Source of the DNA: a virus
Length of the DNA: 43,652 bases
Virus genome (UHGV): UHGV-0201380
Direction: 5' to 3' (one strand)
Shown: positions 1-43,652 of the stretch, one piece after another
Layout: each line of letters opens with the position of its first letter
Position numbering within the stretch: position 1 is the first letter of the stretch
The notes under the pieces: generated by a model
The model's input: only the letters and a program-made list of their open reading frames with translations
What the model was told of the DNA's origin: nothing
The model's database searches: none
Translations under genes and position numbers: made by a program

Positions 1-72
1 ATGCTGCATACCGCGGGTCTATCGGCTCAGGCCCCAGGTCCATCAACTCCACAACACTGCCAGACTTTATAC

Positions 73-2490
73 TCATTCTACCTTCTCCTTACTGTACATA
101 CTCGTACCCATCTCAGCCTCTGCTGGGAACGGGACCTCACCAATGATGCCGTAGTTAGGCCAGAGCTGGTGAATACGCTTAGGTGCATCCTCCATGCACT
201 GCTTAACCAGCAGGCTCGCCTCACGTCCAACCTCCGGGTTGGCGCTGTCCAGATACAACGCATCGTGCACGTTCGTAATCAGGCACACCTGATTGTCGAA
301 CCAGTCACGGGCCAGGAGTGCACGCAGAACCATACCGGCGGCTACCGCCATCAGGAAGAATGCTTCCCCCTGGCACCAGTAGTTAGCCATCTCTGTTTCC
401 TTGTAGTCCATTACCTTCTGCTTACGCTGCCCAGGCACAACCTCTTTCCACTGCTCTTTCTGACGGAAACTGTAGCGGGCACCGGCTGGGCTGGTCCACG
501 TCCCAATGCGGTAGATTCGGTAGCTGCCGTCGTCAGCCTGCTCCCGGTACATGCGCCCCTCCGCACCGGTACGTTCTACCTCTTCCTTGACAACAGCGCG
601 GAAGCCAATTGTTTGCGGGAACAGCGCAGCCTCGTTGTCCAAGAAAGCCTGTGCAAATTCCACCGTACATCCAGTAGCAAACGCAATCCCCTTAGCCGTA
701 GCGCCATACTGGGCTGCAAAGCTAGGAGCCTTAATACCTGTACGCATTGCCTTCCAAAGCGGATGCAGCTCGTGCTTCTTGTTGTGGCAGCGCTCATATA
801 CTTCTTCATACGGTAATCCCTCGCGGAAAGCTAGGCGGTAACAGTGCATATCCGTACCACTCTGCAGCAGTCCCAGCAGTTTCTTGTCACCCGTGTGTAC
901 ACAGGACATAACCACTTCCAGTGCCGAGTAGTCAACCTCAGTGATACGTCCGTTGTCCCCGAATCTACTGGTGAACACCTGCTTCACCTTGGATTTAGCC
1001 ACACCGTCGCCATCCTCATCCGGGCGGGGTAGGTTCTGCAGGTTCGGGTTAGAGCTACTCAAGCGCCCGGTTACGGTGGCGCAAGTATTCAGCCGGTGGT
1101 GAATGATGCCGGAACCATCGGGACGCTCCGGGATTACATACTGCAGCATCCCCTTCCGCTCTTTTACATTACCTCCTGCGTCCAGTACTTCTCGCAAATA
1201 GTAAGTGCCGGTATCCTTCTCCAGCGCCGCCAGTTCGTTCACCAACTTACAGAACTCGAACCCTTGGCGAGCCAGCGCCTCCATTGCATCAGTGCTGGTG
1301 CTATACACAGGGGTGCCATCCTGCAGGGTGCGCGCCTGTCGGAACTCCCCGCGCTCTGCGTACTTCTCCCGGATAACTTCCGGAAGCTCCTGGATGTTCA
1401 CTAGGCCCGGGCAGAAGTAAAGGTCGTCTTCCCATTTAAGTTTCTCTTCCTCGGTATCGAGGCGGAATACTTTAGGGAGCCCCTTGTTCTTACCCGCACG
1501 ATATGTCACTACACGCCACCATCCGCCTTCCGTTTGAAGTTCTTGCATGTGCGTGTCGTGTACAGGTATATAGGTGTGCGCACCATCTTCGTCCTCGTAC
1601 TTATAGTAGTCGGCCTTGACGTACTGCGGAGGGTCATAGGGGACCTTCTTGCGGTACTTTATAGGCCCGCCGTACACCAGTGCAGACATATGAAAGTCCG
1701 ACCCGAAATTGAAGTCCAGCGTCTCCGGCAAGTCCTTCGGGATGTACTGCTGCAGTTCCTGCTTAATCTCACGGATGCGCTGCTCCTGCTCCTCCTGGTT
1801 CTTGCGTGCAATTGGCATATTCACGAACAGGCCGAACCACTCGCAGTACGCCCAAGCTAGCAAGGCATCCATACGTTCCCACACGTACTGCATCTGATTG
1901 CGCTGGGCGAACGTAGCGCACTGGCCGTAGAAGCACAGGGCCGTGTTCGGGATGTCCCCGTTAACCAGGTAGTCATGCAGCAGTATCGGGTCGATCTGGG
2001 AGGTTAACACACCCTGCTCCCATAGAATCTTAACCCCGTCTACTTTGTGCGTACCACCGTACTTAGGAGCCGTCTCGTCCAGAGACGGATACATGCTCTG
2101 AAAGTCCGAGGCGATGTATTCCCCGTGCATTGTGCAGAACACCCTGCCACCGCGCTTGAGGAAGGCCTCAAACTGCTGCCGCTGGTACGTGAGAAACCAA
2201 GAAATCTCATAGGCTGCGTTGTGCGCAACAATAAGCCAGCAATCCTCGGGGATATGAAACCACCGGCAGCCTTCTGCTGCACTGTTTCCCGCCAAGAAAT
2301 CAGCTCTTGAATTGAAGCGCACCGATTGAGTCGCGCCAACAGTGGTAGTACCGTCAGCCTGTGTCGTGTCGATACGCCATGCGGACTCAACAACATAGTT
2401 GTCAGGGCAGTATGGGCTTGCTTTAGAGCCGTAATATTCATGGTTCTCCGTCTCCAGGTCAAGGTGCATTATGCTGGTTGTCATTTCCAC
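73..2490 (-). CDS. Family A DNA polymerase (T7 gp5-like) with N-terminal 3'-5' exonuclease domain
   Basis: 805-aa track ORF. N-terminal MHLDLETEN resembles the exonuclease DxE motif; C-terminal VHDALYLD resembles Pol A motif C. Track start codon is GTG; an ATG two codons in (about 2484) follows a GGAGGG Shine-Dalgarno and is the likelier start. Position after primase and helicase matches phiKMV-like synteny. Confidence 0.9.
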   Translation of the reverse strand: MEMTTSIMHLDLETENHEYYGSKASPYCPDNYVVESAWRIDTTQADGTTTVGATQSVRFNSRADFLAGNSAAEGCRWFHIPEDCWLIVAHNAAYEISWFLTYQRQQFEAFLKRGGRVFCTMHGEYIASDFQSMYPSLDETAPKYGGTHKVDGVKILWEQGVLTSQIDPILLHDYLVNGDIPNTALCFYGQCATFAQRNQMQYVWERMDALLAWAYCEWFGLFVNMPIARKNQEEQEQRIREIKQELQQYIPKDLPETLDFNFGSDFHMSALVYGGPIKYRKKVPYDPPQYVKADYYKYEDEDGAHTYIPVHDTHMQELQTEGGWWRVVTYRAGKNKGLPKVFRLDTEEEKLKWEDDLYFCPGLVNIQELPEVIREKYAERGEFRQARTLQDGTPVYSTSTDAMEALARQGFEFCKLVNELAALEKDTGTYYLREVLDAGGNVKERKGMLQYVIPERPDGSGIIHHRLNTCATVTGRLSSSNPNLQNLPRPDEDGDGVAKSKVKQVFTSRFGDNGRITEVDYSALEVVMSCVHTGDKKLLGLLQSGTDMHCYRLAFREGLPYEEVYERCHNKKHELHPLWKAMRTGIKAPSFAAQYGATAKGIAFATGCTVEFAQAFLDNEAALFPQTIGFRAVVKEEVERTGAEGRMYREQADDGSYRIYRIGTWTSPAGARYSFRQKEQWKEVVPGQRKQKVMDYKETEMANYWCQGEAFFLMAVAAGMVLRALLARDWFDNQVCLITNVHDALYLDSANPEVGREASLLVKQCMEDAPKRIHQLWPNYGIIGEVPFPAEAEMGTSMYSKEKVE

Positions 2491-2688
2491 TTAGCCCTCC
2501 GAGCTTTATTGATAGCTAGATGCACAATCAGCTGGCTGCTGTCCAGCGCGAATCGTTTACGGAAAGTACCTGCAGACGCAGCGTACGCCTTGATTACCTC
2601 TTCGTCGAGGTAGTTAATGTCTGACGGTTTAAGCATAGTAGCCTCCTAGTGTACCTACATAGCGCCCTCATAGAAGGCGCTAGGGAAG

Positions 2689-3969
2689 TCACCGGTTAAT
2701 CTGGCCCTCGTCAAAGCGGCAACGACCCGGCTCGAATCCCACCTCGAATTGCAGTAGCGACTCTTTACCAGACAGTGCCATCTTGTTCTTCGGAGTACTG
2801 ATACCACGGACGTTTTGCATGTGCGGCTGCTCGTTCCTGTCCAAGCATCCCATCATAATCGCCAAGTCCAAGGCACCCTGTACACCAATCTTGCTCTGCT
2901 TCATAGCGGTGAGCGGCGGGAACAACATGTTGTAACCTTCGAGTGAAAGCTGCATAGTCCCTACGATAGCGCAGTCGTTCTCGCACCCAAGGATGCGCAG
3001 CTCCTGCCATTTCGCCTCTAGGTTCTGGTGCTCACTCTCCATAGTACCGCCACGGATATTCGCCACCATATCAATGATGATTACCGCGGGGCGCATCTCC
3101 TCCATGAGCGTGGATATCTGCGCCATCGTCAAGGAGTGCGCAGCCTTAACGCGAATCCGGTCAGCCCTGCCTACTTTCTTGAGGTAGGCTGGCACGAACT
3201 CTTGCTTACTGTGCCGGTCCTTAATCTCCGCCAGAGTCCAGTGCAGCGCCGCTTGATATACCCTCGGCACTGTACGCGTCGCCGGACCCTCGTTAACCAG
3301 CCAGAGAATCGGGCGGTCCCCGTATACTTCCGGCTGCTGCTGCATCTGCTCAGCAAAGTCCACAGCAATAGCAGCAAGCAGGCTAGTTTTACCAGAGTCC
3401 ACAGGAGCAGCCACTGCGATGCAGTCCCCGCCACGTAGACCTCGGATGTTGCTAGCGAGTTGCTCGAACACGCCCAGTTTAAGACCGCCGCTCTCATCAG
3501 TCGCGGCAAGTATCTCGTCAACACTACCGCTCTCCCATTCAAGCAGCGAATCATGCACCGCAGCGCCATCACCGTACTTGCGCTGTAGGTGCTTCATTTC
3601 CAGCAGGTAATCAATCTCCTCGCCGTCTTGATAGCGCTGCGTCAGCGCTGCTACCTCCCCGCTGTAGGCCAGCTCGTTCAGGGTCTGGACAATCCCCACC
3701 ACAGAATCCTGTGGCACGGCTTGTACTCCCCGCATAAGCTCGTCCATGATTACCCGCTCTTCCCGGGACAGGTGCCCCGCCCGGAGGTTTAGCATGCTCT
3801 GCATTGCATCCCACTGAACCTCCTGGTGCTCCGGGTACGTGTTCCAGTACAACCCCACCCAGTCTAGTAGGTTAGCTGTGTCCGGCGCTAGCATGGATTT
3901 GGGTATCTGTTCACGCAGTCGGTTCCATACCTTCTGCGTGCACATTGCCTTAACTACTATTAGGTCCAA
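2689..3969 (-). CDS. DnaB-like replicative DNA helicase (T7 gp4 helicase-domain homolog), encoded separately from primase
   Basis: 426-aa ORF. Walker A AAPVDSGKTSLL and Walker B-like PAVIIIDMV. Start is TTG, preceded by a strong AAGGAGG Shine-Dalgarno 5 nt upstream. Confidence 0.85.
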   Translation of the reverse strand: MDLIVVKAMCTQKVWNRLREQIPKSMLAPDTANLLDWVGLYWNTYPEHQEVQWDAMQSMLNLRAGHLSREERVIMDELMRGVQAVPQDSVVGIVQTLNELAYSGEVAALTQRYQDGEEIDYLLEMKHLQRKYGDGAAVHDSLLEWESGSVDEILAATDESGGLKLGVFEQLASNIRGLRGGDCIAVAAPVDSGKTSLLAAIAVDFAEQMQQQPEVYGDRPILWLVNEGPATRTVPRVYQAALHWTLAEIKDRHSKQEFVPAYLKKVGRADRIRVKAAHSLTMAQISTLMEEMRPAVIIIDMVANIRGGTMESEHQNLEAKWQELRILGCENDCAIVGTMQLSLEGYNMLFPPLTAMKQSKIGVQGALDLAIMMGCLDRNEQPHMQNVRGISTPKNKMALSGKESLLQFEVGFEPGRCRFDEGQINR

Positions 3970-4164
3970 TTAAACCTCCTTAGGAACACAGATTGCTTTA
4001 GCGGTATACACCCTGAATGTGTCAAACTTCTCTTCGAACGCCTTGGCCGCCTTGTTGCAGGCGGCCCCCGTTGTGAACTCTTGAGTGGTTAGCGCAGCGA
4101 AGTCTGTGTCGCTAACCGCACTGCCATTAATCGCCATGATTAAAACCCAGATACCCATACTCAT
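3970..4164 (-). CDS. Hypothetical small protein with hydrophobic N-terminus, translationally coupled between primase and helicase
   Basis: 64-aa ORF. N-terminal MSMGIWVLIMAINGSAVS looks like a signal peptide or TM segment. Its start overlaps the primase stop and its stop abuts the helicase start. Confidence 0.45.
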   Translation of the reverse strand: MSMGIWVLIMAINGSAVSDTDFAALTTQEFTTGAACNKAAKAFEEKFDTFRVYTAKAICVPKEV

Positions 4165-4946
4165 TGTAAAGCCTCCAGAATCTCTTTGATTTCTGCATCC
4201 TTCGGGTCCGCAGCGAAGTAATGCTCACGGCACTGCATGAACGGACGCAGTGCTCGGCGCGCCGCTGCTACCCCAGCATGTCCAGCCGGGTCATTATCCA
4301 GCATCAGAATCACTTCCGGGCGATTCTGAATCAGCCAAGCCCTCAGCGGCGTGGGCAAGCGTGTACCCAGCATAGCTATAGCCTGCACGTTCAATGCACT
4401 GTAACTCGTAACTGCGTGCTGTATCTTCCGGGCTGAGAGTAAGTCCTCGGTGAGCACGACCTTTAGAGGCGCGGCCGCAGCTACAGCCGGTGCTACGGCA
4501 GGTGCCGCGACAGCGAAAGCTATTGGCTGGCCGTACATTACCCACTTCGGTTGCTGCCGAGCATGCACTGCACGGCCCAGAGCAGCGCTTCCGACACGGA
4601 AGATTATCCGCTGTTTCTCTTTGCTCCATTCTGCATCCTCCACCATTTCAGGCATGATTCCCTTTGTGGTCAGGAATCCGTAAATAAAACTCTGCGTTTC
4701 CGCAGGCGCTTGGCTAATGCAAATTGCATCTGCAGGTGCAGCGGGCTGCACCCTCGGCTCTTCCTGTAACTGTATGCGCTGGTACTGCTTGTGCTCCTTG
4801 CCCACCTGTTTGCAGCGGTGGCAATAATATTCCCAGGCATCCGGGTTATTGTAGAGCACCCCGGCGGCGTCCCTGCCGCAGCACCGAAAGCGCGCCCTCT
4901 GCCCAACGGCCAGGCGCTTGCACGCTCTAAGCCAGGGCTGGTCCAT
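4161..4946 (-). CDS. DNA primase (zinc-ribbon plus TOPRIM domain)
   Basis: 261 aa. Cys-rich N-terminus (RFRCCGRD ... YYCHRCKQ) consistent with a zinc ribbon; ILMLDNDPAGHAG matches the TOPRIM DxD motif. ATG overlaps the stop of the upstream ORF by 1 nt. Confidence 0.75.
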   Translation of the reverse strand: MDQPWLRACKRLAVGQRARFRCCGRDAAGVLYNNPDAWEYYCHRCKQVGKEHKQYQRIQLQEEPRVQPAAPADAICISQAPAETQSFIYGFLTTKGIMPEMVEDAEWSKEKQRIIFRVGSAALGRAVHARQQPKWVMYGQPIAFAVAAPAVAPAVAAAAPLKVVLTEDLLSARKIQHAVTSYSALNVQAIAMLGTRLPTPLRAWLIQNRPEVILMLDNDPAGHAGVAAARRALRPFMQCREHYFAADPKDAEIKEILEALQ

Positions 4947-5398
4947 TACTGAATCTCTCGCTTAACTTTCATAGCCATTCGACGAATGTCATGTGCCAAC
5001 TGCAGGGCTGAATCGGGGCTCATATTAATACCAATCTCTCGCTCTGCCCGGGTGCTGCCTTTTCTAGGCACTATTCCGATGTATAGTAGTCCTTCGTTAG
5101 TCTCGCTGTCCTTTTCTAATACCAGCCGCTGGTCGTTTCCTGGGTCTCGTTTAGTGTTTAAATATGCTACACTAGACGGAACCGGTGGCAGCTCGTCCGC
5201 CTCCTCGATTAGCTGCCAGAAGTCGGCAGAGCCGCCATAGATATCCCCGGCATAATGAATCCCTGCGCCTTCGGTTAGCTTGATGTCTATATAGAGGCCA
5301 GGCCCCTTAGTGACTATCTCGCCGCGCACGGTCTTACCTTCAATCTTATTGATGCGCTGAACCTTATCACCTACTTTAAAAAGTTTAGACATAATCAA
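4946..5398 (-). CDS. Hypothetical protein
   Basis: 150-aa ORF tightly packed between the peptidase-like gene and primase, with 4-nt overlaps at both ends. No motif recognised. Confidence 0.5.
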   Translation of the reverse strand: MIMSKLFKVGDKVQRINKIEGKTVRGEIVTKGPGLYIDIKLTEGAGIHYAGDIYGGSADFWQLIEEADELPPVPSSVAYLNTKRDPGNDQRLVLEKDSETNEGLLYIGIVPRKGSTRAEREIGINMSPDSALQLAHDIRRMAMKVKREIQ

Positions 5399-6456
5399 CC
5401 CTCCACAATATTATCGTATCCGCCCCAGTCTTCTACGACTCGGGTGCCTAGTTCAATCAGTTCTTCTTTAAAGCCGTAATCGGAGAACACCATTATGTAC
5501 TCCGCCGCCTTCTCTGGATTCTCCTGTACCCAGCTAACCAGTTGTTGTTTAGAAAGCTGCGATACTTCCCGGAACGCGGCCAGTAACTGCGGGTCCTCGT
5601 CCGGCGGCATATCCCACGGCTGCCGTAAACTGAGCGTCGATGCAGCGAGCCACTGGCATAGGTCTGGCTCTGCTACTGCCGGGTCCCGCTCAATAGGGAG
5701 GTGCGAGAACGTGCCGTCTTGTAGTACCCGCTCAAGCACCTGGCCCAGTATGTTCAGGTCCAGCACCTCATCCGGGGTGTGCTCGTGCATGTACCCTACA
5801 CCGACGTTGGTGCACTCAGGAATGATGCCAACGAACTCAGCCGAGTCAGTATAAACACCCTTCTGCAAGTGCTGCTCCGTGCGTCCCAGGCGCTCTGCTA
5901 GGGTCTTGGCAAAGGTGTCAGAGCAGCAGCGCATATACCTTTGATGCGTAATGATACCGTCGCCGCGGCGGTCGAAGCTAATCATCGCCTTGACCCCAGT
6001 CCAAAATCCAGAGTCATCCTTGACCGATGCAGCGCTACCCTCGCAGCCTACCTCTTCATCCACGAAGAAGCAGTAGCGTCCGTGCACGCCGCGCCGCAGC
6101 ATCTCCAGCATCAGGTAGATACCGGCGCCGCAGTCGGCGCCCAAGCAGTCAGCTTGTTGCGGATTCTTTACGAACAGCACGCCCTTGTTAGTGCAGCCGA
6201 CGTCCGGCGCAGCGCTGGTTGGTCGTGCCACTGTGTCGAGATGAGACGTAAACGCTACGTCACTTTGCTCTGAGTCCCCCACCAGCACGAAGTAGTTCCC
6301 GTGCTTGTCCTTTACGTAGTGCATACCACTACCCAGCGCCTGTAGCGACTGCATAAGCAGCGGCTCGAACCACTTAGTGCTACCCCAGCTAGGCCGGTGC
6401 GTTTGCAGTATCTGCAAGAGCAGCTGCATATCAATCCCGTGCGGATTCAAGAACAT
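5395..6456 (-). CDS. Predicted dinuclear-zinc peptidase-fold protein (M20/M28/M42-like motif pattern)
   Basis: 353 aa. Ordered motifs SHLDTV (HxD), GADCGAG (D), VDEEVGCEG (EE), GYMHEHTPDE (H) match the metal-ligand pattern of M20/M28/M42 peptidases. ATG is preceded by GAGGAGG and overlaps the stop of the upstream acidic protein. Function inferred from motif pattern only. Confidence 0.55.
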   Translation of the reverse strand: MFLNPHGIDMQLLLQILQTHRPSWGSTKWFEPLLMQSLQALGSGMHYVKDKHGNYFVLVGDSEQSDVAFTSHLDTVARPTSAAPDVGCTNKGVLFVKNPQQADCLGADCGAGIYLMLEMLRRGVHGRYCFFVDEEVGCEGSAASVKDDSGFWTGVKAMISFDRRGDGIITHQRYMRCCSDTFAKTLAERLGRTEQHLQKGVYTDSAEFVGIIPECTNVGVGYMHEHTPDEVLDLNILGQVLERVLQDGTFSHLPIERDPAVAEPDLCQWLAASTLSLRQPWDMPPDEDPQLLAAFREVSQLSKQQLVSWVQENPEKAAEYIMVFSDYGFKEELIELGTRVVEDWGGYDNIVEG

Positions 6457-8138
6457 TAAGCTGCCTCCTCTGCTTCTTCTTCATCTTCATCGTTGCCCAG
6501 GTACTTCTCTCCCAAGCAATCAGCTGCATGCTCAGTGAGAATTAACCCGTGCACTGGGTGTTCTTCTGCGTGCTCAATAAGCACTTGCCGGTCCTGTGCA
6601 AACACCAGTTCCTCTTGGTCGTGCACTACACCCTCTACTTCGCAGCGCTCTATGTCCTCGTCGTATACATAGGCGTCGTGGTAATCAGACCAGGTGCAGC
6701 TCCAGCGATTATGCAGACCATCACGCCCAACTACGTACACAAAATCCCCTTCTTCTACGCAGCCGTCGCAGACCATATCACCATCTGCGGTCTCCTGCAT
6801 GTCATCTACAGAGTAGCGACATTCACAGCAGCAGCACCGAGCAGACTCAGTGCCTACGTAGATGTATCCTTCTGAGTCTTGTGCCTCGTACTCATAAGCA
6901 TCACGGATTACAAAGGCATCATCCCCATACTCATCTACGCCGCACTGGCTGCTATCTAGGTATGGCATCAGCACTGCGCCGTTGTATGTTGGGTGCGGTA
7001 TTCGCGCCAGCATTACCCCTTCGAGACATTCAATGTTTTTGGTGTACCCATGCCCCCGCAGGATTGCATCCGCAGCGTTGCCGTAAGCGCGGACGTACTC
7101 GTTAGTTTCTGTGTTAACGATTGCCCGTGCCTGCACTTCGAAATCGTCGCCGAACAGCTCCCCGGTGTACTGGATGAACAGGCGCAGCCCATTATCCGGC
7201 AACCCGTGGCTGGTGGTAGCGTACGTCCGCACAGAGCTATGCTCAAATGAGTACCCGCTCATGCAGCTACCCGGGCCATTCTCGTAGGCGTCGTACCATT
7301 CCTGCTCGGTCTTGCACAGGTACGTTGTAGGGTCTACGTTCATAGCCTTGAGGTCTTCGATAGCATCGCGGAAGTCCACACCATTTCCGTAGTAGTTAGC
7401 GAGCCACTTACCTACGCGCATCTCTACGCAGCGGTACTCAGTAACTGCTGCGAAGTCCTTGTGCATCCGCGGCTGCCCCAGCATCACGATAGGTTCGCCG
7501 TTGCGGAAACCAAAGCCCAAAGGCACGGCGAATCTAGACACTACGAAGCCGTGCAACTTCATGAGCAGCGCAGCTAAGTTGCCATCGCGGGTGTGGCGGC
7601 CGTAATCGTAGCCAGTGTATAAGCGGCGCTGCTGCTCTTCTGGTGCAAGCATGATGCGCTCAAATAACTGCACGGCCTGCTTGTGCACCTTGTAACCTGT
7701 GAATTCTTCGACGCAAGCAACTACGCGCTCAACCACTACATCCTCGCCCTCATAGAAGTCGCGGCGGCGTTCCCAGAACTTGCTGTCTATGGTGATTCGC
7801 ACCGGTTCAAAGAGTTCGCAGAAAGTTCCGGACCGGTACAGGTCCACCTTTTGCAACGGGCCGAGCGTCATCGTTGATTCGCGATACTCTGGGTGCAGTG
7901 CCCCGCCTATAGTCACCTCTAAGCCTGGAGTGTGCGCACTGACAGTGCGGAGACCCATAAGCACCTGCAGCGGACCCTCAGTGTGGGGATGGTCCTCCCC
8001 TTGCATTTGCAAGTCCTGGAACGGGGTCCAGTAATCACCGCTGGAATACATTGATTCTTTAATCGGCAGTGCGTTTGCACCTTCCGGTAACACTACTTTC
8101 CATTCGATAGGTGCTGTGTTAGTTTCTTGCATTTTCAT
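6456..8138 (-). CDS. Large early/middle protein of unknown function with Cys cluster and polyacidic C-terminal tail
   Basis: Track ORF is 6456..8426 (656 aa), but its 5' end overlaps the upstream 114-aa gene. ATG codons at about 8138 and 8132 follow a GGGAG Shine-Dalgarno, giving about 560 aa. Contains CCCCECRYSVDDMQETADGDMVCDGC and ends DEDEEEAEEAA. Confidence 0.6.
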   Translation of the reverse strand: MKMQETNTAPIEWKVVLPEGANALPIKESMYSSGDYWTPFQDLQMQGEDHPHTEGPLQVLMGLRTVSAHTPGLEVTIGGALHPEYRESTMTLGPLQKVDLYRSGTFCELFEPVRITIDSKFWERRRDFYEGEDVVVERVVACVEEFTGYKVHKQAVQLFERIMLAPEEQQRRLYTGYDYGRHTRDGNLAALLMKLHGFVVSRFAVPLGFGFRNGEPIVMLGQPRMHKDFAAVTEYRCVEMRVGKWLANYYGNGVDFRDAIEDLKAMNVDPTTYLCKTEQEWYDAYENGPGSCMSGYSFEHSSVRTYATTSHGLPDNGLRLFIQYTGELFGDDFEVQARAIVNTETNEYVRAYGNAADAILRGHGYTKNIECLEGVMLARIPHPTYNGAVLMPYLDSSQCGVDEYGDDAFVIRDAYEYEAQDSEGYIYVGTESARCCCCECRYSVDDMQETADGDMVCDGCVEEGDFVYVVGRDGLHNRWSCTWSDYHDAYVYDEDIERCEVEGVVHDQEELVFAQDRQVLIEHAEEHPVHGLILTEHAADCLGEKYLGNDEDEEEAEEAA

Positions 8139-8178
8139 TTGCTCCCGAGTTAATAGAACTTCGTCATGCACTAAGAGT

Positions 8179-8523
8179 TCAGCGTGCGTACCACGCGGAG
8201 AGTTGTTGCTGCTTATAATAGGCGCGGACTGCGGCTCTAAATTGCTTAAAAGCTCCGCGGTATCCATTCCGCCGTAGTGCTGCAACCACATCGAATGCAA
8301 TGTGCTCTTGCAGCTTCCGCGCGGCAGACTCAGTGTACTCTCGATAGGTTGTGAGAACAGTGCCAATATCCTCTTTTCTAACTCGGAGTAATCGACGCTC
8401 AACTGGCACGATTTGCTTGAGTTCATTAGGAACCTCTTTGAATGTTTCCCAAGTGCAACCGCACTTGCCCTGCGTTTCCAGCAGACGCCAGCACAGCAGC
8501 GCTGTTTCGTCTACTGTGAGCAT
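8179..8523 (-). CDS. Hypothetical early protein
   Basis: 114-aa ORF; ATG preceded by AAGGA with about 6-nt spacing. No recognisable domain. Confidence 0.55.
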   Translation of the reverse strand: MLTVDETALLCWRLLETQGKCGCTWETFKEVPNELKQIVPVERRLLRVRKEDIGTVLTTYREYTESAARKLQEHIAFDVVAALRRNGYRGAFKQFRAAVRAYYKQQQLSAWYAR

Positions 8524-8729
8524 GCGCTATCCTTGAATACCACGTTGCGGGCCACAAGGGTGCTACAACTTAGCATTACCACCCCGCCAACTGTGTGACT
8601 GGACGGCAACCACAGTCTAGTCTCCTCTGCATAGAATTCTGCGAGGGCGTGCAGTGGACTAAATAGAGGTACCCGGTAAAGAAACCCATTAGGGCGCTTA
8701 TATACGTCATAAATGTCCTGCTTGCTCAT
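8511..8729 (-). CDS. Hypothetical early protein
   Basis: 72-aa track ORF in the early gene string, overlapping the next gene by 13 nt. A further 58-aa ORF (about 8730..8905, below the track cutoff) appears coupled upstream. Confidence 0.4.
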   Translation of the reverse strand: MSKQDIYDVYKRPNGFLYRVPLFSPLHALAEFYAEETRLWLPSSHTVGGVVMLSCSTLVARNVVFKDSACSQ

Positions 8730-8914
8730 ACTACACCCCGCACATTAAACCGGAAGCAGTAGCCGCGCAGGGTCATACCCAGGCGCTTTGCTTGTTTCTC
8801 ATAGTGCTGGCGCAGCGCTGCCTTCGCGTTGTACTCCCGCGCCAGCCCGTCGATTGTTGGTTGCTGCTTACGCATCAGCAGCGTTTCAGGATTCTTTCCG
8901 TGCATGCCCCCACC

Positions 8915-9178
8915 TCAAATTTCGTTATTGCTCTTACCATCCACCGTGAGCGTTACCGCAGCGTCCTGGTACTGCTCCTGCACCGCCGCAAGGATACGTG
9001 CGCCCAGCTCTTTGCAACCACCCTCGGGGTCTTCAAATAGGTCGTACTCAGGGCGCGGCTGCGGCTCCTGCGTTGCCGGTTGCTGCAACTGCACAGTGCA
9101 GTATGGGATTGGGTTGTTTATGTCGTTGCCCAGCACCAGCATAGCGCTGGTCACAATGATGTTGAATACATTAACCAT
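8915..9178 (-). CDS. Hypothetical early protein with hydrophobic N-terminus and acidic C-terminal half
   Basis: Track ORF 8915..9208. An internal ATG (MVNVFNIIVTSAMLVLG...) follows GGAGA and overlaps the upstream stop, so about 87 aa. Confidence 0.5.
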   Translation of the reverse strand: MVNVFNIIVTSAMLVLGNDINNPIPYCTVQLQQPATQEPQPRPEYDLFEDPEGGCKELGARILAAVQEQYQDAAVTLTVDGKSNNEI

Positions 9179-9404
9179 AAAGTTGTCTCCAGTCGTTGAT
9201 AATGCCAAGATTCACGGCGTCCAGCACAGTGCGGGCAGCCATTTCGGTGTAGGTATCCACAAATTCTAAAGGGGATTCCTGATTAGTGTCTTTGTCAGAG
9301 AATATGACCACAGTGTAGTTGTATTCTGCGTATACCCGATTGCACCACACGGGCCAGAGTTCATGGCCCGGATAGACCAGTATTGCTTTCATATGAAACC
9401 CCAT
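9171..9404 (-). CDS. Hypothetical early protein
   Basis: 77-aa track ORF; the likelier start is the ATG about 12 nt in (MKAILVYPGHELW), which follows a G-rich Shine-Dalgarno. The conserved 30-bp hairpin element lies just upstream. Confidence 0.5.
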   Translation of the reverse strand: MGFHMKAILVYPGHELWPVWCNRVYAEYNYTVVIFSDKDTNQESPLEFVDTYTEMAARTVLDAVNLGIINDWRQLYG

Positions 9405-9418
9405 ACGCCAGTTGCATT

Positions 9419-9448
9419 CACATAGCGCCCCGCAGGACGCTATAGGCT
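9419..9448 (-). promoter_or_regulatory. Conserved early-region hairpin element, copy 2
   Basis: 30-bp element, 27 of 30 identical to the copy at 10135..10164. Contains a 6-bp inverted repeat ATAGCG/CGCTAT whose stem positions covary with copy 1 (ATAGCA/TGCTAT). Lies 15-45 nt upstream of an early gene start. Confidence 0.4.
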
Positions 9449-9521
9449 TGCTACTAGAGATATTCGCCCGCCACTACAAATAACAGCACCACCGCCGTTA
9501 TGATAACCATGAATTCTACGC

Positions 9522-10097
9522 TCATGCCGCCGCCTTCAAAGTTGCGTCCAGTACAGCGCGTACATCCACGCCCTGCGATACCAGCATATACACGAGGTCA
9601 GCGTCGCTTACACCAGTCTCTTTTGCCTTCTTGATAGCGTTTTTAACGCGCCCCAGCGCTTGCAAGCGCACTGCATCGGCATCCAGCGCGTCATTCTTTA
9701 CCTGCTCCGCTTCGGCAGCGTACAGGGCCATACAGGAGCTATAGAAGCTGGCTACAATTACTTCGCGCTCCTGCTTGTCAGCTTGTTTATAGTCCAGACG
9801 CATAGTGTCCAGTTCGATGCCCAGCTTCTCAGCAGACGCATAGCACTTCTTCGCGTTGAATTCGTATTTGCCGGACTCCTTGTTGAACTTGATAGGCAGC
9901 AGCGTACGCAGCACCATATCGAAGTCCGCGGCATCGCTGCGCTGCATATCCATAGCCCAGGAAACGTTGCTGCTAATCAGGCCGTGGAAGAGCGCGCTAA
10001 TAGTGATGTTGCGCTTTGCTTCCACTACGTCGCCCAGCGCTTTACGAATGCTGCCCGCAGCGGTGAGCTTGAATACTTTACCAGTTGAATGGGTCAT
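9522..10097 (-). CDS. Hypothetical early protein (first sizeable early gene)
   Basis: 191-aa ORF. ATG is preceded by AAAGAGGTG; it lies downstream of the putative host-promoter region and the conserved hairpin element. No recognisable domain. Confidence 0.6.
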   Translation of the reverse strand: MTHSTGKVFKLTAAGSIRKALGDVVEAKRNITISALFHGLISSNVSWAMDMQRSDAADFDMVLRTLLPIKFNKESGKYEFNAKKCYASAEKLGIELDTMRLDYKQADKQEREVIVASFYSSCMALYAAEAEQVKNDALDADAVRLQALGRVKNAIKKAKETGVSDADLVYMLVSQGVDVRAVLDATLKAAA

Positions 10098-10134
10098 AAT
10101 GCACCTCTTTGATTGGTTGTTTAGGTAATTACTT

Positions 10135-10164
10135 CACATAGCACCCCGTAGGATGCTATAGGCT
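10135..10164 (-). promoter_or_regulatory. Conserved early-region hairpin element, copy 1
   Basis: Same 30-bp element as 9419..9448, here with stem ATAGCA/TGCTAT. Sits about 40 nt upstream of the 191-aa early gene. Confidence 0.4.
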
Positions 10165-10168
10165 GTAA

Positions 10169-10366
10169 TTATCGACCAAATTGGGAGTTAACAGTAGGCC
10201 ATCCAGATGGCTGCCTGCTACTGCCCTTTTGTTTTTGCTTTCCCCTCACCCTGTGCTCACTGCTCAACCCTTGTTTGCTAGGCTTCACAGTAAGCGGCAC
10301 GTCGTCGGTGGGATTCAGTGATAATTGCATATTCCGCCGTAATGCTAAACGCTTTGATTTGCGCAT
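10169..10366 (-). CDS. Hypothetical small highly basic protein
   Basis: 65-aa track ORF rich in Arg/Lys (MRKSKRLALRR ... KQKQKG). ATG is preceded by GAGAGGTAAG. It is the first ORF downstream of the candidate sigma70-like promoters. Confidence 0.35.
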   Translation of the reverse strand: MRKSKRLALRRNMQLSLNPTDDVPLTVKPSKQGLSSEHRVRGKQKQKGSSRQPSGWPTVNSQFGR

Positions 10367-10716
10367 ACTCTTACCTCTCAGAGAACATAATCTAGCGCAA
10401 CCTTGTTACTGCTGCGCTATGTTATATGCTCTTTGCGGGATACACTCCGCGCCTTGTTCCCTCGATTCAGAGGAGCGAGCTGCTCTCGCCTCGACAGTGT
10501 GGTTTGTCTCAGAACCCCGGTGATAACGTCCGGCACGTTTACTCTTTAACTGATTGTCTAGGGGTGGGTCGTCAACGTACCAGTCAAGGTACTGGGCCTC
10601 CCCGCAAACCAGCTTACTACTAAACCTTTAAGAGGTCATTTTTAACGTCTAGCCTAATCCGACGGGACACACATCCTTGCGCCCTAGAGTGGTTATCCTT
10701 GCCTTGTTCGCTATCT

Positions 10717-10745
10717 AAGTTACTCAGTGAATCAGAACTTGTCAA
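10717..10745 (-). promoter_or_regulatory. Candidate host sigma70-type early promoter
   Basis: Minus strand reads TTGACA - 17 nt - TAACTT. The -35 is perfect, the -10 is weak. Located in the lower-GC non-coding region upstream of the early genes. Confidence 0.25.
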
Positions 10746-10785
10746 GCGTTTATTTCTTACTGCCTTACTGCTTACTTCGGGATTC

Positions 10786-10814
10786 AATCTAGCTTATGTT
10801 CTTCGCGGTGTCAA
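10786..10814 (-). promoter_or_regulatory. Candidate host sigma70-type early promoter
   Basis: Minus strand reads TTGACA - 17 nt - TAGATT, in the same non-coding early leader. Confidence 0.3.
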
Positions 10815-10966
10815 CTCTTTTTATTGAGTGTCTAACCCTTCACACTATCTAGCTTTAATCCGGCTGAATCTCCCGACTCTGCCCCGGTTAGCGCCTCAGT
10901 GCCTCCCGGTGATTGAACTATAGCCCTATTGAACCAAAAGAAGCAAGTACTTTTTTAAACTTTTTA

Positions 10967-11383
10967 TCACTGGGAGCAAAAAGAGTAAGCAGACCCCCAA
11001 AGGTCTGCGTGCAGTAAACTATTGTAGTCCCCATAAGTCACGTCGAACTCTCGCCAGTTAGTATCGTACTCAGGACTAGCCAATAACTCATCCTTTGTGA
11101 AGCATCTCCCTTCCTGAATCTGTGCTAAGTGTATGGCCCGGTGAGTGTCAGCGCTAACCAGTATCAGGTTATTGAAGTCACAGTTAAGGCGGTTACTGTC
11201 ACAGTGATGTACGTGATAGCCAGAACCGTAGCTAGTGATTCCCAGAGCATCCATAACCACGGCCCTATGCAGCGCCACAGTCTTATAGTCTCTCTTACCT
11301 CGCTTATTCACATACTCAGGCCCAGCACCATTAATCACTGGATAACCTTCCTTATCAACCACAATCTTAAATGTTCTAGCCAC
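10967..11383 (-). CDS. HNH homing endonuclease
   Basis: 138 aa with HVHHCDSNRLNCDFNNLILVSADTHRAIH (HNH core). Free-standing, between the terminus repeat region and the early promoters. A GC hairpin plus T-run overlaps its last codons (about 10975..11008). Confidence 0.8.
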   Translation of the reverse strand: MARTFKIVVDKEGYPVINGAGPEYVNKRGKRDYKTVALHRAVVMDALGITSYGSGYHVHHCDSNRLNCDFNNLILVSADTHRAIHLAQIQEGRCFTKDELLASPEYDTNWREFDVTYGDYNSLLHADLWGSAYSFCSQ

Positions 11384-12205
11384 AACAATATCTCCTTACA
11401 TAGTGATTAGTAGCGTAACCATAGCGACGATATCCCGGAGGGATAGGAGCGGAGGTTACAAGATTCTAGGTAATGCTTCCCTCCCTACGGTCAGTCATAC
11501 AGGGCATTACTAGGGGATACTAGTGACTACTAGTGAGTAGTAGTAAGTAGTGTGTATATAGTGCCCTAAAACCCTCCTACTCCTGTAACATCATTTCATG
11601 ACAGCTTTCGAATGAAAGTAAGAGCAAGGGGATAGCAAAGAGATAGCGCCGGGATAGTGTTGGGTGAGGATGTGCGCCCTAGTGGGGAGCGCGCAGCGTA
11701 GCATATAATCGGCACAATGTAAAGCACTAGGGATAGCCAGTGGATAGCCTAGTGCATACTAGGGATAGCACCGTGACGCACTACAGCGCACTAGGCAGGC
11801 CCACTATGGCCCCACAATGCAGGCACTAGGCGGGCCCACTATGGACGCGCAAAATAAGCAAGGCAGAGCGCACCCCTACGGCCCACAGGGAGCGCACAGG
11901 GATAGCCCCTAGTGCCCCGTAGAGCGCACAGGAGCCACTCAGTGCCACGCACAGGCCAAGCCGTGGGGCAGCACTAGCGATAGCCCCAGCGCAGCGCAGG
12001 GAGCCACTGAGGCCCTCTGAGGCTTCCGCTATAGCCACGGTCTTAGCTGCCGTGGCGCTCCACACCTCAGAGAGCGCCCTAGGGCCGTCTAGACGTCTAG
12101 GCACCCACCCCACCCCTCCTTTTATGCGCTAGGCACCCCCTATGGGGGCAATTGGCGTCGTTGAGGGTGAGGGAGGCTCAAGGGCGAGTATAATAATTTT
12201 TGGTT
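11384..12205. repeat. Non-coding repeat-rich region, probable physical genome terminus or terminal-repeat neighbourhood
   Basis: About 820 bp with no ORF of 60 aa or more on the coding strand. Dense short direct repeats (GGGATAGC about 8 times, CACTAG/CTAGTG about 9 times), a 21-bp direct repeat CACTAGGC(A/G)GGCCCACTATGG twice about 39 bp apart, and tagt-type microrepeats at 11521-11560. Lies between the last late gene and the early region. Confidence 0.5.
11575..11591 (-). promoter_or_regulatory. Candidate phage-RNAP promoter-like motif, copy A
   Basis: Exact 17-mer TCCTACTCCTGTAACAT (minus strand ATGTTACAGGAGTAGGA), one of three identical copies in the window, here within the terminus region. 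Confidence 0.35.
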
Positions 12206-12667
12206 TCAGATATACACCTGCCCCGGGGTGAAGGCCTTGTGTTGCTCTTGACGTTTCTCTAGTACCCACTTGCAGATAACTTCGTAGGAGCTGTGCTTCT
12301 TCATGTAACGCTTACCGTCCTTCCAGAACTCCCCGCGCCAGCAGGTGCCAGTGTAGTATACACCCCTAGGATGTTCCCGCTTAGACCTGCGTGCGTTACA
12401 GTTGTTTTCGCTAACCGTAGCTAAGCGCAGGTTCTCTAATCTGTTGTCACCGGGGTTTTGGTTGATGTGGTCCACCACATATCCGTCTGGAATAGGCCCG
12501 TTGTGTAGTTCCCAGATGAGGCGGTGTGCCTGTATCTTTCTACCAGATACCTGTACCACCCAGTAGCCACGAGTGTTGCGGGTACCCGCTGGAGCACCGG
12601 CGCGCCTACCCTTGAGCCACACCAAGCAGCTAGGGGATGTTGTGTCATATTTGATGTTCATAGACAT
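12206..12667 (-). CDS. HNH homing endonuclease (HNH plus AP2-like DNA-binding region)
   Basis: 153 aa with HRLIWELHNGPIPDGYVVDHINQNPGDNRLENLRLATVSENNCNA. Last gene before the terminus region. The upstream intergenic region carries GTATCTCTA direct repeats. Confidence 0.85.
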   Translation of the reverse strand: MSMNIKYDTTSPSCLVWLKGRRAGAPAGTRNTRGYWVVQVSGRKIQAHRLIWELHNGPIPDGYVVDHINQNPGDNRLENLRLATVSENNCNARRSKREHPRGVYYTGTCWRGEFWKDGKRYMKKHSSYEVICKWVLEKRQEQHKAFTPGQVYI

Positions 12668-12763
12668 ATCCTCATTTTAAAGTCTAATAAATTTCAGGTC
12701 CAGGTATAGACGTGCACCCCAAGTAGTGCCCCGGGATACCATAGAGATACCCCAGGGAGCTAC

Positions 12764-14719
12764 TTAGAGATACACCTCCCAGGCTACCTGGGATACATCC
12801 GCTGCGTTACTACTCCTAATCACGAAGCTGTTTAGGTCCGGATTAGGTGTAGGTACATCCTGGTTCTGTGCTACGCCAGTAACCGTCAAGGCCCCAGCAC
12901 TAGAAGGAAAGGTTAACCGCGTCAACTTGACCTCAGACACCCACTTGAAGGAGTTAGCTACGCTGCCAAAGTTTCCGCGTACACGAGCGTTGACCGTAGC
13001 CTCACCCGCAACCAGTGTTGCCACTCCGCGAATGCTTGTGTCGTCCAGTAAGTTCCTGGACATGCGCGGAGGCGTAGGCTGCACAGTATAACCACTCAGT
13101 AATGCCCAAGACACACCGTGACCGGTCATGTCATTATTGGACATAGATACCATGGTAGGGTTAATGCCCATAGTCCCGTGGAAGTACACAGCTCTTCCGG
13201 TACCGTCGTAGCGCATGCTCACGTCATCAATCTCCAGGGATGTCTGCGCTGTCTCAGCCACATCCTTAGTGACGAAGATGTGAGAGCTGGAGTTGCGCGT
13301 GTACCGACCGCCTTTAACACGGCCCCCGTTGATTCGCACACCATTCTGGCTACCGTGAGCCTCGCAGTCATAAACGTAGCCACCACCGTACGAACAGTTA
13401 AAGCCAGAGCGTACGTTGTCATAAGCTAGGCACTCCCTATAGATAGGGAAGGCTACACCGGTGTTGGAGGCGAACCCGTCCAGAGCTGCACGGTAAGCTC
13501 GACAGTTCAAGTACTCTACCCCGTTAGTGCGCGCTTGGAACCCATCGTCAGCACTGTCGTACGAAACGCAGCGAACGAACTTCACACGCTTACCAATGTC
13601 GTGAGTATCAAATCCAGCATGGGTTGTGCTGTAGGCTTCGCAGTTAACGCCTAAGAACTCGATAGGCTCTCCCCACTTGTCCCCGTCTGCAGTGCTCTGC
13701 CAGTTCAAAGAGATTGCGTGGCGTACGTCCATAGCGTGGATATCGTGTACTTCCGTGTCCTCTGAGCAGCCGAGCACCTCTACCCCGTACCATCCGATGT
13801 TGTAGAAGTACGTACCCTTAACGGTGCTGTCTACGCAGTTATTGAACTTGATAGCGCTACGCCCTTCTATATCAGAAGCCCCTGGGCGTTTGTTGCCAAT
13901 AATAACCCCGTCCTGGATGTGCAAGTCCGCGGCAAAGTTGGCAGAGATACCGATAGTAAAGAACCGGTTCAAATCGTCGTAGCCGAACTCGTTGATGTAC
14001 GGGGATACTAAGGTTACGTTCTCCACCATTGTCGGGATACCTACTTCCGCAGCATCAGACAGGTAGTAGTTATAGTGCAGCGCTTTATCCAGCCGAATGC
14101 TGGTGACGCCACCGGAGGTGCTAACACCCACCACTTTCCTAATCTGGGAAATCTTTACCCCGTAGGTGTTAGGCCCACCGTCGCATAGCTTGTTAGAGCG
14201 AAGATACAAGTACGTACCTTTTACCACAGACAAAGCACCAGCAGCCACCGTAATGACTTTGCTGCCCGCCGCAGCGTCCGCCGCTAACGGTACGAACGCC
14301 GATGGTGCCGCGCCGATAATATTAAGCACCTGACGCGCAACCGCAGCGTCCGGTAGGATTCTTCCGGTATCGGTAAACTCTAGCGTAGAGTTGCTTTTGA
14401 TGTTGAGCACACTCGTGGCCTGCAGGACTGTGTCCACAACCAGGTGCCTATTAGGCGCGCTCATGAACGTGACTATGCCTGCCCAATTGCTGAACCAGGA
14501 GCTGTATGCCGGGCCCGTGAATTTACGGAGCAGATACCCACCGGGCACAGCAAACACAGTCCCGTTATCTACTACCGACGCAGCAGTAGTAAAGGTGAAA
14601 TCCCCACCACCACTGCCCAGTAGGATAATCTTGTCCTGCACCTGAAAGTTTGGATATGCTACCATGCTCGCCAAGTCGGAGAATACCCGCTCTGGAGCTA
14701 CTAATCTAATTAACGCCAT
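12764..14719 (-). CDS. Tailspike protein, probable polysaccharide depolymerase (beta-helix)
   Basis: 651 aa, Gly/Asn/Thr/Ser/Val-rich composition typical of parallel beta-helix tailspikes. Encoded after the lysis cassette at the genome end, as in KP34-like phages. Substrate unknown. Confidence 0.7.
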   Translation of the reverse strand: MALIRLVAPERVFSDLASMVAYPNFQVQDKIILLGSGGGDFTFTTAASVVDNGTVFAVPGGYLLRKFTGPAYSSWFSNWAGIVTFMSAPNRHLVVDTVLQATSVLNIKSNSTLEFTDTGRILPDAAVARQVLNIIGAAPSAFVPLAADAAAGSKVITVAAGALSVVKGTYLYLRSNKLCDGGPNTYGVKISQIRKVVGVSTSGGVTSIRLDKALHYNYYLSDAAEVGIPTMVENVTLVSPYINEFGYDDLNRFFTIGISANFAADLHIQDGVIIGNKRPGASDIEGRSAIKFNNCVDSTVKGTYFYNIGWYGVEVLGCSEDTEVHDIHAMDVRHAISLNWQSTADGDKWGEPIEFLGVNCEAYSTTHAGFDTHDIGKRVKFVRCVSYDSADDGFQARTNGVEYLNCRAYRAALDGFASNTGVAFPIYRECLAYDNVRSGFNCSYGGGYVYDCEAHGSQNGVRINGGRVKGGRYTRNSSSHIFVTKDVAETAQTSLEIDDVSMRYDGTGRAVYFHGTMGINPTMVSMSNNDMTGHGVSWALLSGYTVQPTPPRMSRNLLDDTSIRGVATLVAGEATVNARVRGNFGSVANSFKWVSEVKLTRLTFPSSAGALTVTGVAQNQDVPTPNPDLNSFVIRSSNAADVSQVAWEVYL

Positions 14720-15328
14720 TTATCCTCCGGTCTTAGTAAGAGCTGCCACCGCAGCATTTACATTCTTATACTGATTCCCAATGGCCTTGCTCTGCCACTG
14801 TCTGCGCCCCCATAGGCCCCAGCACACTTTATTGCGCTGCCCGTTAATATACTGAGAACAGTCGAAGGTCCAGCGGTTGCTACCCTTGTACACCCAACCG
14901 ATGCCCGGGGATTTCTGCTGGTACTTGCTAATATAGCGCCAGTCCAGTACGGCCTTTCCAGCTGCTGCGTAATCCAGGTTCTTGAGATGCCGCTTCACGG
15001 AGCTGCCGTTGAAGCCAGCTACTCCTACGTTATAAATAAAGTCTATAGACCCAACCAGAGCTACATCAGAGAGCTGCATAGGAAGCCCGTCAAGGGCTTT
15101 TGCGTGTTCCCCTGCTGATTGTATCAGTTGCTTCTGACAATCGCTCAGCGTGGCTCTCTGGCCCATCTTGACGCCCTTTGTCTCGCCATAGCAGATGGTA
15201 GGGACACCGGCACTGTCCCTATAGGCGGGGAGGCTTAGACCTTCGTTATGCTTAATCACTCCAGTGATAGCGCCGCCGAGCATGGTGGCCCCCGTAAGGG
15301 CCGCCACAACCTTAGTCCTTAAACTCAT
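14720..15328 (-). CDS. SAR endolysin (T4 lysozyme-like, GH24 muramidase)
   Basis: 202 aa. N-terminal weakly hydrophobic Gly/Ala-rich segment (VVAALTGATMLGGAITGV) is a signal-anchor-release domain. EGLSLPAYRDSAGVPTICYGET matches the T4 lysozyme Glu/Asp/Thr catalytic region, and GVAGF is the conserved later motif. Confidence 0.85.
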   Translation of the reverse strand: MSLRTKVVAALTGATMLGGAITGVIKHNEGLSLPAYRDSAGVPTICYGETKGVKMGQRATLSDCQKQLIQSAGEHAKALDGLPMQLSDVALVGSIDFIYNVGVAGFNGSSVKRHLKNLDYAAAGKAVLDWRYISKYQQKSPGIGWVYKGSNRWTFDCSQYINGQRNKVCWGLWGRRQWQSKAIGNQYKNVNAAVAALTKTGG

Positions 15329-15563
15329 ATTTAATAGTCCCCTTACGTGCCTGCTCCTCTAGGAGCTTGAATGTACGTCGCTTGTAATACGCATTCCACG
15401 CCAGGGTTAACACTGCGCACACCGTCGCAGTGATGAAGCTGATAGTGCTCCAGTTCCAGCTCATTAACTCTGCCAACCAACCTCCTGATACCGTAGCGCC
15501 GGTAACTGCTGCACCTGCCCGGGTAGCGATGTCTGCTCCAACCATGTCTCCCACCTTAATCAT
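15312..15563 (-). CDS. Holin (pinholin-like, two TMDs)
   Basis: 83 aa with two hydrophobic segments (the first Gly/Ala-rich, the second WSTISFITATVCAVLTLAW) and a charged C-terminus. Overlaps the endolysin start. Confidence 0.6.
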   Translation of the reverse strand: MIKVGDMVGADIATRAGAAVTGATVSGGWLAELMSWNWSTISFITATVCAVLTLAWNAYYKRRTFKLLEEQARKGTIKYEFKD

Positions 15564-15960
15564 CCTGCTGCCCCTTCTTCCTGAACAGCTTACGAATCAC
15601 CAGAATGACCACTAGGAAGACCAGAGGAATACTGGCCCCAGCTAATCCGGCGAGGATAAGACTGTAACTATCATTGTTAACCACCTGCAGGCGTTCTGCC
15701 TGGATTGTCCCGGTGCTAATAGTTTGCACCTGCTTCTTACTGGACGTGTCCAAAGTGCCTACGTTAGAATCCTGTACATCAGTTTTGTTGGTGGTGCTGG
15801 AGTCCACCTTGTTATTCAAGCCAACGGTTTGTTTGGTGTTCTCGGCACCAACCTGAGCAGATACATCCGGCTTAGAACCAACTAAGCCGGTGAGTGCAGA
15901 GGTCGCCGAGCAACCAGTCAGAGTAACCGCGAGCAGCAACCCAGCGACCAGTTTACGCAT
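15556..15960 (-). CDS. Spanin, unimolecular-type topology (lipoprotein with C-terminal TMD)
   Basis: 134 aa. N-terminal signal with lipobox LTGC (MRKLVAGLLLAVTLTGCS) and C-terminal TM segment (LILAGLAGASIPLVFLVVILVI) followed by basic residues. No separate i-spanin or embedded o-spanin seen. Confidence 0.5.
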   Translation of the reverse strand: MRKLVAGLLLAVTLTGCSATSALTGLVGSKPDVSAQVGAENTKQTVGLNNKVDSSTTNKTDVQDSNVGTLDTSSKKQVQTISTGTIQAERLQVVNNDSYSLILAGLAGASIPLVFLVVILVIRKLFRKKGQQDD

Positions 15961-16142
15961 TAGCTAGCAGCCTCCACTGCGGCCACCGCGGCTTCAAGCG
16001 CAGCAATCTTGGTATCGAAGGCAGCACCAGTCTGGGCCACGTTCTGCGGCTGCGTAAGGATAGCATACAGGTCCTTACCGAGAATGTTCAGCTGACGCAA
16101 CAGCTCCTGCTGTTGCGCTGAGGTTGCTTTTGCAATTGCCAT
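15960..16142 (-). CDS. Hypothetical small Ala/Gln-rich protein
   Basis: 60-aa ORF between the terminase module and the lysis cassette; translationally coupled to the spanin gene. Confidence 0.4.
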   Translation of the reverse strand: MAIAKATSAQQQELLRQLNILGKDLYAILTQPQNVAQTGAAFDTKIAALEAAVAAVEAAS

Positions 16143-16153
16143 GTGTACTCTCC

Positions 16154-16528
16154 TTATTCTGCCGCATCAGTGGCGGCTACGAATGCACTCTGCAGTGCAG
16201 TGAACGAATCATCAAACGCTGTACCGGAGCCCTCACCGAGCGGCATACCTGTACCTGTAAGGGCAACGTAGCCGGTCTTAGAGAGCTGTGACAGCATGCT
16301 GAACAGGCGCGCCTGCAGCGTACCGTCATCCTTAAAGGCTGTACCGGCACGGGTAGCCGTATAGCCCTGGGACTGCATGTACGTGAAGAACGCGTTCAGC
16401 TTAGTCAGGGCAGTCGTACCTACGAAGCCTACGTTGTAGTCCGGCTGCACCTGCTTCTCCAGGTTCTGGCACGTGCCTACAATGGCGTACTGGACGTCCG
16501 CAGTTTTAGCTGCGATGATTGATGCCAT
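16154..16528 (-). CDS. Hypothetical protein
   Basis: 124-aa ORF immediately downstream of the large terminase. No recognised domain. Confidence 0.5.
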   Translation of the reverse strand: MASIIAAKTADVQYAIVGTCQNLEKQVQPDYNVGFVGTTALTKLNAFFTYMQSQGYTATRAGTAFKDDGTLQARLFSMLSQLSKTGYVALTGTGMPLGEGSGTAFDDSFTALQSAFVAATDAAE

Positions 16529-18384
16529 TATCTTCTTCCTCTATGTTGTTTACCTCTGCCCCGGTTATGTAGCCGAGCAGCTACACCACGAAGGCCCTTA
16601 GACACTTTGCTCTGTGCCCAATCCAGTGGGTTCTCAATGAAGGCCCGAGCCATCTTCTCAGACTCACGCTCAGCCACCACTTTCTCATCTTCCACCAGAT
16701 GCCCATTCAGCGTAGCCACCATCATGGCGATTGCGTCTGCCCGGTCATCCTTCGCAAGGCTACCGCGGTCGTACGTGATACCGGACAACTGCGCGAACGC
16801 AGAGTACAGCCAACGCCTATCGCGGGAATATGCCATACAGGTACTGATATCGTCGTGAATAGCACGCTCATGCACTATCAGGCGATGGCGACGAGTAACT
16901 GGGCTGATTGTGTCGATGATACGACGCTCTTTCTGCGTGGAGTTATTCAGGTCCCTTACACCGATACCGGCGAGACGCCGCTCACGTAATCGGTTCAGGA
17001 TAAGCATAGACACGGTACCGTGCCCCATATTGCTCTCCACCACCATATCCGGGATGTCCAACTCTACACACAGGTCAATCAGTTTATCAATGTTCTCTTC
17101 GCTGATACCTCCTTGGAATCCGCCTACGGAGAATAGGTGAATGTACGAGTTCGCAGCACCTCCAGCAGCGTAGGACACTTCGTCCCCACCACAACCAGCC
17201 GGGTCCACCACCAGTACCTTATGCTGGTACGGCAGGTGCATGTCCCCGTAGAATGCCGGGAAGTACATCTGCTGACCCATAATCCCCTCATGCTCGTGCT
17301 GGTACAGGTACCTGCGGTCCGCAATGTAGGAGAACGTCTCCGGGGAGGAATCCTGGCTGCCAGAGTAAACCAGCATATCCGATAGCTTGATGCGCGTACG
17401 CATTTGGTCGGACAGGGTGGTGTCGAGCATGTACTGCAGCTGGAAGCCTTCCGGACCAAAGTCCAGCTCCTTCTCAATCAGCGCATCCTCGTCATAGCGC
17501 CCGGTGTCCGTGCTCTCGCCTAGCGTTCCGTCGACTCCGAAGCCGGTGCGTTTATAGCCGCGCTCAATAAGCTCCAGGATATAAGGAGCAAGTGTACTTC
17601 CATATCGCTCTTCCATTTCAACAGACGGAATGCGCCCGGGCCACACGCGGACCTCGAAGCCACGTCCCGGCAGGGTTTTATAGATACTGTCCTTGGTCTG
17701 TGGTGTACCCAGGTACAGCGTATCCCCGTGCGTACAGATAGCCGCGAAGTCTTTAGAAATCATCAGCAGCTGCTCACGCTGGGTTTGCGTTAAACCATTC
17801 TTGGTGGTCTCGATATCATCCGGAATCAGCAGGTCCGCGCGCTTACCCTGCAGGGATGCAGTGATACCTACACAGGCTACGCTGGCGGATTTCTCCAGCG
17901 GCTTGAGGTCACAGTGTACGTCATAACCTTCGAATGAAGTACGGTCCCCACGAGTAGGATCAGCCTTCAAATAGCACAGCAGCGGCCATGTCTCAATCAT
18001 ACGAATGATTAAGTTCGCTACGTCGGACGCCTGCTTCTCTGCACCGGACACAATCAGGATACGGCAGGATTGGTCCTGGATGAGCCTCCAGACGGCGTAC
18101 AGTGCAGCTAGTGTAGACTTAGCCTCACCACGCTGCGCGGCCACCATGCGCTTCCGGGGGCCCTTCTGCATGTACTCTGCAATGTCGGCCTGCATGTCCG
18201 TGAGCGTAAAGCCCAGGAACCGCATACCGATGTACGCGAATTCCCGGAAGTCGCTTAGCGCCGCGGCCATCATCATCGCGATATCCTCGCGCTCCTCTTT
18301 GGGAATACTGCGCGGATTCGCACTATAACCAGTAAGTTTCTGGTTGAGCATGCGCAGTCTTCGCGCAGTCTTCACCGATACCAT
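16528..18384 (-). CDS. Terminase large subunit (T7 gp19-like DNA maturase B)
   Basis: 618 aa, Walker A-like QRGEAKS near the N-terminus, size and position after the small terminase as in T7-like phages. Confidence 0.9.
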   Translation of the reverse strand: MVSVKTARRLRMLNQKLTGYSANPRSIPKEEREDIAMMMAAALSDFREFAYIGMRFLGFTLTDMQADIAEYMQKGPRKRMVAAQRGEAKSTLAALYAVWRLIQDQSCRILIVSGAEKQASDVANLIIRMIETWPLLCYLKADPTRGDRTSFEGYDVHCDLKPLEKSASVACVGITASLQGKRADLLIPDDIETTKNGLTQTQREQLLMISKDFAAICTHGDTLYLGTPQTKDSIYKTLPGRGFEVRVWPGRIPSVEMEERYGSTLAPYILELIERGYKRTGFGVDGTLGESTDTGRYDEDALIEKELDFGPEGFQLQYMLDTTLSDQMRTRIKLSDMLVYSGSQDSSPETFSYIADRRYLYQHEHEGIMGQQMYFPAFYGDMHLPYQHKVLVVDPAGCGGDEVSYAAGGAANSYIHLFSVGGFQGGISEENIDKLIDLCVELDIPDMVVESNMGHGTVSMLILNRLRERRLAGIGVRDLNNSTQKERRIIDTISPVTRRHRLIVHERAIHDDISTCMAYSRDRRWLYSAFAQLSGITYDRGSLAKDDRADAIAMMVATLNGHLVEDEKVVAERESEKMARAFIENPLDWAQSKVSKGLRGVAARLHNRGRGKQHRGRR

Positions 18385-18686
18385 TAGACAATTCCTTCTA
18401 GTAAGTCCTCAGAGTCTGAACCACCAACTTTATTTAGAATCTCTTGCTTACGCGCCTCTCTGCGCGCCGCTAGCTCGTCATCGAATTCGTCACGAAGGTC
18501 CTGCATCTCCTCGGAATCTGCGTCCGCGGTGATGTCGTTATCCTTCAAGAACTTAGCAATGACCGATTTATCTGCTGCGGGGAGCGGCACCTCATCTTCC
18601 TTAGACTGCTTGATTTCTTCAATCAAGGCCTCGGTGAACATACGGTGCAGCTCCGAGAGGCGACTGCGTTTAGCTGCCCCTGCCAT
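18384..18686 (-). CDS. Terminase small subunit (T7 gp18-like DNA maturase A)
   Basis: 100 aa, acidic C-terminal half, stop overlaps the large terminase start by 1 nt. Called by position and composition. Confidence 0.6.
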   Translation of the reverse strand: MAGAAKRSRLSELHRMFTEALIEEIKQSKEDEVPLPAADKSVIAKFLKDNDITADADSEEMQDLRDEFDDELAARREARKQEILNKVGGSDSEDLLEGIV

Positions 18687-18698
18687 GCTCTTCTCCTA

Positions 18699-19655
18699 TC
18701 ATGTAGACAGCACCCCACTGGTGCGTAGCGCTGCCAGCAGTGCGTTAAATTTAGCCACTACATCCCCGGTGCCGGTTGCGTTGGATACAGCTGCAGCCTT
18801 GTCCAGATACGCCAAATCTCCCAAAGAGTCGGCTAAGTAATCTAGGGATGCTTGCGTAGCAAAACCGTCCCCCGCAGTTACATCAACCCCCAGCCGAGCG
18901 GCTACAATAGTGCCTGCAGGTAAGGTCTCTGCAAACAGTATGGTATTATCTACAATATCGAAACTGTAGCCACGAATCTGCCCAACCCCGTTAACCTCTA
19001 CTACAGCCTTAGTGAAGGCTAAGCCTGGAGTTACTTCGTCCGTATCAGTGGCCAGGACCGTGCTCCACGGGTAGCTTACCGTCTCTACACCGCTTATAAA
19101 GGTGTTCTCCAAGGCGGAGGTACGGGCACTCAGCGCGTCATCTGCTGCCTTCCGTGTAACGGCTTCGGCCTGTACAGCGGATACCCACCCCGAATGCTCT
19201 GCGTCAATGCGCTGTCCTAGTAAGGCATCGGCGGCATCTACATAAGCCTTAGTGGCGGCATCTTGGGCACTGATTGGGTTGGCTAAGTTGGTTATCCGGT
19301 ACCCGTTCATGCTGATAGCGCCATAGAATCCGGGTATAGCCCGGCCCTCCACTAGTTCCTGCGCAAGGTGCAGGAACTGCGTGTTTTGGGAGTCTACGTT
19401 TACCTCAATGAACGGAGAACCACTGGCGAACTCAATGTACAGATACTCTCGCTCTGTCTTACGGATTAGTAGCACAGTAGTGCTTGCCGCTAAGGCCGAA
19501 TTAAGCCTGATATTAGTAGAGCTGGTCCAGGTGTACCCAGTGGTTTCCACACCGTCTAGGTATACATGAATATAGGACTTGTCCAAATATTCAATATCGC
19601 ACTGGATATCCTGGGTACCAGCTGGCTTGATTTGTTCTTGCCAGCTGTATGCCAT
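18699..19655 (-). CDS. Tail fibre / tailspike adaptor protein (T7 gp17 N-terminal domain-like)
   Basis: 318 aa. The N-terminal region resembles the T7 gp17 tail-attachment domain (motif RITNLANPISAQDAATKAYVDAA versus T7 RIVNLANAVDDRDAVPFGQLK). Short length suggests an adaptor for a separately encoded tailspike. Confidence 0.8.
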   Translation of the reverse strand: MAYSWQEQIKPAGTQDIQCDIEYLDKSYIHVYLDGVETTGYTWTSSTNIRLNSALAASTTVLLIRKTEREYLYIEFASGSPFIEVNVDSQNTQFLHLAQELVEGRAIPGFYGAISMNGYRITNLANPISAQDAATKAYVDAADALLGQRIDAEHSGWVSAVQAEAVTRKAADDALSARTSALENTFISGVETVSYPWSTVLATDTDEVTPGLAFTKAVVEVNGVGQIRGYSFDIVDNTILFAETLPAGTIVAARLGVDVTAGDGFATQASLDYLADSLGDLAYLDKAAAVSNATGTGDVVAKFNALLAALRTSGVLST

Positions 19656-19656
19656 A

Positions 19657-22600
19657 TTAATCGTCTCCGAAGTTATTGATGATAGCTCGCGTAGGTGCGA
19701 ATTCCTGGATTAACGGCACCTGCTTAGTGAAGGTCTTGATATCCATATTACCGGTAGCCAGGTCCTGCACAGCCCCAAGTAGTCCTGTGACGTAACCCAT
19801 AGATGCCAATGAGTGACGGGGAGAATCCCCCAGGAAGATATCCTGTAGTAAGGATACACCGCCAATGGCACTCATACCCATCACGGACTCACCGATGAGT
19901 TTCTGGGTGTCTACGTCCTTCCCATCCATACCGTGCTTAGCCATAGTAGCCAGTAGCATCAGCGGGAATTGATACGCCATAATATGGGCTACGCCAATCC
20001 ACCCAGCGTCGCTCAGCTCCCTACGCAGAATCTTGTTAGTGGCGGCCAGTGCGAAGCTCTGGTACCCTACAATGACTTTGCCGATAGGGTTGAACTGTGC
20101 AAAGTGTGAGGTCTCTCCAGTACGAACCTGCTGTACCAGGTAGTCCATCATACGCGTCCCTACAACCTCAACTTGCATTTGCAGGTCCGGCTGGAACATG
20201 GCGCCCGGGTTGGCTTTGTTGGCAGCGATGGCACGGTCAGCAACGTCGCGGGTAAGCCCGAAACGCTCCAGACGCTTAAACGCCGCAGCATCACCCTTGA
20301 ACATCTGGGTAAGCTCATCCGCCACAATGCCGGAGTTCAGGTTAACCTGCAGCCGGTGCACCATGCTCATACCGTTGACGTGACGCGCAGCCTGCCCAAC
20401 GTTCTGGGTTACATTGAACCAAGAGGCCTGACGGGTCAGGTCCAGGTTATCGTCGGCGTACGTATTCAACCAGCGGAAGCGCATCTCCTTCTGGATATTA
20501 CCTCGCAGTACAGTGTCTAGACGGGTAGCCATATCCGGAGTCTTGATAGCTACGGCACCTTCCTTGAACCAAGGCTGGTCACGCATACTACGCAGCACTC
20601 TAGCCATACCGAACTCCTTCATAGCCAGGGCAGTGTCAGTCAGCTGATACAGGCCGGAGTTCTTAAGCATGGTGGCGTTAGCCATGTTCCCGGCTGCACG
20701 CAGCAAATCCGGAAGCTGTCCGGCGTCAGCAGGCGCCCCACCCAGGATAAAGTCGATGGTGTCATTGACTGTCTTCTCCCACTTAGCGGAATCCGCCAGT
20801 GCGTGCTTAGACTCATCAATCATCTTAGCTAGCTGGCCCAGGTCCTGTACGCCTGCATAGGCCATGCCTACACGCCCAGACATACGGTTAGTGTACCCGT
20901 GCATAACCTTGGCTACATCAGTATCCATCAGGTCCTGCATGCGCATGCTCTTACCGTTCACCAGATACTCTTTGTCCATGTTGAACCGAGTACGCTGACG
21001 CAGGTTCCGCGCAGGGGATGTGCTACCGGATTCGCGTACGTTACCAGCCAGGAAACTCTGGATTGCAGATTCATCTACACCAGCGCTACGCATAGCCATA
21101 ACGACCTCGTCGTTACCCATGCCGTTAATCAGCTGCTTCCACATCGGGCCGGACTGCCCTGCACGGCCGTTGTAGATACCGTCAACCATCTCCTTTGCAA
21201 CACGCTGCACTACCTCTGACTCCATGCTCGGGTACACGTCCCGCAGGGCGGACCTGAACAGGGCGCGGTAGTCGTCCAGAGTGTTACCCTGCGCAATACC
21301 TTGGCGCATCTTGTCGTAGCTGTACTGACGCGGGAAGTAGTAATCGGATTTAACCAACGCACCATCATCCACTAGACCAGCATTGAGCATATGCTCGTGC
21401 CACTTGCCTGCCCAGCCAGAGCGGCGATAGGCGTCAACCAGTGGGGCAATCTCTGCATCCGGTACGGGAACAGCTCGGCCGTTTACATCAGCACTGTAGG
21501 CAGCATCCAGGTACTTGCTCAGGCGGTCTTCCAGTGCAGCCCGCTCAGCGCGGAACTTGCTCCGATGGAAGAAGCGCTCAGAGAAACCTACACCCTTATC
21601 CTTCAACGCGCCCAGGATAGCGTCTTCCACTACGCTAGCGCTGGCGTCCATCTCCAAAGTGAGGTTGCGCTTGAAGTCCACTACAGACGGGCGACGGCCG
21701 CCTACTGCGGACGCATCCGACACTAGCAGTTTAGCCAAGTCTTCATTGCCTTGAGCGATGTTATCGTACAGGGCAAACATAGTAGAGAGCTTCTTCTTAG
21801 CGCCATCCAGCATAGCTTGGGCACCCTTAGCCTCGTTTAGGGTAGTGCTGCCCGCCAGGTCCTGGAAGGCTTCACTACGGAAGCCCTGGGCTTGGTCTGC
21901 ATAATCCTTAGCTGTCCACTTAACGGCGTCCTCGTACGCATCCAAGACATCTTCCAAGGCAGAACCTTTGGCCTTGATGCCCAGGGCATTCATGATGTAC
22001 TCGCCCAGTTGGCGGAGCATGCTCTTACCGGTTGGGGATTTCGTCCGCGCCAGATGCTCAACCCACTCAGGGCTGTCACCTAAGCCTGCCAGCATCTCGT
22101 GCACATTACTAGCGTAATACCGCATACGCGGCGTCAAGGTGGAGTCCGCTGCAATAACAGCGCGCACTTCATCCAGGCGCTTAGCAATCTCTGGGTTACT
22201 GTCAACGGCGCGCGCAGTGGCGGCATGAATCAGTTCGTGCACGGCTACCCTGCTTGTGTCTGCATCCATAGCACGCAGTGCGTCCCCTGCTGTAGTCCAT
22301 GTGCTGCCATTAGCTCGCTTAGGTGCGCGTAGAGACACCTCTCCACGCTTAGCTAAATCTTGCTGTGCGTAAGTGTAGCGGCTGCGGTTTGCGGAGCCTG
22401 CTACCAGTTTAAAATCAATGTCATTTACAGCATCGCCCAGCGTGTCCAGAATAGCCTTCTGGCCTGCTGTTAAGTGTTCGGACTTCTTCAAGAACTGAAC
22501 TACGTGCTGTGCTTTCATGTTCACGGAGGCGGTATTGTTTCTAGATACTTGGATGCTTTCATCCAGTGTCTTAGTAAGGATTTCCTCTCCCTCTCCTACT

Positions 22601-23355
22601 CCTGTAACATTAGCGTCCCTCGCTGTACGAGTTGTAGGCGCTTCTGGGTCGAACATAGGCTCACGCCCAGTACGAGCCTTAGCAGCAGCTTTAGCAGCCC
22701 TAGACATATCCCAGAGCTGGTCCAACCCAGCTACGCCCGCTACCAGTGCAGTTACCGCAGCAGACTGGCCCAGTTGGTCCTGCGCATAGAATGCGGAGCC
22801 TACGTCAGCAGCGCGGATAGCAGTCCGTGCAGCTAAGCCTGCGCGGCCAGCAATACCAGCGGCAGACATCGGGGCCAGGATGAACGGAGAATCACCCACC
22901 AACATACCCGCGAACCCGGCTACCGTGTTGTCAGCCATTAAGCGGTCACGGTTGCGTTGCTCAAGCATCTGCTGCATGCGGTAGTTGTAATCCTCGACCG
23001 ATACAGAGTCGTGCAGGTACTCAATCTCTTCCTGATTCGGAGCATACAGCTTAGCCCTGGTATCGCTGCTCAGAGTCTGCTTGGCGTTAAAGTTCTGGTC
23101 CCGGTCAAATGCCGGGGCAGAGGCCTTACGGATAGCTGCGGCGATGATGCTGTTACCCATACCAGACGCAAAGCTCTCCCCGGCTGTAGTAGCTGGGGTC
23201 TTGGCCTGCGCCAGTAAGGAGGCACGCTCCAGTGCGTTTAAGCCGTTGTCTCCGGCATCGTTCCAATCTACGCGCTCAGGCGCAGGTTTAAGTGTTGCGC
23301 CCTTAGCAGAATCCTTTTCCTGTGGATTCGGTTCTTGGTTCAGAAACTGAGCCAT
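19657..23355 (-). CDS. Internal virion protein (T7 gp16-like ejection/core protein)
   Basis: 1232 aa; largest ORF, last of three consecutive internal virion protein genes between tail tubular B and the tail fibre. Confidence 0.75.
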   Translation of the reverse strand: MAQFLNQEPNPQEKDSAKGATLKPAPERVDWNDAGDNGLNALERASLLAQAKTPATTAGESFASGMGNSIIAAAIRKASAPAFDRDQNFNAKQTLSSDTRAKLYAPNQEEIEYLHDSVSVEDYNYRMQQMLEQRNRDRLMADNTVAGFAGMLVGDSPFILAPMSAAGIAGRAGLAARTAIRAADVGSAFYAQDQLGQSAAVTALVAGVAGLDQLWDMSRAAKAAAKARTGREPMFDPEAPTTRTARDANVTGVGEGEEILTKTLDESIQVSRNNTASVNMKAQHVVQFLKKSEHLTAGQKAILDTLGDAVNDIDFKLVAGSANRSRYTYAQQDLAKRGEVSLRAPKRANGSTWTTAGDALRAMDADTSRVAVHELIHAATARAVDSNPEIAKRLDEVRAVIAADSTLTPRMRYYASNVHEMLAGLGDSPEWVEHLARTKSPTGKSMLRQLGEYIMNALGIKAKGSALEDVLDAYEDAVKWTAKDYADQAQGFRSEAFQDLAGSTTLNEAKGAQAMLDGAKKKLSTMFALYDNIAQGNEDLAKLLVSDASAVGGRRPSVVDFKRNLTLEMDASASVVEDAILGALKDKGVGFSERFFHRSKFRAERAALEDRLSKYLDAAYSADVNGRAVPVPDAEIAPLVDAYRRSGWAGKWHEHMLNAGLVDDGALVKSDYYFPRQYSYDKMRQGIAQGNTLDDYRALFRSALRDVYPSMESEVVQRVAKEMVDGIYNGRAGQSGPMWKQLINGMGNDEVVMAMRSAGVDESAIQSFLAGNVRESGSTSPARNLRQRTRFNMDKEYLVNGKSMRMQDLMDTDVAKVMHGYTNRMSGRVGMAYAGVQDLGQLAKMIDESKHALADSAKWEKTVNDTIDFILGGAPADAGQLPDLLRAAGNMANATMLKNSGLYQLTDTALAMKEFGMARVLRSMRDQPWFKEGAVAIKTPDMATRLDTVLRGNIQKEMRFRWLNTYADDNLDLTRQASWFNVTQNVGQAARHVNGMSMVHRLQVNLNSGIVADELTQMFKGDAAAFKRLERFGLTRDVADRAIAANKANPGAMFQPDLQMQVEVVGTRMMDYLVQQVRTGETSHFAQFNPIGKVIVGYQSFALAATNKILRRELSDAGWIGVAHIMAYQFPLMLLATMAKHGMDGKDVDTQKLIGESVMGMSAIGGVSLLQDIFLGDSPRHSLASMGYVTGLLGAVQDLATGNMDIKTFTKQVPLIQEFAPTRAIINNFGDD
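22594..22610 (-). promoter_or_regulatory. Candidate phage-RNAP promoter-like motif, copy B (intragenic)
   Basis: Exact 17-mer TCCTACTCCTGTAACAT inside the gp16-like gene, about 760 nt from its start. Confidence 0.3.
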
Positions 23356-23405
23356 AATATCTCCTAAAAGAATTTTGATAAGGGGAGGCCCCGGAGGGCC
23401 TCTAG

Positions 23406-26090
23406 TTAGTGTGTTGCCTCAAAGAGCCAATCACGTAGGTTTTGTTCCAGGTACTTCTTACGCTCAGGTTGGGCCTGCTTGTACGCCGGGGTATTCCTCA
23501 GCGCTTGCCAAGCCCTACCCTGGGCCTCAGATACAGGATACTGATACGCCCCCACCGGGGACTTGGCAGCCTTACGTACCTGTGCCATCGCCTCTGCTAC
23601 AGGACCAGAGCTACCGTTACCACCGTGATAGTTCAGGTCCACCATAACCTTTAACGCCTCATCGGAGGCATTCAAACCCTGCCCCTTGAGTTGCTTCTGC
23701 ACGTTCGGAACGTACTGCCTCTCCATAGAGGATTTAAGGATACTGATACCGTCGTCAATGGTTACTTTCTGAGGGACAGGCATGCCCGAGTTAACGTGCA
23801 GACCGAAGCCTACGCTACCCTTGCCCTTGCCTTCTCGGAACCCTTCGAACTTCATAGTGGTGGCGAGGATGTCACTAAACAGCGATGGTTCCAGCCCCAC
23901 CGCGTTACGACCGTTGACCTGTACGCTGACAGCGCGCCCATTGTCGTGGTCGTAGAAGGTGGCAGGACGTACGCCCACTTGCTCGCTGCCAATCTTCATA
24001 TCCCCAGCCAGTGCCGAATCGTACGCAGCCTGCGCAGTAGCCTGAACGTCACGGAGGTTCACAGACATAGTCTGGAATGTGCCCTTCTTGTCGAACACGG
24101 TTACGGTCATGTTCTGACCCGCGTTGCCCGCTGTGGCAGCCTGCACCACTACACGTTCCATGTTGCTGGGGTCGGTGATGGCCTGGACTTGGTTTTGAAT
24201 CTGCTGTTGCAGAGTAGCCTTGAACTGCTCCTGGTCGCCCTTGTAGTCGCCCATGATAGACTGCAGAGAGGTTCCGGCAGGCAGATACACGTGCCTCGGC
24301 GTACCGGCAATTTCCAGCTCTAGCTTACGGGCTTGGATGTTACCCTTTAGCATCGTGTTGATGTCCTCGGCATCTTTACCCACCAGAGATTCTGGGTTGC
24401 GGCTGTACGTATAACGGTACTCCTCCTCCATAGCAGCGCGCGCTTCCTGGCGCTGAGCGTCGGCATCGCCAAAGAAACTGAACCAGTTGCTGGTACCGCT
24501 AGGGTCTACCATCTTGTCCGTGGGGTTACTCTGGATATTGCTGTAGCGCCCACTGGCCTTGTTACGCGCCTGGCGGCGCAGGTCGTCCAAGATAGTATTG
24601 CTGGCATTGCTTGGGTTTTGTGCAATAGCTTTCTGCACCACCCCCTGCCACTCGGACGGGACCTCAGACAGCAGGGCCATCTTACCTAAGTCCGTACTGG
24701 TGCTATAAGCCTGTGCCCACAAGTTGATGCTGTTGACGTTCTCGCGGGAAACCTCGCCATCCTCACCGAGCTGGTCCAGCGTAGTCAGCGTACGTGCCAT
24801 GTCCGAAGACATACGCTTGTGCGCCTCGTTGACTGCCCACGCATCCTTGCTGTTGCTCCCGTATGCCAGCAACTGCAGGTTCCCTTCCGGGGTGTCCGGA
24901 AAGCTCTTGAGCAGCTGAGTACGCGCCTTATCTAAGTCCCCTTTGAACATGCCTGCTAAAGTAGAGCTTGGCATATTCCCAGTGATTGCTGTGCGCAATG
25001 CCTGGGTGTCCGCTGCCTTCTCGCGGATGGTCTGGGCCTTGTTCCAGAACTCCATACTGGTGCCAGCGCTGAGCACATCAGATGCAGACAGCTCAATGAC
25101 ACGACTACGAATATGCGCCATAGTCTGTTCCTGCTGCTCTGGGGTCTGCCCTTCAAGGGACTGGATTGCATCAGAGATTTCGAAACGGGCTTGGGTCTCA
25201 ATCTGAGCACCAGCACGCTTGAACTCCTGATATAGCGCCGCGTTGACATCTACGGAGTTGACACCAAGTTCCTTAGTGGCCATTTCTTGCAGCTGGTTGA
25301 TTACCAGCGGGTCCTGCGTCTGCTGCGCTACGCTGACCAAATACTGCTTGGCCCGGTCAAGCTTTTTGCTCTTATCCAGGTGCTCAGCAGCCAGGATGCT
25401 GTCTAAGCCGGTCTTGATAGACATCTGCGCAGCGGCACCCTGCCCTGCTTGTAGGCGCTGATAGAACTCATCACTGGACGAGCTAAGGCCGCGGTCTAGG
25501 GCACGGTCAGCCTGCGCCAGGGCAAACGCAGCTCGACCTTTCTGGAAGGCTGTATAGTTCGCCATGCTGGTAGCACGGAGCTGCTGCAGTATGGTGGTAG
25601 CGGACTGCTTGGACATATCCGGTAGATACATACCGAGCTTGTCCGACATAGACTGGACGTGCTCTTGCTCCTGCTGCTGGAACTCCTCGTCAGTCAACCC
25701 GGACTCGGCAGCTTTCTTAGCCCGGGCGATACTGTCTGTGCGCCACTTGGCTAGCGAGTCGTATGCAGCAGCGGATACGTAGCCATCCTGGTAGGCTTCA
25801 CGTACGAAGATGTTCTGCTTCTGTACAGCCTCGTCCTTGGAGGCCATCGCGTCCACCGCACCCTGAGCATCCATCGCGCCGCGCACTGTGGCGGCTGCGG
25901 CGTTCTCTTTTACTGCCTCGTCAAAGCCTACGCCGAAGTCCTGCACAAACCCAGACAGGGCGGCTAGACGTTTTGCTTTGGAGGTATCAACAGATACCTC
26001 ACTCACCGTTGACGGCAAGCTAACATCGTTGGCCTGCAATTGTACGCCACCGACATTTAGCCCCTGTCTATTGGGTTGAATCACAGGCAT
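23406..26090 (-). CDS. Internal virion protein (T7 gp15-like)
   Basis: 894 aa, Ala/Gln-rich and probably alpha-helical, middle of the internal virion protein trio. Called by synteny. Confidence 0.7.
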   Translation of the reverse strand: MPVIQPNRQGLNVGGVQLQANDVSLPSTVSEVSVDTSKAKRLAALSGFVQDFGVGFDEAVKENAAAATVRGAMDAQGAVDAMASKDEAVQKQNIFVREAYQDGYVSAAAYDSLAKWRTDSIARAKKAAESGLTDEEFQQQEQEHVQSMSDKLGMYLPDMSKQSATTILQQLRATSMANYTAFQKGRAAFALAQADRALDRGLSSSSDEFYQRLQAGQGAAAQMSIKTGLDSILAAEHLDKSKKLDRAKQYLVSVAQQTQDPLVINQLQEMATKELGVNSVDVNAALYQEFKRAGAQIETQARFEISDAIQSLEGQTPEQQEQTMAHIRSRVIELSASDVLSAGTSMEFWNKAQTIREKAADTQALRTAITGNMPSSTLAGMFKGDLDKARTQLLKSFPDTPEGNLQLLAYGSNSKDAWAVNEAHKRMSSDMARTLTTLDQLGEDGEVSRENVNSINLWAQAYSTSTDLGKMALLSEVPSEWQGVVQKAIAQNPSNASNTILDDLRRQARNKASGRYSNIQSNPTDKMVDPSGTSNWFSFFGDADAQRQEARAAMEEEYRYTYSRNPESLVGKDAEDINTMLKGNIQARKLELEIAGTPRHVYLPAGTSLQSIMGDYKGDQEQFKATLQQQIQNQVQAITDPSNMERVVVQAATAGNAGQNMTVTVFDKKGTFQTMSVNLRDVQATAQAAYDSALAGDMKIGSEQVGVRPATFYDHDNGRAVSVQVNGRNAVGLEPSLFSDILATTMKFEGFREGKGKGSVGFGLHVNSGMPVPQKVTIDDGISILKSSMERQYVPNVQKQLKGQGLNASDEALKVMVDLNYHGGNGSSGPVAEAMAQVRKAAKSPVGAYQYPVSEAQGRAWQALRNTPAYKQAQPERKKYLEQNLRDWLFEATH

Positions 26091-26107
26091 TTAATATTCC
26101 TCTTAAG

Positions 26108-26695
26108 TTACCAGGTATGAACTGAGCTGTTACCCTTACTCCCCCATAAGTCATAGGAGGATGCCGTGTTCTGTGTAGCCGACGCACCGCTACCAGGGGA
26201 TGAGCCGCCAGAGTCAGAAGATGACGCAGCGTTACCGGCGTACTGCCCAACGGCAGATGCCCCAACACTTAGCAACGAGTTAAACATGTTATCGTACGGG
26301 TCCTCCATGTCCATGTTAGCCAGACCACTATCCACAGCCTTGTCCGTCATTAGCCGGAAGCCCTCTTCCTGGGTTGCCTGCTGGTCCCGTACGCTAGCCT
26401 CTTGTCGCCCTGCTACTGTGTTCACGGTGGCTACGGCGTCTTTAACAGAGGCCCCCATAGTGCCAGAGGCTGCTGCCTGCAGTACTACTTGGCTCTGCGC
26501 CTGCAGTTTCTGCTGCTGGATGTTAAACAGGGATACCTCAGTCCTGTCCCTGGACTGTGCACGCTGCAGCGCTATATCGTTTAACTGTTTGGCTGTCTGT
26601 TGAATCACAGCCTTGTTCCTGGCCTTGGACACTTCAATCTGAGCACTCTGCCCCAGAACGGCCTTAGCGGCCATGGCCGCAACCATCCACCACAT
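26108..26695 (-). CDS. Internal virion protein (T7 gp14-like)
   Basis: 195 aa, first ORF after tail tubular B. Called by synteny. Confidence 0.55.
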   Translation of the reverse strand: MWWMVAAMAAKAVLGQSAQIEVSKARNKAVIQQTAKQLNDIALQRAQSRDRTEVSLFNIQQQKLQAQSQVVLQAAASGTMGASVKDAVATVNTVAGRQEASVRDQQATQEEGFRLMTDKAVDSGLANMDMEDPYDNMFNSLLSVGASAVGQYAGNAASSSDSGGSSPGSGASATQNTASSYDLWGSKGNSSVHTW

Positions 26696-26696
26696 A

Positions 26697-29057
26697 TTAA
26701 ATTCTCCGTCTGCGTTGGTTGTAGCGCAGGATATACGAGATATCCAGCACGTTCAGTTCCATAGAACCCTCAGTAAATAACGTCACCTCGGTTGTGTCTG
26801 CGTTAGTACGGCACGGCACGGTAATCGTAGCCAAGTCCATACGCAGGGCCTGCCCAAGCGTTAGCTCCTTTGAGTTCATCAAGATACCGGTTAGTTCCCC
26901 ACCCCAGTTGACGTCCCGTGGGGTGTCTAGTACCTGTACATCGAAGTGCCCAGAGTTACGTACTGCTACGTCCAGGCGCAGCAGGCGCACGTGCCCACTT
27001 CCCACTAGCTTGTCATTCTGGTCCCGTAGAATAGGCGTAGTTAGAGTGAACGTACTGCGGTAGCGTCTCCCAATTACGTAGGTGCCATCAGGTACACCAC
27101 GCACAACCCGCAGGGTGTTCTCCCCGGCAATCTCCTTGATGCCAACCTCAGTAGGCCCCATAGGGTTGCTGGGCAAGTACGTTAGGATAAGCTCTTCCTT
27201 GTAGTTGTCAGCCCACCCGACGGGGCGCAGTACCGCCGGAACAGTAAACACCCCATCCTGCACTTGAACTTGCTTCTGCAAATCCGAGTAGGCTTCGCGG
27301 TACTCCGAACCCAGCTGATAACCTTCACGCGGGTCCATAGACACAATCAAAAGCTTGTTGCTGGGACTGGGCCCTTGCATATACAAGAACACCTCATCCT
27401 CCAGCGCCTGCACGCTCAGGATTGGATATGGGAACGTCCATTTATGCCACGACGCTTGCATCTTAGTACCATCACTCCCACCCCACATAAACTCATAGAC
27501 CAGCAGGTTATTTCGCTCTCCGGACATTCGTGAGAAGGCCATATTGGTGACACTGGAGTTTTGCATCTGCAATACCCTGCCGGGAATGTACCGCGGCAGG
27601 TGCACCGTGGCGTCCTGCGTAGTGTACTGCGCCGCAGTATATGGTGATGGGATTAGCTCCAGTATACCCGCGTAGCTGTTGTTGCGCTTATTCGGGTAGA
27701 TTACCGTCTGCCCCGCCATTACCGGAGTCACACGGCTATCACACTCGTAGGTGCTGGTGATGCTAATACTTGCGTTAGTGGGGGTGAGTACCGCTGAACC
27801 CGGCACAACCGCCTGCATGCTGTTAGCAAACAGGACCAAGTCCCGGTTGAACTGCACAGCGGTACGATACACAGAATCCTGTGCAGACGCAGAGCTAATG
27901 CTGATACGGTCCGTATCCAGCAGAGACGTCACAGTGGAGCGGTAGAAGCGCTGGTACAGACCTGAGGCAGACATATCCACGGAGCTACCACTAAGCAGAA
28001 CCAAGCGGCCCTGGAAAGCTGCAATGCCGGTGATGTATCCATTCTCCACGAATCCGGGGTCGCTGTTATTGTCGTCGTTACCAGCTAAACGCCCCTCCCA
28101 ATCCCGCGCAATAATGTTGTCATCTGCAGCAAGCTCTCGGGGCATGTTCGTAATCTTGGTGATGCTGCCGTACGCTCCCACCTCAGACCAGGTGCGGGTG
28201 CTGTAGCTGAACTGGTACCACGCTGTCTCAGACGAGGCTGTACCTACACGACACATCGCCCCGTCAGCTTGCGCTGGGAGCTGTGCAGGTAGGTCCTGCT
28301 CCTGGTCTACACGAGACTGGTTGGATACCCCAGCATAAGTATCGCCAGCGTCGGAGGATACCACACAGTTGCTCAACCCATAGAAGAACAAGTATGCGCC
28401 GCGTACGCTAACGTTCCCAGCTGGCAATCCATTCGCTACAAGAGAGTCTCGCAGCTGCTGAGCAACGTAGGCACCTGATACCTCCTCAGCGTTACCACTG
28501 GTACTGCCAGCAGCTGGGGCGGTGTAGTCCCCGGAGTAATCTACCCCGGCAGATGTAACAGTGACGTTCCAGCGTTTCTGGAATGCTGCAGATTTAACGT
28601 AGAAGAACCCAGTGGTGCCTGGGTCAATACGCCCCGTATTGTCCACGGTTGTGTTCGGGGCCATCTCCGTATTCAGGATATAAGTCAGTCCAGCAATACT
28701 CGCGGTCTGCAAAGAGGTCTGACCCACGGCGGTAATAAAGTACGGGTCGTTTCCGGAGTTAAGGATGGTCTTTCCATTCTTAGCCAGTAACCACCAGTTA
28801 CCGTTGCTGGTGTTAATCAGCAGGTGCCTACCGTCAGTTCCACGCTCTACGTATTCAGTGAACAGGGAATCAAGCCCTGGATTATCAATCGTGCTTTCCC
28901 AGACAATCTCACCCGGGGGTCTGCGGCGGATACCGGAAACCGGGTCGCTGAGCATGTTCAGCTGCGCCCCCAGTTGTCCTGGTTGGCGCTCTCTCGGAAC
29001 CTGCTGGGAAACGCCCTGCAGCAAGCTCTGAATAGTACCTTCTAATGATTGCGCCAT
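26697..29057 (-). CDS. Tail tubular protein B (T7 gp12-like)
   Basis: 786 aa, directly downstream of tail tubular A; size and position typical. Confidence 0.85.
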   Translation of the reverse strand: MAQSLEGTIQSLLQGVSQQVPRERQPGQLGAQLNMLSDPVSGIRRRPPGEIVWESTIDNPGLDSLFTEYVERGTDGRHLLINTSNGNWWLLAKNGKTILNSGNDPYFITAVGQTSLQTASIAGLTYILNTEMAPNTTVDNTGRIDPGTTGFFYVKSAAFQKRWNVTVTSAGVDYSGDYTAPAAGSTSGNAEEVSGAYVAQQLRDSLVANGLPAGNVSVRGAYLFFYGLSNCVVSSDAGDTYAGVSNQSRVDQEQDLPAQLPAQADGAMCRVGTASSETAWYQFSYSTRTWSEVGAYGSITKITNMPRELAADDNIIARDWEGRLAGNDDNNSDPGFVENGYITGIAAFQGRLVLLSGSSVDMSASGLYQRFYRSTVTSLLDTDRISISSASAQDSVYRTAVQFNRDLVLFANSMQAVVPGSAVLTPTNASISITSTYECDSRVTPVMAGQTVIYPNKRNNSYAGILELIPSPYTAAQYTTQDATVHLPRYIPGRVLQMQNSSVTNMAFSRMSGERNNLLVYEFMWGGSDGTKMQASWHKWTFPYPILSVQALEDEVFLYMQGPSPSNKLLIVSMDPREGYQLGSEYREAYSDLQKQVQVQDGVFTVPAVLRPVGWADNYKEELILTYLPSNPMGPTEVGIKEIAGENTLRVVRGVPDGTYVIGRRYRSTFTLTTPILRDQNDKLVGSGHVRLLRLDVAVRNSGHFDVQVLDTPRDVNWGGELTGILMNSKELTLGQALRMDLATITVPCRTNADTTEVTLFTEGSMELNVLDISYILRYNQRRRRI

Positions 29058-29066
29058 AACCTCTCC

Positions 29067-29627
29067 TTAAACCATAAAACGAGCGCGGCGGATTCTACGA
29101 GCAAAGCGGGTCTTGCTGGTGCTGAATCTCTGGTTGCGCAGATGCTCACGCAGCACCATGCTCTTGTAGCGCTCAGCTTCCTGTGCGTAATTAGCGTAGT
29201 TACTGTCGCCGCCCAGGTCGTTTAGATACACCTGTGCAGTGGTGTAGTTAGCCACCCACATAGCCGCATGCTCCGGCAGGTCCTCAAAGTCCAAGTCCAG
29301 GACTATTTTGAGCTTAACGGAGCTGTCGAAGTACTGGTTCTGCTCCATAAGGTCGTACAGGTTCCCATCACGGACCCCGTATTTGGAGTCAGAGCCAGCA
29401 TCGTACACGGCCAGTTGGTTCCACGGCACTTTAATAAAGCCGTCAGCAGTAGGGGCAACTTCACGCTCGACCACGTTAAACCAGAACCCTGTGCTGAGCA
29501 GCCCGCGCCGATTGCGCGCAAGCGCAGAGCGAGCTAACCCAGCGCTTGGGTTGCTGGTGTTGATGTCCATAACGCGGGACTCCCCCAGGGCTTCCAGCGT
29601 CAGGTTCACAGCGTCTAATTCTCTCAT
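29067..29627 (-). CDS. Tail tubular protein A (T7 gp11-like)
   Basis: Track ORF extends to 29702 through the terminator. The ATG at about 29627 (MRELDAVNLTLEALGE) follows an AGAGGAA Shine-Dalgarno, giving about 186 aa, comparable to T7 gp11 (196 aa). Confidence 0.85.
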   Translation of the reverse strand: MRELDAVNLTLEALGESRVMDINTSNPSAGLARSALARNRRGLLSTGFWFNVVEREVAPTADGFIKVPWNQLAVYDAGSDSKYGVRDGNLYDLMEQNQYFDSSVKLKIVLDLDFEDLPEHAAMWVANYTTAQVYLNDLGGDSNYANYAQEAERYKSMVLREHLRNQRFSTSKTRFARRIRRARFMV

Positions 29628-29672
29628 ATTTGTTCCTCTATTAAAGACCCCTTGGACCCTTAAGACAGGGAC

Positions 29673-29709
29673 AAAAAAAAAGCCCCTGGCACCCGAAGGC
29701 ACCAGGGGC
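29673..29709 (-). terminator. Intrinsic (rho-independent) terminator, T7 Tphi-like, minus-strand specific
   Basis: Minus-strand RNA forms GCCCCUGGUGCC-UUCG-GGUGCCAGGGGC: a 12-bp stem with two G-U wobbles and a UUCG tetraloop, followed by U9. On the plus strand the wobbles are C/A mismatches. Sits 6 nt after the stop of the 115-aa ORF. Confidence 0.8.
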
Positions 29710-29714
29710 GCGTA

Positions 29715-30062
29715 TTACTGTTTGTTAACAGGCTCGAACACGTTACACTCAACAGTTCTAGCTGCTGCGTTAAACGTAAAACCCCGAAGACCCATAACAT
29801 CCACCAGATATCGGCACAAATCAAACACGTGCTTAGGTTCCCGGGTGTGGGTGCCGCTTACTACGTACTGCTCAACCCTAACAGGTACAGCCTGCTTTAA
29901 CATGGCCTCTGAGATGATGCGCAGAGCATTGGCTGTACTGTCCCCAGTGCAGCGTTTGTGCCACACCTCTGTGCCGTACTCTACACCACCTTGGGTTATG
30001 GCCTCCATGCGGGTCATACCGGTTATAATGTTACGGATATCTTTCATAGGTTTCCTCATCAA
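29715..30062 (-). CDS. Hypothetical protein encoded between capsid gene and terminator
   Basis: 115-aa ORF (MMRKPMKDIRNIITG...), no recognised motif. Co-transcribed with the capsid gene upstream of the terminator. Confidence 0.55.
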   Translation of the reverse strand: MMRKPMKDIRNIITGMTRMEAITQGGVEYGTEVWHKRCTGDSTANALRIISEAMLKQAVPVRVEQYVVSGTHTREPKHVFDLCRYLVDVMGLRGFTFNAAARTVECNVFEPVNKQ

Positions 30063-30096
30063 ACGGAACTAGGCAGGTTCAATTGCCGTTAACTGT

Positions 30097-30279
30097 TTAC
30101 TCTTCCGTAGTATCAGCGGCTGCGTCAGCCGCCTTACGGGTTTTCTTGGTAGCCTTGCGGCCAGATTCAACCGAAGCCACCTGGATGTTCTTCGCTACAT
30201 CGGTGGCGGCCTTAACCGCCTCCCGCTGAGCTGCATTGGCCTGGAGAGTCTCCAGACCGAACGTAGCGATTACTGCCAT
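30097..30279 (-). CDS. Hypothetical small Ala/Lys-rich protein downstream of capsid gene
   Basis: 60-aa ORF starting 12 nt after the capsid stop. Confidence 0.45.
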   Translation of the reverse strand: MAVIATFGLETLQANAAQREAVKAATDVAKNIQVASVESGRKATKKTRKAADAAADTTEE

Positions 30280-30290
30280 TGAACCTCCAA

Positions 30291-31310
30291 TTAGGACTTG
30301 GTGGTGAGGGTGAACTTGGTCACTGCAGCGGTGTCTGGACGACGCAGGCCGATGTTGTACATCGCGTAGCAGTCCAGTACGTTGCTGAACTCGCGCGTAT
30401 CGTCCCAGATACGGGAGGTGAACGGCTTGGCCTCAACAGTCACCAGGGTCTTGGACTTGCTGAAAGTCACCATACGGCACAGCGCGTCGTCAGGGGTGAC
30501 GGTGTAAGCAGAGCCCAGCGGGTGCGTACCAGCAGCGGTCGGGAACTCAGTGCACTCTACTACAGGCACTCCGTTCATCTTCACTACACGGCGGTCTTTG
30601 TAACCGTCGTTGTTGGATGCACCAAAGTCCAGGTTCAGGAGCTTCGGATGCTCCAGCAGACGCGAATAGGTATCGACATCCACCAGGGTAATCATGTCCG
30701 CCAGCGGAGTCTTACGCTTGATGAGCTCATCAATACCAGCCTTGTGGGCCAGGTTGATGTTCATGGCGTTCGCTTCCATCTCAGCCTGGGTCAGCTGCGT
30801 GGCGGTAGTGGTGCCCGGAACCAGGATAGAGGCACCCACTTCGATACCGTCGTTGAATGCCGGTTTAAGGTGCTCCGGAGCAACCCAGGAGCGGCCCTTG
30901 ATGAGCTGAATCAGGTGCGCCTGGTCGAAGGTCTCCGCGAACTCCGAGCCGTTGTTCTGGCCCATCTCAGTCAGGAAGTCCGGACCGGTCCAGTCATCCT
31001 GGTAGTCAATCGGGTTACGGATATACAGCACCGTATCCACCACGATAATCATCTTATCGTTACGGACCGGGGTGCTATCCAGCGCCTCGCCAGAGCGACG
31101 ACCCTTCACCGAAGAGGTGTTCAGGCGGTCAATACGGTAGGTATTGGAACCGCTGATAGAGCGCTGGCTGGATAGGCCCAGGAACAGAGCCTGGTACTGG
31201 AAGCGGGTGTCTACTTCATTCTGATACACTTCCAGGTGAATGTCTACATCAGATGCCGCGCCGCCCCAATGGGCTCGGGTCAGGGCGCTTTTATAGATAG
31301 TATCTGCCAT
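30291..31310 (-). CDS. Major capsid protein (T7 gp10-like)
   Basis: 339 aa. C-terminal CYAMYNIGLRRPDTAAV resembles T7 gp10 AKYAMGHGGLRPEAAGAV. Position after the scaffolding gene. Confidence 0.9.
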   Translation of the reverse strand: MADTIYKSALTRAHWGGAASDVDIHLEVYQNEVDTRFQYQALFLGLSSQRSISGSNTYRIDRLNTSSVKGRRSGEALDSTPVRNDKMIIVVDTVLYIRNPIDYQDDWTGPDFLTEMGQNNGSEFAETFDQAHLIQLIKGRSWVAPEHLKPAFNDGIEVGASILVPGTTTATQLTQAEMEANAMNINLAHKAGIDELIKRKTPLADMITLVDVDTYSRLLEHPKLLNLDFGASNNDGYKDRRVVKMNGVPVVECTEFPTAAGTHPLGSAYTVTPDDALCRMVTFSKSKTLVTVEAKPFTSRIWDDTREFSNVLDCYAMYNIGLRRPDTAAVTKFTLTTKS

Positions 31311-31335
31311 ATCTTACTTTTCCTTTTAAATGAGA

Positions 31336-32178
31336 TTAAAGACCTACGCGCTTACCGGCTTCACGGCGTGCGAGCAAATCGTTATAACGTTGACTGAACT
31401 GTGGGGATGCCAAGCTACGGTTGCCCGCTTCCTGACGGAGTTTGGTGTACTCTGCGCGGAATTCCGCAGCAGATAGTGCATTGTTGCTGGCTACACCGCG
31501 TACCATTGGGTTCTGTGTCTTGATAAGACCCATATCCCGGCAGAAGCTTGCTACCAACTCAGCGGCCTGCTTGAGCTCACCCGAGTTAGCGAGTACACGA
31601 GCTGCGTTACGCAGAGGTTCAGGGGCCTTGGAATTAAACAGCTGCGCTGCTACCTCCCAGTTCTCCTTACCACCCACGATATCGTAAGCTTCCTGTACTG
31701 CTTTGGTGGCTTGGCCAACCTGGTCTTCCAGGTACGCCTTGGCCAGCAGCTCTGCATAAGCAGCGTGCTCGCCGAAACGTTCCTTAATGAAGGCCGTATC
31801 GATTAGGTTAGGGTCCTGGTACTCCAGGGCCTTACCAAGTGCCCGCACCATATCAGAGTCAGTTAACCCAGAGACTTTCTGCAACATAGCTACACCGGCG
31901 TCAATCGTCGGGTTGCCAGTCTTAGCCAGCTCCTGGGGCTGCTCTTTAGCGCTATCGCCACCCTTATCCAGGGCCGCTTTTAGGGCTTCGATATCCAGAG
32001 GAATCTTAGCAGGGTCAGGGGAATCTTTGCCCTGTTGCTGCTGGGTAGGTGTCTGTGCATCCTGCACGCCTTGATTGTTCGGGGCGCTAAGGGGAGCACC
32101 TAGGCCCGGAATCTTAGGACCACCTTGGTTCTCTACCTGTGTAGTTTCTACGTTTTGACCGTTTTCTACGTTATCCAT
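31336..32178 (-). CDS. Capsid assembly scaffolding protein (T7 gp9-like)
   Basis: 280 aa, Gln/Ala/Glu-rich, between portal and capsid genes. Confidence 0.75.
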   Translation of the reverse strand: MDNVENGQNVETTQVENQGGPKIPGLGAPLSAPNNQGVQDAQTPTQQQQGKDSPDPAKIPLDIEALKAALDKGGDSAKEQPQELAKTGNPTIDAGVAMLQKVSGLTDSDMVRALGKALEYQDPNLIDTAFIKERFGEHAAYAELLAKAYLEDQVGQATKAVQEAYDIVGGKENWEVAAQLFNSKAPEPLRNAARVLANSGELKQAAELVASFCRDMGLIKTQNPMVRGVASNNALSAAEFRAEYTKLRQEAGNRSLASPQFSQRYNDLLARREAGKRVGL

Positions 32179-32192
32179 CTATGCCTCTGTTG

Positions 32193-33788
32193 TTAACTTG
32201 GTAATAAGCCCAGCTGCTTACCTGCTACTGTCGGGTCCGCTGCTGTCAAGCCCTGGAGTTGGTCCTGTGCTGCACCTGCGGATACATCGGCAGACGCATC
32301 TTGAACCTGTTGCTTCTGCTGCAGCTGCTCTTCGGTGTACATGAACGGCTCGCTGACGATACCATAGGCGTCGAAGTACCAGTCTACACACGCATCCTTG
32401 TTGAAGCGCGGAGTAATCTGCTCAAGCACCGGGATAGCCAGCTGCATGGACTGTGCCGCCTCTAACAGCTTGTCCGCTGCTGCGGCCTTAGCCAGCGCAG
32501 AGGTACCTACTGTAACGTTGATGCTCACCACGCCTTCGCTGAGGTACAACTTAAAGCGAGGGTACACCAGTGCAGTGTACAGGTACGCCAGCTTACGCAG
32601 CCAGGTGTCGCTCAGGATACTGAACCCACCACCCATAGCGGCTTCCGCCTCTTTGGCGTTCTGGCGAATCTCATAAGCCGTGACACGCTCACCCTGCCGG
32701 GAGTTGCCGGTGTACATAAACGCACGAGACAGTTTCTGTTCGAGCATCTGGATGTTGCTGGCAATCCACTGAATCTTCTGGGCAGAGCCGCCCTCGTAAG
32801 CAGTGACAGGAGACTTAGTGTTTCCGTTGGAACCACCGCCGCCCACCTGCACGGCCTCCCCGGTCTCCGCCGTAGAGAACTCGTCCACATCCAGGCCAGA
32901 ACTAGAATCTACTAGTGGAATCAGCCGAGAGGCTTCGACCTCGTAGTTAGTCAGTGCTTCCGACAGTACCGATAATCGGGCAAAGTCCCCAGCGTAGTCC
33001 TCTACCAAGCCGCGCCCGTAGTGCTCGCCACTAACAAGGTTCCACACCAGCACGTTGTAGGGGAGCTCCAGCTCCGGATAGGTGCTGCTGTCCCCGATAC
33101 GGTGTCCATCGGCTTCTTGATACACCTCGTAGCTTACTACCTCTACGCCTTCCTCTGTCCGCTTAACTTTGCGACAAGCGGCAGTGTAGATATCAACGTC
33201 GCCGTATGGGTCTTTGTCACGGTAGAAGGTGTTCTGGAAATCCTCTGGCAGGTCCTGGACGCTTGTGCGCTCTCTGATAATGAGTCGCAGGACGTTCCCG
33301 CTGCCATCCCTTCGAACGGTAAAGTTACGAACTGAGTAGACGATGGATTTACCTGTCCGCTCATCAATATACTCCAACGCGTTACCTGTAACCAGCAGCA
33401 GCTTCACAGCTTGCAACTTCGCAGCATAACCGTCTTTCTCAAATACTTTCTGTGACGCTGTGTTCTCAACCTCAGCCAGCTTAGATTCTGCCGTAGCTGC
33501 ACTGCCCAGCGAACTAATGAACTCGTCCAGGTCCGAACTCTTGGAGAACCGGAAGAAGCTAGTGCCCTGAGGGAACAGTGCCCCTACAATCTTAGTGGCT
33601 GCAGTGTTGACCAGCTGCGCGCCGGTGCTCTGGTAGTCACGCTCTAGCGGTCTGCGTCTACCGTCCAGGGAATCGTCCCGGGTAAAGATAGTGCTGAGCG
33701 TCCACTGCGCGAACTTCTCGGAGGCATCCAATACACCTGCGTCCTGGTCCTTCTTAAAGAGTTCTGCTAATGTTGCTTTTTGTTCCAA
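32193..33788 (-). CDS. Portal (head-tail connector) protein (T7 gp8-like)
   Basis: 531 aa. Motif GERVTAYEIRQNAKEAEAAMGGGFSILS resembles T7 gp8 GERVTAEEIRYVASELEDTLGGVYSILS. Confidence 0.9.
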   Translation of the reverse strand: MEQKATLAELFKKDQDAGVLDASEKFAQWTLSTIFTRDDSLDGRRRPLERDYQSTGAQLVNTAATKIVGALFPQGTSFFRFSKSSDLDEFISSLGSAATAESKLAEVENTASQKVFEKDGYAAKLQAVKLLLVTGNALEYIDERTGKSIVYSVRNFTVRRDGSGNVLRLIIRERTSVQDLPEDFQNTFYRDKDPYGDVDIYTAACRKVKRTEEGVEVVSYEVYQEADGHRIGDSSTYPELELPYNVLVWNLVSGEHYGRGLVEDYAGDFARLSVLSEALTNYEVEASRLIPLVDSSSGLDVDEFSTAETGEAVQVGGGGSNGNTKSPVTAYEGGSAQKIQWIASNIQMLEQKLSRAFMYTGNSRQGERVTAYEIRQNAKEAEAAMGGGFSILSDTWLRKLAYLYTALVYPRFKLYLSEGVVSINVTVGTSALAKAAAADKLLEAAQSMQLAIPVLEQITPRFNKDACVDWYFDAYGIVSEPFMYTEEQLQQKQQVQDASADVSAGAAQDQLQGLTAADPTVAGKQLGLLPS

Positions 33789-33797
33789 GCTACCCCC

Positions 33798-34064
33798 TTA
33801 CAGGCCCAGAGGATTGCTCTGCCCTGCTTGTCGCCGTTTCTTCTGCTCAGACGTAATTGCATCTGCAGATTCAGAGGCAGCCCCTGCGGGGTCAATCTCA
33901 GCAATGTTATCTGCGGCGCTATTAGCCTCTAAGGCAGCCTGTTGTTTAGCTGCACTGGCCTGCTGCTCTGCCAAGCGCTGCTGCGCCTCTAATCCTGCGT
34001 TGTCAGTAAGGCCGAGCATGTCCGTGGCCTTACCTAACAGCTTACCTAAATTACCACCACTCAT
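33798..34064 (-). CDS. Small hypothetical protein upstream of portal (T7 gp6.7/gp7.3-like by position and composition)
   Basis: 88 aa, Ala/Gln-rich with basic C-terminus (KKRRQAGQ). Confidence 0.4.
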   Translation of the reverse strand: MSGGNLGKLLGKATDMLGLTDNAGLEAQQRLAEQQASAAKQQAALEANSAADNIAEIDPAGAASESADAITSEQKKRRQAGQSNPLGL

Positions 34065-34501
34065 TCTGACCTCACTAAATGATAAGTTGTCTTGTACGTG
34101 TTATCCGATGTACTCCGGCTAATGGCTATACGCCCAGCGCGCATGCATTTGGCTATTGCGCGCAGGCCTTGCATAATCACAGACACTGCCGCGCCGTTGT
34201 CCGGTTTCAATACGAAGAAGTCTGTATACAGCACAGGCTCTACGTAATGACAGTCCTCTACAGCCTCTGGGTAGTAGCTGACAGCACCGACTAAGTCGCC
34301 TTGGGAGTCATAGACCCCTAGTATATACTGTTTACCCAGTATACTTCCCAGCACCCTCCAGTAGTGCTGCTCTGGAGCCAGGCCCCGACTAATGCCGTGG
34401 CCCAGTTCATGCAGTTGCTTCACTGCGTCCGTAATGTCGTCAGACTTATACAGAACTCTGAGAGTGTAGTCGGAAGTTTTACTAGTGTGTTTTAACTTCA
34501 T
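34061..34501 (-). CDS. Hypothetical protein, first gene downstream of RNAP
   Basis: 146-aa ORF. Its ATG immediately follows promoter-like motif copy C, whose GGAGTAGGA end doubles as a Shine-Dalgarno-like sequence. Confidence 0.5.
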   Translation of the reverse strand: MKLKHTSKTSDYTLRVLYKSDDITDAVKQLHELGHGISRGLAPEQHYWRVLGSILGKQYILGVYDSQGDLVGAVSYYPEAVEDCHYVEPVLYTDFFVLKPDNGAAVSVIMQGLRAIAKCMRAGRIAISRSTSDNTYKTTYHLVRSE

Positions 34502-34518
34502 TCCTACTCCTGTAACAT
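34502..34518 (-). promoter_or_regulatory. Candidate phage-RNAP promoter-like motif, copy C
   Basis: Exact 17-mer TCCTACTCCTGTAACAT (minus TTAATGTTACAGGAGTAGGA), immediately after the RNAP stop and before the structural module. Loosely reminiscent of T7-group promoters in length and the TAAT-start/purine-rich-end layout. Confidence 0.4.
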
Positions 34519-34526
34519 TAAATTTT

Positions 34527-36995
34527 TTAGCAGAAGAAGAACGGGGATTCTAGCACTTGCCGGATGTCCAAAGTGCCCACTTCCGGCATGTCCAGGTCCG
34601 TCAAGTCTGCCCCGGCTGCTGCTGCTGCGCGAGTAATGTCGCCAAGCAGGTCATTCTCTTCATACAGGCGCACAAACTGCTCACGGATGTGCCTATGCAT
34701 AGCGTCAACGTCAGCTGCGTGAGTAGCCAGCGAGTCGTGAATAGGCACAATATCCAGACCCTCCGCAGCGCAGAGCACCATCATCAAGTGCGTACTGTCC
34801 AGGCTATGCACAAAGTTCGGGGCAATCCCGGAGGCTGCCTTGCGCTTGTTGCAAGTTTTGAAGTCCCGGTTGTGTACCAGTACCGCTGATAGGTTCATGC
34901 AGTCAATACGTACGCGCACTTCTTCACGCTGCGTGTAGCGGTTCATTACGAGCCCACCCAGCGGCGTATACCACTGCAGATGCTGGCTTGCCGGTACACG
35001 CCTAGCGAGGTTCTGCAAGTACCCCATAACTGCGGCTGCGGCTGGGTTTGCCTCCTCGATAGCAGTGCGCATACGCGGAGCCAGGTAGCATGACAAGTTC
35101 CACAGACTGTTAGTCTCAGTACCCTCGTACCCCTCAGCGCAAGCGCCTTCGAAGATGTAGTCGCTGCAGCTGCGCACAGTGGCGCTGTAGAAGTAGGTCA
35201 TACTAGGGCGCTTGGTCATGCTGCGGGTGATTTCGTTCTCTCTCCAGTACGTGCTCTGGATAACGAAATCCTCCTTGTCCAGGTCCAGTATCACCTTCTC
35301 GTCCGTACGGCGCTTCACGTCCATGTACAGGTCCGCTTTCTTATCATTACCCTCCCAGTACAGGTTCGTCAAGCGTCCGCCCACAGGGTCTCTCAGGAGC
35401 GCTGAGAGATGCTGTCCACCTGAGTTTGTAGCGTCCATAGCAACTGGGATTCGGCTAATATGCTCTTCTGGGCATCCAGAACGAACCGCATTAACCAAGT
35501 CGATAGCGGCGGCCAGCAGGCACCAGGGGCTATCCGCAGAGGAAAAAGCAGGGGCATCAAGAGGAGAATCCGCGAGCCTCTCAATCTCTGCATAGTTCGC
35601 ATCAACCCAAGCTGCACGGTCTTCGAATAGGGTTTTGTCATAACCAAAGCAAGTGGCGACGTGCACTTTAAGCCAGAAAAGTCCGCGCTCTCCCAGAGGC
35701 TTGCCACGTCCGAATTCAAGAAGGGCTTTCTGCAAATCAGAACCTTGGGGATGCAGCGAGGACTTGAAGTACAGGCGGTAGCGCCAGTCCACACAAGTCG
35801 GGAAGTACAGGGCTTTCTCATCTTTGAATTCCTCCGCCATTTCCAGCGTGGTCAACAGGCTGCGTAGTTGTGACACACGCTTACGGTCTGCGCTGTACCA
35901 TAGGGACATGCGCGTCTTCCACTCACCGAAGCGGTCCAGTTCTTCTTCGGTGTAGTTCTCTTTTGGTACTCCATCCAAGTACCACTCCGGTTTAGGCTCT
36001 GGTACTGAGCGGGGCATGCCCACCCCAATACCCAGGGCCCGTGCTTCTTGCACCAGTTCCAGTATGCGCTTATTAATACGGTATGGGGTTTCCTGCGCCT
36101 TATTAAGCGCCTTTTTGATGCCGTCCGCGGACTTGAATGCTTCTGCTACTTCACGGAGTCGCGCGCGGTCGATGTGCGAGTTGTGATAGGTCCCGCGATT
36201 GTCGATGGGGGTAAGGTACCCGCCATCCCACATAGTGGTGTGCTGTACCGGTGGCACCAGCATAGGCGGCTTCATGGTTACGGTATCAGCGGACTCTACC
36301 AGTTTCTGGAAGGCCTCCATAACATCGTCAGCCGGGTAGAGCATGCTCAGGTTCCCACTACAGTTCTTCCATTGGAACAGGCCAGTCTCAAACACCGCGG
36401 CACATAGCAGCCGACCTACTGAGATATTCTGGGAGTTGGTCCATGGCTCGTGCCCATAGTGCACGTTCTCAGCACTGGCCCGCAGCGTACGCAGGATGTG
36501 CGTGGGAGACTTGGTCTTACGCTCCGTAAGGTACTCGTACACACGGTCCATGTACGCCGGAGCCACGTTGCGTAACTGCAGGGCCAGCAGTTCCGATTGT
36601 ACGTTCCGGCCCAGCGCGGACATTACCGCCTGTGCAGTCTGGCGGCGGCTAGCGGACTCGCCAGGAGCTACGCTAAATGCCTCAAACATTGTGCATAGGC
36701 TCAGGGTGGTCAGGACATCCAAGGGGACTAAGCGCAGGAACCGGCGGTACTTACCGCCAATGCCCGGGGCTTTTACATTTCGCATCTCATCGATAGCGGC
36801 GGCGGCCACCTCATATGCCGAGGTGAGCATACGCTGCGTCATCGGCAGGTTCATAATCCCACCGTTCTGCAATGCGTCCGTAATCAGCTTACGTGCCCGC
36901 TCGATTCCGCGAATCTTATAGGTCTCTTCAAGCTCCAGCTGGCGTTTCACCAGTGCTTCCTCTGGTACTACAACCGTATTCAGGGCGCTAATCAT
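34527..36995 (-). CDS. Single-subunit DNA-directed RNA polymerase (T7 RNAP family), located next to the structural module
   Basis: 822 aa. Motif A-like PVAMDATNSGGQH, motif B-like RSMTKRPSMTYFYSAT, motif C-like PIHDSLATHAAD. AAGGAGA Shine-Dalgarno. Placement directly upstream of portal is the phiKMV-like hallmark. Confidence 0.95.
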   Translation of the reverse strand: MISALNTVVVPEEALVKRQLELEETYKIRGIERARKLITDALQNGGIMNLPMTQRMLTSAYEVAAAAIDEMRNVKAPGIGGKYRRFLRLVPLDVLTTLSLCTMFEAFSVAPGESASRRQTAQAVMSALGRNVQSELLALQLRNVAPAYMDRVYEYLTERKTKSPTHILRTLRASAENVHYGHEPWTNSQNISVGRLLCAAVFETGLFQWKNCSGNLSMLYPADDVMEAFQKLVESADTVTMKPPMLVPPVQHTTMWDGGYLTPIDNRGTYHNSHIDRARLREVAEAFKSADGIKKALNKAQETPYRINKRILELVQEARALGIGVGMPRSVPEPKPEWYLDGVPKENYTEEELDRFGEWKTRMSLWYSADRKRVSQLRSLLTTLEMAEEFKDEKALYFPTCVDWRYRLYFKSSLHPQGSDLQKALLEFGRGKPLGERGLFWLKVHVATCFGYDKTLFEDRAAWVDANYAEIERLADSPLDAPAFSSADSPWCLLAAAIDLVNAVRSGCPEEHISRIPVAMDATNSGGQHLSALLRDPVGGRLTNLYWEGNDKKADLYMDVKRRTDEKVILDLDKEDFVIQSTYWRENEITRSMTKRPSMTYFYSATVRSCSDYIFEGACAEGYEGTETNSLWNLSCYLAPRMRTAIEEANPAAAAVMGYLQNLARRVPASQHLQWYTPLGGLVMNRYTQREEVRVRIDCMNLSAVLVHNRDFKTCNKRKAASGIAPNFVHSLDSTHLMMVLCAAEGLDIVPIHDSLATHAADVDAMHRHIREQFVRLYEENDLLGDITRAAAAAGADLTDLDMPEVGTLDIRQVLESPFFFC

Positions 36996-37136
36996 AGGCG
37001 CTTAGTCTCCTTGGTTATGTCCGGTACTTCTAACTACTGATTGCGACTTACCCAGAGATTGTACATCTCCAGGTAGTCTTTAGCGGCGCGTTCGTCTCCC
37101 CGCTCTACTGCTTTCTGCCACATCCCGTGGCACCAC

Positions 37137-37592
37137 TCACTTGGCGTCAATGCACTTACCTCTGTGTTGCTCGTATAGTTCTGAGTACTTGTCGGACTTG
37201 GCAATGTCTTGTTCCAGCTTATCCTTGTTCCCGGCGCGCAGTCTGTACTTGAGCCGGTTCCCCAGGCAGTATCCGTAGAACTGCTCTTTCGTCATACTGC
37301 GTGCAATCACCTCAATTGCCTCCAGGTCCGGGAAGAACTGGTAGTGCTTGGGTGAGTTCACTGCGTCGGGCGCTTGTGTGCTGGTTATGGGGACTTCCCC
37401 CACTACATGGAAGTAGTCCGCGCGCCAACCGCCAGCTAGGTCTCCGCTTAGTGTAATTGTGGTGCCACTAACCTCAAGCACCCCCCTGGAGGCGTATGGG
37501 GAGATATGAAGAGACTCGCAGATTCGAGACCAGTCACCCGACACGTGCGTAGCTTTACGAACTACCACATCACCAACTTTAATATTACTCAT
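37137..37592 (-). CDS. Hypothetical protein, DUF3310-like conserved T7-group protein
   Basis: 151 aa; C-terminal region NSPKHYQF ... EAIEVIA ... GNRLKYRLRAGNK resembles the DUF3310 pattern. Start overlaps the endonuclease VII stop (ATGA). Confidence 0.55.
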   Translation of the reverse strand: MSNIKVGDVVVRKATHVSGDWSRICESLHISPYASRGVLEVSGTTITLSGDLAGGWRADYFHVVGEVPITSTQAPDAVNSPKHYQFFPDLEAIEVIARSMTKEQFYGYCLGNRLKYRLRAGNKDKLEQDIAKSDKYSELYEQHRGKCIDAK

Positions 37593-38032
37593 TTAATAGT
37601 CTCCCGTGCTTTACGTCGTGCCCGGGCCTTGCGGGCCTTGAGCTTCTGTGCCTGCGCCAATTCTTCCGGCGTCTTGTGCGTATAGTATAGCATATCCGTA
37701 GGTTCGCGGTCTAAGTAATCGGCGACCCTACGTAGAGATTCAGCAATAGCCCCAGAAGATTGCATGCTACCAACAATCCAGCGCCCAGCGGCAGATGCCA
37801 CTTTGCCTTCCCCTCCATTGCACGAGCGATGAAGAGCACCCCGAATACGCCCAGTAATATGATCGTGGTCAACGACAACAGAATCACCAGTTACCCCCTT
37901 GATTGTGAAGTCCAAAGGTTTGCCACAAAGGAGGCAGATACCTCCCTGGTCTTTGGCAAGCTTAATTGCCACGGAGCGAATCTGTGCCCGTGTAATCTTC
38001 CGCAGACTCATACGTATATGAACCCCCACCAT
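37589..38032 (-). CDS. Endonuclease VII-type Holliday junction resolvase
   Basis: 147 aa with CLLCGKPLD ... VVDHDHITGRIRGALHRSCNGGEGK (zinc-binding and DHDH motifs of the T4 endo VII family); basic C-terminal tail. Confidence 0.85.
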   Translation of the reverse strand: MVGVHIRMSLRKITRAQIRSVAIKLAKDQGGICLLCGKPLDFTIKGVTGDSVVVDHDHITGRIRGALHRSCNGGEGKVASAAGRWIVGSMQSSGAIAESLRRVADYLDREPTDMLYYTHKTPEELAQAQKLKARKARARRKARETIK

Positions 38033-38180
38033 AAATGCGCGGAGCGTATGTGAGCTACGGTCAGTGCCGGAGACATCACCTCTCCGGTGTTAGTGCACCT
38101 AACCTGAACCCCTTGCTGTGGGGCGGGTTCCAATATATACACGTCTTGTGTATCCTCAAAAGTATATTCTCTACCCATTT

Positions 38181-38381
38181 CTAACATAGTTCAATCTCCC
38201 CCACTACATCCAGCAGAGCATTGTCGTGAATGAGAGAATCCAAATGCTCAACCGTTCTTCGATGTGTTTTGGGTGCTCGTTCACGCAGCGCAACCAGAAT
38301 AGTTTCAAGTTCATCATGTTTCCCCTCGTAGTATAACTCAATCGCCCGCAGGCTCATTTCCTTCGCAGACATCTTCGCCAT
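38181..38381 (-). CDS. Hypothetical small protein
   Basis: Track ORF 38181..38450 overlaps the exonuclease 3' end. An internal ATG at about 38381 (MAKMSAKEM...) follows AGGAG, giving about 66 aa. Confidence 0.4.
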   Translation of the reverse strand: MAKMSAKEMSLRAIELYYEGKHDELETILVALRERAPKTHRRTVEHLDSLIHDNALLDVVGEIELC

Positions 38382-39306
38382 TGTCTGGGTGCTCCTGTAT
38401 CCACTGTATATGCTGTTTATGGTACTCGTGCAGCGAATGCACCCAGTCACGCAGACTGGGAGTAGTCAACAGTGACATCAGATACAGGTACGCTGAATCT
38501 GACGGGGAGCGCCGCAGGAACAGGCATTCTGCCTCTGCGAGTACATCTTGGTTGTTTCGAGCGTAAGCCGCTACAACGAATTCTGCGGCGTCCTGCTCTG
38601 AGGTAATAGGGTAGATAGCATCAAAGGCCGTTCGCTTCCCACAGAGCTTCCCATCAAGCAATGTGATGCCTTTGACGTTATCTGCGTCATCTCCTGCTAG
38701 CATCTGCCACCAGAAGAACTTAGTGCCATGCGCTCGTACCGGCATAGCCTGGGTATCATCCCACTTAATCCATCCGAAGGGGTTATCCAAGGCAGGCCAT
38801 ACGGTTCCGGTTGGGATATCGAACCGGGCCATAGGGCTGAGCCAGGAGTCCTTGTCCTGAGACATCAGGATTCCACGGTCCCCGAAGCTGTACGAATCCA
38901 TTATGAACAGGTCATCCGCCTCGAAGTAGTCACTGCTTACCACTTGTATGCCATGCTCAGAATACTGGTCCGGGTTCTCAATCAGGTGCCGCTTCAACGG
39001 TGCCTTGAGTGGCAGCTCCTGACGCTTATTGCGGTTCCCTTGGTACGGCTTAGCCGTAGGCAGGTGCCAGCGCAGGCACTTAGCACACCCCGTAGGCGTC
39101 AGATACGCCACTGCTTCTGAGCAGCCGACCAGGAACATGTCCTCAAGCACCAGCTGATAGAAGCGGCGTATCGCGGTATCCAAACGTTTCACTGTAGCAG
39201 CAGATTTATAAACTGTGAAATCCGCGTCGTACAGCAGAATCTTCCCAGAGTTCTGCGGAGCTAACTGCTCCCCGAGCTGGGACAAGTCAACCCCGTTGAT
39301 AATCAT
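38338..39306 (-). CDS. 5'-3' exonuclease (FEN-like, T7 gp6-like)
   Basis: 322 aa, with LLYDADFTVYKS near the N-terminus and GDDADNVKGI later, a pattern typical of 5'-3' exonuclease/FEN family proteins. Confidence 0.85.
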   Translation of the reverse strand: MIINGVDLSQLGEQLAPQNSGKILLYDADFTVYKSAATVKRLDTAIRRFYQLVLEDMFLVGCSEAVAYLTPTGCAKCLRWHLPTAKPYQGNRNKRQELPLKAPLKRHLIENPDQYSEHGIQVVSSDYFEADDLFIMDSYSFGDRGILMSQDKDSWLSPMARFDIPTGTVWPALDNPFGWIKWDDTQAMPVRAHGTKFFWWQMLAGDDADNVKGITLLDGKLCGKRTAFDAIYPITSEQDAAEFVVAAYARNNQDVLAEAECLFLRRSPSDSAYLYLMSLLTTPSLRDWVHSLHEYHKQHIQWIQEHPDNGEDVCEGNEPAGD

Positions 39307-39467
39307 CAGACCCCCGTAACCTTCTTGGTCAACTTACGCGCCCAGGATTCCCAGGCGGTCGGCGCCTGACTGTTTTCTACCTTCTCAAATGCCCAGCACA
39401 GGATAGCTACAGGCACTAGCGGGGCTACTAACAGGAAGTAAAATGATTTTGCAAAGAAGTTACGCAT
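39306..39467 (-). CDS. Small predicted membrane protein (below track size cutoff)
   Basis: Hand translation gives about 53 aa (MRNFFAKSFYFLLVAPLVPVAILCWAF...) with one hydrophobic segment. Stop overlaps the exonuclease ATG by 1 nt. Coordinates approximate. Confidence 0.4.
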   Translation of the reverse strand: MRNFFAKSFYFLLVAPLVPVAILCWAFEKVENSQAPTAWESWARKLTKKVTGV

Positions 39468-39470
39468 TCT

Positions 39471-39632
39471 CTACACCTTTAAGTGGTCAGTAAAAGCATG
39501 GATTGCACGGCCCAGCATAGCCACGCCCTTAGAGCCTCCGGCTACACTGAGCGCCAGCGCCATTAGCATCAAGCTGATTGCAAGTAGTACCAGTGCTGGG
39601 ACTGAAATTATGTAGGATATAAATTTACGCAT
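39471..39632 (-). CDS. Small predicted membrane protein (below track size cutoff)
   Basis: Hand translation gives about 53 aa (MRKFISYIISVPALVLLAISLMLMALALSVAG...). ATG overlaps the upstream stop (TAATG) and is preceded by GGAGGG. Coordinates approximate. Confidence 0.4.
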   Translation of the reverse strand: MRKFISYIISVPALVLLAISLMLMALALSVAGGSKGVAMLGRAIHAFTDHLKV

Positions 39633-40006
39633 TATATACCCTCCAGTTCAGATAGCACCAACACGGTGCCAAGCATGTCCCCGATTACTTCCGTGGTACG
39701 CAGGCTCTGGTCTACGTCGTAGATGCAGGAACCAATCTCCGCCAGCCCGATGCTTAGGGTACCCACAATGCGGATAAGCACTAGGTCATCACCCCGTAAC
39801 TTATCGGCATGTGCCGCCAGGTCATTGTGCTCCTTGAAGGCGGTAGCAGCCAACTCCAGGTCCATGCCGTACAGGGCCGCCAGCTTGTCCAGAGCATCGT
39901 ACACAGCGCCGAGCTGGTCACCATTGTCGAAACCTTGAACGGCGCTACAGTTCACGTAACCTACAGCCAGAACCAGTTTCTTGTATGCGTCTAGTACTTT
40001 GTCCAT
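39632..40006 (-). CDS. Hypothetical protein
   Basis: 124-aa ORF in a translationally coupled string of middle genes. Confidence 0.5.
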   Translation of the reverse strand: MDKVLDAYKKLVLAVGYVNCSAVQGFDNGDQLGAVYDALDKLAALYGMDLELAATAFKEHNDLAAHADKLRGDDLVLIRIVGTLSIGLAEIGSCIYDVDQSLRTTEVIGDMLGTVLVLSELEGI

Positions 40007-40284
40007 TAGTCAAATCCTTTCAATTTGTGTTTTGAAATGAAATTGTGGGCTTTGGTCTCAGTGGCCGTAGCCTCTGCACCCAGGGCGTATGCACGGCGTC
40101 GGGACTTGGCGCACTGGCGAGTCAAGTGATAGCGGTGTGCGCTAATCTCGGCACCCAGAAGGCTTGCCCTGTGTGCGTGAGAATTAGCTGCCCGGTGCCA
40201 GTCATTTGCTCGCTTCTGCAAACGCTGTGCACGCAGAAGCAGAAACACAGCGTACTGTTCTTTGGCCCATGTGATTATGCGCAT
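40006..40284 (-). CDS. Hypothetical basic protein
   Basis: 92-aa ORF, Arg/His-rich. Confidence 0.5.
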   Translation of the reverse strand: MRIITWAKEQYAVFLLLRAQRLQKRANDWHRAANSHAHRASLLGAEISAHRYHLTRQCAKSRRRAYALGAEATATETKAHNFISKHKLKGFD

Positions 40285-40539
40285 TTATACCTCCAGGAAG
40301 TTAGCTACTTCATCACGCTTAGCGCGCAGGTTATCAGCATGGCAAGCGCACGCCTCGGCTAACTCTTTGCTATGCTTGGATGCCTCTACGCGCGCCTCGG
40401 ATTGAGCGGCCAGACGCACTGCGTCGTCTGCGAATTTAACTGACAACTGCTCGTTAAACTGCGCTTTGGCATCGGCGCGTTTAGCTTCTGCTGTGTAGGC
40501 TGCGCTCAGGAGTTTGATGAGAATCTTGATGATGTTCAT
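40285..40539 (-). CDS. Hypothetical protein
   Basis: 84-aa ORF, Ala/Lys/Glu-rich and probably helical. Preceded by a GC hairpin and a GAGGAAG Shine-Dalgarno. Confidence 0.5.
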   Translation of the reverse strand: MNIIKILIKLLSAAYTAEAKRADAKAQFNEQLSVKFADDAVRLAAQSEARVEASKHSKELAEACACHADNLRAKRDEVANFLEV

Positions 40540-40548
40540 AGGCTTCCT

Positions 40549-40567
40549 CTAAGGCCCCTAGGAGGGG
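40549..40567 (-). promoter_or_regulatory. Intergenic GC-rich hairpin (possible RNA processing or stability element)
   Basis: Minus strand GGCCCCT-CCT-AGGGGCC: 7-bp perfect stem with 3-nt loop, between the 262-aa gene stop and the next Shine-Dalgarno. No U-tract, so not a canonical terminator. Confidence 0.3.
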
Positions 40568-40592
40568 CCGTATTAGTTTAGGTTAGGGTTGA

Positions 40593-41381
40593 TTAGGCTT
40601 GAGGTGCGGCGGGTGCTGCTGGCGCCACAGGGGCTGCAGGGGCCACTGGTGCAGCCGGGGCTGCGGGTGCCTGCATAGCTGCCGGACTAGGAACCGAGCC
40701 AGCGTTCAGCAGAATATCCAGAGCACTGCCAGGGAAGTCTACAGCCTTGTACATATCCTCCTGAATCCAGTTCTTGCTCTTACCATCGTCGAAGGTGCCT
40801 TCGATGTGCAGGCTATCCCAGGTCTCTTTGGTTGGGTTGTTCCACAGGAACAGCTTAATCTCAGAGGCATCCATGGCAGGCATCTTGATAGGCTCGCCAG
40901 TGTTCGGGTCGAATTTCGGAATCGGGCGGATACCGGACAGGTCCACGATGTTGGACTTCTTGCCCGCGGCGCTGGTGTGCTCATCAATCGGGAAGGTGAA
41001 GGCCTGGCCCAGACGCTGTGCTGCATGCTTAATGCTATTGTCGTAGTTGAGCTTGTCGAAGAACTTCTTGAAGCCTGCGCGCTCAAAGTTACTGATAGCC
41101 ATCGGGAACGGGCGGATACGCTTCACTTCGCCGTTAGGACCGAACACTACAATGCCGATGCGTACGTTAGCTACTGCGGGCTTACCGGTCGGCTTGCCAC
41201 CCTTAGTCGGCAGGCGCTTACCGATTTCTACGTACTCGGTGAAGTAGCCGTAGTATTCACCCTTCGGCAGCAGCACGTCCTCATATGCGCCGCCCTGTGC
41301 GGTTTCCCGCATATCTACATCTTGGGTTCCGATTGCTGCGTCTACCAGAGCGTTCAGGGATGCCAATACATTCGTAGTCAT
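40593..41381 (-). CDS. Hypothetical protein with Pro/Ala-repeat C-terminal tail
   Basis: 262 aa; C-terminus PAAMQAPAAPAAPVAPAAPVAPAAPAAPQA is low-complexity. Lys/Gly-rich central region. No catalytic motif recognised. Confidence 0.55.
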   Translation of the reverse strand: MTTNVLASLNALVDAAIGTQDVDMRETAQGGAYEDVLLPKGEYYGYFTEYVEIGKRLPTKGGKPTGKPAVANVRIGIVVFGPNGEVKRIRPFPMAISNFERAGFKKFFDKLNYDNSIKHAAQRLGQAFTFPIDEHTSAAGKKSNIVDLSGIRPIPKFDPNTGEPIKMPAMDASEIKLFLWNNPTKETWDSLHIEGTFDDGKSKNWIQEDMYKAVDFPGSALDILLNAGSVPSPAAMQAPAAPAAPVAPAAPVAPAAPAAPQA

Positions 41382-41402
41382 ATAATTACGTCCTCGTTTA
41401 GT

Positions 41403-41972
41403 TTAAATGATATTTACGTGCAGATGCAGGGCTATGCGTTTGCACAGTCCTACGAAGTCATCGTGGTGCATGTCAGACTTCATATAGTTGCAGGTAGGGC
41501 AGCATGGCACACAGTTGTCTAAATGGTACCCAATGCGTGAATCCTTCCGGTCTATCCCGTTAGTGGGTACTGTGGATTTACGCGCCCATCTCCCACTGCC
41601 GAGTTCCCGGTAGGTACTGGGTGGCGCGCCGCAGTAATAACAATCTGCGCTTACTAAGGCCTTGGCGTCTTCCTTAGTAATACTCCTACCTAACTTAGTG
41701 CTAAAGGCCCATACCTTATTCGCCGATACTGTTAAGTCGTCCAGCTTATTAGGCGGAGTTCGTCCAGTATTCTTCTCACTTTGCCTGAGTTTAGTTTGAC
41801 ATCCGCAGTGACCAAGGCCGCCGCGCTTACTGGTATTGAATAGCTTAGTGCGTATCGCCTCAAACTCCTCGCCACAGTAAGGGCAGTCCCAGGTATAAAC
41901 AACCATACCGCGGAATCTCTTTCCTGTATCAGTCTTTGGTTTTATCTCTTGCACACCACCTTCCGGAATCAT
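41403..41972 (-). CDS. Zinc-finger protein with degenerate HNH-like nuclease motif
   Basis: Track ORF starts at TTG 41975, with an ATG at about 41972; an alternative ATG at about 41906 avoids overlap with the phosphoesterase gene. CPYCGEEF and HCGCQ Cys pairs; C-terminal NGIDRKDSRIGYHLDNCVPCCPTCNYMK resembles an HNH core with His replaced. Confidence 0.45.
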   Translation of the reverse strand: MIPEGGVQEIKPKTDTGKRFRGMVVYTWDCPYCGEEFEAIRTKLFNTSKRGGLGHCGCQTKLRQSEKNTGRTPPNKLDDLTVSANKVWAFSTKLGRSITKEDAKALVSADCYYCGAPPSTYRELGSGRWARKSTVPTNGIDRKDSRIGYHLDNCVPCCPTCNYMKSDMHHDDFVGLCKRIALHLHVNII

Positions 41973-42918
41973 CAAGCAGCATCGGGATTAACTGCGGACA
42001 GCCCTCGGTGATTACCATCACACCCAGGATTGGTTTCTTGCGGGTGAGTCTGCCGTAAGCAAAGGCCATGCTCTTACGGTCAATCAGACACCCAGCATAC
42101 GCACCAAAGTACAAAGCTGTTGAGCTAGCTGCATATTGCACCTCAAAGCGACCATGTTCGTGACCAAGGACAAGGCTGGTTCTTTCGTGGCTAGCGTTGA
42201 GCATGAAGTCACCCGACACTTGATGCTGGAATCTAACCGGGCCAAGTGGGGTATTGAGTACCCATGCGTCAGCCCAAGACCACGCCGGGGCACCATGCTC
42301 AGGGAAAAGTATATCTCGGTACTTCTTGATGAATTGCACTGGTAGCCCGTGAGCTTTCGCCCTGCGGTAAACCAGACTGCCGTGATTGGAATCGCAAACC
42401 AGTAGGTTCGGGAATAGTTCATGCAGCTCCTCCAGTACGAGCTTGGCTTTCTCCAGCTCCACCCCGGCGCTATCTAGGTTCGGGTTACTTTCGTGGAATG
42501 ATATAGCGTGGCCGTCCGTCTCGTCGCCTACCTGTACAACCATGTCCGGACAGTAGGCGTCTCGCACAGATTCTAAGAAGGCCATAGCATCTACGTGCGT
42601 ATAGGGGGCATGCAAATCCCCAACTACGAGAATACGGTGGCACACTTCCGGCACGAAGGTTTTGCCGATGTCATCAGTGGGACTGGGCTGTATGAGCTTT
42701 AGTGCCTCCTTCATGTGGGATATTGCCTTACCCTTGCTCCCAGCGTGGTCTAGGAATATGCTGCGCCAGTACTTCACCATCTGTCGATACACCACTGGCT
42801 CGTCCAGTCCCGCCAGATTATTATAGGCGGCAGCAGCATCCACGTTAGAGCTGTGCTTGCTCAAGATATCTATGTGTTGCTCTTTGGTGAATAGCTTTAT
42901 TGTGTTTAACTTAGGCAT
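41929..42918 (-). CDS. Calcineurin-like metallophosphoesterase (Ser/Thr protein phosphatase / phosphodiesterase superfamily)
   Basis: 329 aa with the ordered motifs VVGDLHAPY (GDxH), VQVGDETDGH (GDxxD), CDSNHGS (GNH[DE]-like) and LGHEHGRF (GH-x-H). Substrate cannot be assigned. Confidence 0.8.
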   Translation of the reverse strand: MPKLNTIKLFTKEQHIDILSKHSSNVDAAAAYNNLAGLDEPVVYRQMVKYWRSIFLDHAGSKGKAISHMKEALKLIQPSPTDDIGKTFVPEVCHRILVVGDLHAPYTHVDAMAFLESVRDAYCPDMVVQVGDETDGHAISFHESNPNLDSAGVELEKAKLVLEELHELFPNLLVCDSNHGSLVYRRAKAHGLPVQFIKKYRDILFPEHGAPAWSWADAWVLNTPLGPVRFQHQVSGDFMLNASHERTSLVLGHEHGRFEVQYAASSTALYFGAYAGCLIDRKSMAFAYGRLTRKKPILGVMVITEGCPQLIPMLLDDSGRWCARDKTKD

Positions 42919-43345
42919 TCCAGCTCCTGTTACTTATTACGTCACTAATTACATGTACACCTACACCGTACTTATTAGCAAAGTGTTGCCGCATACCTTT
43001 CTTGTATGGGATATAGTTATCCCTGATATCCTGCACAGCATCCCAAGTTAACTGCGCTTTTGGGTTCCTATCCCCACGCACATCTGGGTTCCTTCCGCGC
43101 TCTGCACGGTCCCGCATATTATCCATATGCGTTCCCAATACTAAGTGCTTAGGGTTAATGCACCTGGGGTTATCGCAGGTATGTCTAACAGACAGGCCAG
43201 CCAGCGCCCTTATATCCAGCCCGTTATGCTCAGCATACACCACCCGATGCAGCAGCTCCAATCGCCTGGTCGGCTTATACCATGCCCGGCGGTATCCGTT
43301 CTTGTTAAGGCATTTGTTATACCCGTGGTCAATACACATCGACAT
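42911..43345 (-). CDS. HNH homing endonuclease
   Basis: 144 aa with HRVVYAEHNG ... HTCDNPRCINPKHLVLGTHMDNM. Overlaps the phosphoesterase start by 8 nt. Confidence 0.85.
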   Translation of the reverse strand: MSMCIDHGYNKCLNKNGYRRAWYKPTRRLELLHRVVYAEHNGLDIRALAGLSVRHTCDNPRCINPKHLVLGTHMDNMRDRAERGRNPDVRGDRNPKAQLTWDAVQDIRDNYIPYKKGMRQHFANKYGVGVHVISDVISNRSWNA

Positions 43346-43506
43346 TCGGTATCCTCTTGTGTTGTTCCTACTCGTATCACATTAATTCTCTGTGAATCAC
43401 AGAATCAAGCTAGAGTCAACAAATAATTTTATTTAATTATTTAGTTGACCCCAGTGTATTTCCATGCTACCCTAACCCCCTACACCACCCAAGGGTCCAC
43501 CTATCA

Positions 43507-43652
43507 CTATTCCACGATAAGCTTGTACTCCCCCGGGAAGAAGGTAACACCATCCCCCGGTCTACTTACTACTAGTCCAGGATAACTTAGTTCTATCTCC
43601 CCAGTAACCGGGTCGAAGAACATGACCGTGTGCCTCGTACCCGGGGCGAAGT
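43507..43652 (-). CDS. 3' portion of a small ORF truncated at the window edge (continues at 1..43 if the sequence is circular)
   Basis: The minus-strand frame is open from the window end to a TAG at about 43507. The same frame continues through the revcomp of positions 1..72 to an ATG at about 43..41 (GGAG upstream), giving a 65-aa ORF directly downstream of the DNA polymerase stop. Confidence 0.3.
   Translation of the reverse strand, partial: FAPGTRHTVMFFDPVTGEIELSYPGLVVSRPGDGVTFFPGEYKLIVE

Follow-up and report, generated by a model that had tools for sequence, protein, structure and literature searches.

A KP34-like phage genome from the human gut, very probably complete and assembled with its terminal repeat collapsed

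The layout of phiKMV (genus Phikmvvirus, subfamily Krylovirinae), with all genes on one strand, direct terminal repeats and an RNA polymerase (RNAP) gene that ends the DNA-metabolism block and adjoins the structural genes, resembles that of the 43,652-nt stretch of DNA analysed here (the window), where the repeats are predicted. The lysis cassette of phiKMV is ordered differently from the spanin, holin and endolysin of the KP34 group, and phiKMV belongs to another subfamily and has another host (Pseudomonas) than the phage described below. KP34, the type of the KP34-like or Drulisvirus group, is likened to the window here by its promoters; its strong promoter S2 has been defined experimentally at nt 475-490 and a second copy of its strong promoter S1 lies ~11.5 kb past the first (PMC6834552), and its tailspike is K63-specific according to a review (PMC11652154). 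Blunt direct terminal repeats of 222 bp were determined experimentally in another Drulisvirus, fHe-Kpn01 (PMC7291057). KpV71 (Drulisvirus KpV71, NC_031246) encodes an experimentally validated K1 depolymerase, gp52 (KpV71_52), and NTUH-K2044-K1-1 (Drulisvirus K244) is the source of the K1 lyase structure 7W1C.

Relatives and genome layout

Over 280 phage records, most of them from Klebsiella, matched the window by megablast at 90-96% nucleotide identity; only 2 of the 287 matches were Pseudomonas records, and the relatives among these matches are complete lytic phage genomes of 42.6-45 kb. Intergenomic similarity to Drulisvirus genomes was 78-88% for the 8 genomes scored in full. When compared with the ICTV cut-offs (genome-wide nucleotide similarity of 70% or more for a genus and intergenomic similarity of 95% or more for a species), the values for KpV71 (84.1%), NTUH-K2044-K1-1 (81.3%) and NER40 (80.0%), all Drulisvirus in their records, lie above the genus line, and the best value among the 8 genomes, 87.6% for RCIP0106 (OR532900), the phage-collection record closest to the window, lies under the species line. 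No record in that collection reached 95% identity over window positions 1-22000. The family trait of Autographiviridae, a single-subunit T7-type RNAP of the phage's own, is present (36995..34527, 822 aa), and so is the placing of all genes on one strand; of a third trait, a linear genome with short direct terminal repeats, the window has a single copy of a segment homologous to the repeats of relatives. By its sequence the phage falls in genus Drulisvirus, subfamily Slopekvirinae, family Autographiviridae, and is most likely virulent, and its relatives point to Klebsiella as the host genus. An earlier sequence-only reading had called the genome phiKMV-like, which holds for the KP34/phiKMV type of podophage and is narrowed here to KP34-like Drulisvirus of Slopekvirinae, not phiKMV proper. 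The phage is ordinary and well explained, and nothing in it conflicts with the current understanding of the KP34 group.

Gene order was identical to that of KpV71, and ORFs on the minus strand correspond, in the same order, to 48 of its 53 proteins (Table 1). All the homology-supported ORFs lie on that strand, and GC skew on the plus strand was negative in 41 of 43 1-kb windows. On the plus strand, the four longest ORFs, of 254-307 aa, had no Pfam or PHROG match and were taken to be antisense artefacts of a genome with 54% GC. These results bear out what had been claimed from the letters alone, that every credible gene is on the minus strand and that, read with a wrap, the order runs from early genes through primase, helicase, polymerase, exonuclease, endonuclease VII, RNAP, portal, structural genes, terminases and lysis genes to the tailspike; the closest relatives have the same order. 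Pfam matches support the RNAP, T7-type terminase (Terminase-T7_RNaseH-like, DNA_Packaging_2), portal, DNA polymerase, helicase, primase, endonuclease VII and lysozyme. The RNAP had been placed next to the portal: the block order is as claimed, with small ORFs of 146 and 88 aa in between. As is typical of Drulisvirus, the RNAP closes the DNA-metabolism block just ahead of the structural module, the portal lying at 33788..32193. Another trait of the genus, a spanin-holin-endolysin cassette between terminase and tailspike, is also present, and the spanin (15960..15556), holin (15563..15312) and endolysin (15328..14720) are each 95-99% identical to KpV71 proteins. AttikonH4 and the RCIP records label the spanin as u-spanin, and KpV71 labels it as Rz-like.

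The window differs from KpV71 in having two additional HNH ORFs, namely the 138-aa ORF and the HNH/endonuclease VII-like ORF, both absent from KpV71, and a 115-aa accessory ORF. The early region of KpV71 is largely unrelated to the window at ~10.2-11.5 kb, and its gp11 is annotated as 557 aa against a 656-aa ORF here. The accessory ORF occurs at this site in only 17 related records, and its counterpart in RCIP0106 is 98% identical. The exact product of the 153-aa HNH gene was not on record in public contigs. A tRNA scan of the window found none. An Rfam scan at gathering thresholds gave no match either, so that nothing points to group I introns even though the window has four HNH ORFs.

Table 1. 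Features of the window, with predicted elements marked as such (RNAP, RNA polymerase)
Feature	Position	Strand	Support
DNA polymerase, family A	73..2490	-	99% identical to KpV71 gp19; Pfam DNA_pol_A
Junction ORF (73 aa), 5' part	1..76	-	ATG overlaps polymerase stop codon (ATGA)
Junction ORF (73 aa), 3' part	43507..43652	-	contiguous at 100% identity in public contig
DnaB-like helicase	2689..3969	-	99% identical to KpV71 gp17; Pfam DnaB_C, AAA_25
DNA primase (Toprim)	4161..4946	-	98% identical to KpV71 gp14; Pfam Toprim_2
Peptidase	5395..6456	-	96% identical to KpV71 gp12
Large early protein (656 aa)	6456..8426	-	90% identical to KpV71 gp11
Small early genes	8179..10366	-	homologues of KpV71 gp03-gp10
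Best sigma-70-like host promoter candidate, TTGACA-17-TAGATT	10786..10814	-	consensus match; upstream of early genes
HNH endonuclease ORF (138 aa), early region	10967..11383	-	Pfam HNH_3 E=1.8e-7; phrog_7545
Terminator-like hairpin after 138-aa HNH ORF	11008..10989	-	scan
KP34 RNAP strong promoter S2, TGATGTTACAGGAGTA	11578..11593	-	exact match to KP34 S2
Predicted direct terminal repeat, single copy	11864..12172	-	~309 bp, 66% GC; aligned to relatives' repeats
HNH endonuclease (153 aa), last gene before right end	12206..12667	-	Pfam HNH_3 E=3.9e-22; 86% identical to KpV71 gp53
Tailspike, predicted K1 capsule lyase (651 aa)	12764..14719	-	7W1C match; Pfam; 96% identical to KpV71 gp52
Lysis cassette (spanin, holin, endolysin)	14720..15960	-	Pfam Phage_lysozyme; KpV71 homology
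Terminase small and large subunits, T7 type	16528..18686	-	97-98% identical to KpV71 gp46, gp47
Tail fiber/tailspike adaptor	18699..19655	-	92% identical to KpV71 gp45
Internal virion (ejectosome) proteins A, B, C	19657..26695	-	90-98% identical to KpV71 gp42-44
KP34 strong promoter S1, second copy	22597..22612	-	exact; inside internal virion protein C gene
Tail tubular proteins A and B	26697..29702	-	97% identical to KpV71 gp40, gp41
Accessory ORF (115 aa) between capsid and tail genes	29715..30062	-	phrog_6703, phrog_25669, neither with assigned function
Major capsid protein	30291..31310	-	95% identical to KpV71 gp38
Scaffolding protein	31336..32178	-	91% identical to KpV71 gp37
Portal, T7 gp8-type head-tail connector	32193..33788	-	Pfam Head-tail_con
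KP34 strong promoter S1, TAATGTTACAGGAGTA	34505..34520	-	exact; begins 7 nt after RNAP stop
KP34 weak promoter	34555..34574	-	1 mismatch; within 3' end of RNAP gene
T7-type single-subunit RNAP	34527..36995	-	Pfam RNA_pol E=6.6e-90, RPOL_N; 96% identical to KpV71 gp33
Endonuclease VII	37589..38032	-	Pfam Endonuclease_7; 99% identical to KpV71 gp30
5'-3' exonuclease	38338..39306	-	94% identical to KpV71 gp28
HNH/endonuclease VII-like ORF (~183-190 aa)	41403..41975	-	phrog_1035 E=1.5e-26
Metallophosphoesterase	41929..42918	-	97% identical to KpV71 gp22
HNH endonuclease (144 aa)	42911..43345	-	Pfam HNH_3; 90% identical to KpV71 gp21

Closure of the window and its assembly

The KpV71 genome runs continuously across the junction of the window ends, its positions 8438-12593 corresponding to window 4158-3 and 12596-14281 to window 43652-41969. 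Similarly, a contig from a human-gut metagenome (SRR413609 k127_30252) was 100% identical over 12,435 bp spanning the junction and, in another segment, over window 8764-18719, where the terminus region lies mid-contig. This contig measures 43,779 bp, the window length of 43,652 with a k-mer overlap of 127 bp added. The window ends themselves showed no terminal overlap save one chance 12-mer in common. The small ORF split by the junction (76..1 with 43652..43507) matches KpV71 gp20 along its whole length at 92% identity; a frame continuous across the junction had been noticed before, and its length is 73 aa and not 65 as then given. The seamless passage of both KpV71 and the public contig over the junction agrees with the earlier claim of a complete genome at an arbitrary rotation. 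The circle, from a human gut metagenome, was most likely opened inside this small gene, just downstream of the polymerase gene, and is given here in reverse complement.

That the window might instead be a linear piece of a larger replicon, a prophage or plasmid, whose closure is coincidental, has an almost negligible probability and is effectively refuted already. The identical contig is continuous over the junction at the size expected from the k-mer overlap, and at both window edges it continues into phage DNA and not into bacterial genes; no unaccounted ORF of at least 35 aa was present as an integrase, repressor or partition gene, tRNA and Rfam matches were likewise absent, and the relatives are complete lytic phage genomes of similar size.

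The uneven similarity to RCIP0106, with 96% identity at 96% coverage over window 22001-43652 against 94% identity at only 75% coverage over 1-22000, could be read as the mark of a chimeric assembly of at least two co-occurring Drulisviruses, the more so as the source is a metagenome and not an isolate and gut metagenomes commonly contain related phages, the 144-aa HNH protein being indexed in 83 blocks. The genes, however, are all intact and collinear, the exact tailspike is present on 4 contigs of 20-50 kb, and mosaicism is normal in Drulisvirus, where deposited genomes differ in many accessory HNH and small genes, and a chimera was considered very unlikely. We are highly confident that the window represents a complete, non-redundant genome of a KP34-like podophage, obtained as a circular metagenome assembly that was opened arbitrarily and in which a terminal repeat of ~309 bp was collapsed.

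Predicted virion ends

KpV71, AttikonH4 and NER40 have exact direct terminal repeats of 246, 297 and 255 bp, respectively, and these aligned to window 12172..~11864 with both boundaries conserved. The window segment is ~60 bp longer than the KpV71 repeat; repeats among the relatives measure 222-297 bp. The predicted left virion end is at window 12172, where the sequence begins CCTCACCCTCAACG, and the predicted right end, at ~11864-11866, closes with TAGGGGTGCGCTC and is uncertain by a few bases because the annotated boundaries of the relatives vary by 1-3 nt. The ends had been expected near 11.4-12.2 kb, and both predicted positions fall within that bracket. The window contains one copy of the repeat-homologous segment, which therefore appears to have been collapsed in assembly, as had also been proposed; the sequence would close on itself because the assembler merged the two copies. 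The duplication of the repeat in virions and the exact end nucleotides are predicted here from the relatives.

Closure of the window without a duplicated end would also suit a genome that is truly circularly permuted and terminally redundant, packaged by the headful with neither fixed ends nor a defined repeat. Against this, the terminase is of the T7 type, the exact repeats of three close relatives place both boundaries at the same window positions, and blunt 222-bp direct terminal repeats are known experimentally in a Drulisvirus, which leaves headful packaging a highly improbable account. Most likely, the virion DNA is linear, its blunt ends are fixed and its direct terminal repeat measures ~309 bp, which would give a packaged genome of ~43.96 kb, and by homology with KP34 and T7 the T7-type terminase would cut concatemers at the repeat boundaries. 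It was noticed that the short motifs GCTATCC, CCTAGTGC and CACTAG are dense in and just inside the terminal repeat. More tentatively, these motifs and the S2 promoter, which lies ~580 nt from the left end, may have a role in concatemer processing. Such a role has been proposed for T7. Phages with direct terminal repeats are often assembled, artefactually, into circles with an arbitrary opening, and the window illustrates this; re-orienting the contig to start at 12172 on the minus strand, with a second copy of ~309 bp appended at the right end, would allow correct annotation and comparison.

Promoters, tailspike and host range

The search for KP34-type promoters gave 4 matches against 0.02 expected by chance, with three exact copies of T(A/G)ATGTTACAGGAGTA at homologous positions, as expected of a Drulisvirus. 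The S1 and S2 sequences of KP34 are exact in the window and its weak promoter is one base off, at homologous positions (PMC6834552); S2 stands 580 nt from the predicted left end, and the two S1 copies are spaced by 11.9 kb. Both S1 promoters of KpV71 are likewise exact to KP34, whereas the site at its S2 position has 1 mismatch. The counts of sigma-70 promoters and terminators between 8 and 13 kb were not above those of shuffled sequences, and the best sigma-70-like site is a weak lead. By homology with KP34 and T7, the early genes would be transcribed by the host RNAP from the left end, and the phage RNAP would next use the KP34-type strong promoters near the left end, behind its own gene and in the gene for internal virion protein C. 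We infer such promoter use from the conserved sites.

The tailspike matched the K1 lyase of NTUH-K2044-K1-1 (PDB 7W1C) from end to end (phmmer, 1425.8 bits, residues 1-651), and the catalytic residues Tyr311, His373 and Arg397 are all conserved. It has Pfam matches to K1-lyase_N, K1-lyase_Rider and K1-lyase_C, and its close KpV71 homologue is the validated depolymerase gp52. The predicted K1 specificity differs from the K63 specificity of the KP34 tailspike. From the 96% identity to KpV71 gp52 we infer that the tailspike would degrade the K1 capsule and permit infection of K1 strains, and a K1-specific lyase would limit the hosts of the phage to K1 Klebsiella pneumoniae. Being probably K1-specific and coming from the human gut, the phage may be of interest for phage therapy and depolymerase work.

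The evidence leans, by a modest measure, towards an uncultured Drulisvirus of the human gut that is new at the species level and has a K1-lyase module in common with KpV71 and NTUH-K2044-K1-1 on another genomic backbone. If so, hypervirulent K1 Klebsiella would be its natural host in the gut, and the receptor module would have been swapped between species.

Closure of the circular assembly

When the window was aligned with Klebsiella phage KpV71 (NC_031246), KpV71 8438–12593 corresponded to window 4158–3 and KpV71 12596–14281 to window 43652–41969, so that the reference crosses the end-to-start join with zero bases missing or duplicated. The reading frame that the sequence-only reading had placed across this junction is continuous, but it encodes 73 aa and not 65 (window 76..1, then 43652..43507); its start ATG shares bases with the stop codon of the DNA polymerase gene, and its product is 92% identical to KpV71 gp20 over the full length. 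Using the 144-aa HNH protein that adjoins the window edge, we found the public human gut metagenome contig SRR413609.k127_30252 (ENA ERZ917445), in which 12,435 bp across the junction are 100.000% identical to the window; in this slice, 1–5693 equals window 5693–1 and 5694–12435 equals window 43652–36911. This identity is the decisive test of window closure. A second locus of the contig was 100% identical to window 8764–18719. The contig is 43,779 bp long, exactly 43,652 + 127, the 127-bp overlap being the signature of circular k=127 assembly, and is opened elsewhere (contig coordinate = window coordinate + 24,348). Thus, the window contains the whole of the unique sequence from a circular assembly, arbitrarily rotated and already public as a metagenome contig, and the gene order wraps across its ends as had been proposed. 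Neither edge has a bacterial flank, as the identical contig carries on as phage. This circular contig and the lack of any unassigned large ORF rule out that the window was cut from a larger replicon. A chimeric metagenome assembly, to which the unequal similarity of the two window halves to the nearest record might point, is highly improbable, as every gene is intact and four ~44-kb contigs carry the identical tailspike.

The “complete genomes” of BUCT-H1 (PP882722) and GBH001 (OU509534) have exact end overlaps of 127 and 55 bp, respectively. These are typical assembler k-mer sizes and not biological terminal repeats, so both records are probably untrimmed circular assemblies with arbitrary opening points.

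Gene content and taxonomic placement

The ORF survey of the whole window showed the minus strand tiled end to end by sizeable ORFs, and the plus-strand GC skew was negative in 41 of 43 1-kb windows. Megablast of the two window halves against 50,697 phage records returned 285–287 matching records, mostly Klebsiella phages with 80–96% identity and the usual T7-supergroup gene annotation. The annotation was carried over by protein comparison from KpV71 (Autographiviridae, Slopekvirinae, Drulisvirus), 48 of whose 53 proteins were matched, in unchanged order, by minus-strand ORFs (85–99% identity for most). Independent of this transfer, Pfam verified the core functions on the minus strand, namely a family A DNA polymerase, T7-type single-subunit RNAP (RNA_pol with E=6.6e-90, and RPOL_N), T7-type terminase nuclease domain, T7 gp8-type portal, Toprim primase, DnaB-like helicase, endonuclease VII and phage lysozyme. 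On the plus strand, the four longest ORFs (254–307 aa) had zero Pfam or PHROG matches, and therefore the claim that all credible genes lie on the minus strand holds. RNAP had been placed next to the portal; the two are close, with two small genes between them. Scans of the window found no tRNAs and no Rfam families.

The KpV71 RNAP (NC_031246 18566–21034) is labelled “N4-like RNA polymerase” in RefSeq, a misleading product name because the 96%-identical window protein is T7-type by Pfam. A 656-aa ORF (8426..6456, minus) overlaps the 114-aa gp10 homologue (8523..8179) by ~250 nt in a different frame, and its counterparts are annotated inconsistently (557 aa in KpV71; 655 aa in NTUH-K2044-K1-1 and AttikonH4).

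VIRIDIC-style similarity, computed against eight genomes, was 87.6% for RCIP0106, 86.2% for RCIP0044, 84.1% for both KpV71 and GBH001, 81.3% for NTUH-K2044-K1-1, 80.7% for BUCT-H1, 80.0% for NER40 and 77.8% for AttikonH4. No record among the 50,697 had at least 95% identity over window 1–22000. With cut-offs of >70% for genus and 95% for species, these values assign the phage to genus Drulisvirus, under the species line for the collection searched (eight genomes scored in full). The proposed phiKMV-like affinity is refined to KP34-like, not phiKMV proper. Apart from such small corrections, the earlier sequence-only observation is confirmed and its reading is supported. Record OQ503491.1 (“Acinetobacter phage vB_AbaA_LLY”, labelled Acinetobacter baumannii) covers 81% of window 1–22000 at 90.5% identity; it is a typical Klebsiella-type Drulisvirus, so its host label appears doubtful.

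Predicted physical ends and promoters

The records of three relatives, KpV71, AttikonH4 and NER40, contain exact direct terminal repeats of 246, 297 and 255 bp, respectively. Window 12172 is where the left ends of all three align (minus-strand sequence CCTCACCCTCAACG), and about 11867–11864 is where their repeat ends align (...TAGGGGTGCGCTC); the unique sequence CCTTGCTTATTTTG comes next in minus-strand reading. Both predicted ends fall inside the 11.4–12.2 kb bracket suggested earlier. The ~309-bp repeat-homologous stretch (66% GC against 54% overall) is single copy in the window and sits mid-contig in SRR413609.k127_30252. Experiments on fHe-Kpn01, of the same genus, demonstrated direct terminal repeats that are blunt and 222 bp long (PhageTerm, restriction digestion, ligation and Sanger sequencing; PMC7291057). 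Together with the T7-type terminase, these findings make it most likely that the virion genome is linear, ~43.96 kb, with a ~309-bp direct terminal repeat, whose duplication in the virion we infer; the assembler would have collapsed the two copies to one. With this terminase type and the repeat boundaries conserved among relatives, permuted ends from headful packaging are unlikely.

Within window 11450–12172 (minus), covering the terminal repeat and ~400 nt inside it, the motifs GCTATC/CTATCC, CCTAGTGC, CACTAG and TGCGCT are enriched 15–50x, and a 30-nt imperfect tandem pair lies at 11788–11852. This cluster recalls the short repeat arrays adjoining the T7 terminal repeat.

Four copies of a 19-nt family were picked up in a search for repeats, and three of them match exactly the strong promoters defined experimentally for the KP34 RNAP (PMC6834552); the strong-promoter pattern gave 4 matches against 0.02 expected by chance. 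In KP34, S2 lies at nt 475–490, S1 directly behind the RNAP gene, and the two S1 copies are 11.5 kb apart (PMC6834552). The matching places in the window support both the family assignment and the left-end placement. The HNH gene at 43345 has, immediately upstream, a degenerate fourth copy of the strong-promoter motif (TAATGTGATACGAGTAGG, 43384..43367, minus, 3 mismatches).

Promoters, tailspike and accessory ORFs of the window
Feature	Coordinates	Strand	Remarks
S2 TGATGTTACAGGAGTA	11593..11578	minus	exact KP34 match; 580 nt from predicted left end
S1 TAATGTTACAGGAGTA	34520..34505	minus	exact KP34 match; starts 7 nt past RNAP stop codon
S1, second copy	22612..22597	minus	exact KP34 match; 11.9 kb after first S1
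KP34 weak promoter	34574..34555	minus	one mismatch; inside RNAP gene
Tailspike	14719..12764	minus	651 aa
Free-standing HNH-type endonuclease ORF	43345..42911	minus	144 aa
Free-standing HNH-type endonuclease ORF	41975..41403	minus	without KpV71 counterpart
Free-standing HNH-type endonuclease ORF	12667..12206	minus	
Free-standing HNH-type endonuclease ORF	11383..10967	minus	without KpV71 counterpart
Accessory ORF	30062..29715	minus	115 aa; between small post-capsid ORF and tail tubular protein A

Tailspike and accessory genes

The tailspike matched PDB 7W1C, the K1 lyase structure from phage NTUH-K2044-K1-1, over its full length (1425.8 bits), as well as the Pfam K1-lyase N, Rider and C families. 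It retains Tyr311, His373 and Arg397, the catalytic residues of the K1 lyase (PMC11652154), and shares 96% identity with KpV71 gp52, whose K1 depolymerase activity has been validated by experiment. The tailspike is predicted to be K1-specific.

Compared with KpV71, the early region of the window is divergent, two HNH ORFs are extra, and an additional ORF of 115 aa stands between capsid and tail genes; these differences are of the usual accessory kind, and the phage is an ordinary, well understood object. The 115-aa ORF occurs at the same site in only 17 related records, has distant homologues (30–48% identity) in SP6-like and Proteus phages such as K1E gp10, and matches ~230-aa PHROG families of unassigned function in their C-terminal half only. 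Despite the four HNH ORFs, the Rfam scan found no intron-like RNA in the window.

One carrier of the exact 144-aa HNH protein (ENA ERZ8158337 NODE_266) is 51,778 bp, larger than any genome of this group, and may reflect concatemer read-through or misassembly. In all, this protein was found in 83 blocks of public collections, mostly on ~44-kb contigs, several from human gut metagenomes; Drulisviruses thus seem common in human gut metagenomes. The HNH gene sets and their sites vary among relatives, AttikonH4 for instance having six annotated HNH genes; this variation suggests that homing-endonuclease turnover is active in Drulisvirus.

Follow-up and report, generated by a model that had tools for sequence, protein, structure and literature searches.

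A small optional gene at the primase-helicase junction of a KP34-like Klebsiella phage

The region studied here contains three real genes, which together make up the usual replication module of a Klebsiella phage related to KP34. The middle one is, as its distribution among related genomes shows, an optional and swappable accessory cassette at a variable junction between primase and helicase. With a probability of about 0.6 we read its 64-aa product as a soluble, dispensable host-interaction factor and not as a subunit of the replisome. Such a soluble accessory protein is the most likely reading, and a role in the periplasm is its main rival. The small gene occupies a junction at which other small genes or an HNH homing endonuclease take its place in relatives, and its product would, for example, bind or inhibit some protein of the host or of a defence system. 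A dispensable host-interaction role is proposed because the distribution of the gene is patchy and mobile and because it would be co-expressed with the middle (replication) genes.

The window, which is the whole analysed stretch of 43,652 nucleotides of the UHGV virus genome UHGV-0201380, comes from a Drulisvirus, a KP34-like podophage with Klebsiella as host. The region matches 249 phage records at 80-99% DNA identity, nearly all of them from Klebsiella Drulisvirus. A search of the window for tRNA genes found none. All three ORFs proposed by an earlier reading of the letters alone (the sequence-only reading) are present at their coordinates, and all lie on the minus strand: the primase of 261 aa (4161-4946, ATG start), the small ORF of 64 aa (3970-4164, ATG start) and the helicase of 426 aa (2689-3969, TTG start). 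In KP34 they are annotated as gp14 primase, gp15 conserved hypothetical protein (ACY66746.1) and gp16 helicase. The KP34 gp15 gene has the same position between gp14 and gp16 and the same overlapping start and stop signals, and nothing material is different.

The primase, which equals KP34 gp14, is predicted to be of the DnaG/TOPRIM type. It matches Toprim_2 above the curated threshold (23.1 bits, Pfam cutoff 22.1) as well as phrog_47, "DNA primase" (E 4.7e-38), and its N-terminal part contains Cys/His motifs that are putatively zinc-binding (CC22-23 and C42-H-R-C45). Its ATG overlaps the TAA of an upstream 150-aa gene as TAATG. The helicase equals KP34 gp16 and is assigned to the DnaB-like type, as in the C-terminal part of T7 gp4, on the basis of a RecA-type domain (AAA_25 with 47.5 bits and DnaB_C with 34.8 bits, cutoffs 27; phrog_19, E 1.5e-71) with a Walker A motif, APVDSGKT, at residues 188-195. 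Sequence searches of the PDB, run for each protein alone and also for a profile of the family, gave no relative of the small protein, of the primase or, at E < 1e-3, of the helicase.

In T7 gp4 primase and helicase are fused in one polypeptide. The sequence-only reading had pointed out that the genes studied here are split, and this is correct: primase and helicase are two ORFs of verified coordinates with a 195-nt gene between them, and relatives in which the junction is empty also keep two ORFs, in different frames. The split is already known and has been the annotated norm in the genus since 2011, when KP34p14 (261 aa) and KP34p16 (426 aa) were reported (PMC3082699); the protein sizes of this phiKMV/KP34-type module match those in the window.

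The small ORF is a real gene, and the substitution pattern among its alleles indicates that its protein is under strong purifying selection. Twelve Drulisvirus alleles give pS = 0.525, pN = 0.024 and dN/dS = 0.027, the variable columns are distributed 11/4/44 over the three codon positions, and the other two frames of the region, which are interrupted by stops, have dN/dS values above 2.7. On the dN/dS value we reject the idea that the ORF arose by chance or is a spacer without coding function. The protein is 98% identical over 64 aa to KP34 gp15, with a single difference (G33 here, E33 in KP34). It is assigned to the KP34 gp15/PHROG 3766 family by a full-length profile match (E 5.2e-23, residues 4-64 aligned with positions 1-62 of the 66 in the profile) together with the family signature, all elements of which it contains: an N-terminal W-[IV]-L-I, then F30, C36, A39 and C59, and the end ...CV.K. 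In 28 diverse members no variation is seen at F30, C36, A39 and C59, and conservation at W6, L8 and I9 is at least 90%. Related families are phrog_5579 and phrog_6794, and members have about 54-64 aa. Searching 1.84 billion representatives with hmmsearch gave 25 matches at E < 1e-3, all except one 41-64 aa long. Pfam and NCBIfam contain no family that matches the small protein, and a literature search on the protein, its PHROG or the junction as a hot spot found nothing specific.

The signals at both ends of the small ORF support the earlier claim that it is translationally coupled to its neighbours. The TGA of the primase (4161-4163) overlaps the ATG of the small ORF (4162-4164) as ATGA, and the TAA of the small ORF (3970-3972) immediately precedes the TTG of the helicase (3967-3969), so that TAA-TTG (3967-3972, minus strand) forms a stop-start junction in the same reading frame. 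The Shine-Dalgarno motif of the small ORF, GGAGG (4172-4176, minus strand), lies within the last codons of the primase (L-E-A), 7 nt upstream of the ATG. In all examined relatives with a KP34-type primase end this GGAGG precedes the first junction gene, which begins 6-8 nt after it; in two HNH-bearing relatives the primase end is divergent. A second ATG in the small ORF (4156-4158) is the counterpart of the start, ATG or GTG, that many relatives use. Scans for sigma-70-like promoters and terminator-like sites in or adjacent to 3970-4164 found none, and the cassette is for this reason taken to be expressed within the operon. A classical phage "moron" with its own promoter and terminator was also considered and rejected, as these scans gave neither a sigma-70-like promoter nor a terminator and as overlapping stop and start codons tie the gene into its surroundings.

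The helicase start at TTG, which the sequence-only reading had placed behind a perfect AAGGAGG, is backed by comparative codon data. The motif (3975-3981, minus strand) is 5 nt upstream of the TTG and is formed by the last codons of the small ORF (AAG GAG GTT, K-E-V); homologues of the small ORF outside Drulisvirus mostly end in ...CV.K without the E-V extension. In 14 related junctions helicase codons 2-8 differ nearly always synonymously (GAC/GAT; CTA/CTT/TTA/CTG; GTA/GTT; GTT/GTG/GTC; GCA/GCG), with one K/R change besides. In Pone and KP-Rio an HNH gene takes over TTG GAC CTA ATA G, and the helicase restarts with ATG GAT TTA ATA, by which MDLI is retained. The TTG start is therefore supported both by the almost exclusively synonymous variation in the eight codons before the first ATG and by the swap of TTG for ATG beside the HNH gene. 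Several GenBank records start the helicase at the ATG eight codons downstream of the TTG; for annotation, the helicase of the genus starts at the TTG (or at the ATG in HNH-bearing variants) and not at this downstream ATG.

The occupancy of the junction varies strongly among the relatives. A search of the whole records, and not of the junction alone, found the small ORF in 107 of 248 phage records with the same primase and helicase flanks and did not find it in the other 141, and the core-gene table of Drulisvirus lists p14 and p16 but not p15 (PMC4411677). As it is not present in all phages with the primase and the helicase, it does not qualify as a core replisome component of Drulisvirus. The junction is empty in KpV475 and has there the sequence CTGGAGGCTCTAATTGGACC; in relatives of this kind there is a 20-nt overlap, in different frames, between the primase ORF and the helicase start. 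A 90-nt query across the KpV475 junction does not discriminate empty junctions, as its two halves join across an insert. Other phages carry a 46-aa gene (VLC1), a 68-aa gene (SFN6B) or a 57-aa gene (JKT6) at this place, while the small ORF is combined with a 68-aa gene in KpV71, with the 46-aa gene in KpV74 and with a 74-aa gene and the 46-aa gene in RCIP0104. Pone and KP-Rio contain the small ORF plus HNH, phi1_066009 and PTF1 HNH only, and PWKp7 an HNH remnant. At least four other small genes thus occur at the junction, alone or two or three combined, and the alternative cassettes fall in different PHROGs. Several of the alternative cassettes share the terminal GGAGGTTTAA, and the small-gene cassettes carry their own GGAGG and a stop beside the helicase TTG; therefore the helicase stays translationally coupled with any insert.

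The hydrophobic N-terminus of the small protein (GIWVLIMAI), which had been described as signal-peptide or TM-like, is truly present, but it has neither the basic n-region and freely varying core of a Sec signal peptide nor the length of a TM helix. A single-pass membrane anchor was rejected, since the hydrophobic run is short and since the segment is modelled as a strand and not as a helix. Measured from the motif up to whichever comes first, a charged residue or N/Q/H/P, the run has a median length of 10 residues in 69 family members, whereas about 18-20 would be needed. The AlphaFold2 model has a beta-beta-alpha-beta order, in which three strands (residues 6-14, 22-30, 53-61) are joined by a single helix (33-47) ahead of the last one, and codons 5-14 (IWVLIMAING, 4123-4152, minus strand) correspond to beta-strand 1. 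With 12 sequences the pLDDT was 80, and with 28 diverse sequences it rose to 88 (pTM 0.72); the mean pLDDT of residues 1-10 is 84. AlphaFold2 can, however, wrongly make a sheet strand of a hydrophobic N-terminus. The model suggests that the hydrophobic N-terminus is probably the buried first strand of a compact domain and that the protein is probably soluble and cytoplasmic. It is perhaps a dimer, as strand 1 is hydrophobic on either side. In BFVD the same fold recurs in many small phage proteins that are uncharacterised (TM 0.7-0.8). A Foldseek search of the model against the PDB gave nothing at E <= 0.001, and the alpha+beta plaits PurS, PII/SbtB, ClpS, BMC shell proteins and AcrIIC3 resemble it in shape only, at 5-10% identity and without membership.

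The main rival of this soluble protein is an exported one, with a Sec peptide cleaved after about A16, a mature part of about 47 aa, a C36-C59 disulfide and a periplasmic role at the envelope, for instance in excluding superinfecting phages or inhibiting an enzyme of the periplasm. T4 Spackle is an analogue for such a role. The hydrophobic core of the window protein, about 9-10 residues long, is followed by G14-S15-A16, which fits the small residues expected at -3/-1; the GenBank record of Pone names the orthologue a "putative secreted protein" with a SignalP call over residues 1-16; and copies in Arsenophonus prophages adjoin the integrase, a common site of exclusion genes. C36 and C59 are invariant also in divergent homologues; should they lie near each other in the fold, a disulfide between them is suggested, which would speak for the periplasm. 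Against export stands that K/R precedes the hydrophobic core in only 1 of 69 members and D/E in three; the window protein contains no K/R before residue 38, and the family median of the first K/R is residue 32. A basic n-region is near-universal in Gram-negative Sec signal peptides. The h-region is moreover the most conserved part of the family, with near-invariant W6, L8 and I9 and a mean entropy of 1.17 bits for residues 5-12 compared to 1.7-2.6 elsewhere, whereas signal peptides drift freely. Many homologues have no acceptable -3/-1 cleavage motif, and AlphaFold2 confidently places the segment in a sheet, with a confidence that rises as the alignment becomes deeper. The missing basic n-region and the conserved core speak against a Sec signal peptide, and we regard export as an unlikely explanation, though one to be taken seriously.

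A membrane-associated replisome component, as suggested by the sequence-only reading, does not agree with the distribution of the gene or with its strand-modelled N-terminus. More generally, the small protein could link primase and helicase, or load them, and so compensate for the missing fusion of the T7 gp4 type. The position of the gene between the two, with translational coupling to both, would fit such an accessory. Homologues in comparable surroundings would fit as well, namely in a T4-like phage (between the helicase gp41 and the primase gp61), in an Arsenophonus prophage (behind an SNF2 helicase) and behind RecT-SSB. However, the gene is absent from the 141 records mentioned above, whose flanks have 80-99% DNA identity and which include phages with a primase that overlaps the helicase, it is replaced by unrelated small genes or HNH, and it is missing from the core-gene table of the genus (PMC4411677). 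Homologues also occur at unrelated positions, one of them between terminase and portal and another upstream of the primase. This pattern of presence and absence largely refutes a replisome accessory, which we consider improbable. The small ORF could also matter only for the expression of the helicase, as a translational-coupling spacer or a regulatory upstream ORF, with a peptide that has no function itself. The Shine-Dalgarno motif of the helicase within its last codons, the stop abutting the TTG and the longer motif of the cassette (AAGGAGGT) compared to the empty junction (GGAGGC) are in favour of that, but a purely regulatory peptide is contradicted by a dN/dS of 0.03 with near-saturated synonymous change, by a family that keeps 30-60% identity in unrelated phages where the adjoining genes are others, and by the confident predicted fold; we give it hardly any weight.

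The family members in unrelated phages and prophages are found at varied genome positions. A distant relative with a primase of 37% identity has a small-ORF homologue of 60% identity upstream of the primase. In the T4-like phage PEi20 the homologue is ORF-032 (58 aa, identity 37%), which has genes 41 and 61 on either side and adjoins mobE. Further homologues are located in the early region of Friunavirus, in BcepIL02 and next to the integrase of Arsenophonus prophages. Because four of the sampled contexts adjoin replication or recombination genes, a loose functional link of the small protein to DNA metabolism may exist. We also looked for a conserved partner among the neighbours; in two contexts a 77-aa ORF follows downstream, and these ORFs are unrelated and have no Pfam matches.

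Two known systems resemble the favoured soluble accessory protein and its junction. T7 has small non-essential genes (4.3, 4.5, 4.7, 5.3-5.9) among its replication genes, and several of their products bind host proteins. The likeness is an analogy in the way of working, i.e. tiny, packed and coupled ORFs in the class II genes that are dispensable for replication; Pfam, PDB sequence search and Foldseek gave no sequence or fold link between the small protein and these T7 genes. The region between genes 41 and 61 of T4-type phages, to which PEi20 ORF-032 belongs, is hyperplastic and contains small 61.x ORFs and the homing endonuclease mobE, and the primase-helicase junction of Drulisvirus likewise gathers small ORFs and HNH endonucleases. 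The T4-type region differs in that the helicase precedes the primase, the other flanking genes are not the same and several kb with many ORFs are involved. A more far-reaching proposal has two parts: the 55-64-aa family would represent a novel type of small phage inhibitor whose target is a protein of host defence or of host DNA metabolism, and the gene would move from one phage to another, unrelated one as a cassette bounded by two Shine-Dalgarno copies, for which the Drulisvirus primase-helicase junction (GGAGG..TAA-TTGGACC) would serve as a landing pad shared with homing endonucleases. Taken together we hold this proposal to be doubtful.

Drulisvirus phages are widely used as therapeutic candidates. 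The junction as a swap site for optional small genes shows engineers where cargo is tolerated and identifies genes that could modulate host range, and the 64-aa gene should not receive a membrane or secreted label from its hydrophobic N-terminus alone. Beyond these points of annotation and engineering the gene arrangement is ordinary for Drulisvirus.

The composition of the small ORF speaks for a foreign signature. Its GC content is 49.7% compared to 56-58% in the flanking genes, and its synonymous divergence of 0.525 is about double that of the flanks (0.19 and 0.29). An 11-nt direct repeat, ACTTCGCTGCG, spans 4093-4219 on the minus strand, with one copy at the 3' end of the primase (4209-4219, Y-F-A-A) and one in the small ORF (4093-4103, D-F-A-A). 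In the database protein P0022 residues 1-24 of the small ORF are fused to the C-terminal tail of the primase, and the joint lies precisely at the repeat; recombination of one copy with the other would be expected to give such a fusion.

All genes in the primase-helicase part of the window lie on the minus strand. The primase (4161-4946, 261 aa, ATG start), with a Toprim_2 domain slightly over the Pfam threshold and a match to phrog_47 (E 4.7e-38), and the helicase (2689-3969, 426 aa, TTG start), with AAA_25 and DnaB_C domains over threshold, the Walker A motif APVDSGKT and a match to phrog_19 (E 1.5e-71), are indeed separate genes, as the sequence-only reading had proposed. The small ORF (3970-4164, 64 aa, ATG start) is located between them, and a family A DNA polymerase (805 aa, GTG start) is encoded at 73-2490. 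The 2.4-kb region is matched by 249 phage records at 80-99% DNA identity, which nearly throughout belong to Klebsiella Drulisvirus, a genus of the Slopekvirinae (Autographiviridae) with the type phage KP34. The arrangement in KP34 is alike, where gp14 (261 aa), gp15 (64 aa) and gp16 (426 aa) are annotated as putative primase, conserved hypothetical protein and putative helicase, respectively (PMC3082699). That primase and helicase are encoded separately is therefore established for this lineage and no peculiarity of the window; the observation of three genes with a TTG start is correct, and the arrangement is already known for KP34-like phages. ORFs of at least 120 aa, the long ones almost all on the minus strand, are found from end to end, and tRNA genes were not found. 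The window looks like a complete phage genome.

The primase TGA and the small-ORF ATG overlap as ATGA, with GGAGG 7 nt upstream, and the small-ORF TAA directly adjoins, in the same frame, the helicase TTG; these two contacts bear out the suspected translational coupling to both neighbours. AAGGAGG precedes the TTG by 5 nt and lies within the final three codons of the small ORF (AAG GAG GTT). Further upstream, the TAA of a 150-aa gene, whose start is listed as TTG, overlaps the primase ATG as TAATG (4944-4948, minus strand), and the ORF coordinates show overlaps of 1-4 nt between the 656-aa, 353-aa and 150-aa ORFs and the genes next to them, too (as far upstream as 6456), so that the block up to the helicase looks like a single chain of stop-start overlaps.

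The substitution pattern marks the small ORF as a real gene. In 12 Drulisvirus alleles 44 third, 11 first and 4 second codon positions vary, and the pooled values (pS 0.525, pN 0.024, dN/dS 0.027) differ from those of the remaining two frames, which contain stops and exceed a dN/dS of 2.7. The product is an already catalogued hypothetical protein, matching phrog_3766 (E 5.2e-23), with weaker matches to phrog_5579 and phrog_6794, all of them PHROGs without assigned function. When 1.84 billion representative proteins were searched with a profile, 25 relatives were recovered at E < 1e-3, of which 24 measure 41-64 aa; a word-indexed search gave 56. The cassette encodes a conserved small protein that is predicted to be folded. 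The first two residues of other alleles (MS, MN, MD, MT) are variable additions, and in AttikonH1 (L024, 700) and VLC3 (L026, 700) the conserved start position, which corresponds to M3 in the window, carries GTG in place of ATG. The KP-Rio/2015 allele (L010, 937-1137) reaches 66 aa through an in-frame tandem duplication of 12 nt (FEEK-FEEK) in the predicted helix.

As to the conservation in relatives on which the sequence-only reading had made the small ORF depend, purifying selection is evident but presence is not general: only 107 of the 248 records with primase and helicase flanks carry it, the same number by protein or sensitive DNA search. Among 60 evenly spaced records, in which occupancy was judged from the length of the matched span, about 42% have the small ORF and about 20% an empty junction. 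In KpV475 the junction is empty, with a 20-nt overlap between the primase ORF and the helicase start (TTG), VLC1 contains a 46-aa, SFN6B a 68-aa and JKT6 a 57-aa gene instead, and the small ORF is combined with a 68-aa gene in KpV71, with a 46-aa gene in KpV74 and with both a preceding 74-aa and a following 46-aa gene in RCIP0104. Pone and KP-Rio carry the small ORF plus an HNH endonuclease gene (L005, 1132-1583; L010, 1138-1590), phi1_066009 and PTF1 an HNH endonuclease alone, and PWKp7 a decayed HNH remnant (L013, 927-1066), which looks like an internally deleted gene of the phi1_066009 type. The alternative cassettes belong to different PHROGs. The core-gene table of the genus includes KP34p14 and p16 and omits p15 (PMC4411677). 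The small ORF is an optional, translationally coupled cassette within the operon, which is exchanged among phages; the gene is dispensable and occupies a swap site.

Behind KP34-type primase ends the first junction gene starts 6-8 nt past the same GGAGG in the primase L-E-A codons, and several small-gene cassettes terminate in GGAGGTTTAA followed by TTGGACC, so that with any insert the helicase retains its Shine-Dalgarno sequence and stop-start junction. Outside Drulisvirus most homologues end in ...CV.K, to which the Drulisvirus alleles add E-V, the part encoding the helicase Shine-Dalgarno sequence.

The cassette has a GC content of 49.7% versus 56-58% in the flanking genes, and at synonymous sites it diverges about twice as much (0.525) as the primase 3' end (0.19) and the helicase 5' end (0.29) do in the same 12 phages; both features suggest older or imported alleles. 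On a metagenomic contig of a distant relative (SRR28796305_110303; L030, 4001-4186) a 60% identical homologue is placed not between primase and helicase but ahead of the primase, after the 150-aa gene; these two neighbours are less conserved (37% identity). The primase 3' end (4209-4219) and the small ORF (4093-4103) share an 11-nt direct repeat, ACTTCGCTGCG (minus strand). In a 41-aa database protein, P0022, residues 1-24 of the small protein are joined exactly at this repeat to the primase C-terminal tail (DPKDAEIKEILEAL...), and this fusion point suggests that the two copies have recombined in some phage.

The helicase TTG start behind AAGGAGG is well supported by comparison. In 13 relatives plus the window nearly all variation in the eight codons that separate TTG from the next in-frame ATG (MDLIVVKA) is synonymous (GAC/GAT, CTA/CTT/TTA/CTG, GTA/GTT, GTT/GTG/GTC, GCA/GCG), with one conservative K/R replacement. 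In Pone and KP-Rio the HNH gene uses TTGGACCTAATAG, the helicase's own first 13 nt, as its start, and the helicase start is recoded downstream as ATG GAT TTA ATA, which keeps MDLI. Both observations are strong comparative evidence that translation begins at the codon that is TTG in the window, and the GenBank starts at the ATG eight codons downstream in SFN6B (L004, 1167), phi1_066009 (L011, 1389) and AttikonH1 (L024, 913), which give a gene of 1257 instead of 1281 nt, are therefore probably annotation errors. Some helicase starts in the databases thus appear to be miscalled.

The N-terminus had been read as signal-peptide or TM-like, and one GenBank record of a phage orthologue cites a SignalP match for it. 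Against this, 68 of 69 family members have no K/R ahead of the hydrophobic core (three have an acidic residue there) and the first K/R follows at a median residue of 32. With a median length of 10 residues, the hydrophobic run falls short of a membrane-spanning helix. The segment is also the conservation peak (1.17 bits versus 1.7-2.6 bits elsewhere; W6, L8 and I9 are near-invariant), while signal-peptide cores normally vary freely. In the AlphaFold2 model it forms strand 1 of a beta-beta-alpha-beta domain, and what looks like a signal peptide is probably a beta-strand of the protein core. Because the predicted strand is hydrophobic on both faces, a dimer or a bound partner is suggested. An exported periplasmic protein with a disulfide, for which the invariant pair C36/C59 is the main argument besides the SignalP match, is in view of these family data unlikely, though the main alternative.

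With moderate confidence we favor a soluble cytoplasmic binder, which would be expressed together with the replication genes and act outside the replisome on a host or defence protein. The analogy is T7, where small non-essential genes are scattered among the replication genes. Replication genes are found near several homologues, not all, and no conserved neighbour was found across the sampled contexts; an accessory factor of the replisome is quite improbable. A mere coupling spacer, to which the junction overlaps could point, has next to no probability for an ORF under such selection.

Homologues are located between helicase gene 41 and primase gene 61, adjoining a mobE homing endonuclease, in the T4-like Edwardsiella phage PEi20, among small early genes of Burkholderia phage BcepIL02, in the early region of Acinetobacter Friunavirus, immediately after RecT-SSB on a phage-like contig, and between terminase and portal on another phage contig. 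In Arsenophonus prophages the homologue follows an SNF2 helicase and adjoins an integrase. The A. nasoniae chromosome CP123504.1 contains the same 58-aa homologue at least twice (L017, L018; 2.07 and 2.40 Mb), both in prophage-like blocks of DNA pol A, Bro-N, ORF6N, SNF2 helicase, homologue and integrase. One member (L020, 5001-5180; Logan SRR24524783_0), between a YhdP-family gene and cupin plus sulfate-transporter genes, is apparently chromosomal and non-phage, and represents a relic or else a member put to chromosomal use.

Follow-up and report, generated by a model that had tools for sequence, protein, structure and literature searches.

The window, that is, the whole stretch of 43,652 bp that was analysed, is the complete genome (54% G+C) of a Drulisvirus (KP34-like; Autographiviridae, Slopekvirinae) infecting Klebsiella. 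In the window the genome is reverse-complemented and circularly permuted (rotated), and every long gene lies on the minus strand. The gene considered here (5395..6456, minus strand) runs from ATG to TGA, with the stop codon at 5395-5397, and encodes a protein of 353 aa (39.4 kDa, pI 4.8) that is the orthologue of KP34 gp11; read on the plus strand, the same interval contains many stops. Along the minus strand, the gene is followed by genes for a 150-aa protein, the primase, the helicase, and the DNA polymerase of this KP34-like podovirus, which agrees with the placement of the gene in a podovirus replication/early module by an earlier note on this DNA. The DNA polymerase gene occupies 73..2490, and the operon resumes at the opposite end of the window. 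The physical ends of the genome are probably at about 11.4-12.8 kb, between the tail-fibre/HNH genes and the early genes. Two genes of the HNH homing-endonuclease type (10967-11383 and 12206-12667, both on the minus strand) are located in or near the early region and these probable ends, and a conserved early gene at 8726-8905 (minus strand) encodes a 59-aa protein that matches Pfam DUF7267 (E=1.6e-25). At the DNA level, the peptidase region is 88-95% identical to some 250 phage records; the number of annotated HNH endonuclease genes in the matching region differs among the related phage records retrieved.

The peptidase gene sits in a tightly packed operon. Immediately upstream is a conserved neighbour, here called the partner gene (6456..8426, minus strand), which encodes 656 aa and is the orthologue of KP34 gp10 (phrog_6980). 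As can be read directly from the sequence, the stop codon of the partner overlaps the start codon of the peptidase in a TAATG (6454..6458, minus strand), and a Shine-Dalgarno-like sequence, GAGGAGG, is found 7 nt upstream of the peptidase start, within the codons of the partner's acidic tail. On the other side, the next gene of the operon is KP34 gp12-like (150 aa, phrog_4317) and occupies 4946..5392 (minus strand) when it is read from its likely start, an ATG at 5390-5392. This ATG lies 2 nt past the peptidase stop and has a Shine-Dalgarno-like GGAGGG upstream, and it is a more plausible start than the TTG chosen by the ORF tool (4946-5398), which makes the gene overlap the peptidase stop. 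Note that the 150-aa protein covers only the C-terminal third of the 455-position phrog_4317 profile. The primase gene (4161..4946, minus strand) is downstream of it.

In the earlier note, the 353-aa product was described by an ordered ligand pattern, HxD ... D ... EE ... H, and by four quoted strings, all of which are indeed present in the minus-strand frame 5395..6456: SHLDTV at residues 71-76, GADCGAG at 106-112, DEEVGCEG at 133-140, and HEHTPDE at 224-230. Their conservation was counted in an alignment of 180 homologues that extends down to about 31% identity. The first metal ligand, His72 (codon CAT, 6241..6243), is found in 179 of the 180 homologues, the sole exception being an N-terminal gap, and pairs with the motif FTSHMDTV of PepT; Asp74 (6235-6237), which completes the HxD motif, is likewise invariant apart from one N-terminal gap. 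The other positions are conserved in all 180 sequences: Asp108 (codon GAC, 6133..6135), the expected bridging ligand, whose motif LGADCGAG pairs with LGADDKAG in PepT and GLDDRFG in TET1; Glu134, the expected general base, and Glu135, a metal ligand (together 6052..6057), whose motif DEEVG pairs with GEESG in PepT and QEEVG in TET1; Asp162 (codon GAC, 5971..5973), the fourth ligand, which lies in SFDRRG next to the also invariant Arg163 and pairs with the Asp that is the fourth ligand in TET1; and His226 (codon CAC, 5779..5781), the fifth ligand, whose motif VGYMHEHTPDE pairs with VGYEEIHTTNE in PepT. All of these codons are on the minus strand. Of the two histidines in HEHTPDE, the ligand is H226. 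The motif residues of PepT and TET1 are established within the clan as metal ligands and general base, and it is with these that the residues of the phage protein align when profile searches are run, the comparison on which the earlier note had staked its proposal. The motif residues that it listed are real and invariant, but its pattern left out one of the five ligands, D162. Other invariant residues are specific to the family, namely R163 (beside a ligand), Q172, D204, C215, N217, Y222, and E230.

Database searches place the protein in the same group of enzymes. A profile built from 24 homologues matches the PepT-like tripeptidases 3rza (E=9e-14) and 3gb0 (2e-13) and the M42 peptidase TET1 (1.5e-6), and PHROG 4191, "peptidase", is matched over the full length (residues 6-352, E=2.9e-155). 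The match to Pfam M28 (PF04389) is marginal: its score of 23.0 bits (E=7.3e-5) is just above the cut-off of 21.3, and it is limited to residues 58-167 of the protein and to positions 6-98 of the 193-position profile; the precomputed PF04389 label is present on only some homologues. The Pfam M20 search gave no match at E<=1, and the score with the PepT-like NCBIfam model TIGR01883, 16.6 bits, is under its cut-off of 274. The protein has the features of clan MH, that is, an alpha/beta catalytic fold, the ligand order His, Asp (bridging), Glu, Asp/Glu, His, and the EE pair. On these grounds the gene is predicted to encode a clan-MH dinuclear metallohydrolase of the M20/M28/M42 type, and the proposal of a dinuclear-zinc hydrolase in the earlier note is upheld by the invariance of the five ligands and the catalytic Glu in about 180 homologues. 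Two other readings were considered and rejected: a pseudoenzyme or scaffold, since every catalytic residue is invariant, and a mononuclear M28 homologue of the glutaminyl-cyclase type, since the dinuclear site retains its full set of five ligands.

The catalytic domain comprises approximately residues 45-250 (5707..6324, minus strand) and is confidently modelled, with neither an M20 lid nor an M42 insert. The distance from H72 to D108 is 36 residues and that from D162 to H226 is 64 residues, so that there is no room for the inserts of M42 or M20; the protein is thus predicted from its sequence to consist of a catalytic domain only plus a C-terminal tail. The assignment to M20/M28/M42 in the earlier note is accordingly supported at the level of the clan but does not extend to a canonical M20 or M42 enzyme, whose inserted domains are absent. 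The C-terminal extension, residues 251-353 (5398..5706, minus strand), is helical, variable within the family, and modelled with low confidence (per-block pLDDT of 35-69 from residue 261), and a sequence search of the PDB with this tail gave nothing significant. The type of the tail tracks the type and position of the partner, but since phylogeny confounds this correlation, we gave it no weight. Neither a membrane segment nor a signal segment was found in the peptidase (the maximum 19-residue hydropathy is 1.1, and the N-terminus is not signal-like), and the protein is predicted to be cytoplasmic, soluble, and not lytic.

The fold assignment itself is not new and matches existing public annotation. 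KP34 gp11 was named "putative peptidase" in the genome paper of 2011 (PMC3082699) and counts as a conserved protein in a comparison of five KP34-like phages (PMC4411677). In the PhiM1-like phages, the peptidase orthologue is assigned to IPR007484, which is a peptidase signature, and no other conserved early ORF has a predicted function there (PMC6115819). Most GenBank relatives, which include hundreds of related Klebsiella phages, are labelled "peptidase" or "putative peptidase family M28"; amino acid identity to the Klebsiella phage orthologues reaches about 98% (97.7% in vB_KpP_JKT6). Synteny is kept in Drulisvirus, Maculvirus, and Phimunavirus, with the peptidase between a large hypothetical protein and the primase. 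Among the searchable papers, the gene was found in annotation tables only, and functional, transcriptomic, proteomic, structural, or phenotypic work on it was not found. The family comprises about 1,700 clusters at 90% identity and is common in marine phages, while a survey of one genome each of 185,579 species gave only 13 bacterial or archaeal members; the family is nearly confined to phages.

The partner family contains 275 representatives at 50% identity. Its conserved core, approximately residues 366-510 (6897..7331, minus strand), includes S387-C388-M389, Y402, R434, Y448-G449, and P488-Y489-x-D491. In 146 representatives at 50% identity, there is no variation at C388 and M389, which belong to the core motif GPxSCM, or at R434 and Y448, and very little at S387, Y402, G449, and P488-Y489-x-D491. 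The core possibly adopts a GNAT-like alpha/beta fold. It is followed by a putative CxxC...CxxC zinc ribbon (C531, C534, C553, and C556; 6759..6836, minus strand), whose Cys columns are invariant, and after the ribbon an acidic C-terminal tail (...NDEDEEEAEEAA) closes the protein. Searches of Pfam, NCBIfam, and PHROG functions with single proteins, 9 compact homologues of 320-440 aa, 22 long ones, and 93 diverse representatives assigned no domain or function to the family; the Pfam and NCBIfam searches gave only sub-threshold noise (LIM, BVU_2266-like). Likewise, sequence and profile searches of the PDB gave nothing significant, and the matches to ZZ-, LIM-, and FYVE-like zinc fingers (E>0.2) reflect only the Cys spacing. 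The family contains no stretch conserved enough to build patterns for locus searches.

Compact partner homologues of 320-440 aa that are encoded just downstream of a peptidase homologue (loci L009, L040, L041, L048, L057, L071, and L072) also have acidic C-terminal ends, and in several of them an aromatic residue stands at or close to the very end (...VEEDNW, ...DDDDQY, ...DDDDAWN). T7 gp2.5 and bacterial SSB bind replisome proteins via acidic tails with aromatic ends, and by analogy the aromatic-capped tails of the compact homologues might hint at contact with the replisome.

The association of the two genes was examined in 60 viral loci with a peptidase homologue, taken from Vibrio, Pectobacterium, Thermus, Bacillus, and Cellulophaga phages and from 52 IMG/VR contigs (4-465 kb), in which all ORFs were clustered; the distant peptidase homologues among them show 31-45% identity. 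In 41 of these loci, the partner directly precedes the peptidase gene on the same strand, with a median gap of 11 nt. This number consists of 38 loci obtained by clustering and three with divergent ORFs, namely those of locus L047 (hmmsearch, 4e-25), PhiM1 gp09 (BLASTP, 3e-9), and locus L078 (hhalign, 94.8%). In nine further loci, mostly from large contigs of about 45-465 kb, the partner is downstream instead, as a 320-440-aa protein that is at most about 260 nt away in eight of the nine and has the same core as the 656-aa partner (hhalign, 97.2%, E=2.9e-11). Upstream DNA is absent from five of the 60 loci, and no partner was found in the fetched flanks of another five. For example, the peptidase homologues of Thermus phage P23-45 and Bacillus phage Sophrita have no partner within the flanks examined. 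Among the 13 family members in bacterial genome records, the partner is upstream in seven and downstream in one. Overall, the partner flanks the peptidase, in either order, in 58 of 73 loci (60 viral and 13 bacterial), a figure that overstates the number of independent events since many of the loci are related to one another and dereplication at 80% reduces the partner sequences to 23. The genus counts among isolate phages are identical for the two proteins (Klebsiella 232, Vibrio 42, Escherichia 10, and Shigella 4), and the pair is spread over enterobacterial podoviruses, marine large-genome phages, and alphaproteobacterial prophages. Peptidase and partner are thus adjacent and co-inherited, and since adjacency is kept across both gene orders and unrelated genome contexts, this suggests that they work together as a functional pair.

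Several individual loci are described here. On a scaffold of Microvirga flocculans (L093, 4367-6981), the partner-peptidase pair is at the edge of a prophage, between a gene with a tail-collar domain and a tyrosine integrase; it adjoins an outer-membrane beta-barrel gene, no replication genes are nearby, and the position is that of an accessory gene. A 150-kb contig, IMGVR_UViG_3300042878_001826, carries two peptidase copies (L040 and L058) with a partner-family gene near each, that of L058 being 4.1 kb from the peptidase copy and on the opposite strand. In a marine phage contig without a partner (L007), a RimB-like (PF05618) putative protease gene at 7059-7457 is two genes upstream of the peptidase homologue and close to glycosyltransferase and thymidylate synthase genes.

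We consider it probable that the protein is a soluble, cytoplasmic, two-metal amidohydrolase of clan MH, likely of the exopeptidase type, that acts as a module with the 656-aa partner. By analogy with characterised clan members, the two metals (most likely zinc) would be held by H72, D108 (bridging), E135, D162, and H226, and E134 would deprotonate a metal-bridging water for its attack on the amide bond. Without the M20 lid and the M42 insert, the active site would be open, as in M28 aminopeptidases; an open site would favour trimming of a peptide or protein end in the manner of an exopeptidase, or the release of an acyl or aminoacyl group N-linked to a macromolecule, over deacylation of a small metabolite. 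The peptidase would be translationally coupled to the partner, with a presumed physical or functional coupling of the proteins, and the partner may supply the substrate, bind it, or be the substrate itself. The purpose of the module would not be replication chemistry but an accessory one, either host takeover or counter-defence. A bolder version, which we regard as speculative and unlikely in its full form, is that the peptidase and the protein with the SCM core and zinc ribbon constitute an undescribed two-component phage system with a new cycle of protein or peptide end modification, in which, for instance, a lid-less M20-type exopeptidase and either a GNAT-like transferase or an adaptor for the substrate remodel host or phage N-termini for takeover or counter-defence.

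Alternatively, the protein could be a stand-alone PepT-like aminopeptidase or tripeptidase that converts host peptides into free amino acids for phage protein synthesis, the neighbour gene being functionally unrelated. Its nearest relatives in sequence and structure are PepT-like tripeptidases, some homologues (the Thermus and Bacillus phages above) lack a partner in the flanks examined, and marine phages, in which the family is common, may infect nutrient-limited hosts. However, if the two genes had no function in common, their adjacency in both orders and in unrelated contexts would be difficult to account for; the protein also lacks the lid by which PepT shapes its tripeptide pocket, and hosts already encode PepT, PepA, PepB, and PepN of their own. 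We judge this explanation unlikely. In another scheme, the protein would be the deacylase half of an acylation/deacylation pair, in which the partner would be an acyl- or aminoacyl-transferase of the GNAT fold and the peptidase would strip the group, as ArgE or DapE would, from a metabolite, a protein, or a tRNA-linked amino acid. We rate this scheme as quite improbable.

A counter-defence or host-takeover enzyme, which would process a host protein or destroy a host immune signal that contains a peptide or amino acid, its specificity being supplied by the partner, is compatible with the preferred reading of an amidohydrolase-partner module and does not exclude it. Consistent with such an enzyme are the position of the gene in the early region of podoviruses, the proximity of the homologue in Bacillus phage Sophrita to an ocr-like anti-restriction gene, the integrase-proximal edge occupied by the Microvirga prophage pair, which is typical of accessory genes, and the near confinement of the family to phages, with its 13 members in the species survey. 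On the other hand, peptidase, partner, and 150-aa downstream protein gave no match to the PADLOC models, a library of defence and not anti-defence systems, and the gene belongs to the conserved core of KP34-like phages (PMC4411677), whereas anti-defence genes are often variable. Taken as a distinct explanation, it appears to us distinctly unlikely. Among the substrates that the earlier note had left open were those of the cell wall. Some clan-MH enzymes do use peptidoglycan precursors (DapE), and phages encode metallopeptidase endolysins. A cell-wall or lysis-associated role of the peptidase is nevertheless very improbable, because the protein contains neither a signal peptide nor a membrane-spanning segment, and because its gene is in the early operon near the primase, about 8 kb away from a separate endolysin (14720..15328) and Rz-like spanin (15556..15960) of the phage; moreover, the peptidase fold differs from the known endolysin peptidase families. 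Nucleotide-linked substrates, another option of the earlier note, are neither favoured nor disfavoured by these results.

While the fold assignment adds nothing beyond public annotation, its useful by-product is a conserved two-gene module with an uncharacterised partner. The peptidase family is large, almost phage-only, and conserved in the five KP34-like phages compared (PMC4411677), a group that is widely considered for therapy. The tight, order-independent linkage to a widespread partner without a recognisable domain offers a testable handle on two dark-matter phage genes. If the module does serve host takeover or anti-defence, it would be relevant to host range in phage therapy and could reveal new enzymology; if the protein is merely a peptide-recycling enzyme, it would be an ordinary one.

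Compared with known enzymes, the nearest sequence relatives are the PepT-like tripeptidases of M20B (3gb0, 3rza, and PepT of Salmonella and E. coli, 1fno and 1vix). The alignment pairs residues 66-142 of the phage protein with 72-149 of PepT and residues 182-244 with 302-364, leaving about 150 PepT residues (approximately 150-300 of 3gb0) unmatched; the lid/dimerisation domain of about 100 residues, which in PepT separates the fourth ligand from the last His, is missing from the phage protein. Conversely, the phage protein has the added C-terminal tail and the family-specific invariants R163, Q172, C215, N217, Y222, and E230. The M42 TET aminopeptidases (PhTET1, 2cf4; YpdE-like, 1ylo; PepA, 3kl9) differ in carrying, after the first His and before the bridging Asp, an insert that the phage protein lacks, residues of approximately 66-160 of TET1 being without counterpart in the alignment, and no evidence for a TET-type dodecamer was found for the phage peptidase. 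In architecture, the protein is closer to the M28 aminopeptidases (Aeromonas AAP, 1rtq; Streptomyces SGAP, 1cp7; LapA), which likewise have a single domain without a lid and a dinuclear site with five ligands, and M28 is the sole Pfam model whose threshold it passes. Finally, the KP34 gp11/PHROG 4191 orthologues in Drulisvirus, Maculvirus (VP93-like), and Phimunavirus (PhiM1-like) represent the same gene and differ from it in nothing of substance.

Follow-up and report, generated by a model that had tools for sequence, protein, structure and literature searches.

What do the first genes of this phage do? The window, by which we mean the whole analysed stretch of 43,652 nucleotides (UHGV virus genome UHGV-0201380), contains at 10366..8179 on the minus strand a block of small open reading frames that a sequence-only reading had proposed as candidates for host takeover or anti-defence. 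As judged from its sequence, the window is the genome of a Drulisvirus (KP34-like) podophage of Klebsiella, and the block is its ordinary early operon. The DNA of the block matches 250 phage records, with 80% or more of the interval covered in 135, and it is 85–92% identical to the leading listed matches among the approximately 250 Klebsiella Drulisvirus records. KP34, AttikonH4, VLC5, KpV41 and SU503 (Drulisvirus) agree with the window in genes and gene order at this level of identity, and also in the host promoter and the two intercistronic motifs; the gene order of henu-LMZ likewise agrees with that of the window. The genes are already present in the public annotations of hundreds of phage genomes as "hypothetical proteins", the label under which approximately 250 GenBank phages carry this block. 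Phage therapy of Klebsiella draws on KP34-like phages as some of its most frequently used candidates, and the first-expressed genes of these phages are all without an assigned function.

The block consists of eight packed genes encoding proteins of 65, 191, 23, 73/77, 87, 59, 72 and 114 aa (Table 1). All of the ORFs listed from the sequence alone exist on the minus strand, and the tight packing, good ribosome-binding sites and translational coupling ascribed to them are seen in the sequence: AGAGGTG is located 5 nt before the ATG of o191, GAGGTG 6 nt before that of o59, and AAGGA, a Shine-Dalgarno site, 6 nt before that of o114. Stop and start codons overlap as ATGA in the pairs o191/o23 and o59/o72, and the pairs o77/o87 and o72/o114 overlap by 8 nt and 13 nt, respectively. 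Two details of the earlier description hold in part. The tiny hydrophobic ORF exists, with 23 codons counted from ATG 9525 and overlapping the o191 stop codon as ATGA, rather than with 18 codons from 9510. The statement that several products are acidic or have hydrophobic N-termini applies to o73 (pI 4.45) and o87 (pI 4.05, with a hydrophobic N-terminus) and to these only; o65, o59 and o114 are strongly basic (pI 12.0, 10.4 and 9.6, respectively).

Table 1. Early genes, predicted regulatory elements and the adjoining large gene, with positions in the window.
Feature	Position	Strand	Description
Early promoter, sigma-70 type	10814..10786	-	TTGACA, 17 nt, TAGATT; upstream of the block; predicted from a consensus scan
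o65	10366..10169	-	65 aa, first early gene, pI 12.0
Stem-loop copy 1	10177..10118 (core motif 10162..10133)	-	between o65 and o191; predicted -20.7 kcal/mol, z -5.0
o191	10097..9522	-	191 aa, core early gene
o23	9525..9454	-	23-aa hydrophobic micropeptide MSVEFMVIITAVVLLFVVAGEYL
Stem-loop copy 2	9461..9402 (core motif 9446..9417)	-	between o23 and o73; predicted -26.3 kcal/mol, z -3.9
o73/77	9392..9171 (73 aa) or 9404..9171 (77 aa)	-	acidic
o87	9178..8915	-	87 aa, acidic
o59	8905..8726	-	59 aa, basic, DUF7267
o72	8729..8511	-	72 aa, hypervariable
o114	8523..8179	-	114 aa, basic
Large acidic protein, corrected start	8132..6456	-	558 aa, pI 4.5

The label of early genes is supported by position and by the predicted signals. 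By synteny with AttikonH4, the block is placed just inside the genome end, adjoining the terminal repeat. The predicted promoter upstream matches 10 of the 12 consensus positions in the sigma-70 scan and has the very sequence, TTGACACCGCGAAGAACATAAGCTAGATT, given as 'host promoter' for phages of the KP34 group (PMC4411677). The gene for the phage RNA polymerase (RNA_pol domain, 36995..34527) is found after the DNA-metabolism genes, approximately 19 kb downstream of the early region in genome order. The position on the side of the terminal repeat, the near-consensus promoter and the distant polymerase gene are all consistent with the early, host-transcribed block that had been supposed. Intrinsic terminators were not seen inside the block.

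In its layout the block resembles the class I region of T7, which likewise has host sigma-70 promoters near the left end, compact small genes on the same strand (for the window this likeness is drawn from sequence evidence alone) and extended stem-loops between cistrons, those of the window being predicted structures. The early mRNA of T7 is cut by RNase III at such intercistronic stem-loops. The two regions differ in their proteins, as the products of the block resemble Ocr, gp0.4, gp0.7 and gp2 neither in sequence nor, detectably, in fold, and in the place of the phage RNA polymerase gene, which lies outside the early region in the window, the arrangement of phiKMV and KP34. Pseudomonas phages of the phiKMV/LUZ19 type share this genome architecture, and their early proteins are likewise small and free of domains; in these phages such proteins inhibit host functions. 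Unlike this shared architecture, the ORFs themselves have no homologues detected outside a group of Klebsiella, Pectobacterium, Vibrio, Erwinia and Aeromonas phages.

The genes were compared across 41 related loci (42 sequences with the window included). Variability peaks at codon position 3 in every ORF large enough to test, and dN/dS is 0.06–0.19 for o65, o191, o73, o87, o59 and o114, and 0.35 for o72; the ORFs are therefore more than chance reading frames. Purifying selection acts on the six core genes (o191, o73, o87, o59, o72 and o114), each of which is present in 37 to 42 of the 42 genomes, and gene content turns over at three slots among the relatives. Compared with other Drulisvirus members, the window has the 65-aa instead of the 71-aa first gene and the 23-aa micropeptide instead of a 43- or 74-aa ORF after o191, and it lacks the DUF987 gene as well as the optional genes of 57, 88 and 74–78 aa. 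Homologues of o191 and o114 reach Pectobacterium and Vibrio phages, and those of o59 reach phages of Pectobacterium, Dickeya, Salmonella, Enterobacter and Cronobacter. Since six genes are core and three of them (o191, o59 and o114) extend beyond Klebsiella phages, conservation argues against a strain-specific anti-defence role for most genes of the block. Signs of an arms race are limited to the hypervariable o72 and the variable slots, here holding o65 and o23, and an anti-defence reading would stay reasonable for these genes only.

The first of these slots is occupied by o65 (phrog_32970, 'unknown function'; dN/dS 0.10 over 11 variants), whose N-terminus is rich in arginine and lysine, with the arginine-rich start MRKSKRLALRRN. 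The gene is found in 13 of the 42 genomes; the other 29 have an alternative gene of 71 aa, and both proteins share the C-terminal tail RGKxKxKGSSxxPxGW..QFG. The following gene, o191, is the most conserved of the block. Neither a structure model nor sequence and profile searches allow a fold to be assigned to o191, and a search of its profile against 1.84 billion representatives returned same-length relatives, fragments and long repeat proteins, with no informative domain fusions. The long repeat proteins are explained by the last 17–24 residues of o191, which resemble one ankyrin-repeat consensus; a similarity of this length is insufficient to place o191 in that family. The invariant LFHG...SDAADFD of o191, considered by eye as a minimal nucleotidyltransferase motif, was rejected, as it has no family or PDB support and the model predicts helices there. 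At the coupled position after o191, hydrophobic peptides of 23–25 aa, of three sequence types, are found in the window and in 6 of the 41 related loci, and an unrelated ORF of 43 or 74 aa occupies the position in other genomes. In two loci (L009 and L036) the hydrophobic peptide stands alongside a 38-aa form of the 43-aa ORF family, not replacing that ORF. The Kyte-Doolittle maximum of o23 over 15 residues is 3.2; its copies are too few for a selection test.

Among the middle genes, o73 (dN/dS 0.14) has a conserved C-terminal half and is restricted to the Klebsiella, Escherichia and Shigella phages of the group; the profile of its family, phrog_7657, begins at residue 5. The profile of o87 (phrog_7036; dN/dS 0.08) begins at ATG 9178, and in the alignment the hydrophobic N-terminal segment is conserved and two cysteines are invariant (PYC and GC motifs). 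The protein may be membrane-anchored or exported, and one GenBank record names it 'putative secreted protein'. The product of o59 (dN/dS 0.18) belongs to Pfam DUF7267 (PF23929, E = 1.6e-25, 89.7 bits versus a cut-off of 27), a family without known function to which the homologue of Pectobacterium phage CB5 scores 105.5 bits.

The gene o72 (phrog_7916, 'unknown function') departs from its surroundings, with a median pairwise identity of 39% (minimum 20%) versus 88–94% in neighbouring genes, and a dN of 0.68 versus 0.04–0.07. Its dS is approximately 1.5, its dN/dS 0.35; the ends of the protein are conserved and the middle is variable. Because a gene-wide dN/dS above 1 occurs in no pair, extreme divergence is demonstrated for o72, and not positive selection. 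The label 'GABARAP domain' on an identical nr entry was discarded, as the hhalign probability is 0.9% and the family profile has no PDB sequence match.

Functional searches of the block gave a uniform picture. Pfam searches of all block ORFs (E up to 1) returned DUF7267 for o59 only, with no Ocr, ArdA, KlcA or other anti-defence family; in PHROGs every match of the block ORFs is to a family of 'unknown function', with no annotated anti-defence family among them; PADLOC models had no matches to the eight proteins (E up to 1), and NCBIfam assigned no function to any of the ORFs. Distant homologues from other genera, used in family searches, added nothing beyond DUF7267. In sequence and family searches no ORF matches Ocr, gp0.7 or gp2 of T7, and family and PDB searches detected no RNA- or DNA-binding domain in the block proteins. 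Matches in the PDB to LapG, KaiC, NtrX, ERCC1 and an antibody loop, obtained with single sequences and family profiles, are weak and non-significant and are taken as chance. Two AlphaFold2 models (pLDDT 68 and 59) are too poor or featureless for fold assignment, and the latter, that of o114, is too poor for a fold search. The homology and structure check once suggested for these genes, comprising family, PDB and fold searches and the two models, hence yielded no ordinary function, and the remark that the ORFs have no recognizable catalytic motif agrees with the family searches, which returned no catalytic or other annotated domain (DUF7267 of o59 being the sole match). A literature search on early proteins of Drulisvirus/KP34, toxicity, anti-defence, transcriptomes and DUF7267 gave nothing relevant beyond PMC4411677.

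The second element of the operon consists of two predicted stem-loops that bracket o191, each of approximately 17 pairs with small internal loops. Both motifs have been described as the 'putative phage promoter' of the Kp34likevirus genus (Eriksson et al. 2015, PMC4411677), and the published sequence AGCCTATAGCGTCCTACGGGGCGCTATGTGAA is exactly that of the window motif, at the same two positions. The motif of the window behaves as a 17-pair RNA stem-loop with covarying flanks, on the mRNA-sense strand and in the early operon only, features that a promoter would not require. The 41 relatives contain 82 copies, every one in gene sense. In the alignment 97.6% of the cells are paired, 9 of the 17 pairs have changes on both sides, and the covariation score is 0.42 versus 0.14 in shuffles; part of the covariation counts is owed to the fitting of the alignment to the model, and part to differences that separate the two paralogues. 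Variation is absent or almost absent at two G.U pairs, and folding of the sense strand is more stable than that of the antisense strand. In Pectobacterium phage PPWS1 the o191 homologue is likewise flanked on both sides by the stem-loop, and in CB5 the stem-loop lies ahead of that gene; the element was not found in Vibrio phage VP93 and Erwinia phage Micant, though both have o191 homologues. The 43.6-kb genome has two copies of the motif, both in the early operon. The reading as a promoter of a T7-like single-subunit RNA polymerase is disfavoured, as copies upstream of middle and late genes are expected and were not found in the whole genome, a lack noted as a problem by the original authors too (PMC4411677). 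An Rfam search of the region returned no family. Most likely, the stem-loops act as sites of RNA processing or stabilisation, with processing as only one option, and a motif carried in the literature as a promoter now has a testable reading as an RNA structure. We also note that a plain RNase III site would not usually have a primary sequence as sharply conserved as that of the stem-loop, which suggests a sequence-specific reader.

The reality of the genes, their layout, their conservation pattern and the RNA structure are demonstrated by these comparisons, and every biochemical function discussed here is one that we infer. With a probability of roughly 0.55, we regard the block as a host-transcribed, KP34-like early operon of small binding proteins whose transcript is divided by two RNA stem-loops. 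The sigma-70 RNA polymerase of the host would start at strong promoters near the left genome end and read through the eight coupled genes, and the two stem-loop copies would split the transcript into three parts (o65, o191 with o23, and o73 to o114). Binding is the most likely mode of action of the products, a reading suggested by their small size and the absence of domains, with no enzyme domain detectable. The six core genes probably act on conserved targets, either host machinery (host takeover) or the early nucleic-acid transactions of the phage itself, and o59 and o114, both strongly basic, are candidates for nucleic-acid binding. Three of the core genes, o191, o59 and o114, are ancient; their strong conservation fits host takeover and an internal role (replication, transcription switching, DNA entry) equally well. 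Anti-defence or exclusion would most likely be confined to o72 and the swappable slots, here o65 and the putative membrane micropeptide o23, which are the likely place of host-specific arms-race functions.

A combined proposal, possible but tentative, is that the published promoter motif is a factor-read RNA structure bracketing o191 in Slopekvirinae and Corkvirinae and, jointly, that o72 is a new determinant of host specificity or anti-defence. Candidate readers are RNase III, whose cuts would release a stable o191 message, the arginine-rich product of the first gene, in a manner similar to lambda N/nut, or o191 itself on an operator. Many old alleles of o72 would persist in genomes that are nearly identical in other respects.

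Two other explanations assign the core genes differently. The whole block could be an anti-defence island, most of whose products inhibit restriction-modification, CBASS, Thoeris or RecBCD-type nucleases in the manner of Ocr and gp5.9 of T7. Its place in the region that enters first and is transcribed by the host, the small and domain-free proteins, two of them acidic, and the hypervariability of o72 with the turnover at three slots are in line with this idea, as is the DUF987 gene that some relatives have between o87 and o59; members of this family presumably occur in E. coli prophage islands beside antirestriction genes. However, the PHROG and Pfam searches matched neither Ocr, ArdA or KlcA nor any other family annotated as anti-defence, six of the eight genes are core (five of these with dN/dS of 0.06–0.19), three products are strongly basic and hence not DNA mimics, and the persistence of o191 and o114 (Pectobacterium and Vibrio phages) and of o59 (Pectobacterium, Dickeya and Salmonella phages) spans hosts that differ in their defence repertoire. 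We hold such an island to be unlikely. Doubtful, too, is the explanation that the conserved core (o191, o59, o114 and perhaps o65) serves the phage itself and not an attack on the host, for example as regulators of an early-to-middle switch, as binders of the stem-loop RNA (N/nut-like or a translational operator), or as accessory factors of the module formed by the large acidic protein and an M28-like peptidase. The basic character of o65, o59 and o114 and the arginine-rich start of o65 argue for it, as do a stem-loop sequence that is conserved far beyond the need of pairing and travels with o191 across subfamilies, the constant place of o114 directly upstream of the large protein and the peptidase in CB5 and VP93, and the roughly 17–18 kb, from the promoter at 10814 across the end of the window to 36995, that the host polymerase must cover to reach the phage polymerase gene. 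As a purely inferential idea, it faces the failure to detect a nucleic-acid-binding domain in the block proteins, the missing stem-loop in VP93 and Micant despite their o191 homologues, and the lack of intrinsic terminators inside the block.

It is very improbable that some of the ORFs, o114 and the tiny hydrophobic one in particular, are open by chance and not genes. The suspicion arises for o114 from an overlap of 248 nt with a longer, database-annotated ORF of 656 aa and from its omission in some GenBank records, and for the 23-codon ORF from its absence in most relatives and a length too short to test. However, o114 is open, with exactly 114 codons, in all 42 sequences, and in the overlap the variability peaks at the third codon position of the o114 frame, with a dN/dS of 0.15 in this frame versus 1.27 in that of the 656-aa ORF, whose extension is interrupted by stop codons in two relatives (L024 and L004). 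Homologues of o114 are found in Pectobacterium phage CB5, Vibrio phage VP93 and phages of Enterobacter and E. coli, with 30–38% identity in other genera. Conservation, frame-specific dN/dS and homologues thus refute a chance frame, and o114 is a genuine gene. The micropeptide retains its ATGA coupling, with three hydrophobic versions at the same position. Downstream of o114, the large acidic protein starts at ATG 8132 (558 aa) and not at 8426 (656 aa); the methionine of 'KMQ' encoded there is conserved and is preceded by GGGAG. The gene start corrected here recurs in public annotations.

The block of small genes at 8179-10366 is itself already known: it is present in hundreds of public genomes, annotated as hypothetical proteins, and is ordinary as a finding. 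The useful by-products of the analysis are a corrected gene boundary, a map of core and variable genes, and a reading of a published 'promoter' motif as an RNA structure. A DNA similarity search matches the interval to approximately 250 GenBank phage records, nearly all of them Klebsiella phages of the genus Drulisvirus (KP34-like, Slopekvirinae), with identities of 85-92% among the leading matches listed. In annotated relatives the same genes, every one labelled hypothetical protein, adjoin the left-end direct terminal repeat. The window is a complete genome in permuted form with all genes on the minus strand, and its phage polymerase gene lies far from the early genes, the same arrangement as in the phiKMV/KP34 layout. 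Upstream of the early promoters, an HNH endonuclease gene lies on either side of the presumed genome-end region; in some relatives HNH genes also occur sporadically within the early block. A leader separates the predicted sigma-70 promoter from the first gene; it has no convincing ORF, and a second promoter-like sequence from the literature (TTGACAAGTTCTGATTCACTGAGTAACTT) lies within it.

Coordinates of the early-block genes (named by product length in aa) and of other features in the window
Feature	Coordinates	Strand	Description
o65	10366..10169	minus	65 aa; ORF list and sequence
o191	10097..9522	minus	191 aa; ORF list and sequence
o23	9525..9454	minus	23 aa; ORF list and sequence
o73/77	9392 or 9404..9171	minus	73 or 77 aa; ORF list and sequence
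o87	9178..8915	minus	87 aa; ORF list and sequence
o59	8905..8726	minus	59 aa; ORF list and sequence
o72	8729..8511	minus	72 aa; ORF list and sequence
o114	8523..8179	minus	114 aa; ORF list and sequence
30-nt motif, two copies	10162..10133; 9446..9417	minus
Leader	10367..10785	minus	approximately 420 nt
HNH endonuclease genes	10967..11383; 12206..12667	minus	Pfam HNH_3
DNA polymerase	2490..73	minus
Helicase	3969..2689	minus
Single-subunit RNA polymerase	36995..34527	minus

The sequence-only reading described these ORFs as tightly packed, translationally coupled genes, a description that stands with small corrections. Good Shine-Dalgarno sequences lie 5' of the gene starts, and neighbouring genes overlap (ATGA for o191/o23 and o59/o72, 8 nt for o77/o87, 13 nt for o72/o114). 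Judged by comparison with 39 related loci (viral contigs) and two from GenBank, the ORFs with enough copies are real genes, because the third codon position is the most variable in every one of them and median dN/dS ranges from 0.06 to 0.35 (o65 0.10, o191 0.06, o73 0.14, o87 0.08, o59 0.18, o114 0.14, o72 0.35). The o87 product may be membrane-anchored or exported, since its N-terminal segment is hydrophobic and conserved and two of its cysteines are invariant.

Across all early-block products, the sole Pfam family found is DUF7267, for o59. Searches of NCBIfam and PADLOC give no credible match, all PHROG matches are to families of 'unknown function', and PDB sequence searches with single sequences and profiles return chance-level matches only. 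A structure model of o114 (pLDDT 59) is too poor for use. A profile search with o191 against 1.84 billion representative proteins retrieves only relatives of the same length, fragments and a few long proteins with repeats, the latter aligning to one short ankyrin-like stretch, and no informative fusions. The C-terminal stretch AKETGVSDADLVYMLVSQGVDVRA of o191 (9522..9600, residues ~159-182) recalls a single ankyrin-repeat consensus and is too short for significance. No paper on the function of the early-block proteins was found in the literature.

Comparing gene content in 42 genomes yields a core, consisting of o191, o73, o87, o59, o72 and o114 (each in 37-42 genomes), and three variable slots. 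The first slot is the first gene, which is o65 in 13 genomes versus a 71-aa alternative in 29; a basic C-terminal tail (RGKxKxKGSSxxPxGW..QFG) is all that the two have in common, their N-terminal halves being unrelated. The 65-aa form has an arginine-rich start; a first-gene form is also found at 1567..1782 of the related locus L004. The second slot, between o191 and the second stem-loop, holds a micropeptide, a 43/74-aa ORF, or optional genes of 57, 88 or 74-78 aa. The third, between o87 and o59, carries a DUF987 gene (Pfam PF06174) in ten genomes (e.g. 3542..3781 of locus L001) and is empty in the window.

The micropeptide of the second slot corresponds to the tiny hydrophobic ORF that had been proposed with 18 codons; it is present, with a length of 23 codons and an ATG at 9525 that overlaps the o191 stop codon as ATGA. 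The position coupled to this stop is variable among relatives. Most have an ORF unrelated to the micropeptide, either 43 aa long or extended to 74 aa by a cysteine-rich N-terminus; a hydrophobic peptide of 23-25 aa, of one of three types, is found in the window and six related loci. In two of these (L009 and L036) it occurs together with a 38-aa form of the 43-aa ORF family, a co-occurrence that supports, short of proof, a separate gene for the micropeptide.

The block had been interpreted as a set of candidate host-takeover or anti-defence genes. This is upheld in part: the block is an early operon, transcribed by the host, whose products are small and non-enzymatic, while host takeover and anti-defence stay candidate roles, the latter disfavoured by conservation for most members. 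Beyond the genus, o191 is found in Shigella, Pectobacterium, Erwinia, Vibrio and Aeromonas phages, and o59 in Pectobacterium, Dickeya, Salmonella, Enterobacter and Cronobacter phages. Because genes like these are kept across phages whose hosts differ in defence repertoire, a strain-specific anti-defence role is unlikely for them; more likely their targets are conserved parts of the host machinery, or they serve the early programme of the phage itself. The charges likewise do not fit a block of DNA mimics: three products are strongly basic (o65, pI 12.0; o59, 10.4; o114, 9.6), and acidity is limited to o73 and o87.

On the core/variable map, the arms-race candidates are o72, which is hypervariable, and the variable slots. 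The median pairwise protein identity of o72 is 39% (minimum 20%), versus 90% and 88% for the flanking o59 and o114 in the same genomes; dN for the same genome pairs is 0.68, compared to 0.04-0.07 for the neighbours. Its dS is also high (~1.5, often saturated), and its dN/dS exceeds 1 in no pair. The protein has a variable middle and conserved ends. The locus looks like many old alleles that are kept and shuffled within otherwise near-identical genomes, a pattern that would be expected for host-specific interaction genes, with the proviso that dN/dS is never above 1. An nr entry identical to o72 carries a 'GABARAP domain' label that the analysis did not reproduce.

A corrected boundary concerns the large acidic protein directly downstream of o114. 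In the mechanical ORF list, as in many GenBank records, a 656-aa protein starts at 8426 and overlaps o114 by 248 nt. Within this overlap the evidence favours o114, as the sequence-only layout had it: o114 is open with exactly 114 codons in 42 of 42 sequences, while stop codons break the 656-aa frame in L024 and L004. In the overlap, third codon positions of the o114 frame are the most variable (0.72 versus 0.34 and 0.21), and dN/dS is 0.15 in this frame versus 1.27 in the other. Downstream of 8179 the large-protein frame has a normal coding pattern, and a methionine at 8132 ('KMQ'), preceded by GGGAG, is kept in every sequence inspected. On frame integrity, codon variability, dN/dS and this methionine, the protein has 558 aa (8132..6456, minus), the long database form being an over-extended start. 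AttikonH4_16, henu-LMZ KP5 and PHROG 6980 are examples of a start ~98 codons too early, crossing the 114-aa gene (8132..8426, minus).

Homologues of o114 with 30-38% identity are found in Pectobacterium phage CB5, in Enterobacter and E. coli phages, and in Vibrio phage VP93, where the homologue forms the C-terminal part of gp5. As in the window, the CB5 and VP93 homologues directly precede a large protein and a peptidase gene, which suggests a conserved module of 114-aa gene, large protein and M28-like peptidase across the Klebsiella, CB5 and VP93 phages. The three genes follow in this order at 5395..8523 in the window, 3492..6548 in CB5 (L042) and 1830..5351 in VP93 (L043).

The 30-nt motif, with exactly two copies in the window, was published as a 'putative phage promoter' by Eriksson et al. 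2015 (PMC4411677), who found it missing before late genes and proposed a nick site as alternative. On the mRNA-sense strand it behaves as an RNA stem-loop. The two stem-loops (10118..10177 and 9402..9461, minus) lie on either side of the 191-aa gene. Ten pairs, two of them invariant or nearly invariant G.U pairs, form the upper stem, which is closed by a tetraloop and followed by small internal loops; the lower stem (6-9 pairs) keeps its complementarity though its sequence varies between copies and between phages. Folding energies are -20.7 and -26.3 kcal/mol for the sense strand versus -18.2 and -15.6 for the antisense strand. A covariance model finds these two copies only in the whole genome and 82 copies in 41 relatives, all in gene sense, with 97.6% of cells paired, both-side changes in 9 of 17 pairs, and a covariation score of 0.42 versus 0.14 in shuffles, the alignment being fitted to the model.

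Strict conservation of the motif sequence points to a reader that recognises it specifically. T7 early-mRNA RNase III sites are similar in size and shape; the element may be a processing site, a protein-binding operator, an antitermination-type site, or a promoter with coincident structure. No copy of the stem-loop was detected in Vibrio VP93 or Erwinia Micant. It also occurs in Corkvirinae, where the CB5 copy (L042 1505..1563) lies immediately upstream of the o191 homologue. In PPWS1 two copies (L047 1827..1885 and 2714..2778) bracket the o191 homologue and one small gene, the second with a compensatory change from U-A to C-G in the otherwise invariant stem.

Follow-up and report, generated by a model that had tools for sequence, protein, structure and literature searches.

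A conserved two-part hairpin on the mRNA strand between early genes of KP34-like phages: a candidate RNase III-type signal

What is the function of a short repeat that stands twice between the early genes of KP34-like phages? The repeat has been published as a Kp34likevirus "putative phage promoter" with the consensus AGCCTATAGCGTCCTACGGGGCGCTATGTGAA, present in two copies per genome in the early region (Eriksson 2015, Viruses 7:1804, Table 3). We examined it in UHGV virus genome UHGV-0201380. The window, the whole stretch of 43,652 nucleotides that was analysed, is a circularly permuted genome of a Drulisvirus (a KP34-like Klebsiella phage), with its genes on the minus strand.

A degenerate 30-mer describing the repeat has exactly two matches, at 9419-9448 and 10135-10164 on the plus strand of the window, and none in 100 dinucleotide-preserving shuffles. 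The original prediction of a 30-bp element at these two sites is thereby borne out. A repeat finder stretches both copies to 32 nt (9417-9448 and 10133-10164) with 91% identity. The copies differ at three positions, as had been noted: two are stem positions that pair with each other (G-C against A-T), and the third lies in the loop. At the DNA level, the sequence of the element is an inverted repeat.

The early operon has just two gaps of appreciable size, and each holds one of the copies. In the direction of transcription, the region begins with a sigma-70-like host promoter, TTGACA-17-TAGATT, on the minus strand at 10786..10814, approximately 620 nt upstream of copy 1. This site agrees with the host promoter listed for KP34-like phages (Eriksson 2015 Table 3), and both hairpins thus lie within the early host-polymerase transcript. 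A sigma-70 promoter at the elements themselves was considered and rejected, as the scan finds only the site at 10814-10786 and none at the elements.

All genes around the copies are on the minus strand. An early gene for 65 amino acids (10169..10366, phrog_32970) ends at copy 1, where its stop codon opens the lower stem described below. Between the two copies is a gene for 191 amino acids (9522..10097, phrog_5277), followed by a putative hydrophobic mini-ORF of 23 codons (MSVEFMVIITAVVLLFVVAGEYL, 9454..9525), which was read from the sequence. The mini-ORF begins on the TGA of the 191-aa gene, with which its ATG shares bases (ATGA), and ends within the lower stem of copy 2. Downstream of copy 2 is a gene for 73 amino acids (9171..9392, phrog_7657). 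Both elements do stand upstream of early gene starts, as predicted: the ATG at 10097 is 37 nt past the CUAUGUG of copy 1 and is preceded by the ribosome-binding site AAGAGGUG, while the ATG at 9392 is 26 nt past the CUAUGUG of copy 2, with the ribosome-binding site GGGG (GAGG in relatives). An alternative in-frame ATG at 9404 is only 14 nt from copy 2. In Pfam and PHROG, the early proteins on either side matched only families whose function is unknown, and gene content therefore provides no clue.

Folded as sense-strand RNA, each copy has three parts: an upper stem of 10 bp capped by a tetraloop, an internal loop AGCC/UGAA, and a lower stem of 7-8 bp. Copy 1 spans 10126..10171 on the minus strand. 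Its lower stem pairs the 5' arm UAAUUAC (10171-10165), whose first three bases are the UAA stop of the 65-aa gene, with the 3' arm GUAAUUA (10132-10126). The internal loop has AGCC (10164-10161) on the 5' side and UGAA (10136-10133) on the 3' side, and the upper stem pairs 10160-10151 with 10146-10137 around the tetraloop UACG (10150-10147). Likewise, copy 2 spans 9409..9456 on the minus strand. Its lower stem pairs UAGUAGCA (9456-9449), which begins with the UAG stop of the mini-ORF, with UGCAACUG (9416-9409), with one A·A mismatch. The internal loop consists of AGCC (9448-9445) and UGAA (9420-9417), and the upper stem (9444-9435 with 9430-9421) carries the tetraloop UGCG (9434-9431). The lower-stem sequence varies between the copies with its pairing kept, and the next ribosome-binding site lies approximately 5 nt past the lower stem of copy 2.

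The hairpin that was first predicted is thus real, but its 6-bp stem was too short: the sense-strand stem has 10 bp, because two U·G wobbles close it. The predicted extent was also too small, as the lower stem flanks the repeat beyond the 30-bp element. The whole forms a quasi-continuous helix of about 21-22 positions, or roughly two helical turns. It is interrupted by the conserved 4x4 internal loop (5'-AGCC / UGAA-3'), inside which one C-G pair is formed.

The case for a base-paired RNA no longer depends on two copies. The pairing suggested originally is strongly supported by 82 distinct homologous sequences. Among these, 13 of the 17 pairs have changes on both sides (7/7 in the lower stem and 6/10 in the upper stem), and 95.8% of cells pair, compared with 76.8% in shuffles and at most 58% when the partners are slid. 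None of 500 shuffles reached the observed values. RNAalifold independently arrived at this fold and also placed the C-G pair within the loop.

A MAFFT alignment of 69 elements, in which the lower stem was displaced in half of the rows, was left out of these pair counts. The covariance model of the element (R1) was built from a gap-free subset, and a count in fixed register, made in Python without a fitted alignment, was added. In that count, pairing of the lower stem in register reaches 80%, against 12-39% in shifted registers and 47 +/- 3% with permuted partners. It occurs in 34 distinct combinations of arms and has no sequence conservation at all. Model R1 scores copy 1 at 77.4 bits (E 3.5e-19) and copy 2 at 48.9 bits (E 4.8e-11).

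Conservation of sequence is found elsewhere in the element. The strictly kept bases are those of the internal loop and of the adjoining foot of the upper stem (AGCC-UAUAG / CUAUG-UGAA); towards the apex, both stem and loop are variable. RNase III needs no sequence as strict as AGCCUAUAG...CUAUGUGAA, and a sequence-specific binding protein would be equally compatible with it.

Two observations identify the strand. The sense-strand folds have energies of -21.3 kcal/mol for copy 1 (z -4.39) and -26.3 kcal/mol for copy 2 (z -3.31), compared with -18.2 and -15.6 kcal/mol on the antisense strand; the folding check suggested at the outset therefore comes out in favour of the hairpin. In addition, the two U·G pairs of the upper stem are conserved as wobbles, in 80/82 and 78/82 sequences, and become C·A mismatches on the opposite strand. 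Taken together, these wobbles and the more favourable energies of the sense strand assign the structure to the mRNA, and speak for RNA rather than DNA.

The element is not confined to one genus. It is also found in SP6, in K1-ULIP33-like phages, and in J8-65, always between early genes. Viral contigs were scanned with CCTATAG-N-CTATGTG(AA); among the matches listed most were due to chance, and only those with a pairing inner part were kept. Of 100 instances scanned for their neighbours, 92 had an upstream ORF end that could be found, and in about 78 of these the stop codon precedes CCUAUAG by 3-8 nt, which puts the stop in or beside the 5' arm of the lower stem. A downstream gene could be identified in 83 instances, and in about 65 of them the next ATG follows after 24-44 nt, the distance seen in the Autographiviridae. 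In SP6, the element is one small gene (gp6) downstream of the ocr-like gp5, a slot comparable to that of T7 R0.5. The carriers belong to different phage genera and all infect Enterobacteriaceae, which points to a shared host factor. The early genes that flank the element differ among Drulisvirus, SP6, K1-ULIP33, and J8-65. In the searchable literature (Eriksson 2015, Lu 2019; the SP6 genome papers lie outside it), the lower stem, the covariation, the strand asymmetry, and the occurrence outside the genus are undescribed.

Some relatives carry altered versions of the locus. In L104 and L227/L238 the 191-aa gene is deleted and a hybrid element is left, whose lower stem is nearly gone (1/7 pairs). 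The full structure is thus not essential for viability. Others (L122, L143, L147) have a third copy together with a 7-codon mini-ORF. Judged by their sequences, these natural variants indicate recombination between the copies. Direct repeats can be expected to recombine as a side effect, which, alone, is no proof of a function at the DNA level.

With moderate confidence, and by analogy with the early sites of T7, we interpret the element as an RNase III-type processing or stabilising signal in early mRNA. Each copy would be a cis-acting RNA element in a polycistronic early mRNA that is transcribed from the minus strand and starts near 10786-10814. Host RNase III would bind the two-turn helix, and the internal loop would limit the cut to the 3' side of the loop, as at T7 early sites. 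The upstream message, which encodes the 65-aa protein at copy 1 or the 191-aa protein and the mini-ORF at copy 2, would retain the hairpin, which would then protect its 3' end. For the downstream message, the cut would create a 5' end approximately 22-43 nt ahead of the start codon. In this scheme the enzyme, its cut, and any consequence for stability or translation are inferred.

The dimensions of the hairpin can be compared with those of known substrates. Substrates of E. coli RNase III have approximately two helical turns (Pertzev & Nicholson 2006, PMC1540722), and internal loops confine cutting to one strand, leaving protective 3' hairpins (PMC1540722). The minimal substrate has at least 11 bp between the cut and the tetraloop (PMC1540722). 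Here, with an upper stem of 10 bp, position 11 counted from the tetraloop is the first on the 3' side of the internal loop, so that a predicted cut within the loop would satisfy this rule. A search of the accessible literature on Drulisvirus transcriptomes, and on RNase III in SP6-, KP34-, and phiKMV-like phages, returned no cleavage data and no transcriptome. The T7 consensus is absent from the window, where matches to CCTTTATGAT are at chance level and the T7 loop sequences ACUCAAGG ... CCUUUAUGAU are lacking. The original interpretation is upheld as regards an RNA structure. Its suggestion of an RNase III site agrees with how the element is built, where it stands, and which hairpins accompany it, but not with the sequence of the T7 sites.

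Other explanations have to be set against these data. The motif CCTATAG is similar to positions -6 to +1 of the T7 and SP6 promoters, a likeness that favours the published view of the element as a promoter for the phage's own single-subunit RNA polymerase. It is also the longest repeated intergenic motif of KP34-like genomes and stands upstream of genes (Eriksson 2015). However, purified KP34 RNA polymerase made no RNA in vitro from a PCR template carrying the repeat region, and 5'-RACE located the true KP34 promoter, T(A/G)ATGTTACAGGAGTA (Lu 2019, PMC6834552). That promoter (TRATGTTACAGGAGTA) is unrelated in sequence to the element and lies at three other sites of the window, 11578-11593, 22597-22612, and 34505-34520. 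The site at 11578..11593, on the minus strand and in the 'S2' form TGATGTTACAGGAGTA, is upstream of the early region and separate from the hairpin. A variant with three mismatches is found at 43369-43384, and neither it nor the three sites overlap the element. Furthermore, the 5' flank of the element is unconserved in sequence and changes in step with the 3' flank, a relation for which a promoter has no need, and the same core occurs in phages whose polymerases have other promoter specificities, such as SP6. The promoter reading is already largely refuted, and we give it almost no credence. A function at the DNA level could take the form of a palindromic operator for a dimeric protein, of a boundary of recombination cassettes that shuffle early genes, or of a single-strand nick site as in phiKMV-like phages, the alternative offered by Eriksson 2015. 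The inverted repeat and the signs of recombination in the deletion and third-copy variants are in its favour. Yet the helix is perfect on the sense strand only, since the complement has two C·A mismatches and folds less stably. The half-sites change together within a copy and differ between copies, which is a mark of pairing and not of fixed half-site recognition; the lower stem has no conserved sequence to recognise; and the phiKMV nick consensus fails to match the elements. Action as DNA is accordingly very improbable.

The remaining readings keep the element on the mRNA. It might be a regulatory or stabilising RNA that RNase III does not cleave: a site for a sequence-specific host or phage protein that controls translation of the next gene, a site to which RNase III binds but which it leaves intact, or a simple obstacle to exonucleases or to RNase E. 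Strict conservation coincides exactly with the internal loop and the lowest pairs of the upper stem, the apical part being variable, the two wobbles show no drift to Watson-Crick pairs, and the element is close to the next ribosome-binding site. In addition, the arrangement bulge, 1-bp helix, bulge within the loop resembles a motif that, in work cited in PMC1540722, allows RNase III to bind and blocks cleavage, uncoupling the two. Against this, no candidate binding protein is common to all carriers, whose flanking early genes differ, and T7-type sites are found in the same operons and in intercistronic slots of the same kind. Proven T7 RNase III sites show the same local conservation, so that conservation is no argument against RNase III. 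We regard a non-cleaving regulatory RNA as rather unlikely. A broader version, also rather unlikely in our estimate, is that of a distinct RNA motif absent from Rfam, spread across unrelated enterobacterial phage early operons (Drulisvirus, Bonnellvirus, SP6-like, possibly P22-like) and read by a non-cleaving factor, either a host RNA-binding factor or RNase III as a non-cleaving binder. Such a factor would set the timing or level of the genes that follow the anti-restriction and other first-expressed genes. Control of elongation by the host polymerase, through a pause, a terminator, an attenuator, or an antitermination RNA like HK022 put, would agree with stable hairpins placed twice in series in the early host-polymerase transcript, and with a weak look-alike in the PL operon of P22-like phages. 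An intrinsic terminator was rejected, however: the sequences after the hairpins, UGUGAAGUAAUUACC and UGUGAAUGCAACUGG, contain no U-tract, and a terminator scan finds nothing at either copy. Efficient termination would also be harmful, because essential early and middle genes lie downstream. The put RNA consists of two stem-loops, as against one bipartite hairpin here, and no Rfam family matches. We think elongation control improbable.

The RNase III-type reading matters in several ways. The motif entered the literature as a "phage promoter" of KP34-like phages, and the later negative in vitro assay left its function open; a hairpin on the mRNA strand, of the type of the T7 RNase III sites, is a concrete and testable alternative to that annotation. 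If this is confirmed, intercistronic processing hairpins, so far a textbook feature of T7, would extend to the KP34, Bonnellvirus, and SP6 lineages, and such sites would come in lineage-specific sequence variants. Drulisviruses are widely used against Klebsiella as a chassis for therapy and engineering. The two 32-bp direct repeats are natural recombination points, with deletion and duplication variants in existence, and the hairpins probably affect expression of the neighbouring early genes. Gene insertion or deletion near them therefore needs care.

How does the element compare with known systems? At gathering thresholds, Rfam 15 has no match in the window, and a permissive search of 9350-10250 gave one miRNA match at chance level. 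An example of a distant look-alike is found in P22-like phages, where a hairpin (CCUAUAGC...GCUAUGUGA) separates ORF67 from gene 17 in the PL operon. It has an 11-bp stem and a UACG tetraloop on the sense strand and comes right after a stop codon. Unlike the element it has no clear lower stem, and the next gene is 86-144 nt away. It reaches only 15 bits against model R1 (E 0.085), and the resemblance may be due to chance or to a hairpin of independent origin.

The RNase III sites of T7 (R0.3, R0.5, R1, R1.1, R1.3, and others) are the closest proven counterpart. Like the element, they are bipartite hairpins of about two helical turns on the mRNA strand, with a lower stem of 5-8 bp, an internal loop, a 9-10-bp upper stem containing G·U pairs, and a loop of 3-5 nt. 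Folding of R0.3, R0.5, R1, R1.1, R4.7, and R18.5 gave this form in each case, with a 9-10-bp upper stem and a 4-5-nt loop (3 nt in R4.7). The T7-site model (R2) excludes R3.8 despite its canonical fold. It also excludes R6.5 and R13, whose positions, from T7 cleavage coordinates attributed to Dunn & Studier 1983, missed any hairpin. Among the T7 sites, only R0.3 and R1.1 fold with a lone C-G pair inside the loop, as the element does. Both kinds of site are intercistronic in early polycistronic mRNA and have a stop codon at or in the lower stem, as with the gene 0.4 stop within the lower stem of T7 R0.5. The next ATG in T7 is approximately 25-35 nt away. On the same coordinates, the distance from a T7 cut to the start codon is presumably 27-35 nt. 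In both systems, the copies have local stretches of conserved sequence.

The sequences themselves are different, AGCC-UAUAG...CUAUG-UGAA in the element and ACUC-AAGG...CCUU-UAUGA in T7, and the internal loop is a symmetric 4x4 in the element but asymmetric in T7. Scores between the two models are weak. Model R1 finds no T7 site at E <= 10 in T7 1-8000, and model R2 gives the two copies E values of only 0.53 and 7.8. Copy 2 is the best R2 match of the whole window and is in register, at a non-significant 15.6 bits (E 0.53). The likeness is one of architecture, of shape and position, rather than of demonstrated homology.

The two types can nevertheless be found side by side. In J8-65, a Bonnellvirus, the element occupies the first of five successive early intercistronic gaps, and bipartite hairpins occupy the other four (2527-2580, 2924-2976, 3253-3304, and 3607-3660). 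Three of these four score 31.3, 23.0, and 22.2 bits against the T7-site model (E <0.05), and the fourth scores 15.3 bits (E 0.61). T7-type hairpins are also found in SP6 (1569-1620 and 8527-8586) and in L175 (12477-12531). An SP6-like contig has a textbook T7-type site (ACUCAAGG...CCUUUAUGA) directly after the DNA polymerase gene, and this site is picked up by model R1, which was made from the present element (E 2e-4). The putative hairpins of J8-65 and the SP6-like phages have T7-like loops, ACUCAAG.../...CUUUAUG or CUGACAGG.../...CCUGAA, unlike those of the element. They share with it the same operons, the same type of gap, and the same architecture.

The window holds exactly two matches to the degenerate 30-mer of the original prediction, at 9419-9448 and 10135-10164, where shuffled sequences lead one to expect none. 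The true length of the repeat is 32 nt (9417-9448 and 10133-10164). As had been noted, the copies differ at three positions, one pair having changed on both sides (G-C to A-T) along with one loop position, and both lie on the minus strand upstream of early gene starts, 37 nt before the ATG at 10097 and 26 nt before that at 9392. The two-copy observation is confirmed.

In the sense (minus-strand) RNA, the repeat forms the centre of a bipartite hairpin. The upper stem, UAUAGCNUCC / GGGNGCUAUG, reaches 10 bp because two U·G wobbles close it, and its tetraloop is UACG in copy 1 and UGCG in copy 2. At its base is an internal loop, 5'-AGCC / UGAA-3', which contains one C-G pair. Beyond the repeat, the arms of a lower stem read UAAUUAC/GUAAUUA (copy 1) and UAGUAGCA/UGCAACUG (copy 2, with one A·A mismatch). 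The predicted base-paired hairpin is thus present, but its size had been underestimated, the stem having been put at 6 bp and the lower stem missed. The sense strand folds at -21.3 kcal/mol for copy 1 (z -4.4) and -26.3 kcal/mol for copy 2 (z -3.3); the antisense folds are less stable (-18.2 and -15.6 kcal/mol). In one Drulisvirus relative (L059 11921-11981, L144 2056-2116), a 5-nt insertion at the apex of copy 1 gives a 12-bp upper stem and a 5-nt loop, so the top of the hairpin tolerates a change in length.

The 3-kb stretch around the repeats is matched by 251 phage records, nearly all of them KP34-group Klebsiella podophages (Drulisvirus) in reverse orientation. GC skew, the ORF table and PHROG matches all identify the minus strand as the coding strand. 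Since the tail-fibre gene occupies 12767-14719 and the early region runs from about 11.5 kb downward, the window is a circularly permuted complete genome. A sigma-70-like promoter, TTGACA-17-TAGATT (10814-10786, minus strand), is the same as the host promoter listed for KP34-like phages and lies about 620 nt upstream of copy 1. Between it and the upstream phage promoter, in the early leader region, lies a 138-aa ORF that resembles an HNH endonuclease and starts with GTG (10970-11383, minus strand); an HNH gene is present there in some annotated relatives and absent in others. Two tandem 30-nt repeats, GCACTAGGC.GGCCCACTATGG.C.C.CAA (11788-11852; 87% identity, 35-nt period), are probably close to the genome termini, in the non-coding stretch that separates the tail-fibre genome end from the early region.

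The repeat sequence itself is already published, under a wrong label. Eriksson et al. (2015) listed it, with the consensus AGCCTATAGCGTCCTACGGGGCGCTATGTGAA and two occurrences in each genome, among the features of the proposed genus Kp34likevirus as a "putative phage promoter", and named a nick site as an alternative role. Lu et al. (2019) obtained no RNA from purified KP34 RNA polymerase on a PCR template with the repeat, and mapped the real promoter to T(A/G)ATGTTACAGGAGTA. That promoter has three exact minus-strand copies here, at 11578-11593, 22597-22612 and 34505-34520, one of them upstream of the entire early region. With no transcript from the repeat and the mapped promoter elsewhere, the reading as a phage RNA polymerase promoter is essentially refuted. 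A putative promoter variant with 3 mismatches, TAATGTGATACGAGTA, lies at 43369-43384. A full-text search returned no further paper with the motif. The apparently new findings are the RNA structure, the likeness of its anatomy and placement to T7 sites, and its occurrence in several phage genera.

Evidence for the RNA structure is provided by relatives of two kinds. One set comprises 39 loci anchored on the 191-aa protein encoded between the copies, and hence unselected for the motif; the other comes from pattern scans of viral contigs, among the matches listed. The lower-stem arms are diverse yet complementary, with 34 combinations among the collected relatives, including TAATTAC/GTAATTA, AGTAGCA/TGCAACT, GGTTAAT/ATTAACC, AATGGTA/TACCGTT, AAGTAAT/ATTACTT and AGTGATG/CATCATT. 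A covariance model of the element (R1), derived from 13 sequences without gaps, has just two hits in the window (77.4 and 48.9 bits), each on the minus strand, and 98 in 73 sources over the collected sequences. In the 82-sequence R1 alignment, 95.8% of cells are paired; shuffles reach 76.8%, and slid partners no more than 58%. Both-sided changes occur in 13 of the 17 pairs, including all seven of the lower stem. That alignment is fitted to the model, so the lower stem was recounted with the register fixed by the invariant core: 80% was paired, while shifting the register gave 12-39% and permuting the partners 47 +/- 3%. RNAalifold arrives at the same fold. A base-paired RNA, as originally proposed, is therefore strongly supported by sense-strand folds and covariation. 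The two U·G pairs stay wobbles in 80 and 78 of the 82 sequences; this retention, together with the sense/antisense energy asymmetry, places the function in the coding-sense RNA.

Single elements also occur in other phages: in SP6 (2362-2417), between gp6 and gp7, upstream of the RNA polymerase gene; in UAB_Phi78-like and K1-ULIP33-like phages (Molineuxvirinae); and in E. coli phage J8-65 (Bonnellvirus), directly after the SAMase gene and with the Drulisvirus consensus core. The hosts of these carriers and of Drulisvirus are all Enterobacteriaceae. A hairpin in the PL operon of P22-like phages has the same stem base, CCUAUAGC...GCUAUGUGA, and a UACG loop. This hairpin (CCUAUAGCAGAUU-UACG-AGUCUGCUAUGUGA; 1984-2015 in P22) closely follows the stop codon of ORF67, and the next gene begins 86-144 nt further on in these phages; it scores only 15 bits with R1 and has no clear lower stem. 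It may be a relative of the element or a coincidence.

Placement was scanned in 100 distinct instances. A stop codon lies 3-8 nt before CCUAUAG in about 78 of the 92 with an identifiable upstream ORF end, which puts it within the lower stem's 5' arm or adjoining it. The downstream gene starts 24-44 nt past CUAUGUG in Autographiviridae. The lower stem's first triplet is the UAA of the 65-aa gene in copy 1, and in copy 2 the UAG of a putative hydrophobic mini-ORF of 23 codons, MSVEFMVIITAVVLLFVVAGEYL (9454-9525, minus strand), which is below ORF-list size and whose start codon overlaps that gene's neighbour upstream, at the stop of the 191-aa frame (ATGA).

Some Drulisvirus relatives have a third copy (L122 1519-1662, L143 2330-2477, L147 2334-2477), 88 nt after copy 1 and with a new lower stem, GGUUAAU/AUUAACC. 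Between the two lie a ribosome-binding site and a 7-codon mini-ORF, MVGYGEG, whose stop is again within the lower stem. Other phages (L104 9129-9185; L227 204-260, also L238) have a hybrid element that combines copy 1's 5' arm with copy 2's 3' arm and forms only 1 of 7 lower-stem pairs. These phages are missing the 191-aa gene, a loss evidently due to recombination between the two 32-bp direct repeats.

The best-supported proposal for the mechanism is processing by host RNase III. By the published rules for the E. coli enzyme (PMC1540722), a substrate is roughly two helical turns long, an internal loop confines cleavage to one strand and so leaves a hairpin that protects the 3' end, and cut and tetraloop are separated by 11 bp or more. 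The element's geometry agrees with the two-turn and internal-loop rules, and would agree with the 11-bp rule if the cut falls in the 3' strand of the internal loop. Both copies are therefore most likely points at which host RNase III processes the early transcript. Upstream messages would then end in a hairpin, and downstream genes would begin with a 5' leader of defined length. Confidence in this is reasonable rather than high, partly because the strict sequence conservation could reflect another binding factor.

The main alternative is a regulatory or stabilising hairpin that acts without being cut. Its loop, a bulge, a 1-bp helix and a bulge, is of a type that RNase III has been reported to bind without cleaving. 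A role in the DNA is disfavoured: direct repeats clearly do recombine, but strand asymmetry and lower-stem covariation independent of sequence argue against it. Tests of the element as an intrinsic terminator, a sigma-70 promoter, an Rfam family member or a phiKMV-type nick site were all negative. For the phiKMV single-strand-nick consensus, CGACNNNNNCCTACTCCGG, the window has one site with a single mismatch, CGACGGCCGCCTACTGCGG (21692-21710, plus strand); matches with up to 3 mismatches are overall no commoner than expected by chance. The second half of this consensus is also similar to the complement of the KP34 promoter (CCTACTCCTG...).

The closest known counterparts to such a processing hairpin are the RNase III sites of T7. 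When folded here, they too consist of a lower stem, internal loop, upper stem and small loop; their own upper stems have 9-10 bp with G·U pairs, and their loops 3-5 nt. The lone C-G pair within the internal loop is likewise predicted in R0.3 and R1.1, and in R0.5 the gene 0.4 stop lies inside the lower stem. The T7 cuts, at the coordinates attributed to Dunn & Studier (1983), fall 27-35 nt before the next ATG and agree with the UAU|GA positions found here. The T7 consensus was not found in the window. R1 picks up a textbook T7-type site (E 2e-4) in the K1-ULIP33-like contig L175 (12477-12531), GAGUUAU-ACUC-AAGGCAUCU-UACG-AGGUGCCUU-UAUGA-AUAACUU (ACUCAAGG...CCUUUAUGA), which immediately follows the stop codon of the DNA polymerase gene, with the next ATG about 20 nt further on. 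For a second model, R2, built from this site and seven T7 sites, copy 2 is the best match in the whole window and in register, at a non-significant E of 0.53 (copy 1, E 7.8).

SP6 has further bipartite hairpins before the ocr-like gp5 (1569-1620) and before gp11 (8527-8586), which, like the L175 site, are unannotated in the records. Both types occur together in J8-65 (1933-3660), where all five successive early intercistronic gaps contain bipartite hairpins. The KP34-type element fills the first gap, and the hairpins in the next four are T7-type by R2, three with E <0.05 (31.3, 23.0 and 22.2 bits) and a weak fourth (15.3 bits, E 0.61); an example is GACUCAAGCC...GGCUUUAUGG (3607-3660). The element thus appears in J8-65 as one of five successive hairpins in one operon.

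Follow-up and report, generated by a model that had tools for sequence, protein, structure and literature searches.

The phage genome UHGV-0201380 was analysed as one stretch of 43,652 nucleotides (hereafter the window), in which a sole large gap lies between the last and the first genes, and the question raised by this gap, at positions 11384 to 12205, is what function, if any, such a stretch performs. A sequence-only reading had described it as a repeat-dense non-coding region and the probable terminus of the genome, with a copy of a promoter-like motif. Our analysis indicates, with a probability that we put at about 0.88, that this is where a KP34-like Klebsiella podophage has its concatemer junction, which appears as a single stretch through the collapse of the direct terminal repeats (DTRs) and the circularisation of the assembly.

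The window is the genome of a Drulisvirus (KP34-like) Klebsiella phage in reverse complement. When compared with phage records using BLAST, ~250 Drulisvirus records matched, with a best whole-genome identity of ~92%. The last 400 and the first 400 bases of the window, when joined, align as a single piece to RCIP0044 at 99.6%; thus, the ends of the window are contiguous in that phage, and the window represents a complete, circularly permuted genome. All long ORFs in the ORF list of the window are on the minus strand, along which virion coordinates are given as v = 12172 − window position + 1. The genes that matter for the interpretation of the region are the following:

36995→34527, minus strand: T7-type RNA polymerase, 822 aa (Pfam RNA_pol, E = 6.6e-90, and RPOL_N)
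18686→18384, minus strand: small terminase subunit, TerS, 100 aa
18384→16528, minus strand: large terminase, TerL
14719→12764, minus strand: K1-capsule lyase tailspike, 651 aa, just upstream of the right-end HNH gene (Pfam)
12667→12206, minus strand: HNH endonuclease, the last gene, downstream of the depolymerase gene (Pfam)
11383→10967, minus strand: HNH endonuclease within the non-coding leader, start codon at v790 (Pfam HNH_3)

The tailspike matches all three K1-capsule lyase domains, and therefore the host is probably a Klebsiella with a K1 capsule, as for NTUH-K2044-K1-1 and phiK2044. The HNH gene in the leader is present in only 16 phage records, compared to the ~250 that match the surrounding region, which is indicative of sporadic insertion; this insertion sets the lower edge of the region (11384), and the non-coding leader runs on beyond it to ~10367. 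The right-end HNH gene is missing from AttikonH4. Comparison of the two HNH genes that flank the junction revealed no relationship to each other, and both look like mobile homing endonucleases rather than packaging components.

To locate the ends, we relied on 12 relatives whose records start and stop at the physical ends of the DNA (KP34, fHe-Kpn01, KpV71, Dlv622, JKT6, KPPK108.1, AttikonH1, AttikonH4, SAA231, VKV295, NTUH-K2044-K1-1 and P29). For fHe-Kpn01, blunt ends were established experimentally with Sanger sequencing, fragment ligation and restriction digestion, together with PhageTerm (PMC7291057), and P29 contains an exact terminal redundancy of 288 bp. At the left end, 11 of the 12 records open with (C)CTCACCCT(C/G)AACG...CCCCCATAGGGGGTG, corresponding to the window from 12172 downward, and the remaining record, that of VKV295, starts ~38 nt further in than the others. 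The right edge of the DTR, corresponding to window positions 11866-11864, reads ...GGGGTGCGCTC(TG) before the boundary and (TG)CCTTGCTTATTTTG after it in 10 of the 12 records (in the longer form, ...GGGCC(A/G)TAGGGGTGCGCTC(TG) followed by (TG)CCTTGCTTATTTTG). The DTR of fHe-Kpn01 stops at the homologous position, with diverged sequence, and that of KPPK108.1 is annotated as shorter; the annotated boundaries vary by 1-2 nt among the relatives. Projected onto the window, these comparisons yield the following features, in the order in which they are met along the gene strand:

12173..12205, minus strand: unique right-end spacer, 33 bp, from the stop codon of the last gene to the start of the DTR (junction sequences align)
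11866..12172, minus strand: DTR of ~307 bp in a single collapsed copy, boundaries ±2 nt (match to the ends of relatives)
12128..12172 (v1-45), minus strand: near-invariant left-terminal block CCTCACCCTCAACGACGCCAATTGCCCCCATAGGGGGTGCCTAG (10 Drulisvirus left ends)
12148→12136, minus strand: C-box CCCCCATAGGGGG, inside the left-terminal block
v45-180, minus strand: variable stretch with many indels, in which relatives have a run of 10-13 G
v185-307, minus strand: conserved blocks with three TGCGCTC
11866..11928, minus strand: these three TGCGCTC copies, all on the same strand (plus-numbered starts 11922, 11890 and 11866; v245, 277 and 301), the last of which ends precisely on the right DTR boundary
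11850..11865 (v308-323), minus strand: conserved post-DTR motif TGCCTTGCTTATTTTG, a candidate cut or pause signal (conserved in relatives)

Thus, alignment to the terminal repeats of relatives places both boundaries at homologous ends, in agreement with the proposal of a genome terminus: the left physical end of the virion DNA would lie at window position 12172 and the right boundary of the DTR at 11866 (±2 nt). The window contains one copy of the DTR because the assembly collapsed both copies. In KpV71, the same 33-nt spacing separates the HNH gene, which ends at 42988, from the DTR, which starts at 43022. The block around the right boundary of the DTR is highly conserved in the alignment. 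Repeat tracts that differ in copy number are interspersed with the conserved blocks at the two boundaries, and this explains the range of DTR lengths across the genus (181-311 bp). RNA folding of the right boundary, of the left end and of a hairpin upstream of the phage promoter described below gave z-scores of −1.3, −0.9 and −0.4, respectively, no better than shuffled sequences.

Two other elements were observed in the variable part of the DTR. The G-rich tract GGAGGGGTGGGGTGGGTG (12103-12120, minus strand; v53-70) sits at the position of the run of 10-13 G in many relatives; differences in length and sequencing errors are likely to arise from it, and it might form a G-quadruplex. The near-palindrome TAGACGTCTAGAC (12088-12100, minus strand; v73-85) contains a perfect AGACGTCT (v77-84), which is the MetJ-box sequence; among the 9 relatives in the alignment, 5 have the segment and 4 lack it, and given this absence, the MetJ-box reading was dropped. 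A resemblance of the ACTAGT repeats to TrpR half-sites was likewise set aside, since the spacing does not fit.

Under the concatemer junction interpretation, the order along the gene strand would be the HNH gene as the last gene, 33 bp of unique DNA, one DTR of ~307 bp (12172→11866), and the leader of the left end. During infection, genomes would be joined head-to-tail through the DTR; by analogy with the T7 model, cuts by TerS and TerL would then fall on the conserved block at each boundary, with duplication of the DTR such that both virion ends carry a copy. Within the leader, a sigma70-like element (11723→11695) would serve as a host promoter, and a phage promoter (11593→11578) would fire toward the early genes, as suggested by the in vitro activity of the identical KP34 sequence. 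The weakest step concerns the short repeats: the one-strand, helix-phased arrays would be sites at which a packaging protein binds, our best guess being one such as the small terminase subunit.

The resemblance to the T7 concatemer junction, which comprises a 160-bp terminal repeat, SRL repeats (CCTAAAG), the phiOL promoter and the class II pause site ATCTGTT, is considerable in layout. In both cases, there is a conserved terminal box, short same-strand repeats start inside the DTR and continue to the right, the end is followed at 400-600 nt by a phage promoter, and host promoters, which in the window are predicted ones, are located further in. The expectation of T7-like repeat arrays on both flanks of the DTR was, however, only partly confirmed: same-strand units do start inside the DTR and continue into the left unique region, whereas the right-end side, where the last gene and the DTR are just 33 bp apart, has no repeat array, unlike T7. 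Other differences from T7 are that the repeat units are CCTAGTG and GCTATCC rather than CCTAAAG, that TGCCTTGCTTATTTTG rather than ATCTGTT directly follows the repeat, and that the RNA polymerase gene is located in the middle of the genome, as in phiKMV.

The motif that had been noted as promoter-like occurs 4 times in the window, compared to 0.02 expected by chance, and the copy in the region turned out to correspond to S2, one of the strong promoters that Lu et al. (2019; PMC6834552) described for the KP34 RNA polymerase, with the sequence T(A/G)ATGTTACAGGAGTA. In that work, S2 (KP34 nt 475-490) and S1 supported in vitro transcription by this polymerase with similar efficiency. The copies and their surroundings in the window are:

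11593→11575, minus strand: copy A of the motif, TGATGTTACAGGAGTAGGA
11593→11578 (v580-595), minus strand: predicted S2 promoter, TGATGTTACAGGAGTA, directed toward the early genes (exact 16-nt match to KP34 S2)
34520→34505, minus strand: S1 copy, right after the polymerase gene
22612→22597, minus strand: S1 copy, inside the gene for the 1232-aa gp16-like internal virion protein (KP34 equivalent, nt 33721-33736)
11508..11560 (v613-665; core 11518-11551), minus strand: CTAG/'tagt' microrepeat in 10-bp phase, just downstream of S2 (40-43% GC compared to 54% for the genome)

This exact match, in a genome that encodes the cognate phage RNA polymerase, points to a KP34-type phage RNA polymerase promoter at 11593→11578. 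At position 10 of the promoter, all three window copies have A, and all three AttikonH4 copies (548, 23175 and 34698) have C; the left-end copy thus changes together with the other two, which argues that the left-end promoter is functional, and suggests co-evolution of promoter and polymerase specificities in the genus. Many relatives have variants such as TGAAGTAACCGGAGTA at the S2 site. The three-copy layout (left end, just behind the polymerase gene, and within the gp16-like gene) is the same in KP34, and given the copy inside the gp16-like gene, the late genes downstream of it may have their own transcript. A degenerate fourth promoter-like copy, TAATGTGATACGAGTA (43369-43384, minus strand), differs from S1 by 3 mismatches; it is retained with the same mismatches in AttikonH4 (13671-13686), upstream of a gp5.5-like gene, and does not figure in the promoter set published for KP34.

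The position of S2 also bears on an alternative, in which the region is additionally, or mainly, a replication origin: by analogy with phiOL, the promoter-associated secondary origin of T7, transcription from S2 would open the AT-richer stretch of 10-bp repeats for priming. The distance of the promoter from the left end (~580 nt) is similar to that of T7 phiOL (nt 405), the 75-100 nt downstream of it are at 40-43% GC in a genome of 54%, and its co-evolution with the other copies implies that it is under selection. However, the AT enrichment is modest compared to T7, the cumulative GC skew shows no inflection at the region, and the primary origin of T7 is not at the end of the genome. Moreover, S2 has a simpler job, since in the window the HNH gene and then the early genes lie downstream of it. 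An origin in the region is therefore, in our assessment, unlikely, and concatemer processing, with S2 transcribing the early genes, is the preferred reading.

The repeats themselves are as dense as had been claimed. Every repeat family that had been named was recovered where it had been placed, and the density is far above chance: the region contains 62 pairs of repeated 8-mers, compared to 10.0±4.2 (maximum 29) in shuffled sequences and 10.2±4.1 (maximum 27) in 206 segments of equal length (822 nt) from elsewhere in the genome. There are 4 exact copies of GGGATAGC on the plus strand (11629, 11730, 11762 and 11899), whereas the mean in 1000 dinucleotide shuffles is 0.05 and none of the shuffles reaches 4. 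The hexamer GATAGC is found 7 times on the plus strand of the region and 0 times on the minus strand. The CACTAG/CTAGTG family has 9 copies in the region on each strand, compared to 16 in the remaining 42.8 kb. The main arrays, together with the promoter-like element that they flank, are the following:

11789..11844, minus strand: 21-bp repeat CACTAGGC(A/G)GGCCCACTATGG, two copies (11789 and 11824) with a period of 35 bp and none elsewhere in the window
11629..11770 (v404, 425, 436, 526 and 537), minus strand: GCTATCC(C) arrays on one strand, spaced 11 or 21 bp, flanking the sigma70-like element
11695..11723 (v450-478), minus strand: sigma70-like TTTACA-N17-(TGc)TACGCT, a candidate for the leftmost host promoter

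Read along the gene strand, the 21-bp repeat is CCATAGTGGGCC(C/T)GCCTAGTG. The number of its units differs among relatives, with several in Dlv622: the boundary of the DTR is followed by a variable number of CCTAGTGGGCC-type units, which in the window are the two 21-bp repeats. Of GCTATCC, there are three copies at v404-443 (21 and 11 bp apart) and more GCTATC(C) at v515-545 (11 bp apart); in Dlv622, the unit forms an 11-bp tandem array. At the position equivalent to the 10-bp CTAG microrepeat, fHe-Kpn01 has TACTAGTCCT three times. Altogether, the repeats occupy the right two-thirds of the DTR and the sequence to the right of it. Across 13 genomes, the GCTATCC, CTAGTG, TGCGCTC and GTGGGCC families recur, with the exception of fHe-Kpn01, which lacks the last two. 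Three of the four families (GCTATC, TGCGCTC and GTGGGCC) are confined to one strand: GCTATC occurs 4-9 times per genome in the forward orientation and 0 times in the reverse orientation in the 13 genomes compared (7 and 0, respectively, in the first 700 nt of this genome), and TGCGCTC is forward in the genomes that carry it (12/13).

The sigma70-like element is invariant in the alignment, and all 13 genomes contain the pattern TTTACATTGTG...TGCTACGCT. A scan with the sigma70 consensus called no site inside the region, and terminator-like matches there were weak; the element escapes the scanner because its −10 hexamer matches at only 3 of the 6 positions. Conceivably, the GCTATCC and CTAGTG arrays could be operators for a phage or host regulator of the leftmost promoters instead of packaging signals. 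The GCTATCC units, which within the genome are almost confined to this region, are placed 11 or 21 bp apart on one strand, bracket the sigma70-like element and end just upstream of S2, all of which would be in accord with such a role. Nevertheless, no candidate regulator was found, the same motif families are present also within the DTR, far from any promoter, and copy number varies freely among relatives. Regulation through these arrays thus appears doubtful, and binding of a packaging protein is the function that we favor for them.

The variation in copy number and spacing, which is wide between close relatives and includes the 181-311 bp range of the DTR, is also what would be expected if the short repeats had no function at all, but were by-products of slippage and unequal recombination in non-coding DNA that is close to the ends and under no constraint. 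This possibility, too, we regard as improbable, given that the same motifs persist in 13 genomes and that three of the four families show strict strand bias. The distribution of CTAG also speaks against it: the tetranucleotide reaches 19.5 per kb in the region, compared to 2.15 per kb elsewhere (~9-fold), which makes the region the segment richest in CTAG of a genome in which CTAG is depleted outside it (108 observed genome-wide vs. 141-167 expected).

The absence of a convincing ORF, which had been part of the initial description, was upheld. The longest ORF in the region (95 aa; 11826-12113, minus strand) has no Pfam match; comparison with 9 relatives showed no third-position bias in its substitutions (178/143/162 by codon position), and each relative has 5-9 frame-breaking indels. 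The ORF was rejected as a gene on this evidence. A permissive Rfam search of positions 10900-12800 produced no match, and a tRNA/tmRNA scan found none. That the region encodes small proteins, as some GenBank annotations have it (KpV71 gp01, NTUH ORF1, AttikonH4_1 and _2) and as the mere existence of this ORF on the gene strand might suggest, is thus highly implausible, the frame being broken in every relative and the first gene starting only at nt 1438 (fHe-Kpn01) or nt 1277 (KP34) in manually curated records.

In comparison with KP34 and fHe-Kpn01, the window is similar in left-end sequence, right DTR boundary, order of blocks and repeat families, and in both phages S2 is likewise located ~nt 475-630 from the left end. 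The differences are in the length of the DTR (~307 bp, compared to 216 bp in KP34 and 222 bp in fHe-Kpn01), which is greater in the window due to extra repeat-containing segments, and in the HNH endonuclease gene inserted in the leader (16 records only). For annotation, this implies that the genome should be linearised from window position 12172 on the reverse strand, with a second DTR of ~307 bp added, for a virion DNA of ~43.96 kb, and that no genes should be called in 11384-12205. The biological addition is small, since the DTR and S2 have already been described for KP34-like phages, and only the end motifs shared across the family appear worth follow-up by specialists.

The first ~45-60 nt of the virion DNA resemble the left end of T7 (z = 7.3, with 0 of 2000 shuffles as good) and, to a lesser extent, that of SP6 (z = 5.2). 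T7 and the KP34-like phages have a 14-mer, CCCCCATAGGGGGT, in common without any mismatch, at nt 25/26. The left ends of T3 and phiKMV contain the C-box but showed no significant similarity over the full alignment. Defined as at least 4 C followed by (A/G)T, the C-box starts at nt 25-29 in 10 of the 10 Autographiviridae ends examined (the window, KP34, fHe-Kpn01, LIMElight, LKA1, phiKMV, LUZ19, SP6, T7 and T3), with a probability of occurring there by chance of 0.5-3% per genome; it occupies positions 26-38 in T7 and 29-38 in SP6, and starts at 26 in LKA1, 25 in LIMElight and 26 in phiKMV. The C-box is not palindromic in T3 and LKA1, and hence the conserved feature is the sequence rather than a hairpin. 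A scan of IMG/VR for the 14-mer was discarded, as it returned many contigs of all sizes, mostly chance matches.

At the other boundary, the shared motif appears to be specific to lineages. In T7, the class II signal ATCTGTT has a role in DNA processing. It is a pause or termination signal for the T7 RNA polymerase at the concatemer junction (bioRxiv 10.1101/2021.01.11.426313), and is found at offset 0 or +1 after the repeat in T7, T3 and SP6; ATCTGTT is absent from the region analysed here. TGCCT takes its place: the offset after the DTR is +1 for the window, KP34, LIMElight and LKA1, and for phiKMV and LUZ19 it is +4/+5 (TGCCT(T/C)T at 415-424 in phiKMV, 473-483 in LUZ19, from 299 in LKA1 and from 278 in LIMElight), and fHe-Kpn01 has the variant CGTCTTACCTATTTTG. 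Global alignment of the right DTR boundary to T7, T3, SP6 and phiKMV was not significant, and only the short post-boundary motif is shared. In phiKMV, LUZ19, LKA1 and LIMElight, whose DTRs are 277-472 bp long, nothing aligns at the nucleotide level apart from the C-box at nt 25-29 and TGCCT(C/T)T 1-5 nt past the DTR; they have 0-7 CTAG in the first 700 nt, compared to 15 in the window, and lack CTAG-rich repeats.

These observations allow a speculative scheme, in which the KP34/phiKMV/LIMElight group would, like T7, couple concatemer cutting to a pause of the RNA polymerase, but via TGCCT(T/C)T instead of ATCTGTT, the GCTATCC/CTAGTG/TGCGCTC arrays would be a platform for the small terminase, and the C-box would be an ancient, family-wide element of the cut site; taken jointly, the three propositions have, in our view, a low chance of all being correct. 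End recognition and cutting are poorly defined outside T7 and T3, and the family-wide C-box, the lineage-specific post-DTR motif and the one-strand arrays could guide work on these processes in T7-like phages.

Other elements that have been proposed for KP34-like leaders were considered for the region and set aside, because they map outside it. The two sigma70 early promoters predicted by Eriksson et al. (PMC4411677) correspond to 10814→10786 and 10745→10717 in the window, in the part of the leader beyond the inserted HNH gene. The hairpin motif AGCCTATAGCGTCCTACGGGGCGCTATGTGAA, proposed as a phage promoter or nick site in the same work (Eriksson et al., PMC4411677), has two copies on the minus strand, at 10164→10133 and 9448→9417; it is not the same as the KP34 promoter that was subsequently validated, and the nick mapped in fHe-Kpn01 is at nt 7873.
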